Below, one piece after another: positions 1-38,346 of a DNA stretch of 38,346 nt (positions are counted from its first letter, which is position 1; every line of letters begins with the position of its first letter). Source of the DNA: Vitrella brassicaformis CCMP3155 (lineage: Eukaryota > Protista > Chromerida); the NCBI GenBank assembly GCA_001179505.1, contig CDMY01000633.1, forward strand, positions 1-38,346, written 5' to 3'. The notes below the pieces were generated by a model, which did no database searches, had not been told where the DNA came from, and saw only the letters and a list, made by a program, of their open reading frames with translations. A program made the translations under genes and the position numbers.

Positions 1-71
1 CTGTTGTCGGATTGCCTGCCCGCCCGCCCGCCCGCCTGCTGGCTGTATAAGTAACCAAGTGCCAATTCACC
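1..71. repeat. Terminal direct repeat, left copy (71 bp, identical to 38276-38346)
   Basis: ctgttgtcggattgcctgcccgcccg...gtaaccaagtgccaattcacc matches the last 71 nt of the window base for base. Confidence 0.97.
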
Positions 72-274
72 GACCGACCGCATCGAAGGGACGGCCACAC
101 GTGGTGTACGTTCATGTCTGCCTGGCTGCCCGATCGTGAGCAAGACGCAGGTTTTTGTGTGCTGGCTCACACCCTCCACTCCCCCTCCCCCCTGTCCGTC
201 TTGTCTTTTGGTCAACCTAGACAGAATTATCTACATGTGTGTGTGTATGTATGTGTGTGTGTGTGTCTGCCTAC

Positions 275-1061
275 GACTTTTTGGCTGCCTGCATCCCTGA
301 GCGTGGACAGACAGACAGACAGACGGACAGCCGGCTGTGTGTGTGGATGGGTGGACGACAGGTAGGAGACTGTGAGGCACTCACTGGATTTGGATGAGTG
401 GTCGGCATGGCTGTCCTGGCTGGTGCGGCGGATGGAATGGAGTGCTTGCCTTGCATGCGACTGATGAATGAATGAATGGGACAAGCGGACGGACAAGAAA
501 GACAACGCAATCAAAGAAGGAAATGGTTTCTTCCGGGTGGGTCTGTCTGTGGCTTCGTCACATACACGCACACACACATTCACGAAACCTTCCATCCTTG
601 TTGGTTGTGGTGGGCAGTGAGTGAGTCGAGAGAGAGGCAAGAGGCAATCAACGGAGGGCCACGTAGTGCGTCGTGTGTGTTGTATGTATGTTATGTCGTG
701 GGGCAGCTCTCAGTCACTCGTGGACTGGGCAGTTCAGTTGAGGCAATACACATAGAGGTCATGTCGTCATGTCATCTTTTATCGACACACAAACATCAAT
801 CACATCGTACGTACGTACGTACGCATGCACGCCTGCCACTGCCCAGAGCTCCCAATCACGGTGTGGCGGCGGGCTCTTGTGTCCTCCACAAGTGCCAAGC
901 TTGGCGCCGGTGGCGTGCAGAGCTTGAAGGGATGCACTGCACACCACCTTCGCCTCAGCGCAGGCAGGGCACAAGAGAAGACGCACACGTGCACCGGACA
1001 GATATGCGGAAGATCGGAAAGCATCTTCCTTCTCTATCGCTACGGCTACAGCCCGGCCCAT
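275..1061 (-). CDS. Possible spliced hypothetical gene (5' exons); may continue across the end-to-start junction
   Basis: ATG at 1061; phase-compatible candidate exons 995-1061 and from 936 down, plus 385-460 and 275-296, with canonical AG/GT flanks and microsatellite-containing intervals. Complete model not resolved; no recognisable domain. Confidence 0.3.
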
Positions 1062-1233
1062 TTCGTATGAGCTGAGCTGAGCTGAGTCAGCCACCGACAC
1101 ACACGAATCTCGAACCCAGCAGGCGGTACGTAGCAGCACTCGACAACGCCCGCAGCTCAAGGCAGTGACACCCACCCATCCCTCTCTCCCTGTCTCCCTG
1201 TCTCCCTGTCTCTCTGTCTCTGCTACGTATGCA

Positions 1234-4200
1234 TCAGCCAGGCTGTCCCACAAAGGGGGTGGCGGCCCACCGCGCCACCTCATCCACCGACCCCGCAAAC
1301 ACCACCTCGGTCTTGCACTGCTCACACAGGTACTCCTCGGGCCGCATCGGCAGCGGCTCCCTGGCCTCCTTGATGCGCTCCTTGTTCTCCTCGGCCCGTC
1401 TCGCATTCGCCGCCCTGATGCGGGGGAGGCTCAGCTGCCATGCGGCCCTGCGGTCGGCGTAGCACTTGGTGCAGATGTGCATGTGTCTGCAGGGGATGTA
1501 CATGACCGACGCAGGGCCGTGCTCGCCGAAACAGATGGTGCAGTCGGCTGTGGCAGACGGAGGGGACACAGACGGGGCCGCGCTACTGGATGATGAGGGC
1601 GAGGGCTGCTGGTGCTGCTGGTGCTGTAGTTGCGCCAGCCTGGGGACCGGGGCGGGCACAGACAGACACAGACAGCAGCATCATGATGTACACATGCATC
1701 GATGTGGGTTCTCCTGTCGCTCACTTCCACTTGGTCTGTTGCAGCTGGCGCATGAGGCCCTCCTCCTTCTCCTTGGCGTCTCTGGCATCCCGCTCCTTCT
1801 GCTCGAGCTGCCTCCGGAGGTCATTCACCAGCCGAGCGCTGGCACAGGAATGGGCCATGCCTAGTCGCCCGATAGCCGGTGCCGCCGGTCGTGTGGGGGG
1901 AGGTGGAGGGGGGAATGAGGGAGGGGGCGGGAGCGGCAGATTCCCGCTGCTGCTACTGCTGTTGCTGCTGGTGCTCGTGCCGGACATCGATGAGGCAGCC
2001 GGCACACCGGGGCCGGTCGGACGAGCCGGTCGAGGGTCTACTGCAGACGATCTGAAGGAAGGGTGGAGACGCAAAACTGTGTGCGTGTTTCACACATGAG
2101 CCACGCACGGCCCTTTGTTCCGCCACTCACAGTGGTAGGTTTGACGATGGCGATGATACTTGTACTGGTGGCATGGCAGCCGTAGGGACGAGGGGAGGCG
2201 CACCACTGACGCATCCACAGGAGACACACGCACGCACAAGCTGTCTCTCTACCGGCATACACCAGTGTGTATCAATTCTACGTATGTACCGGTGTATGTG
2301 TGAGTCGACAAGTCCGCGAGCAGAGAGCCCTTGGGGACCAGGATGCCCGCCACACGACGACGGCAGAGGACGACCATCACGACTGAACACACACAGACAC
2401 TCATATGCATCGGCGCATGCCTGCCTGTCTGTCTGTCTGTCTGTCTAAGACGTCTGCATACGTACCCGAGTGGCGACTGTGGTGGGATGGTCGGCTGCTG
2501 GGCGTGTGTCTTGTGTTTCTTCTTGTGCTTGCGATGGACCGGTATGAACTCTGAACCTCCGTCACTATCATCGCCATCGCCGTGGCCGAGCGGGTCAGCT
2601 GGCGGGCTTGCAGAAGAGCTACTAGACACAGATGGACCCGATGGCCCCCTACAGATCAGATCGATAGAGGCACACACACAGACATTAGCCAACGCCGCCT
2701 GGAGACGGACAGTCGTGTCATGTGCTCACAGGAAAGGGTCGATGGACGAGGTGGGCCGCTCTTCAGCGTCACTAGTACTGACGGCCCCAGTGGACATCCT
2801 GAAGATATGACAGACAGACAGACGGACAGACAGACACAACCAATGCAACCTACCGGCCATAAGTGAATGCCTTCTGGCCTGCCTGTGTGCCCCACCCACC
2901 CAACCTGGTGTCTGGAGCGGTTGACGACACCGACGGCTCCCTCTCCCCATCCCCCTCACCCAGACCGTCGGCCTCACCGTCCCTTCCGTCAGACGACAAA
3001 TCGACTGATTGCTGCCGCTGCTTGTGGTTGCCCGCCTTGCACTTCCCGCCGCCCTTCTTGCTTGCTCTTCTCTCCTTTTCCCTCTCCCTCGCCTCCTCGG
3101 CAATCAGCCTCTCGGCCAGCTTGGCGGCCGCTCTCTCTGCCTTCTCGCTCGGCTGTCGCTGCTGCTGCTGCTGCTGCGGCTGCTGTGGCGAGGTCTGCAT
3201 CTCCCGCTGGACGATGCGTATGAATCGGGCTCCGCTCCGGACCCGTAGATCCTTGGTGTTCATCTGCCTGATCGCCGACTCCTGCTGCTGTGTCGACCCC
3301 AAATGCCGCAGGAGCACGCGGACGACCTCCTTGCGCCTCTCGGAGTCGGTGCATCCCTCGTCCTCCGGACGGTCGGGCCGAGACAAAGGAGGGATGGCCG
3401 CCAAATCCAGCGGTGAGAGCGTGTCGACCACCGGCGCAGAGGTGATGTGCGCCACGGGCAGCCTCTCACACAACCACTCCACCATGTGAACCGCACCTGG
3501 CAGGCAGGCAGGCAGGCAGGCAACACAGGGCCACGTATCGGGCCAGCCAGCCACTTGCATGCCACAGTAAGTTCCGCGTACCATGCCAGACAGCATAAGT
3601 GAGGGGGGTGTTGCCGCTCTTGTTCGGGTCGATGAGAGAGGCACCGTGGGCCGACAGCAGATCCAGGTAGCGACGGCAGAACTCTCGCGACATCTCTCCG
3701 AACGGCCACGGGGCCCACTGGATGGGGGTCTTCTTGGACCCCGGAGCCTCCTCGGTGGCAAGGGCTGGTTCGTGCTGCAGGAGGGTGTCAAAGATGGCCA
3801 GCATGTGGTTCTGGTACTGCGGGCTGGGGCGGGCTGGGAGGGTCGTTGGTCGAGGGCACAGCAAGGGGCCGTTGAACCCCGTATCGCCGAGTCGGACACC
3901 CACACCATGACGTAAGAGCACCTCCAAAGCCGTCACGTTGGCGAAGTAGAGGGCCGCCCCGAGGGCTTCCTTCCCCTGGCTGGTGACTGCGGCTCCGCCT
4001 GCTATGAGGGCCTCCAGCACGGCCGCCTGGATCTCTCGGGACGGCCAGTTAGACAGACAGCTGTGCACTACTTGAACACCTTCGGGGCTGAAGTCGCTGT
4101 TGGTGGGGTTGTCCACCGCCCATGCCAGCTGCGCGAGTGACAGCAGGGAGATAAGGAGTCGACATGAACCACACTACAACAATGAATACATCGTCGGTAT

Positions 4201-4466
4201 CGTTTCATTCTTACCAAGGGGATGGTGCATGCAAAACTGGCCCGGTGGTTGACGCCACGCACTACGGCTGCCGCATCGGCATCTGCTCCGCCGTCGACGA
4301 GCGCCCCGACCTCATCGGCCGCGGCGCACGTGAGGCTGCGGGTCAAGATCCGATCAGCCAGCTGTCTGCTGATGGGAGTGTCGCCATCCTTGCCCTCGAC
4401 CCTCACGAGGGTGAACGACCCATGGCACCGCTCCTCACCGTCACCCTCTTGCCGCTCCTCCTCCAT
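1234..4466 (-). CDS. Ankyrin-repeat-like protein with coiled coil and C-terminal C3HC4 (IAP-like) RING, about 845 aa, 9 exons; putative E3 ligase
   Basis: Exons 4215-4466, 3582-4128, 2905-3496, 2730-2798, 2466-2648, 2290-2382, 2131-2205, 1731-2051, 1234-1639; all GT-AG and phase-consistent (2538 nt). Ankyrin-like motifs TIPL|LAWAVD, AALYFANVTALEVLLRHG, GNTPLTYAVWH|GAVHMVEWL. RING CTIC-x13-CRH-x3-CTKC...CEQC. Confidence 0.85.
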
Positions 4467-4885
4467 CTGCAACACGCACACACACACAACTGAGAACGTA
4501 AGCGACTTGTGATGCGTGACGGACCTGACTAGCAGGTCTTTCCTCAGGCGGCTGCGAAGATGTGGCCGACATCAATCAAAGCTAAGCTAAGCTTGGTCAA
4601 CAACAAACACGGCTGCACATCCATCCATCAGCGGGCACAGATCTGCCTTTTCACGGCCCAGCCATCGAGCTCTGTCGGGCCGCTCCACAGCCACCAACAC
4701 CGACGGAGGCCGCCACCGCCATAGCTAATGGACGCATGATCCATTGACTGGCGGAGCTGCCTCTATTCTCTTTCCTGCGGGCTATTCTCGCGTAAATTTC
4801 ATGTGGGTGTGAGGAAATAATGCGGCCCGCCGCCGGAGACCCGCGGCTTAGCTTATTCCGTTGATCCGTAACAGTGGGGAGGAGG

Positions 4886-7800
4886 ATGGATGCCCCTGAT
4901 TCCTTTGGAACAGATGCTCATCGCACGGATGACGTAATGGATCAGCAGATGCAGGGAAGCGGCCAGCAGCAGGGCGAGGGCGGTAGCGAGTACTTCAGCC
5001 TCGCCGGCAGCTCCATGGCCATGACGCCCATCAATGCGGCGGTGCGGAGGAGCGGGCAGAACAACCAGGACAGGAGGGGAGGGCCTTCGGTGAAGCCCTC
5101 ACCACTCTCCTCGATTCCCACGCCCACAGAATACCTCAACAAAGCTATGGATGCAAAGGTGGGTGAGCGAGGACCGATTGACGGCAGATAAAGAAATAGA
5201 TGGATGGATGGATGGATGAGCGCACGATGGTCCACGGTGTTTTTGTTATGTGTGTGTGCAGGATCCGTCCTTTTCCCGTATCCGGCAGGGCGCCATCCAC
5301 TATGGGGCGGCGCTCGCACGCAAGCAAGTCATCAAGACAGCCAAACAAGGCGCAAAGGTAGGCAGGTTACACATACACACACCAACAAGGCCACTTCGCT
5401 CCTCTCCTCTGCAACTTTCTCACACACGCCCACAGGAGAAGAATGCGTTAGTGAGGGGTTTGCGTGAGGGCCATGCTCGCGAGGTGTCCGACCTGCAGGC
5501 CCGCCGCAACGCCGAGACCACGGCTCGGTGTGCGACGGAGATGCGGCTGCATGAGGCGGAGGTGGTGCGGCAGAGGGCCGAGAAGGGGCGGGAGGCGGCA
5601 GACCGTGAGAGGGAGAGGGCCCAGCGGATGGCCAGGGAGGCTGCGGTGCGTGAGAAGGAGGCCAGCCGTATGGCGCAGCGGGACCAGGCCGTCAAGGAGA
5701 CCATGCTGCAGGAAATGAGGGCCACGCAACACAAATATGCCAGGGTACGGTGACAGACAGACAGACCACACGAAGGAACCATTAGGAGCTCGTTGTTCCA
5801 TTTCTCACTTGCGGTGTGTATGTGTGTGTGTGTGTAGGAGAAGCAGCGTTCGTTAGAGCTGGAGAGCAACATCCTCCGTCTGCATCAACTGGCTCAGCAG
5901 CACGACCTCGACGTAGACATCGACGCATACCTACCCCCGCCACCCGACAGCTCACTCCCCACACCGGCACCCCTCCACCCCTACCAACAGCCACAGGAGC
6001 ACGACAGTGACCAGGAGGAGGGCGTGCCCAGTGTGCGGCGTGGCAAGAGTCTCAAGCGGCGCCTGGGGGTGGTGGTGGACCAGGCCACCAGCCCGGTGGG
6101 TGAGCTCCTGCTGGGAGGGGAGGGGCAGATGGAGAGGCGGGATAACCAGACCATGACCTCGCGCAAGCTGCATCAGGGTGGGCTGGAAGGGAGGAACCAC
6201 GGAATCGGATGTGTGTGTGGGAGAGAGAGAGAGGGATGGATGGCCGGACATCTCCCTCCCTTGTTGTCATTCGTGTGTTTTCAGCCTTTGCGCGAGAGCA
6301 GTACGCCCAACAGAACAGTAGGCACCATGACTCCATTCATTCAGCCACGCACTGCCCTCATGATGTGTCGGCCGGTCGCTGTCTTTTGCCGCAGAGGCGT
6401 TGGAGAGGAATGTGGAGCACGTCATGTCGGCGGCCGAGGAGAAGATCAAGACCCTGGAGGAGCAGAATAAGACACTCCATGACGAGATGGCACTCCTGAA
6501 GTCATCCGGCAGCCGCGGCATGGGCGCCACAACAGCTGGCCGGCAGGGTCGGCTGCAGCGGGATGCTGACATAGAGGTAGAGATGGAGGGGGGCGGGGGC
6601 TGGCGCGCACCTCTGCCGCCGCCCACAAGGTCGGCACAGCGACGCATTCCCAACACCGGTACATCCATCAAGGATTGGCACGAACACACAGAGAGATGGA
6701 TCATGCATGTCTCCTTCTTGTGGGTGGATCAGGTGAGCCTGCGGTGCTCGACCAGATGCCTCACACGCCCCTGGCCCCCCAGCAGGAGCAGGCCCATCGC
6801 ACCAGGCTGCAGGCGCTCCCCTACCCCGACAGCCCGGCGCCCCCCTCAGTGTCGTCATCGGGCAACAACCCCTGTCTGCCACCGATGCCCAACTTCCCGC
6901 CCCCACAGCTGGATGACGCCGACCAGCATACGCCACACGACACATCACCACCACCGGCACTCCACAAGGTAGCCGAGGAGACCTGTGAGGACGACCAGCA
7001 GCAGAAGGGCAGGGAGGAGGAGAATGCCAAGGCGCTGCGTGACAAGAAGCCCGACCGTGTGGGCCGCAAGAAGCCGGTGGAGACCCCTGCCATCAGCCGA
7101 CTGCCGCAGCTCATCGTCAACAACAGCCCCAAAACAGCAAAAGGGACAGCAGTGGGTGGGGTGAAGCCACACCTCAAGGGTGCGACAGCGGCTGCGCGTC
7201 AGCGGGTGCTCAGCGGTGACCACCGGGGCTCGCTCGTCGACCGCAGGCCTGCCCGCCGGCCGCCAGCTGCTGGTGGCCGGGAGGTGCGGTCGCCGGTGCT
7301 GCCTGTGTCAGAGGACAACCACTCGGTCGCCACCTTCCATGGCGATGGACGCAACCACTTCACATTTGATGGCGGCCAGACACAGACACAGCAGCAACAG
7401 CAGCAGCAGCAGCAGCAGGAGGCTGAGCCATCGGCGGGCAAGAAGGACAAGGCCCCGTCGCGTGTGTCCAAGGGCATCAGCGGCAGCGCCAAGGCCCGGC
7501 CGAGCGGTCAGCAGTGGTCAGACACCAACAATAGCTTCGGCAGCCGATGGGGCAACCCATTCACGGGCACCACTGCCTCACGTGTGGGCAGCCAGGGGCA
7601 GGGTACCCGTGCGCTGGGGGCGATTAGTAGCTATTACAAGGATGGGCCGCTGGGTGCGTTGAAGAAGGGGGACCGGGGCGTTGGAGGACCTAGAGGCAAG
7701 CTGGGCGGTGGTCGCGAGTCGAGCGAGAGCCCTCAGATGCGTGGGGGCAGTGTCGGTGTGGGTGCGGGGAGGGGGCGACCGATAGTGCCCAAGGCGGAGG

Positions 7801-9481
7801 ACGGCGAGAAGAAGAAAAAGCCACTGGAGAACAGACAGCCACAGGTACACCACACAAATGAGAGGAGGACGCATATGAGTCCTGCCATTCTACTCTCTGG
7901 TTGGTTTATGTTTTGTCAGGGCGTTGGGCGTGATCTGCATCCCCCTTCGGCCATCCCCATTCCCAACGACATAGGTGGTGCCCTCATCCCGCCGCGCGAG
8001 CCCATCCCCAAAGCCAAACAGCCACCCGCAGCCGCAAACAACGCCAGCCAACACATCCGTTCCACGCCGCAGTTCTCGGCAGACCCCTTCATACGCCAGC
8101 AGGTGGAGGTTGGCGCCAAGGCCGCCCCCATTGTGGGTTCAGGCGCCTTCACGACCCGCGAGCGGCACCAGACGCCCCCGCCGCCCCGAGGGGCTCCCTC
8201 GCCCACACCGCTGTACCGCAACGCCAACAGGGGCGAGGGCGGGCAGCGACACATCCGCATGGCTCTCAGGGCTGGCGGAGTGGGCGATAGGCCGCTGACA
8301 TACCGAGAGGACCGGTGAGGAAACAAACAAAGAACAGCGATACCTCGTCCCTCCACCTCCTTATTTGCCTGTTCTCCTTCCGTTTCATTCAGTGGTGTCT
8401 TGCCCATTCGGGACTCGACCAACATCCCCCGCCCGGTCATCACTTCACGCCAGGACCAGCCACCCTGCCGTGCACCTGCCCCTCCCAAGGTCAAGTCGCC
8501 CACCATCCAGCAACAGCAGCAGCAGCAGCAGCAGGAGGTGAAGATGCCTTTGCATGTGGAGCCAGAGCCCACCATTCCCCTCCGCCCGACACAGCGTTTC
8601 GACCTGTCTGTTGGTGTGGGTGCGGTTGTGCCGGTCAAGGGCATCATAGCGGCGGAGGCCAGGGATGTGGTGACAGGCAATCTGGAGCTGTACGGCGGAC
8701 AGAGGAAGGGGTCTGTGGAGGGCAGGAAGGGCGATGGGGGCAAGGTGGAGGACCAGACACACCGAACCTACAACGCATCGGCCTCTGAGCGAGGTACCTA
8801 CGTGGCCACTCGTAACCATACATACTGTCTCTCTGCATGTGTGTCTCTTTTTCTTTCTTTTGTCTTTCAGTGCTGGATGGCGTGTCGACTCTGCCAGGTG
8901 CGCCCCACCGTCCTCCGCCCCTCGCCAGTCGCTACCCAGTGTCCGTGGGCGACCTCAACAGCCAGCAGCACATGATACAGCAGTCGCCTACCGGCGGTGG
9001 CCCCTACCCGGCTCGCGCATACCCATCTTCACCGACATTCGATAGCATCCAGCCCCATCACCACCAGCAGCAGCAGCAGTATGGAGGAGTGGGCTCGCCC
9101 GCAGTGCTGCCCCGCCCCGCCATGCCCACACCGAACATGATGTATCCGCAGTCGAGCATCCCCTCATTCCTCACGCGACAGGAGAGGGGCACCACAATCA
9201 ACGAACCGATGATCGTGTGGCGCAGGGGGGCCCCCGTGCAGCCATTGGGCGACCTCCACCCACTGCCGCCATACCCTGCGTATGTGATGCCGCCTGCTGT
9301 GGGGTCGTTTGGCGTGCCGCAAATGCGTCCACCGATTGCGTATGGCGGGGTGGGGGTGGTTGGCAGAGGTCCTGTGGGCAGCGGTGGGCTGGGCAGAGGG
9401 GGAGGGGGAGGTGGAGGGGGGTATGAGGTCCACCAGCCACAGCAACACCCGACGCACACACAGCCGTATCAGTACCGATAG
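4886..9481 (+). CDS. Hypothetical protein, about 1277 aa, 10 exons; N-terminal coiled coil, then a long Pro/Gln/Gly-rich disordered region
   Basis: Exons 4886-5158, 5262-5357, 5436-5744, 5838-6177, 6285-6317, 6395-6658, 6733-7844, 7920-8314, 8393-8793, 8871-9481; phase-consistent (3834 nt). E/R/A-rich helices and polyQ tracts. Confidence 0.75.
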
Positions 9482-9976
9482 ATAGAGAGGGATACCGACT
9501 GGGGGAGGGGGGGAGAGTGGGAGAGAGAGGTAGACTATATCCATGAGTGCATGCATCGATGGGATGGATTGGATGGTGTGGGTCTGGCTGCCTGTCTTGT
9601 GAAGCGCCTCGTTGTTTTTTCAAGACATAGAGGGAAGGATGGGTCGAATCGAATCGGAATGGGCCCTCATGCCTGCCTCTCACCTGTCTGGCCTGGCCTG
9701 CCTCGCCGAGCTCTGCTGCACTGCACACCAACACCGGCACACCGACAGACACCATGATAATAGGTCAGGCAGGCGCAGAGAGGCGAGCATAGAGGGTCCA
9801 TTTCAATAGTGCGGTGATGGCTGGCCGTGGCTCCATGGATGGACGCTTCATGGGCTGACACAATGCATGCATGGGTATAGGGTGGTAGAGAGAGGATGAG
9901 ACACTTACAGAACACATGAAGGTCGGTCCATAACAAATAAAGGTCTGTACACACGCCGTCTGTTCGTCTCCAAGCA

Positions 9977-12930
9977 TCAATGCAGTTCTGTCCTGGTGCT
10001 CCCACTGCCACACAGCTCTAGAGACACCACACAAATGTCACCATCTCCCTCTCCCACACCAGCCTGCGCGTGCAGGCCCTCTTGATGCAAAGCCGCCGCT
10101 GCCTGTGAGCCCTCCACCAGCACATCACGCACCACTGCACGCCACGCACTGTGGGCAGCAGCCGAGAGCGGTACCCGCAGCAACGCAATAACACCGGAAG
10201 GCTCCCTCAACATTGCCACCTGTATATACAAACACAAATCGAGAGGGAAAGACAAACATCACACACATGATGGATGGATGCGGTGGATGCACGTGGTGCC
10301 CAGCCGCCGACCTGATGCCAGTCATGTGCGAGGAACATGAGCAGGTGGATACCCCCGCCCAGCATGCCCTCGTCCGTCACCGCCCTCTCCACCACCCTCC
10401 CAATCTCCTCACGCAATCCGTTGAGTGCCTCATCGCCCATCGCCCGCCCCCGCAGTGTGGCCAACACCGGCTGAGCAGAGGCGTGCTGCGTCCAGAAGTC
10501 AGGCGGCAGCGAGGGAATGGTCAGAAGGGAGCTGGTAAAGGCCTGCAGCAGGGCCGGGTAGTAGGGGAAGGCCACAGCAGAATCGGGGTCGCCGGCATCA
10601 GGGGCCGTCTGTGGTGCGATGACAACAGCACGCGAGGGGTCCGCTGACAGCCGGACAGCGATCCTGGGGTAGCCCCTGCCTCCGTGGTGCGCCATGAGGC
10701 CGATCTGGGCCAGTGCACCGACGGTCTTGTCCCACCAGTTGAGCATGGTCATGGGCGGCAGCTCGCTCATGGCTGCGGTCTCCATTTCGTCGTCCTCGCC
10801 CGCCTGGTCCAGGAAGTCGTGGAAGTCCCTCCGCGTCACCCACAGCGCCACACGCCCGCCGCCCGCGTCACGGTGCCACATGACACTGTTTACCACAGTG
10901 TGCAGCAGAAGGGCGCCCAGCTCGCCAACGGGAGGCAACCCCCCAGCCACATCACCCGCACCCTCCTGCTGCTGCTGCAGTGTCTGCGGCCCCTCTGTGC
11001 GCATGGCTTTGGCCTTGAGGAGCCTGGCGACCGTCATGACGACAGACGGCACGCACAGGGGGGCCGGGAGGCCGCGAGAGGGGGGCGGCTGTGGCTGTTG
11101 TTGTGGTTGTGATGGTGCGGGTGGTGGGTCTTCCAGTGCTCTGGCGATTGTGAGCGAGAGGAAGTTGAGGGACGTTGTCCAGGGGAATGATGGCTGGCGC
11201 CACAGCACACAGTGGAAGACCCACTGCATAGACACAGTACACATTCAAAGAAGATGGGCAGTAGGGTGCATGCACCACAGTGCTGGTCTGGTGTGACCTG
11301 CAGGAAGTGGAACTGCGGGTTGCGGCGCAGTCTGTCGATGCCGTCATGTGAGATGCTGCCGACGTCCTCGGCAAAGGGCTCCGTCGTCACCTCTCCCTCG
11401 TCGGGTGGAGCCTCCCACGAGGGCCCGTAACCTGCACAGAGACATCCAACGATGGCCGCGCCTTCATTCATATTAAAATCACTGCTGCTGACCAGGAAGG
11501 CTGCTCCACAGGCTATCAATCGCAGCGGCCGACCCAGCCCGTCCTTCACACGCCTCCCGCACCACTTTGATGCTCGCCTCCACATCTACCATGCCCTCCC
11601 CGAGCCTCGAGCAGCAGAAGAGCACTCCATGCCGCTCATCCCTGTGCGCCAGTTGCGACGCCAGGAAGGCCAGCCTCTCCAGGAGCCGCATGAATGCCGT
11701 GTGGCTGAGGGTGAGGACCCCTGTGTGTGGACTGCGGTCGAAGAGCGTCTGGCAGTTGATGAAGTAGAGAGTGCGCCTGGATGTCTTGAGGAGGTCCATT
11801 GACCGCTCGAGGACGTCCTGCAGGTGGGAAGTGAAGGACGTGTCGGCGGGAGAGGGGTCAGAGAGAGGTCGATTGACCACCGCGGTGACGTCCTGCAGAC
11901 AGCCGGGATGAGAAGCGAGAATGTGCGGTCAACGGATGCACTTGTTTGGTGTGCATGTTTGTGCAATGTGTGTGTGCGTACGTGTTGGTGTGTGGCGAAC
12001 GTCATGAGTCTGTCGAGGTGGTCGCCGCCCAGCTCCAGGAACTGAATGCCGACGAACCGCGTGCTTGCATCAAACACATAGTACTGGTCCACCGACGAGC
12101 CTGAACGCCAAACAAGGCATCCATCCCGTCGGGTCACGTATGTCACATTATTCTTCACTTATTGACGACCTACCTACCTTCCATGGCACATGCTGGTCTG
12201 AATGCGTCGATGCCGAACTCATTGCAGAAGAAGAAGAAATCGTCGATCGTCAGCAGAAACAGACCCCTGACGGACACAAACAGAGAGGCGGCACCACATC
12301 CAACACTGACGCCAGGAAGACTCTTGTTACCTGGCGATGTCTGTGTCCAGGAAGGGCAGCTCATCTCTCGCGGCCGACACATCCTCACCCGGCTGACACA
12401 CACACACACGCACACACGAACGGCCAAGAACTGACGCTGCACCCCTCCTGCGCGCCAGCTGTGTGTACCTGCAGCAGCCGCACATTGAGGAAGGAGGCCG
12501 ACAGGATGGGCAGGAACGATGTCAGCCGCAGAAAGTTGACGTCCGGGGCGTTGCAAAACGTGTGGATCAGAGTGGACCTGAGGGCGAGCCAACAAACACG
12601 ACACATCAAGAATGGAATCAACCGGCATCAGCCGGCAGACAGAGGGTGCCTACTTGCCGGCATTTTGGTCTCCGACGAGGAGGAATGTGAGCACTTCCAC
12701 CCCTGGCGTGTGGCCGAGCGCCGCCACCACATTGCTGAGCGTCAGCTCGTCCACCTCCTCGTCGTGCCTGCAGGCATCCACATCGACAAACACGAACACA
12801 CACACACAAGCTGCTGGATGCACGACGAATCATCAGATCTGGGTGATGACCTGTCTGGGTGTTTGTAGGAGCATCGCTGCTCGAACCCGAAGGGCGTCCT
12901 CACGACGGGAAGCGCCTCCTCTACTTCCAT
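9977..12930 (-). CDS. Atypical P-loop (Ras-like) GTPase-domain protein, about 753 aa, 10 exons
   Basis: Exons 12851-12930, 12654-12767, 12469-12577, 12331-12392, 12178-12266, 11982-12100, 11493-11892, 11298-11431, 10312-11223, 9977-10219; phase-consistent (2262 nt). Splicing creates LLVGDQNAGK|STL (Walker A after a hydrophobic strand); G3-like IQFLELGG. Confidence 0.75.
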
Positions 12931-13290
12931 TTTCTCCGCTGCGGGGCGATCGAATCGGCCGCAGGGGGAAGAGCAGTGAGGGAATGGGAGATGAGAGCGG
13001 GCGCTAGATCCTCTGTTGAAGACGATTGAGCCATCCATGGGTTGACAAGCCATCGCAACTCATCCATCTCGTGGCGCTCCCCATCATCATCGGCCTCTCT
13101 TCGTCGCCTCGTCCAGGCATGGCGAGCGCACCTCTCTCTTCAGCAACCAACCGACAGAGGACGAGGCCTGTCAGCTACGTGAATAGGGCCACGTGACAAG
13201 GTATGGCGCGTCAAGCGATGGAAGACCATCATCTTTCTGAGATGCTGGCTGGCTGTCCTACCTCGCTTGTTGTTTTCAGGACGCTCGACC

Positions 13291-16200
13291 ATGTCTGCGG
13301 CTGCACTCGTGGATGGCCTGGCTAGTGGCAGCCAACAAACCCGAGCCGACTGCATTCGCGCCCTCGCCGATGAGATCGGCAAGGATCTTGTGGGGAGTGA
13401 CCGCACCGACCTCATCAGGCGTCTGCTGGAGGCCAATACTCGGGCACTGCTAGCGCTTCTTGAGGCGGTGTCCTCCTCACGCGAGACTGAAAGGCCTGCC
13501 GGGTTTGTCCTCTTCGCGCTCACTGCCACACGAGAGAGAGACCTTCCGGACGCCAAGTGGCTGACCACGCAGGCCCTGTCTGCTGCTGGCTCCACGGACA
13601 GTCTGGTGGCCATGATGGTCGGCGCCAAGGACGAGGCCTGCGTGTCTGTCGCCTTGAACGTCTTCTCAGAGGTGTTGCAGCGAGGGGTTCAGTCAGGCGA
13701 CTCGGGTGCCCGCGACCTGCTGCTCAGCAAGCACTACGACATCGTGACGACCTGTCTGACCTACCTGGCGTCGCAGAGGGACTCGCAGGGCTACCCTTTC
13801 ATCCTCAGGCTCATCTTTATCGAATCCATCTTCTCCAGACGCTTCCCGACGCCGCCTGCTCCGAGGACGTGGGAGCCTCTGCTGCCATGCCTGTGTGAGG
13901 CGCTGCTGCGCGACGATGCCCTCCGGTCTGCCAGGCTCTCCTACATCAGGCACCTCAACCAGATCATCGCCGAATGCATCAGCTCCGCATCAACTACAAG
14001 TGAGCGATGGATGGATGGATGGATGGATGGATAACACAGAGAGCTGGCATCCACCAGACCAGATCTGTGTCTGTCATGACCCCATCCATCAGGTGCCTCT
14101 GAAATTCTGTCCCGGTTTGTGTCCTCGCATCTCGAGAGCAGCATGGCCATCCTCGACAGCGGCGGCTCCACAGATAGCCTCAATGCGATAGCCTCAATGC
14201 GCTGGCGGGCCTCCATCGCGATCTCATTGATGTTCTACTACACCTTTCTGCTAGGTTGGCATACCATACCCACACGTTTCAATGATATGGTGCCTGGGTC
14301 TGTCTGTCTGTCTGTCTGCGCGTGTAGATGATGATGCTGATCTGACCGTGCTCTACCGGTTGTGTGAGCGACTGCTGGAGGCCCCTCGAGTGCTCAGGAT
14401 CGTCGCAGACCACCTCATGAGAGGTCTCAAGGAGCCAGAGCCACTTGTGCAGACGGTCTCGGGAGACCGATCTGACAGTCGGCGCGCTGTGGATGAGTGT
14501 CGAGCCCTTTCTGGCCTCGCCGTCTGTATCCCACGGGCACTCATCTGTGAGCAGAGACAGTCTCTCTTATCCGGCATACGTGCCACTGTTGTGCGTGTGC
14601 GTGCAGGCGCTGGTCACACTGCTGCAGCGATTCAGGCGGGCTTCCCCGATGTCATCATGGCACTCACACAGCACTGCCAGCACAGCAGGGGGTTCTTTAA
14701 CTACACCCCACGTGTGCTCGGCGTCATGGATGTGTTCACACTCGCAAACTCCAAGGTGGGCGGGTCCGCCAACGGAGGGAGGTCTCGTGATACTCTCCGA
14801 CACACGTGTGGGATATTGTGTGTGTGTGTGTGTGTGTGTTTGTTTGTATCGATGTGTGCAGATGATGATCGACATCGGTGCGGTAGAGGTCGTGTGCGAT
14901 TTGCTGCTCAGGCGCCACGCAGAGAAGACGCCAGCACATGCCACGACCAGCGATTCGCCGGCGCCAATAGGTTTGGTCGGAGGGTGTTGGCAAATCCTGG
15001 GCAGGATGGTCGTGTAAGCATCCAGACCCGATATGAGATGCCCACACACATAACGGTCACATGTGATGTGTTTGTTGCATGTGTGTACCTTATCTCGATG
15101 TTTCCATCCAGCTATGGCGAGTCCCGCGTGCGTCCCAATGCGCCGTACAACAAGGTCTCGCAAAAGATCCTCCAGGTCACTGACTGATGGATGAGCAACC
15201 TAGGTCATGCGTCCTCAGCTTGGCAAGCTGTGACGGTTTCTTTTGCTTGTTTCCAGAATGCGTCCGTCCAGAAGTTGCGTGAGCTTCACTGCGGCACCGG
15301 TGGCCTCGACGTCCAAGACACCAGCAGGCGCCCCAAGGCCAAGAAGGGCAGGATCAAGGGGCACTCAAAGGCGAAGACATCCCAGTAGGCCAACGAAGCG
15401 ACAAGGCCACACGTGTGTGAGGATATCAAGCATGGATGGCATGCAGGCCATGCAGCCCGCCAGACCCCACCTCTTGCCCGCCGTCATCCTCCTCCTCCCC
15501 CCCGTCAGATCAGAAGGCCGACGGCGCAGCAGGGGAGGACGCTGCTCCCTACGTTATGACATGGAGCGACAAGACTGCTCGTGGGGCGACACCTCTCGCC
15601 GGCGTCCTGGCGTTCTTCGACCAGATCGAAGAGAAGGAGAACGAGCGTGCTGCAGTCGTGTTAGCTGACCTCATGGCGACCGACGAGAGGGCGGAGAAGG
15701 ACAAGACGGCGGGCAAGGGCAGAGGCGGGGGGAAGGCTAGAAAGGGCAAAGGGCCACCGAGTGTGGCTGAGTCTGCGCGCTCCTATGATGTGTAAGTGGG
15801 CAACGACACGGCAAGCCCCCGCCACTGATTGGTGTGTACCGTTTGCTTGTATTTGTCAGGTGTGTTGATGGTCGTGATGCCTCTGACAGAGTGGCTGCCG
15901 CCGGACCCCAGGCAGGGTGAGTGTGTGGGCGGGCGGGAACGCAGCACGGCTGCCAGCTGTGTGTACGTGCCATGGACTCTGTGTGGGTCTCTCTGGGCCA
16001 GATCTGCTGCTGGTGCTGGCCCAGGGGAGAGGGACCCTCAGCCCCGCGGCAGAAGGAGGAAGAATCGAAAGAAGAAGCTCAACAAGGGCAGGGGCGAATC
16101 GCAGTAAGTGATGGAAGGAGAGAGGGAGGGGGAAGGGGCCACATTACGGTGGGCTGTGTCATCCATTTCGGCTCTCGCAGGTCTGTTGAGTCGGTGGCTG

Positions 16201-18232
16201 AGGAGGGCGTAGAGCATGACGGTGATAGCGACGTAGAGGACGCTCGTGCTGACGGCGATGACATAGACACACAGCAGGAGAGGTCAGCACACACAACACA
16301 ACACAGCCAAGCTGTCACCCCTCGCCAATACGTGCTGCATCCTCTCTATGTGCAGGCCCATGTCCGAGTCTGCGGACACGACGCGGCCTTCTTCTCGTTC
16401 GTCCGGTGCTGAGCCTCTCCGGCCCCCCACCGCCAAGCCTCTGCAGAGCGTCGGCAGCGGCACGGCTGGGCAGGTCGGCAGTGGCCTGGGGACCGTGTTG
16501 CGAGAGGGCCATGGTCTCGCTGGTCATTCGGCTTCGGTCAGCGGCGCGGTGGCCGCATCGGTCGGAGCTGGGGCGGCACTCACCCTGGCGGCCGACAAGG
16601 AACATCCACCACAGCAAGATGGAGACGACAGGTCCGCTGCCTGCCCCAGACAGGCATCTGCACCGCGGCAGATGTGTCACTTGTGTGTTGGGTGTGCAGT
16701 GGGGATGAGGAGGAGCATGAGGCGCAGACGCAGATGGCCATCGCTGCATCGCTGCACGACGCCACCACCGCTGCCATGGTGCGCCCGCCATCCATGCCGC
16801 CCTCTTCGTCGCTGACGTCTGGCGGCTCCGCCAGTGGCGCACCCGCAGCAGCAGCAGCAGCGGCATCACTCGGGCCTCTGAAAGATGCAGTGTGCAGGGC
16901 TATAGAGGAGCAGCAGAGGTCAGCAAAGAATCGACGGAGGGATGGGCGGACGCTTGGCTGCGTCATGTGTGTGTCCATGTCACCCATCTGCAGCATGGAG
17001 CGTGCTTATGGCGAGGCGCTCGAGCGGCACTCGACCATCATGGAGCGGACCAACGAGCTCACCGCTGCCATAGGGGCACTCGCAGAAGCCACGCAAGAGC
17101 AGCCAGACACGTACAAAGATGGGATAAAAAGCTCTGAATCATCTCTACTGATTCCTGTTGTGCTTCAGGTTGACTCGCGATGCGTTGATGGCCCCGACGA
17201 CGGCAGCGGAGGTCTGTGAGTTCGGCGAGAGGGTCACGCGCGAAGGCGAGCGGCTCGACCAGCTCTACTGTCGTGCATGCGATTCCTCCCGCCCCAGCAG
17301 CAGCGACACACGTGCCGACAACGGCAGCGAGTCCCTGTTTGGCCGCCTGCCGTCCCCATCTGCAGCATTTGATGTAGCGCGCAACAACGATCGCATCCAA
17401 AGGTGACTAACGACACCACACACACACACAGAGAAGTGATTGATCGGCACCCACTCAGGTCCTCGCGTCATGACAAGATAGCTGACGAGGTCGATTCGGT
17501 GTCATCGGAGGGGCAGCTGCGCGAGATGCGGCAGAGCACTGAGGCCAAGCTGCGACAGTGAGCACACTCACGGAGAAACGAGCGAGGGAGTGTGTTCATG
17601 CTGCCCCTTGGCTCTCCTGTAGGCTGGAGGCGGACATCTCGACGGTGACGGAGGCGACTGCGGCCGCCGAGGCGAAGACACAAACACTCCAAGAGCAACA
17701 TGACAACCTGCTTCAGCGAGCACTCACAGGGTGGGTAGACAGACACGCACACAAACTTCGCCGCCAACACCCCTCCTTGTTTCGTGTGTGCAGCCTGACG
17801 GAGCACCGGCTGTCATCCCTCCGCTCCCCTGAAGATGTGGAGGCCTTCAAGCGCGACATCACCAAGGCCAGGGCGGCACTGCGGGCACTGGCGAGAGAGG
17901 CCAGCAAGATGGAGGGTCGGCTGGAGGACAGGGAAGCAGCGGCCGCCTCTGCTGCTGCGGCACCGCCTCCCCCTCCCCGGCCCATCTGCGGCATCTGCAA
18001 CGACAGCCCGCCCACAGTGCTGTTCTATCCCTGTGGCCACCTGTGCCTGTGTGCCGACTGCTGGCAGCAGTGGAAGGGCAGACACGAGAGGGCCAAGGCC
18101 GAGAAGGAGCGGCTGGAGGGGGCGGGCCAGCCGGTGCCTGAGGAGGTGCGTCGGTATGCGGTGATGAGATGCCCTTCTTGCCGCAGTGAGCCCGAGAAGA
18201 CGATCGTAGTGCACGTGCAGACGGACAATTGA
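13291..18232 (+). CDS. ARM-like repeat + UIM-like + coiled-coil + C-terminal RING protein, copy A, about 1243 aa, 17 exons; putative E3 ligase
   Basis: Exons 13291-13999, 14093-14254, 14328-14755 (may hide one more intron), 14862-15013, 15112-15175, 15257-15384, 15456-15791, 15860-15916, 16002-16103, 16181-16282, 16356-16631, 16700-16918, 16994-17110, 17169-17402, 17459-17557, 17623-17730, 17794-18232; phase-consistent. RING CGIC-x11-CGH-x3-CADC...CPSC. ARM-like helices (AAIQAGFPDVIMAL, MIDIGAVEVVCDLL) are a tentative call. Confidence 0.8.
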
Positions 18233-18462
18233 GTAGATCAGACAAGCAGAGGGAAGGGCGGGCGGTGTTGTACAGGTGGTGGATGGGATGGTAGGGGATG
18301 CCAGCTGTTGACCGACTCACTATGGCCAGCCTGCGAGTGTAGCTTTCATTTCACTACATTCCATTGCATGTCATGCTCATACAGACACATTTCACGTGAA
18401 TGTCGTTGGATAGCCTCACACACGTACTGCACACGGTCCCTCATAGTCTGTCGGCACGTCAC
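16163..18462 (+). repeat. Inverted segmental duplication, arm A (about 2.3 kb)
   Basis: Exons, introns and 3' flank align by eye to the reverse complement of 30113-32364; the last exon differs at only 2 of 145 amino acids. Boundaries approximate. Confidence 0.92.
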
Positions 18463-18665
18463 TGGCCTGCCGGACACACACATCACGTGGCTGATACACA
18501 CCGAATCGCATGTCGCCATACACATCCATCCAGCAAATCCGACTTACTACACAGAAAAAGCTCAACTCATCTCTTGCTATTCCACACACCGTACTAATGC
18601 CCTCGCTCAATTGCTGTGCCCCTGCCACACAGGCTCGTCCCTGCCCCTCTCATGTGCCCATCAAC

Positions 18666-19079
18666 CTATCGGCCGATGCGCTCCTTCTTGACCTGCGGCT
18701 CGTCCTGCACATCACCAATCGCCTTCCTCTTCGAGCCCCGACCCGGCATGCCACCATCCTGATCGCCATTCTCATTGCCATCCACGCCGTTGTCGCCTCT
18801 GCTCTGCCGTGTCCGCTGCGTTTCAACCGTCAGCCGGTCGCAGTAGTTGTTGCGGTGTATGTGGCGAGGGGTGCCGATGGCGTCGATCTGCTGGTGCAGC
18901 AGCTTCGAGAGGCCGTTGGCTGCGGCGAAGAAGCCCTCCATGGCCCTGTCGAGCTCCGCTGCCTGGCTGGCGTCATGCTGGGAGGCCAAGGAGAGCGTTG
19001 CCTCGGTGGCTTGCAAGATGCTGTCCACATGGCGACCGGCCGACTGCAGGAGACGTGATGAGGATGAAGAGGCTGTCAT
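18666..19079 (-). CDS. Small hypothetical protein, 137 aa; helical N-terminal half, charged C-terminus
   Basis: ATG-initiated ORF ending in TAG, coding-like codon use, head-to-head with the next gene. An internal intron cannot be excluded. Confidence 0.55.
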   Translation of the reverse strand: MTASSSSSRLLQSAGRHVDSILQATEATLSLASQHDASQAAELDRAMEGFFAAANGLSKLLHQQIDAIGTPRHIHRNNYCDRLTVETQRTRQSRGDNGVDGNENGDQDGGMPGRGSKRKAIGDVQDEPQVKKERIGR

Positions 19080-19254
19080 GGGTTTTTGGCGCTCGAGGGA
19101 AGTGCGAGCTCAAAAAGAAAGAGAGAGCGGTTTCACGTAGTGTCCTAAAGAAAGGCTTTTTTCGAGCAGCTGCAACAAGGACATTGAGCATCTCGTGTAC
19201 TTGTAGATCTGCGCCTTTGTTGCTGTCTGAGGTGACGGGTATCGACACATCTTG

Positions 19255-21418
19255 ATGTCCTCTGCAGCCGACTCGCGAACAGGCGAGGCACTGCTCAACA
19301 ACACAACCACAGCGGCAGAGAGGAGAGCGACCTTCTTTCTCACTGTCTGTCTGTCTGTCTGCCCGCAGGTTCATCTTCCTCACGTTCTGTTTGGGCAGCG
19401 ACGACAGCTGCAGGTGGGAGCGCACGAGTGCCCGCCTGGATGGGATGCGCCGAATGTGATGTGTCCGTCCGCTATCGCATCATGAATCGTCCGTCTTCTC
19501 TGCTGCGTGTGTTCAGCTGCTCACCCGGCACGGCCGTCGGAACACATACCTTCGTCGTCATCCTCGTCGGCTCATTCTGGCCATGACCACCTCCACCCAG
19601 CTCCACCCCAGCCACCCCCGCCATCGCCCCCACTCCCACCTGCCGCAGCGTCTGCATCTGCTGGCGACAGTCCCTTCTACCCACCCAGAGAGGGCGGCGC
19701 GCGCGGCATCGGCAGCTTCTACACGTCTCTCTCAGAGGACAACTCACCCGGGTACGTTCGCGAGTGGGAAACCGTTGATCTGCGAGGCGACAATGGCAAG
19801 GAGGGCGGCGAGCCGTCCCAGCAGCAGGCCAAGAAGTCCTCCAAGGTCAAGATACGGCTGCTGCCCAAGTCGCTGAGGAGGGCCAGGGGCGGCAGTGAGG
19901 GCAGCAAGGCCAGTGCCTCTGTGGTCGCTGGCAGGATGTCTGAGGAGGTGCTGCAGGAGCTGACGCAGCTGCAGAGCTCCAAAGAGGATGCAGACGCACA
20001 GCTGCAAAACCTGCTGAAGGTATGTAAAAGGGGCAGGGATGGACACCACAGAAGGACGCTGGGCGATGCATGGTGATTCATCGTGTTGTGGACAATCATC
20101 AGGTGAAGTCGTTTCTCGTCCAGAAGCTGCAGGAGTGCGAGGCGGCGCTGCTGACGACAGCCATGGAGCGAGACGACCTGGAGAAGACACTTCATGAGCT
20201 GCAGGAGGTCAGGAACAGTAGAATGAGCTCCGAGAGCACTCCCATCAGTGCCAACTTGGCTCTATCTGTGTCGGTGTGTGTCATCATCAGGCTCTCCAGC
20301 GTCGCGAGAGTGAGATAGAGGCTCGGATGGACACACAGGACGTGCAGATCGCAACGCTCACCGTACGCGACCTCCAGCCACTGTGGGGCGACTAACTCAT
20401 CAAGTGCGATGGGTCCGTCTGTCTGTGTGCAGGAGGAGAAGAGTGCTCTCGATAAGGAGGCTTTCCGACTGAGGGCCGAACACAACTTGCTGACGGCTGA
20501 GCTCAAGGTAATGATATGACCCGATCTGATCACACACAGTTCATCCATTTCTTCGCAATCCTTGTCTGGTCAGGATACGGCTGCCCGCCATGCAGCTGAG
20601 GAGGAGGAGCTGAACAAGGCCATCGAAGACCTCAACGCGCAGAAAAAGGTAGCGCTGGCTCTCGCACACCAACAGGACCCTTCATCCACGTAATCATGTG
20701 TGTGACCTTGGTGTTACTTTAGCTGCTGGTGCGAGAGGTCAAGACACTTCGCCAGTCGCTCGCCACATCTCGCGAGCAGCTTGCCAACGCCCTCGCCCAG
20801 CTTGACGAGTATCGCAGCACCGAGCAGGCCGCCCCGGCCTCGGCCCCACCCCCTCCCCCGCCACCCCCACCACCCCAAGAGACAGAGACGGCCGTGACGG
20901 ACATCATTCGAGAGACGGAGGACAGCCTGTCGCCTCCCCAGAGGTCCAGCATGCCGCCGTCATACCGCTCCAAGAAGGATGGCAGTTTCTTCCACCAGGT
21001 GCTGAAGATGGCCCAGCCCGTCCTGGAGAAGGGCAAGGAGCTGGCGAGGGGTCAGAGCCACGTGCTGCAGACCACCCCACTGGTGCTGGGAGGCGACCCA
21101 TCTGAAGGCGCATTTGAGGCGATGCCCGCTGCCTTCATCACGCCGCCCGAGGGAGCCGCCTTCATTTCGTCGACGGACAGCAGCAGGAGCTCCCCTTTGC
21201 CGCCCCCACCCCCTCCGCCCCCGCCACCCCCGCCCAACCCATCTTCCATTCTGTCACAAGACCCAAGTTTCCTGTCGCCGCAGAGGGAAAAGGCGAGTGC
21301 GCTGATCAGCGACCTTTCGCCAGGCACCAAGAGCGAGAAGGACGACTTCCAGGAGTGTGCCGAGGAGGAGGCGGGCGAGGTGCCGAGGGACGATGTGGAG
21401 GTGCAGCTGGATGGGTGA
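19255..21418 (+). CDS. Coiled-coil protein with Ser/Pro-rich termini, about 532 aa, 8 exons
   Basis: Exons 19255-19282 (GC donor, tentative), 19369-19413, 19517-20019, 20103-20207, 20291-20362, 20433-20507, 20574-20648, 20723-21418; phase-consistent (1599 nt). Heptad-like helices; two polyproline runs. Confidence 0.7.
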
Positions 21419-21824
21419 AGATGGTGTCAATAGTTAACTGAGAGAGACAGTCACTTTTTGTGCCATGTCGATGGAATGCCATGGGAGATGACACGTGTAG
21501 GGGGATGCGTTCAGTTCGGTACATGGGGTGCCCATGATACGATGAGTGAATGGCACGTAGCTGTGTGTGAGGGGCGGGGCCGACGCAGGGCGGATGCGAC
21601 CATTGTATACTGACATTTCGATGCTTTTTCAACGTTCGGTTCTCACATGGATCTGTACAAGTCCATGGCACCACAACATCCCTCCCTCCATCCCTCTGCA
21701 CCATTCTACAGCCGGCATGGGCCGGGTGACCTGGCGGGCAAACAACAATGCAGCCCAATAGACACCACCCGCAGTGGAGAAGCGCGCGCATACAAGACAG
21801 CCAAACCGCACCTGTCGTCTTTCG

Positions 21825-23982
21825 TCAGGTGTCAAGCCGCTTGAGAATAAGTTGCTGTCGAGAGTATTTCCAGCCCCACTCGATGTCATACCGCCCCTCC
21901 AGCCCCTCGATGGTGTCGCCATGTGTCCGCTCCTCCACCAGCCGCCTGAAGGAATCCTTGGGCTCCAGCTGAACCTTAAGCTCCTTGACGCCGCGGATCT
22001 TGAGCAGCTACTTGACACAGGCAATGCCGAACTCACCGGCGGCATCGCCATCGCCCAAATCGTCAGGCACTGCAGTGACACAGCCAGACAGACGGGCACA
22101 TACAGGACGCAATGGGCTGCCATCTGAATGGAGGCGATTGTTGCAGCTCACCTTCTACACGAACATCCAGCCGTTCGATGGTCGGCAGCTGCTCCGCCAT
22201 GTCCCCCCACGTCAGCCCCCCCTCACCCACACCCGTCACCCACCAGGCCTCAAAACACTCCAACTCCCTCTCCCCGCCCACCGCCTGCAGCACCCCCACA
22301 GCTTGCTCCTCTGTCGACTCCCGGAAGTCAATGCGTTTGACCGCCGGCATCTTGGTCAGCAGACGGCGGCCACTCGCACGCACCTTGCTGGAATAAATCG
22401 ACAGACGCGATGCGGTGGGGAATGCGTTGTGAGGCATGCTGTCAATCACAATCGCATCAGGCTGCTCGGCGTCATCCTCGGGCTCCCAATTGTCTTCGCA
22501 GACCTCCACGGTCGTCGCACTGGGGAATGTCAGGGACTGTGCGAGTGCGATGGCAGCGGGGCTGGGCGTGTCGAGTGCGTTGGCGAAGTGCTGGGGTGCG
22601 ACGAAGAAGTCGGCCCTGAGGGCTTTGGCTGCCATCTGCTGTATGTGCTTCTGCACGAAGGGGGAGGTCTCCGGGCGCGTGGGAGTGTCGCAGAGGAGCG
22701 ACAGGTCGAAGGCCCTGTCGGTCTTGATGTCGACGGGGATGTCGGGGCTCACACAGACGGCACACCTGAGGGCCTCGATGCCGAGAGGGTCGCGAAGATG
22801 CAGCTGTCGATGGAGCAGTCCAGCTCGACGCCGAGTTTTTTTATGGAGCTGCAGCCACGGTCGACGAGAACCCTCTGCACACAGACACGCGCACATCACA
22901 AAGAAGCCCTCGCCCACTCTCTGGCCTTGTGAATCTTGTGTGCTTCACTGCTTACCTGGAGGCTCTCAAGACCCTCGGCACCCCCTCGAGGACGTTCAGC
23001 GCTCACGCAGAGGGTGCCGATGTCCTCGAGCTGTGACAGAGGGCCCGGCTGGCCGGCCGTCGGAACCGGGATGCACCTCAGCGACCCAGCCATGGTGTCA
23101 GGAGTGCATTCCACGTGCAGCTCCTTGAGGCGCCGTGACGTGGCCACCAGCTCCCCCAACACCTCATCGTTACACACCCTCCCCTCCACCTGGACCCTCT
23201 CGAGCGACGGCAGCTGCCAGTGCCGCCTGCGGCCGGGACCATGGAAATACCCATATTTGGTGATGGATGTGAGCGATGTGAGGGTGGGGGGCGGGTCGAG
23301 GGGAGGCGGGAGGCGGTGGGCTGACGGCTCTGTCGCAGCTCGGATACCACGGCCCTCGGCCTCGTCGATGGTTATAGTCGATTCGCCCTTGATTATTTCG
23401 ATGGACTCCAACGTGGTTGGCGCCTGCCGCCCCGCTGCTGTGGCCGCTGCAGCTCTCAGCCCGTCGATGTGGCCCTCCACTAATGCCGTGACGATCTCCT
23501 TTTTCACGGACGACAGCACAGTGTCGTAGTTATCGTAGTAGAACAGGCCAGCAGTTTCACTTGGGATGCGGAGGCTCCTCGGGCACTTGACGACGATGGA
23601 GTTGAGCCGTGTGAGCCGTCGGCCCCACTCGAAGGCGTCAGCGAATGACAGGCCGCACCAGAAGCGCCACTCGGCCGTGTCGTGGGTGTCCATCACCAGC
23701 TGGGTGATCTGGCAGCCGACGTGGCGCCACAGCCGCTGGGGCAGCGCCGCCACCAAATGAAGCGACACGAACGAAAAGACGTAGGCAACGACAACAGGCT
23801 GAGTGGACACCACACAGACACAGAGAGAGCAGACAATGAGGATGTGTGTGTCTGCCAGTGCTTCGTTTGCTGCATCTTACGACTTGGCTGAATTGCTGTG
23901 CGAAGGCCTCCAGATCTATGCTGTGTGTGGTGTGCGATGCCGTGGCCTGCTGCTGCTGCTGCTGCTGCTGGTCGGTGTCCAT
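21825..23982 (-). pseudogene. Probable pseudogene of a lineage-expanded, LRR-like hypothetical family
   Basis: Exons 23881-23982, 22956-23798, 22152-22874, 21825-22069. Exon 3 is 1 nt short of phase consistency and the GC3-rich frame switches at about 22780; the last exon has an in-frame TAG at 22008-22010. Family assignment is from recall only. Confidence 0.7.
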
Positions 23983-24087
23983 CACGGCCTCCTCGTCTCT
24001 GTCCGTCACAAGCCTCTCCCTCTCCGGTGGTGATAACGCGGAACCCTAGGGGGTTTGAGCCCTAACCCTGTACATAACCAAAAGGAA

Positions 24088-24954
24088 ATGTCGCTCGTGA
24101 CGCAACGCCTCCAGCTTTCCCCCACGGCATTCAGCTCACCGGTAGGCTGGCGGACGAACACATGGGGCCTCCGTTCTTTGTCTGTCATACTTGTTTCAGG
24201 TGGCCGGTGGGTACAAGCACATTCAGACCATCACCATCGGCCAGCACACCTTCCTCAAAGTCCCCTTCGGCAAGCTGCTCGCCTCACAAATCGCCGACGG
24301 ACTCGCCGAGGGCAGGATCTGTGTGCTTGGGTCGACCAGGACGACGCACCCGAAGGCCTACTGCCTGTGTTATGACGAGCATGACGGGAGGTACTATATC
24401 GCCCAGGTGAGGATGGGCGAGTGGGACACCAAGCAGAACCACGAGATCGACGACACGAGCAGGGCCCTACAGGTAGGGACATGCATTCAATGAAGTGGGT
24501 GGGGGAGGAGGAATTAGGGGCTGTGTCGCTGCTGTCTCTCTTTGTGCAGCTGTTCTCGTCTCGCCAGGAGTTTGTCGACTTTGTCTCCAAGCTGACAGAC
24601 TACAGCTGCTCGGGCCTCGACAAATTCGGCCCCCCGTACTTCAACCCGGGGGAGGAGTTCCAGGCAAGCGCCTCTCCTCCTCGCCATCATTGCCATGTCT
24701 CTGTCAGCCAGCCTGTCTGTCCTCTGTCTGTCTGCCTGATGTGTCAGCACTTGAGCATCCACTACCTGGTGAGTGTCCTGGGCGAGTGGGACCGCCAGAA
24801 AAAACGCGAGACGCAGGCGGAGATCGACCGCAACGAAGAGCGCAAGACAGTCGACACCATCAAGTCCTACTTCCGCACGGTGTACAAGGACGCCTACAAG
24901 GACCCAGCTGTCCACAAGGGGAAGACGTTCAATCCCTTCAGAAACACCCGATGA
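24088..24954 (+). CDS. Hypothetical protein, about 215 aa, 4 exons, globular-looking
   Basis: Exons 24088-24141, 24200-24472, 24550-24663, 24748-24954 (648 nt); third intron is GC-AG; strong GC3 bias. Confidence 0.8.
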
Positions 24955-25399
24955 CTGACTGACTGACTTACGGAGGGCAGACAGAGAGACACGTATGTGA
25001 GAAGAGAAGTAACTGAGATTTCGGCGTTCTTCTGTGGTCTGGACAAGTGTGTAGCCATTGCAGATCGTGTGCATGGCTGGTCTGTCAATGCAGTGAGTGA
25101 GAGGAAAGGGAAATGGACTCCCATCGACCAGCCAAAACGAGAATTGAAAACGAGACCATGGTGTCCGTCCGTCCGATCATACACACACACACGCGTCGAT
25201 GCACGCATGCCACGTCACTTGGGACAAACACACACAGACACGTCGGGAGCGCCAGTACCAGGCAGGCCTGTACAGACACGCCACATCAGCTCATCAAGTC
25301 CCTTGGAAATTTGCCCGCGTCTCCTCGCGAGGAGGGGAGCTTTCAAAAAGGCGACACACGTGTGCACTAGGGCCTCTCACACAGAGATGATGCACCTCA

Positions 25400-28300
25400 T
25401 CAGACATCATACCCCAGCGCCTTGGCCACAGTGACCATATCCTTGTCGCCACGGCCGCACAAGTTGAGCTGCAACACACACATACAGAGAGCGCGAGAGA
25501 GAGAACGAGATTCGTTGCTGATATGTGGAGAGCGTTCTTCGTTAGTCTCCCTCACCAGCACGATGTGGTCCTTGGGCAGGTCCTTGGCCATCTTGATCAC
25601 GTAAGCGATGGCATGAGCCGGCTCCAGCGCCTGACGAACGGTCAAGACGACACACATAGACAGACCGTTTGTCATCCGACCATCCATTCCATCCACTGAC
25701 TGCTACGCTACGCTGCCTACCGGAATGATGCCTTCAGTCCTGGAGCAGGTCTGTATGGCGTTGAGTGCCTCCTTGTCGGTCACCCACACGTACTCGGCCC
25801 GCCCGCTGTCCTTGAGGGCTGCGTGCTGCGGGCCGACGGCAGGGTAGTCCAGGCCGGCGGAGATCGAGTGGGTCTCGATGATCTGCCCGTGGACGTCCTG
25901 CAGCAAATAGGTCCTGTTGCCGTGAAGCACACCCGGCTTGCCTGAGCCGCCACACACACACACACACACACACACGCGCATACACGTGTGCAAAGAATGT
26001 GCACGTGTGTCTGTCCGCCTTGACGACGCACCTCCCGATAGCGTGGCAGAGTGTTTGGGGTTGTCGCCAACGGGTCCCGTTTCGCCGCCGGCCTCCACAC
26101 CGATGAGCTTGACGCTCTTGTCGTCCAGGAAGGGGGCGAACATGCCGATGGCGTTGGACCCGCCGCCCACACACGCCACTATGGTGTCGGGGAGACGCCC
26201 GGGGCCGCACCCATTGGCGAAGGGACCCTCCCTCAGCATCTGGGCACGGGCCTCACGACCTGAGATGGACGAAGGCAAAGGGGCGATGCGTGAGTGAATG
26301 GATGGCCTGGCAGGGAGTGGCCTTGTGTGTGCTTGGTGTGTTTGCGTACGTACCGATGACGGCTTGGAATTCCCTGACGATGTCCGGGAATGGGTGGGGG
26401 CCGATGGCCGAGCCGATGATGTAGTGGGTGGTGCGGATGTTGGTCACCCACTGTCATGACACACCCACACACACAGACGTACATCCGACATGCGTGTGTC
26501 TGTGTCTGTGTTGGGATTCCTTACGTCTCGGAGTGCCTCGTTGACGGCGTCCTTGAGCGTCTGTGAGCCGCATGTGACGGGGACGACCTGTGCGCCGAGC
26601 ATCTTCATGCGGAACACATTGAGCTTCTGGCGCTCCACGTCAACCGCACCCATGTACACGATACACTCCAACCTGCACACCACACAAGACAACAACCAAC
26701 GGCAACAGATTAATGGATGCAGTGGTGAGGTGTATGGTATGGCCGTGGTGTGCGTGTCCGCGTCTGAGGCTCACCCGAAGTGCGCGCATACGGTGGCTGT
26801 GGCGACGCCATGCTGACCGGCACCCGTCTCGGCGATGATGCGCTTCTTGCCCAGACGTATCGCCAGCAGCGCCTGACCCACCGCATTGTTGATCTGATCA
26901 CACAGCACAGCAGAGGGGGGAGGGGAACAAGACAACAGTCCACAAGAAGTCAGTCATCCACGCCAAGTCCTGGCCAGCCCTTTCCCCTCCTCCAGGCTCT
27001 CACCTTGTGTGCCCCGGTGTGTGCGAGCTCCTCTCTCTTGAACCAGATCTGCGCCCCGCCCACATGGTCCGTCAGCCGCTGGGCAAAGTAGAGTGGCGTT
27101 GGCCCTCCGATGAACTCCCTCCTGTATCGCGCCACCTCCGCCAGGAACTCCGGGCTGGCCATGGCTTCCTTGAAGGCCGCCTCCAGCTGCTCGTGCGCCT
27201 GCATCAGCGTCTCGGGGATATAACGGCCACCGAACTCGCCAAAACACCACTTGGACGGGTCGGTGGGCGACTGGGGGGCGACGCCGTTGGCTGCCATCGG
27301 TGGCTGACCGTTGGCGAGGGCTGCGGTTCGCGCCGCGTGTGCCTTGAGATCGGTGCACACGGCCTCGATGGCTGCGCACCGCTCGGCGACGCCAGAGCTC
27401 CCCTTGGCGGCCACGCCCTCTATGGCGTTGACGAGGGCTGAGCCGACGACGAAGCCATCAGTGCCCAGAGAGGCCAGCCGCTCCACATGCTCGCCCCTGA
27501 AGACATATTGAGAAGGGTAAACAAACGTGTCGGCTGCTGTCTTGCTGGATGTGTTGCTGTCTGTCTGTCTGTCTGTCTGTCTGTCTCACTTGGATATTCC
27601 GAATCCGACAGCGACGGGCAGTTTGGTGAATTGCCTGATGATGCTGAGAGTGTCCTTGAGATCGGCGGTGATCCTGTTCCACGTGTCGGCGTCGCGGGTG
27701 CCCGTCACACCCGTCAGCGACACACAATAGATGAACGATGACGCCGCTGCCGCCAACTGACATATCACATGTGACGATCTGTGTGTGCGTGTGTGTCTTG
27801 TCTTTTTGTGTTTGTGTTGTGTCGTGTGTACCTGCTGCACACGGGCCTGTGTGCTGGTGGGTGCGATCAGTGGTATGAATGAGAGGTCGGACGCCTTGCA
27901 GTGTCCCAAGAAGGCCACGGCGTCCTCAGGCGGCAGGTCCACAACGATGAAGCCGTCGACGCCCACCTGAGCGGAGCGCTCGCACACCGACTGCAGCCCG
28001 TAGGCCAGCAGGGGGTTGTAATATGTCATCAACACAACCTGACAGCACGGACGGACGGACGGAGAAGCAGCCAGTGCAGACAGGCAGACGGATGGATGGA
28101 TGGATGGACGGATGGACGCAGATGCAGGGCAGAGTGATTGGCAATACAATACAATACAATAAATGCCATTCCTACCGGTGTGGTGAGTCCCTTGGCGCGT
28201 GCCTTGGTGACCATATCGAAGCAGTCGTCGATGTTGGTGTCGTTGCCCCGCTGCAACGCAACAGTGCTTGCACGCTGAATCGTCGGACCATCTAGACCGA

Positions 28301-28664
28301 CACAGACCGACACACACAGAGGAAGTAAGTCATGGGCCAGGGTCTATCCGTGTGTTTCCACGGTCCTTCGCCTACCCGCCAGGGGGTCCGAGAATGGGAT
28401 GCCGAGTTCGATGACGTCGGCGCCGCCCCGCTGCAGCGCCAGCATGGCATCCACCGTCACAGCCTTGCTGTCAAACCCAGCTGCATACACCACACACACA
28501 TCACACATCACACAGAGCCCACCTTCGTGTGTGTGGGTGCTGTGTGTCTGTGCTGCTGTGCTGCTGTGCTGCTGTGCTACCGTACCTGTGAGGTATGCGA
28601 CGAATGCCGTCTGGCCGGCCTGCTTGGCCCTCTCGAAGGCGTCGAGGAGCGACTGCACGGGCAT
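25400..28664 (-). CDS. TRP5: Bifunctional tryptophan synthase, alpha-beta fusion, about 707 aa, 13 exons
   Basis: Exons 28586-28664, 28376-28480, 28176-28291, 27832-28038, 27590-27756, 27004-27496, 26775-26893, 26525-26672, 26354-26450, 26032-26259, 25721-25941, 25556-25630, 25400-25468 (2124 nt). Alpha motifs [13 protein letters not shown]|DGPTIQ, VDLPPE, VGFGIS; beta motifs [14 protein letters not shown]|INN (PLP lysine), [31 protein letters not shown]. An in-frame upstream ATG at 28910 is possible. Confidence 0.97.
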
Positions 28665-29022
28665 GATGATCTGGTGATCTATCGACTGCGGGCTGCTGAT
28701 ATGGACTGGAGCGGAGGCAGAGCTGGGACGAATGGACGAACTGATGAGCGGATGAGCTGATGAGCTGTGAAAGTGCTGAGAGTTGAGACGACTTGGTGGT
28801 AGATCTGCTTCACGAGCTGATGTGGCTGCTGTTTGCGAGTGCTCCACACTCCTCAAACCTTCAGCCGTCCTTCGAGGAGAGGTGCGAGCTGTGAGAGCGA
28901 TCTCTCTCATCTCCCGCGCTCTTCTACGGTTCTCCAGGGCTTGCTACAGCCTTTTGCTTCTGTTAATCAGTGTCGAGGGGTGCCTGCCGAGTTTGTTTAT
29001 TCCTCGACTATAAAGTAATGAA
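28665..29022. promoter_or_regulatory. Probable bidirectional promoter between tryptophan synthase and FHIT
   Basis: Short, lower-GC interval between divergent start codons; TATAAA at 29009-29014; GAGCTG repeats at 28754-28767. Inferred from position only. Confidence 0.45.
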
Positions 29023-29965
29023 ATGCTTCCGGCCTTCGGCAGTGCGGTGTCCCCTATGCCTCTCTTTGTCGCGTTGAGGGCCTCACCCATCGCTCAGCGG
29101 CAGTCCCGGCTCTTCACAAGAACCATGGCAAGGTGGGCACCTTCATTCCACCGTGGCTGCATGTCTGTCTGTCTGTGTGTCTGACTGTCTGTGCGCAGGC
29201 ATTCGTTCAGAGAGCATCTCGGCACGTCGGAGATGGCCGATTCCTACCCCTTCGGCGACTTCCGCATTGCAAAGGAGAATGTCTTCTTCTGGAGCCCTCG
29301 AAGCATAGCTTTTGTCAACCTCAAACCCATCCTCAGCGGCCACGTGCTCGTCACACCAAGAGCCGTCAAGAAGGTGCGATGCGATGCGATTGGCCCATCC
29401 CATAATGCTCGCCGCCCCTCTCCATTGCTCGCGTGTCGATTTGCTTGTCGTGTGGCGTCAGAGGTTTCGGGATTTGGATGCTGACGAAGTGGCTGACCTG
29501 TGGCAGAGTGTGCAGAAGGTGGCCATGTTGATGGAGCGGCACCACGGTGCGGAGGCCATGACGATGGCCATCCAAGACGGCGAGGCAGCCGGCATGACAG
29601 TGGCGCACTGTCACGTCCACATCATCCCAAGGCACAGGGGCGACTTCAGCAAGAACGATGAGATCTACGACGCACTGGATAACGCCAACATCGGCCAGGC
29701 GGCCCGTGAGGCCCAGTCGCCCTCGTCTCAGTCGTCGACGCAGATGAGCCAGCAGCACCACCACCATGGTGTGGCGCCCGACCCCCAACCAGAGCAGCAA
29801 ACGAGACGGTGGGAGGGGGAGAGGATTGGTTATTCCCTGTCCGTGATATTGGTGTTGATGTGGGTGTTATGCAGGACGAGGACACGTGAGGAGATGGCTG
29901 CTGAGGCTGCTGAGCTGAGGGAGGTCGTTAGGAGGGCCGCGGAGCACCCAGAGGCCTTCGGTTGA
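29023..29965 (+). CDS. FHIT: Fhit-branch HIT hydrolase (bis(5'-adenosyl)-triphosphatase), up to 240 aa, 4 exons
   Basis: Exons 29023-29132, 29199-29373, 29462-29808, 29875-29965 (723 nt). Motifs FVNLKPILSGHVLV, AIQDG, HIT triad HCHVHII (29606-29626), GDFSKNDEIY, C-terminal RTREEMAAEAAELR. Alternative ATGs at 29056, 29125, 29233. Confidence 0.93.
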
Positions 29966-30112
29966 GTATGTTTCTACTGCAGAGAGGAGCCAATTCCTGA
30001 ATGCGAGTGCAGACACGTGTGTGTAGTGTAGCACTTTGAGTGACCAACGGAGGGCGGGGCGGGGACTGCTGGGGTGAGAGTGACACTACATCGTCATGTA
30101 CTGCAATCAAGC

Positions 30113-32364
30113 GTGACGTGCCAACAGACCATGTCGTGAGGCTATCCAACGACATTTACGTGAGATGTGTCTCGTATGAACATAACATGAAATGTAATGA
30201 AAGCTACACTCGCTGGCTGGCTGGCTGACGATGGTGAGTCGGTCGACAGCTGGCATCCCCCACCATCCCATCCACCATCCACCACCTGTACATCATCTGC
30301 ACACCGTCTGATCTCCTCAATTGTCCGTCTGCACGTGGGCTACGATGGTCTTCTCGGGCTCACTGCGGCAGGAAGGGCATCTCATCACCGCATACCGACG
30401 CACCTCCTCAGGCACCGGCTGGCCCGCCCCCTCCAGCCGCTCCTTCTCGGCCTTGGCCCTCTCGTGTCTGCCCTTCCACTGCTGCCAGCAATCGGCACAC
30501 AGGCACAGGTGGCCACAGGGATAGAACAGCACTGTGGGCGGGCTGTCGTTGCAGATCCCGCAGATGGGACGGGGAGGGGGCGGCGGTGCCGCAGCAGCAG
30601 AGGCGGCCGCTGCTTCCCTGTCCTCCAGCCGACCCTCCATCTTGCTGGCCTCTCTCGCCAGTGCCCGCAGTGCCTCCCTGGCCTTGGTGATGTCGCGCTT
30701 GAAGGCCTCCACATCTTCAGGGGAGCGGAGGGATGACAGCCGGTGCTCCGTGAGGCTGCACACACGCAACAAGGAGGCCTTGGCGGCGAAGTTTGTGTGC
30801 GTGTCTGTCTACCCACCCTGTGAGTGCTCTCTGTAGCAGGCGGTCATGTTGCTGTTGGAGTGTTTGCGTCTTCGCCTCGACTGCCGCAGTCGCCTCCGTC
30901 ACCGTCGAGATGTCCGCCTCCAGCCTACAGGAGAGCCAAGGGGCAGTATGAACACACTCAATTGCTCGTTAGTACGTGTGTGTGCTCACTGTCGCAGCTT
31001 GGCCTTAGTGCTCTGCAGTATTTCGCGCAGCTGCCCCTCCGATGACACCGAATCGACCTCGCCAGCTATCTCGTCATGACGCGAGGACCTGAGTGGGTGC
31101 CGATCAATCACTTCTGTGTGTGTGTGTGTGTGTGTGTGGCGTCGTTACTCACCTTTGAATGCGATCGTTGTGGGACGGCAGACGGCCAAAGAGGGACCCG
31201 TTGCCGTGGCCGGCACGTGTGTCGCTGCTGCTGCTGCGGGAGATCTCGCACGCACAACAGTAGAGCTGGTCGAGCCGCTCGCCTTCGCGCGTGACCCTCT
31301 CGCCGAACTCACAGACCTCCGCTGCCGTCGTCAGGGCTTTCAACGCATCGCGAGTCAACCTGATGCACAACAGCAATCAGTAAAGATGATTCAGAGCGCT
31401 TCATTTCCATCTTTGTACGTGTCTGGCTGCTCTTGCGTGGCTTCTGTGAGTGCCCCTATGGCCGCGTTGAGCTCGTTGGTCCGTTCCATGATGGTCGAGT
31501 GCCGGTCGAGCGCCTCGCCATAAGCACGCTCCATGCTGCAAATGGGTGACATGGACACACACATGACGCAGCTTACCGTCCGCCAATCCATCCCTCGATC
31601 CTTTGCTGACCTCTGCTGCTCCTCTATAGCCCTGCACACCGCATCCCTCAGAGGCCCGAGCGACGCCGCTGCTGCTGCTGCGGGTGCGCCACTGGCGTAG
31701 CCGCCCGACGTCATCGATGAAGAGGGCGGCATGGATGGCGGGCGCACCATGGCAGCGGTGGTGGCGTCGTGCAGCGATGCAGCGATGGCCATCTGGGTCT
31801 GCGCCTCATGCTCCTCCTCATCCCCACTGCACACCCAACCCGCAAATGACACATCTGCCGTGGTGCAGATGCCTGTCTGGGGCACGCAGCGGACCTGTCG
31901 TCTCCATCTTGCTGTGGTGGTTGTTCCTTGTCGGCTGCCAGGGTGAGTGCCGGCCCAGCTCCGACCGATGCGGCCACCGGGCCACTGACCGAAGCCGAAT
32001 GGGCAGCGAGACCATGGCCCTCTCGCAACACGGCCCCCAGGCCACTGCCGGCCTGCCCAGCCGTGTCGCTGCCGTCGCCCTGCAGAGGTTTGGTGGGGGG
32101 CCGGAGAGGCTCAGCACCGGACGAACGAGAAGAGGGCCGCGTCGTGTCTGCAGAGTCGGACATGGGCCTGCACATAGAGAGGATGCAGCACGTATTAGCG
32201 AGGGGTGACAGCTTGGCTGTGTTGTGTTGTGTGTGCTGACCTCTCCTGCCGTGTGGCTATGTGATCGCCGTCAGCACCAGCGTCCTCTACGTCGCCACCA
32301 CCGTCATCATGATGCTCTACGCCGTCCTCAGCCACCGACTCAACAGACCTGCGAGAGCCAATGG
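30113..32364 (-). repeat. Inverted segmental duplication, arm B (about 2.25 kb)
   Basis: Reverse complement aligns to 16163-18462 with scattered substitutions and small indels (arm B lacks about 10 codons, PSAAFDVARN). Confidence 0.92.
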
Positions 32365-34695
32365 ACGACACACAGGGACCGACCGACATGTGCTGTGGGT
32401 AGTCTTCTATCTATCTCATCATTTACTGCGATGTAGTGCCAGCAGTCCCTGTGCCGCCCCTGCCCCTCCTATGTTTCTTGTTTCTGTTCTTCCTCTTGCC
32501 CTTCGCCTGCGTCTCGTCCTCCCCTTGTCGACCGCCAGCACGACCGTCCTCCAGCCCAGCCATCAGCCGATCCGCCCTGGCGTTCTCGCGCTCCTCCATG
32601 CTGTCAAACAGATCCAGCAACTGAAGGGGAACAAATCAGGTCATGCACACAGGTGACCCAAGCAGATGTCGCCTTTGCCGCTGCGGCGTGTAGCATGCTT
32701 ACCGTCTGCGGCGTGGCTGCGTATTGGGTGCTCTTTCTGCCTTTCGTGGGCCTGGCCTGGCGCATGTTCTTGACCTGCTCGAGCTGGGAGGACACGTGTA
32801 CAAGATTGCCAGCAAGGAGGGAGGCATCAAGCACCCACACACCAACCCACCTGAAGGACGTCATGTGTGACGGTGTTTGGCCCTCCCGACACGGCGCGCT
32901 CTCCCCACTCGACCATGTTCATCATCGCGGTCTTGAACCAGGCAAAGAACCTCTCGACGCAGAATCTTGGCGCCTCGCCGAGGTGGTGTCTCACGACGCG
33001 GGTCACCAGGTGGCACATGAAGCGCGGAACACCACCGTCAACGGCTACCTGGGATACACAGGATGGATGAAGTCATCGATCGGCTGCACTCACTCGTGGT
33101 GGTGATTCACCTACCTTGGCGTAGTTGGCGTCTTCCAGCGACCCAACGATGCTGGGCAGCAGGTCAATGGCCATGATGTGCCCATCCAGGTTGACGATGG
33201 TGCTGATGCATCCCGACTCAAACACCGCGGTGCGATGGCCGATGTCTGCATCCCAAGAAACAAGAGCAAACCTGCACACGAGTGGGAAGCTTTTTCCATA
33301 CCGCCCACTCACCTGAGAAAGTCGCCGCCACTTCGAGTGCACACCAGGAGGCATTGTCTCTGCCAACGTCCTGCTTGGTATTCGGGTCAACCAATATCGC
33401 CTGCGATGGCCCCTTCCTGATGACCTTGTTCAAACGCTTCAGTGCCGAAGGGTTGGCGTGGAAAGTCTGCACCGGCCCGTCAGCGATGGATGCGACCTGG
33501 CGGGCGGCCCCCTCCACACCTGCACGACACAGACGCAGCACGGAACAGAGGAAAAGATAGATATCTATCTGTCCATTTGTATTGCGGCCTGCCCTCCGAA
33601 CCCTTCGACTTTACGAAGAGGAGCTGGCCAAAGCGGAAGATATAGCCGCAGAGGACAGCGGCGGCAAAGCGGTGGTCTTGCGAGGCATCTCGGGAGGTCA
33701 AGACGGTCACCAGGTGATCGGTATGACAGAAGATGTGATCACGGATGGCCTGGAGGTGCTCGTCGCGAACCTCACTGGCACCTGACAGATGGAGAACCAC
33801 ACGAACACGTACGTCAGTCCTCCTACCCACCCAACCATCGAATTTGTGGTCGGCTCCACTGACCTGCGCCCGCCAGTTTGACGTCCTGGTGAACTGTCGC
33901 TAAGAGATTCGTTGAGAAGTAGCGTAGCTCCTGCTCTTCCATCGCCGACTTGACCACTGCACCAAACAGCGGCATCCACACTGTGGGGCTCGGGGTTGGC
34001 GTCTTGAGGCCATCATGCGGTCGGATCATCATGTACATGAAGGTACTCGCGTCGTCGTCCCTAAGGATGGAGATCGCCCTGCTGACCGCCCTCGGATGCT
34101 GCTCGATCAGTCCGTTGCGCAGCCGCCCCACAGCCTGATGCCCTGTCTGCTCCGGGACCGACGCACTCGTATCCGCCACCACCTGCAGCGCCTGCCAGAG
34201 GATCCGGAAGCATGTCGCTGCCGTCCTGTTGGATAGCGTGTCGTTGCCCGTCACAATACGAGCAATGCGGTTGCAGAGGGTGGCAGCAGAGCCGACGGCT
34301 GCAACGAGCTTGAGGGTCGCCATGAGGAGAGAGGTGTCATTAGGGAAGGAGGACTTGTGCAGTAGGGCGTCGAGGACAACCTCGGCGTCATGGTGGCGTG
34401 TTGCGTGACTCACATCCTCAAAGGCAGCGAGCAGCAGTCGCAGGAATGGCTGATGGCCCAGAAGTTTTGTAGCCCAAGCATCATGCGCGGTGTGGCAAGC
34501 TTGTTGCGCACGAGGGAGAGCGTAGTAGCTGCAGCAACAAACCCCCCGCGCATAGTCCGCCAGCACCTCCAAGGTGCGATCAAACGAATCCGCATTGTCG
34601 AGGTCCAGTCCTGCCAGCAGGTCTTCCACGCTGCCCAGCACGCTACCGAGGGCCTCTGTCGGGCTGGCTGGTGTAGAGGAAGGTGCGCTCGCCAT
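30317..34695 (-). CDS. ARM-like repeat + UIM-like + coiled-coil + C-terminal RING protein, copy B (paralog of 13291-18232)
   Basis: 5' exons 33864-34695, 33602-33781, 33313-33519, 33115-33245, 32851-33048, 32703-32783, 32427-32620, then eight exons equivalent to copy A ending at TGA 30317; phase-consistent, no lesions seen. Confidence 0.8.
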
Positions 34696-35082
34696 GCCTG
34701 CACAAGCCGCTGAGGGCCGCTGCGAGATGGATGAGTTGTGATGGCTTGTTAACCCATGGATGGCTCAACCGTCTTCAACAGAGGATGGAAGGCTCTCCTC
34801 TCATCCCCATCCCTTCTGCCGCTCTTCCCGGGATCGCACCAGCTCGCCTCCCTGAGCTCGTGCTTGGCTTCGAAGCAACTGAAGGAGGGCAGTATGTTTA
34901 TTCTACTCAAGGAAGACGGGCGCCACTGACGCACAGTCGCTGGGCCAAGCAACGTTCCCGCCTGCGCCCCCTCTCTCCCTCTACTGAAGCCGCCGTCGTC
35001 AGCGAGCGGCATTTGTTCGTGCCTGAGAGCCTGAGTCAGCCCCCTTAGCTGCCCCGTCATCGGTGAGGTGCGTCTGGCGGCC

Positions 35083-36238
35083 ATGGGTATCCTTCGAAGC
35101 GACACGATGAAGCACGGCACTTTGGTGCTGCCGTCGGAGCGTGCGCGTCACTTCATCGACCTGCTGGGGCGCAAGGCCAACGTGCAGTTTGTCGACATGA
35201 ACGAGCGGACGATGCGGCGTCAGTACAAGCGGTACATCCAGCGGCTGGAGGAGATGGAGCGCATCCTGCGCTTCCTGCATGAGGAGATCGCCAGGCACGA
35301 GTTCAACGTCACCAAGGGGTCCGTCGAGGCCTTCCTCGAGAGCGACACCGAGACCTACCAGCTCGACCAGGTCGAGGACAGCCTCAAGCGGCTGTACGAG
35401 CAGTTCTCCCGGTTCAAGGAGAACAACAGCGACCTGCTGACGGAGAAGAACAACGCCATAGAGGAGAAATACGTGGCCATGGCCGCACTCGCATCGCTCC
35501 ACGAGGGGGGCGTCATGGGCGGCGTCGGCACCATGCCCACACGCCGACAGACCGAGCACGCCACGCAGTCGCTGCTGCAGGCGCACATCGAGGCCCCCCA
35601 CCTGGTCGACGACACCATGGCCTTCAGCAACATCGCTGGCGTCATCAACCAGGCCGACCAGGAGCGCTTTGCGAGGACGCTGTTCCGCGTCACCCGTGGC
35701 AACACCTTCACCCACTTCCAGATGATTAATGACAAGATCTACGACGCCAAGACCGGCAAGGAGGTCGCCAAGTCCGTCTTTGTCGTCTACTACCAGGTAT
35801 GTAAGCAGCAGCGAGGGAGGGAGCGGGCAACAACCACACCTGCAGGCACCCGAATCGTTCACCTCTCTGCCTGTCTGTCTGGCTGTGTGTGTGTCCATCC
35901 ATCAGGGTGCGGAGAGCAGCGCCATGTACGAGAAGCTGACCAAGGTGTGCAACGCCTTCGGCGTGTCCATGTACCCCTGGCCAGCATCGTACAACGACGC
36001 CGTCTCGCGCATCGAGGACCTGACCACGACCATCGAGGACAAGGCCAAGGCGTTGGACGCGTTTGAGCAGTACATCCTCGGTGAGATCCGCGACCTACTG
36101 GAGGTGCCGGGGGGCCCGCCGCCCGAGGGGGCCGACCTGGAGGAGCTCAGGAGCTCGCGCATCGAGGAGTGGCGCCTCTTCTGCCAGAAGGAGAAATCCA
36201 TCTACGCCACGCTCAATATGTTTGAGGTCAGCAACACA

Positions 36239-36276
<38 letters not shown>

Positions 36277-38005
36277 AAGAGACGGACAAATGGATGGACA
36301 CAGCACATGTGTGTGTGTATGTGTGGTGTGTGTGTTGGTCAGGGTGACATAACGCTGCGAGCCAACTGCTGGTACCCCTCTGCAGAGGAGGACATGATCC
36401 GGCACCTGCTGCTGTCCCAGTCCAACAAGCAGCAGGTGTCGGCCTTCCTGCTGTCGGACAAGGAGCGCACCACCAAGACGCCCCCCACCTACATCCGCCG
36501 CACCGAGTTCAGCTACGCCTTCCAGGAGCTGGTCGACACGTACGGCATCCCCCGCTACCAGGAGGCCAACCCCGGGCTCTTCACCATCATCACTTTCCCA
36601 TTCCTCTTCGGCGTCATGTACGGCGACATCGGACACGGCGCCTGCGTCCTGCTCTTCGGCATGTACCTGCTCATCTTCGCCGACTCCCTCAAGCGGGGCG
36701 ACGGGCCGCTCAAGGGCATGGTGGCCGCCAGATACATGATCGCCCTCATGGGCTTCTTCGCCACATACGCCGGGTTCATCTACAACGACTTCTTGAGCAT
36801 CGGCTTCGTCCTCGCACCCAGCCACTTCAAAGAGCCACCGGGGGTACACCATGGCGGCGGCGAGCACGGTGGCGGCGAGGAGGGCGGCGGGGCGTCCCAG
36901 ACGCAGTTTGTCGAGTGGCAGATCGACCCGAGCAGCAAGCCGACGCCGTTCGGTCTGGATTGGGCGTGGAAGGGGGCGCAGAACGAGTTGCTGTTCCTCA
37001 ACTCGTACAAGATGAAGTTTGCGGTGCTGGTGGGGGTGGCGCAGATGGGCCTGGGGGTGGTCCTCAAGGCATTCAACACCATACACTTCGCCAAACCGCT
37101 GGACTTCTTCTTCGAGTGAGAAAGAGAAGCAAGAGCCACACACACATGGAGCGGCATACACATGCAGATTGACATCGGTGACTTTCCTGTGTTGTGTTGT
37201 TAGGTTCGTGCCGCAGATCATCTTCCTGGTGGCGTTGTTCGGGTACATGGACTTCATGATCGTGTTCAAGTGGATGACCCCCGGCCCCCTCCAGGCGGAC
37301 CTCGACCCCTCCGTCAAGGCCGTCAACAAGCCGGGCCTCATCAACACCATGATCAACATGTGCCTCGCACCCATGAAGGGCTCCGCCATCGACCCCAGCG
37401 AGCAGCTCTTCGGCGGCCAGGAGACCATCCAGAACATCCTCCTCATCCTCTGTGCCATCTCCATCCCGGTGATGCTGTTCCCCAAGCCGATCGGGCTGCT
37501 GATCTGGCACAAGATGCACCCGCCCCGCACAGTGCACCATGACGACGGCGACGACGAGGAGCGGGGGGAGGGCGAGCACCACGACGATGACGAGGAGGAC
37601 GAGCATGAGCACTTCAACTTCAGCGAGGAGTTCATCCACCAGGTCATCGAGACCATCGAGTACGTCCTGGGGACCATCTCCAACACCGCCAGCTACCTCC
37701 GCCTGTGGGCCCTCTCCCTGGCGCACCAGCAGCTGGCCCTGGTCTTCTTCGAGAAGGCCATCCTGGGCTTCATCGAGAGCGACGCCAACGTGGTGCTGCG
37801 AGCCGTGGAGCTCTTCTTCGGCTTCGCGGTGTTTGCGGCCATCACTTTCGGGGTGCTGCTGTGTATGGACGTGCTCGAGTGTTTCCTGCACGCCCTGCGG
37901 CTGCAGTGGGTGGAGTTCCAGAACAAATTCTACAAGGGAGACGGATACAAGTTCGCCCCCTTCAACCACAAGGCCATCCTCAGCACCGGAGAGGGAGACC
38001 TCTGA
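35083..38005 (+). CDS. VHA-a: V-type H+-ATPase V0 subunit a, about 869 aa, 4 exons
   Basis: Exons 35083-35796, 35906-36226, 36343-37115, 37204-38005 (2610 nt). MGILRSDTM start, YQEANP, FPFLFGVMYGDIGHG, SNTASYLRLWALSLAH (essential Arg), LHALRLQWVEFQNKFY. Confidence 0.98.
36234..36275. repeat. Compound (AC)n(AG)n microsatellite in V-ATPase intron 2
   Basis: Directly visible; representative of the simple repeats found in most introns of the window. Confidence 0.9.
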
Positions 38006-38135
38006 CACACAACACTGACACCCTACACACACAGTGACAATGGCGGTACAGTACAGACACACACGGAGGAGACAGACGAATGCAAACGCCCCAATGCACT
38101 GCACCCATATCTCTCCATTGTGGGCATGGTGTCAG

Positions 38136-38317
38136 TCAGTGACCTACCACACCTGCATCAATCCAATCGGCGATGGAAACCTCTTCCTTTGCGGATGTTT
38201 CTTTTTTCGCCGCCGCCCGCCAGATGATGATGCTGCCCGACCGCTTCTTTGGGTGCGTGGCCTGGCCGCTGAGTGCTGTTGTCGGATTGCCTGCCCGCCC
38301 GCCCGCCCGCCTGCTGG
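38136..38317 (-). CDS. Possible terminal exon of a minus-strand gene whose 5' part would lie at the window start
   Basis: Acceptor-like ttacttatacAG inside the terminal repeat, followed by coding-like sequence. More than one frame is open, so the frame is undetermined. Confidence 0.25.
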
Positions 38318-38346
38318 CTGTATAAGTAACCAAGTGCCAATTCACC
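38276..38346. repeat. Terminal direct repeat, right copy (71 bp, identical to 1-71)
   Basis: Exact match to positions 1-71. Confidence 0.97.

What the first reader, a model, noticed from the sequence alone, without database searches (positions are those of the whole stretch)
1..38346. Ends overlap exactly by 71 bp: a possibly circular 38-kb piece of intron-rich eukaryotic nuclear DNA
Seen: positions 1-71 equal 38276-38346, and the match includes unique sequence around a short (GCCC)n run. Known: an exact terminal overlap is what de Bruijn assemblers produce for a closed loop, and 71 is a common k. Inference: this is an extrachromosomal circle or amplicon (38,275 bp), one unit of a tandem duplication, or a locus flanked by a short direct repeat. 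The cargo is ordinary nuclear genes (tryptophan synthase, V-ATPase a, FHIT, three E3s) with no replication, capsid or transposase gene. A real circle would therefore be eccDNA or gene amplification, not a virus or plasmid.
Basis: partly seen in the sequence, partly recalled or inferred. Interest (0 to 1): 0.75.

Follow-up and report, generated by a model that had tools for sequence, protein, structure and literature searches.

The report
Repeat-bounded Vitrella scaffold, probably not a circle
The 71-base match between the two ends is real, but the window is an ordinary nuclear scaffold of the published Vitrella brassicaformis draft genome, and the match is most simply the mark of a short direct repeat where the assembler stopped, not evidence of a circular DNA molecule.

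Summary
Observation confirmed: bases 1-71 equal 38276-38346 exactly, and the 71-mer occurs nowhere else in the window.

Source identified: the FHIT exons match protein CEM27240.1 of Vitrella brassicaformis CCMP3155 at 100%. That protein's only contig is 38,346 bp, the window's length. The window is therefore one whole scaffold of the Woo et al. 2015 draft assembly.

That assembly used Velvet with k=75 (k=71 was used for Chromera), followed by scaffolding and gap closing. A closed Velvet loop would overlap by 74 bases, not 71.

In my k=75 graph simulation, a pure 38,275-bp circle never breaks at the junction. It breaks only inside an internal inverted duplication. A linear locus flanked by a 77-bp direct repeat reproduces the window exactly, including the 71-bp overlap (2x74-77).

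No replication, capsid or transposase domains were found. The ends fall in a gap between two convergent genes.

A repeat-mediated tandem duplication or an eccDNA cannot be excluded without reads. I put a real circle at about 10%. Interest is low.

The parts
1..71 (.). Left copy of the exact terminal overlap. Under the favoured model, bases 1-74 are the last 74 nt of a 77-nt direct repeat.
38276..38346 (.). Right copy of the exact terminal overlap. Under the favoured model, bases 38273-38346 are the first 74 nt of the same 77-nt repeat.
1234..2800 (-). RING (zf-C3HC4_3) protein gene no. 1. The last exon ORF is 1237-1680 and the stop codon is 1236-1234. The 5' limit is approximate. This is the gene nearest the left end, and its 3' end points towards base 1.
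2853..4571 (-). Ankyrin-repeat protein gene. The Ank_4/Ank_2 match lies in ORF 3469-4173. Limits are approximate.
16155..18419 (+). Left arm of the inverted duplication, carrying RING protein gene no. 2. The RING exon lies in ORF 17543-18229.
25706..28943 (-). Fused tryptophan synthase alpha-beta gene with at least five exon ORFs. Trp_syntA positions 17-246 and PALP positions 5-264 are matched. One exon ORF (26953-27585) carries the end of alpha and the start of beta. The 3' limit is approximate.
29023..29965 (+). FHIT-type HIT hydrolase gene (CEM27240.1, bis(5'-adenosyl)-triphosphatase). It has four exons and three GT-AG introns, and a JGI transcript-derived protein shows it is spliced.
30136..32372 (-). 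Right arm of the inverted duplication (90.5% identical to 16155-18419), carrying RING protein gene no. 3.
35164..38005 (+). V-ATPase subunit a gene, read as four exon ORFs covering profile positions 3-814 of 815. The stop codon is 38003-38005, 270 nt before the right copy of the overlap.
12966..13160 (+). Short conserved element whose inverted partner is at 34653-34829. It is not part of the terminal overlap and was only noticed in passing.

Best explanation
The window is one complete, gap-free scaffold of the published Vitrella brassicaformis CCMP3155 nuclear draft assembly. It is an ordinary chromosomal locus, A-R-B-R-C, in which a short exact direct repeat R lies on both sides of about 38.2 kb of unique, gene-dense sequence. 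R is about 77 bp: window 38273-38346 followed by window 72-74. At Velvet's k=75, the three k-mers inside R form a separate branching node. The contig for B then begins with the last 74 bases of R and ends with the first 74 bases of R. These share 2x74-77 = 71 bases. The terminal overlap is therefore a footprint of where the de Bruijn graph branched, not of a closed molecule. Shown: the source of the window, the k that was used, and the arithmetic. Inferred: that other left and right contexts (A and C) exist, and that the later pipeline steps left the contig ends untouched.
For: 1. Source. The window's FHIT exons are 100% identical to CEM27240.1 of V. brassicaformis CCMP3155, whose only contig is 38,346 bp long.
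2. The k used. The paper states Velvet 1.2.08 at k=75 for Vitrella, followed by SSPACE, GapFiller, ICORN, IMAGE and REAPR; k=71 was used only for Chromera. So 71 is neither k nor k-1.
3. Not a raw loop. The window holds exact inverted matches of 119, 93, 77, 76 and 76 bp. The raw k=75 graph of this locus was therefore never a single loop unitig, and the sequence is a repeat-resolved path.
4. Simulation. A pure 38,275-bp circle breaks only at those inverted matches, never at 38275/1. A linear A-R77-B-R77-C genome yields a path identical to the window: 38,346 bp with a 71-bp overlap.
5. Content. It is ordinary nuclear genes with GT-AG introns. There is no tRNA, no Rfam match and no replication, capsid, integrase or transposase domain.
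6. Position of the ends. They fall in non-coding sequence between two convergent genes and interrupt nothing.
Against: The repeat length of 77 is a fitted parameter, not an observation. Contexts A and C were not seen, because no searchable collection holds the other Vitrella scaffolds or the reads. With 550-bp, 1-kb and mate-pair libraries, a 77-bp repeat beside 38 kb of unique sequence should have been bridged. Failure to scaffold at both ends is explained more easily if the right end also links back to the left end, as in a tandem copy or circle, or if A and C are themselves repetitive. Post-Velvet steps could have changed the ends, which would weaken the arithmetic.
Confidence: 0.55

Rival explanations
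1. Repeat-mediated tandem duplication or amplified array (A-R-B-R-B-R-C). The 38.3-kb unit is present twice or more, head to tail, on a chromosome. Identical copies collapse in the graph, and the right end truly joins the left end through R.
For: It gives the same contig ends and the same 71-bp overlap as the favoured model, because R still has two left and two right contexts (logic). Conflicting pair links (right end to C and right end to left end) would explain why three rounds of scaffolding failed at both ends. The locus has a history of local duplication: a 2.3-kb inverted duplication and three RING paralogues.
Against: It needs the flanking repeat plus a further recent event, with the copies still identical over 38 kb. 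There is no depth information. FHIT is recorded on one contig only, but collapsed copies would look the same.
Confidence: 0.15
2. A real extrachromosomal circle (eccDNA or episomal amplicon) of 38,275 bp. It would either be excised by recombination between the two R copies and coexist with the chromosomal locus, or be free-standing.
For: There is an exact terminal overlap, and no gene is cut at the join. Short direct repeats are the known substrate for circle formation in other protists and in yeast (my own knowledge). Failure to scaffold at both ends is compatible.
Against: A free-standing circle predicts a 74-base overlap at k=75 and no break at this position. No replication or maintenance function was found. 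No report of eccDNA in Vitrella was found. Essential single-copy housekeeping genes such as V-ATPase a and TrpAB residing only on an acentric circle is unlikely. A rare excision product would not shape an assembly.
Confidence: 0.1
3. A post-assembly pipeline artefact. Contig extension, gap closing, error correction or breaking (SSPACE, IMAGE, GapFiller, ICORN, REAPR) created or resized the terminal duplication. Its length then carries no information about the genome.
For: The scaffold passed through at least six such steps. It is a resolved path, not a raw unitig.
Against: None of these tools is known to me to copy a scaffold's start onto its end. The Velvet arithmetic reproduces the ends exactly without invoking any of them.
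Confidence: 0.15

Closest known systems
Repeat-bounded contigs in de Bruijn graph assemblies (false 'circular' or direct-terminal-repeat calls)
   Same: The contig starts and ends inside the same short exact repeat. The overlap length follows from k and the repeat length (2(k-1)-r for Velvet). The content is ordinary chromosomal genes.
   Different: The branching node and its other neighbours were not observed here. They are inferred from the published k and from a simulation.
Direct-repeat-mediated circular amplicons and eccDNA (Leishmania amplicons, yeast eccDNA; my own knowledge)
   Same: A multi-gene segment of tens of kb is bounded by a short direct repeat that could mediate excision. There is no dedicated replication gene.
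   Different: There is no evidence of elevated copy number, junction reads or selection. The overlap length does not fit an isolated loop at the k that was used.
Published V. brassicaformis CCMP3155 nuclear assembly (Woo et al. 2015, PMC4501334)
   Same: The window is one of its 1,064 scaffolds.
   Different: None known. The paper does not mention circular or extrachromosomal nuclear DNA.

Membership tests
Isolated closed loop in the assembly graph (true circular contig) | Terminal overlap equals the assembler's node overlap (k-1 = 74 for Velvet at k=75, or k in other assemblers) | tested here: not met
   The overlap is 71. The published k for Vitrella is 75.
Isolated closed loop in the assembly graph (true circular contig) | No graph branch at the opening point. 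In a circle with internal repeats, the contig opens at those repeats. | tested here: not met
   In the simulated 38,275-bp circle at k=75, breaks fall only at 16.7-18.1 kb and 30.4-31.7 kb, never at the 38275/1 join. This is a simulation, not the real graph.
Isolated closed loop in the assembly graph (true circular contig) | Reads or read pairs spanning the junction, with no links to other contigs | not testable with these tools
eccDNA or gene amplicon | Copy number above that of single-copy genes | not testable with these tools
   No depth data.
eccDNA or gene amplicon | Physical circularity (exonuclease resistance, outward PCR, long reads going round) | not testable with these tools
   This needs experiments.
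eccDNA or gene amplicon | Homologous repeat at the breakpoints able to mediate excision | tested here: inconclusive
   A 71-bp exact direct repeat (inferred 77 bp) is present, but the same repeat explains the overlap without any excision.
Virus, plasmid or transposon | Replication, capsid, integrase or transposase genes | tested here: not met
   Pfam on 99 coding-like ORFs plus 30 others gave only V_ATPase_I, Trp_syntA, PALP, RING, HIT and Ank, apart from one sub-threshold PAP1 match (E 0.005).
Organelle genome | tRNA or rRNA genes and organelle-type gene content | tested here: not met
   No tRNA and no Rfam match. GC is 0.60. Spliceosomal GT-AG introns are present.
V. brassicaformis CCMP3155 nuclear scaffold | An annotated protein of that genome maps at 100%, and its contig has the same length | tested here: met
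   CEM27240.1 / A0A0G4GD99 is recorded on one contig of 38,346 bp. Its exons are 100% identical to the window.

The most novel reading that the evidence does not exclude
The 38.3-kb segment exists in the Vitrella culture as an extrachromosomal circle or amplified unit. It would be formed by recombination between the two copies of the ~77-bp direct repeat, and would carry V-ATPase a, TrpA-TrpB, FHIT and RING ligase genes. This would be the first nuclear eccDNA or amplicon described in a chromerid.
Probability: 0.1. Interest if true: 0.55.

Novelty: not a real feature. Interest (0 to 1): 0.13.

Why it matters
The main value is as a caution. An exact terminal overlap in a short-read eukaryotic scaffold is not evidence of circularity unless its length matches the assembler's node overlap and the graph has no branch there. 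Here the published k shows it does not match. If closure were nevertheless real, it would be a first case of repeat-mediated gene amplification or eccDNA in the free-living relatives of apicomplexans. That would be of moderate interest for genome plasticity in this lineage.

Tried and rejected
- **Searches for an independent copy of the junction.** A 36-mer of the overlap had no match in viral, JGI metagenome or prokaryotic genome contigs. A 23-mer had no match in metagenome contigs. So no independent contig crossing either end, and no other copy of the repeat, was found. The Vitrella assembly itself is in none of the searchable DNA collections.
- **V-ATPase exon search**. Hits were at most 51% identical over most of the exon; short alignments reached 66%. 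Full-length proteins fall outside the tool's length filter, so it gave no taxon. The FHIT exon search and cluster look-up did.
- **Microsatellite-length bubble at (GCCC)n as the cause of the break.** Rejected, because such a bubble would give an overlap of about the microsatellite length (~20 bases), and the overlap runs 15 bases before and about 35 bases after it.
- **Flanking copies of a long transposon or LTR element.** Rejected, because contig ends would then carry the end and the start of the element, which differ unless the repeat is shorter than 2(k-1).
- **Organelle, virus or plasmid.** Rejected on gene content and introns.
- **Whole window as a large diverged palindrome.** Rejected. 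Only 2.3 kb and about 0.2 kb are duplicated.
- **Literature.** Nothing was found on Vitrella eccDNA or a long-read Vitrella assembly.
- **Spliced models.** Exons of V-ATPase a, TrpA-TrpB and the RING genes were searched one by one by reference and were not joined. Searches with full-length proteins were therefore left out.

Full report
**1. The observation**

Bases 1-71 and 38276-38346 are identical. 71 is the only non-trivial prefix-suffix match, and the neighbouring bases differ, so the match does not extend. No 20-, 25- or 31-mer of the overlap occurs elsewhere in the window on either strand. Self-blastn finds no weaker copy. The (GCCC)4 run covers about 20 of the 71 bases and the rest is unique sequence. 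The match is far beyond chance.

**2. What the window is**

GC is an even 0.57-0.64. There are no tRNA genes and no Rfam matches at gathering scores. Pfam scans of exon-sized open frames gave the following:

| Gene | Strand | Coordinates |
|---|---|---|
| RING (zf-C3HC4_3) protein no. 1 | - | last exon 1237-1680, stop 1236-1234 |
| Ankyrin-repeat protein | - | Ank match in 3469-4173 |
| RING protein no. 2 | + | RING exon in 17543-18229 |
| Fused TrpA-TrpB, several exons | - | about 25.7-28.9 kb |
| FHIT-type HIT hydrolase | + | 29023-29965 |
| RING protein no. 3 | - | RING exon in 30320-30808 |
| V-ATPase subunit a, four exon frames | + | 35164-38005, stop 38003-38005 |

One TrpA-TrpB exon frame (26953-27585) carries both the end of the alpha chain and the start of the beta chain.

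A scan of 99 coding-like frames in one call found only these families. Thirty further frames added none, apart from one sub-threshold PAP1 match at E 0.005. So there is no replication, capsid, integrase, reverse-transcriptase or transposase domain.

**3. Source**

The FHIT exon search returned a JGI protein, P0121, 98% identical over the searched region. Against the window it is identical across the exons once three short introns are removed. The introns have GT...AG boundaries, so the gene is expressed and spliced.

The 90% cluster of P0121 also contains CEM27240.1 / UniRef100_A0A0G4GD99, annotated as bis(5'-adenosyl)-triphosphatase of Vitrella brassicaformis CCMP3155. It is recorded on a single contig of 38,346 bp, which is exactly the window's length. 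Its exons map to the window at 100%.

The window is therefore one complete scaffold of the published Vitrella nuclear draft genome (Woo et al. 2015, PMC4501334). The proposed check against a chromerid reference assembly cannot be made, because this scaffold is that reference.

**4. How that assembly was made**

The paper's Methods state the following for Vitrella:
- This was followed by SSPACE scaffolding with 550-bp and 1-kb libraries, GapFiller, ICORN, IMAGE, REAPR breaking with mate pairs, and a further round of scaffolding.
- k=71 was used for Chromera, not for Vitrella.

It is established Velvet behaviour (my own knowledge of the manual) that a node of N k-mers is printed as N+k-1 bases and that neighbouring nodes overlap by k-1. 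A closed loop would thus carry a 74-base overlap. The observed 71 is neither k nor k-1.

**5. The locus was never a single loop unitig**

The window contains one inverted duplication, 16155-18419 against 32372-30136, at 90.5% identity over 2,292 aligned bases. Each arm carries a RING gene, and the RING exon is 98% identical at protein level.

Between the arms there are exact inverted matches of 119, 93, 77, 76 and 76 bp. All are at least 75 bp and would collapse in a k=75 graph. The gap-free 38-kb sequence is therefore a path resolved with read pairs and gap closers, not a raw loop node.

**6. Simulation**

I built a k=75 bidirected de Bruijn graph from two model genomes.

(a) A pure circle made of window 1-38275. 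It breaks into unitigs only at the five inverted exact matches (16.7-18.1 kb and 30.4-31.7 kb). The arc from 31.7 kb through the 38275/1 join to 16.7 kb is one unbroken unitig. A circle gives no reason for the contig to open where it does.

(b) A linear genome A-R-B-R-C, where R is 77 bp (window 38273-38346 followed by window 72-74). The path from the unitig after the first R node to the unitig before the second R node is identical to the window. It is 38,346 bp long with a 71-base terminal overlap, as expected from 2x74-77.

The documented k plus a 77-bp direct repeat thus reproduce both ends exactly. This is a fit with one free parameter. It also assumes that later pipeline steps left the ends alone, so it is an inference, not a demonstration.

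**7. The join itself**

This gap sits between the stop codon of V-ATPase a (+ strand, 38003-38005) and the stop codon of RING gene no. 1 (- strand, 1236-1234). No gene is interrupted or restored by closing the sequence. Gene structure therefore cannot discriminate between the models.

**8. What remains open**

A 3-k-mer branching node requires that the 77-mer has at least one further left context and one further right context. Three situations provide this:
- a single-copy locus flanked by R;
- a repeat-mediated tandem duplication;
- a chromosomal locus together with a circle excised through R.

They differ only in copy number and in pair links, neither of which I could see.

One point favours the self-linking models. 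A 77-bp repeat should have been bridged by the 550-bp, 1-kb and mate-pair libraries. Against that, every one of the 1,064 scaffolds ends at two unscaffolded ends. The self-linking models also need an extra recent event on top of the same pre-existing repeat.

My estimates:

| Explanation | Probability |
|---|---|
| Single-copy locus flanked by the repeat | about 0.55 |
| Tandem duplication | about 0.15 |
| Pipeline artefact | about 0.15 |
| Real circle of any kind | about 0.10 |

**9. Independent data**

- A 36-mer and a 23-mer of the overlap have no match in viral, JGI metagenome or prokaryotic genome contigs.
- No paper in the library reports circular or extrachromosomal nuclear DNA in Vitrella, or a long-read Vitrella assembly.
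- FHIT is recorded on one contig only, so no second assembled copy of the locus is known. Identical copies would collapse in any case.

**10. Limits kept**

Spliced gene models were searched exon by exon by reference. The exons were not joined, so no full-length protein searches were made for V-ATPase a, TrpA-TrpB or the RING genes. The large representative search and structure prediction were not needed. Nothing in the window looks human, viral or toxin-like.

**11. Verdict**

The terminal overlap is real. The best-supported reading is that it marks where a Velvet k=75 contig of the published Vitrella draft genome ran into a short direct repeat. It is not evidence for an eccDNA. Interest is low. 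A read-level check would settle the question cheaply.

Noticed in passing
window 16155-18419 and 30136-32372: A 2.3-kb inverted duplication, 90.5% identical, with convergent paralogous RING (zf-C3HC4_3) genes. The RING exon is 98% identical at protein level while the rest of the arm has drifted, which suggests purifying selection or gene conversion on that exon. It encloses 11.7 kb carrying TrpA-TrpB and FHIT.
   Followed up: partly
window 12966-13160 and 34653-34829 (inverted): A ~190-bp element conserved between two places, with no detectable similarity in the sequence around it. One 72-nt block differs at only 3 bases. The right copy lies about 350 bp upstream of the first V-ATPase a coding match. 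In one reading frame, 2 of the 3 differences are synonymous. There is no Pfam match and no convincing Rfam match. It could be a shared 5' exon, an upstream ORF or a regulatory element.
   Followed up: partly
window 25706-28943 (-) and 29023-29965 (+): The fused tryptophan synthase alpha-beta gene and FHIT are head to head. The first TrpAB exon frame stays open to within about 80 bp of the annotated FHIT start, although the TrpAB start codon was not located. This may be a bidirectional promoter.
   Followed up: no
window 29023-29133: The JGI transcript-derived FHIT protein (229 aa) starts 11 residues after the annotated Vitrella protein CEM27240.1 (240 aa). The true start codon is unsettled.
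   Followed up: no
window 36205-37692 (-) and 6570-8315 (+): These are the two longest open frames in the window (496 and 582 codons). Neither has a Pfam match. The first is antisense to V-ATPase a exons and is a GC-rich shadow frame. The second is proline-, glycine- and glutamine-rich, and it is doubtful that it is coding. Long ORFs in this 60% GC genome are not evidence of genes.
   Followed up: partly
window-wide, e.g. 233-287, 14802-14858, 25941-25986, 27547-27591, 31108-31144: Frequent (GT)n/(CA)n and (GTCT)n microsatellites lie in introns and intergenic DNA, and (CAG)n/(CTG)n runs lie in open frames.
   Followed up: no
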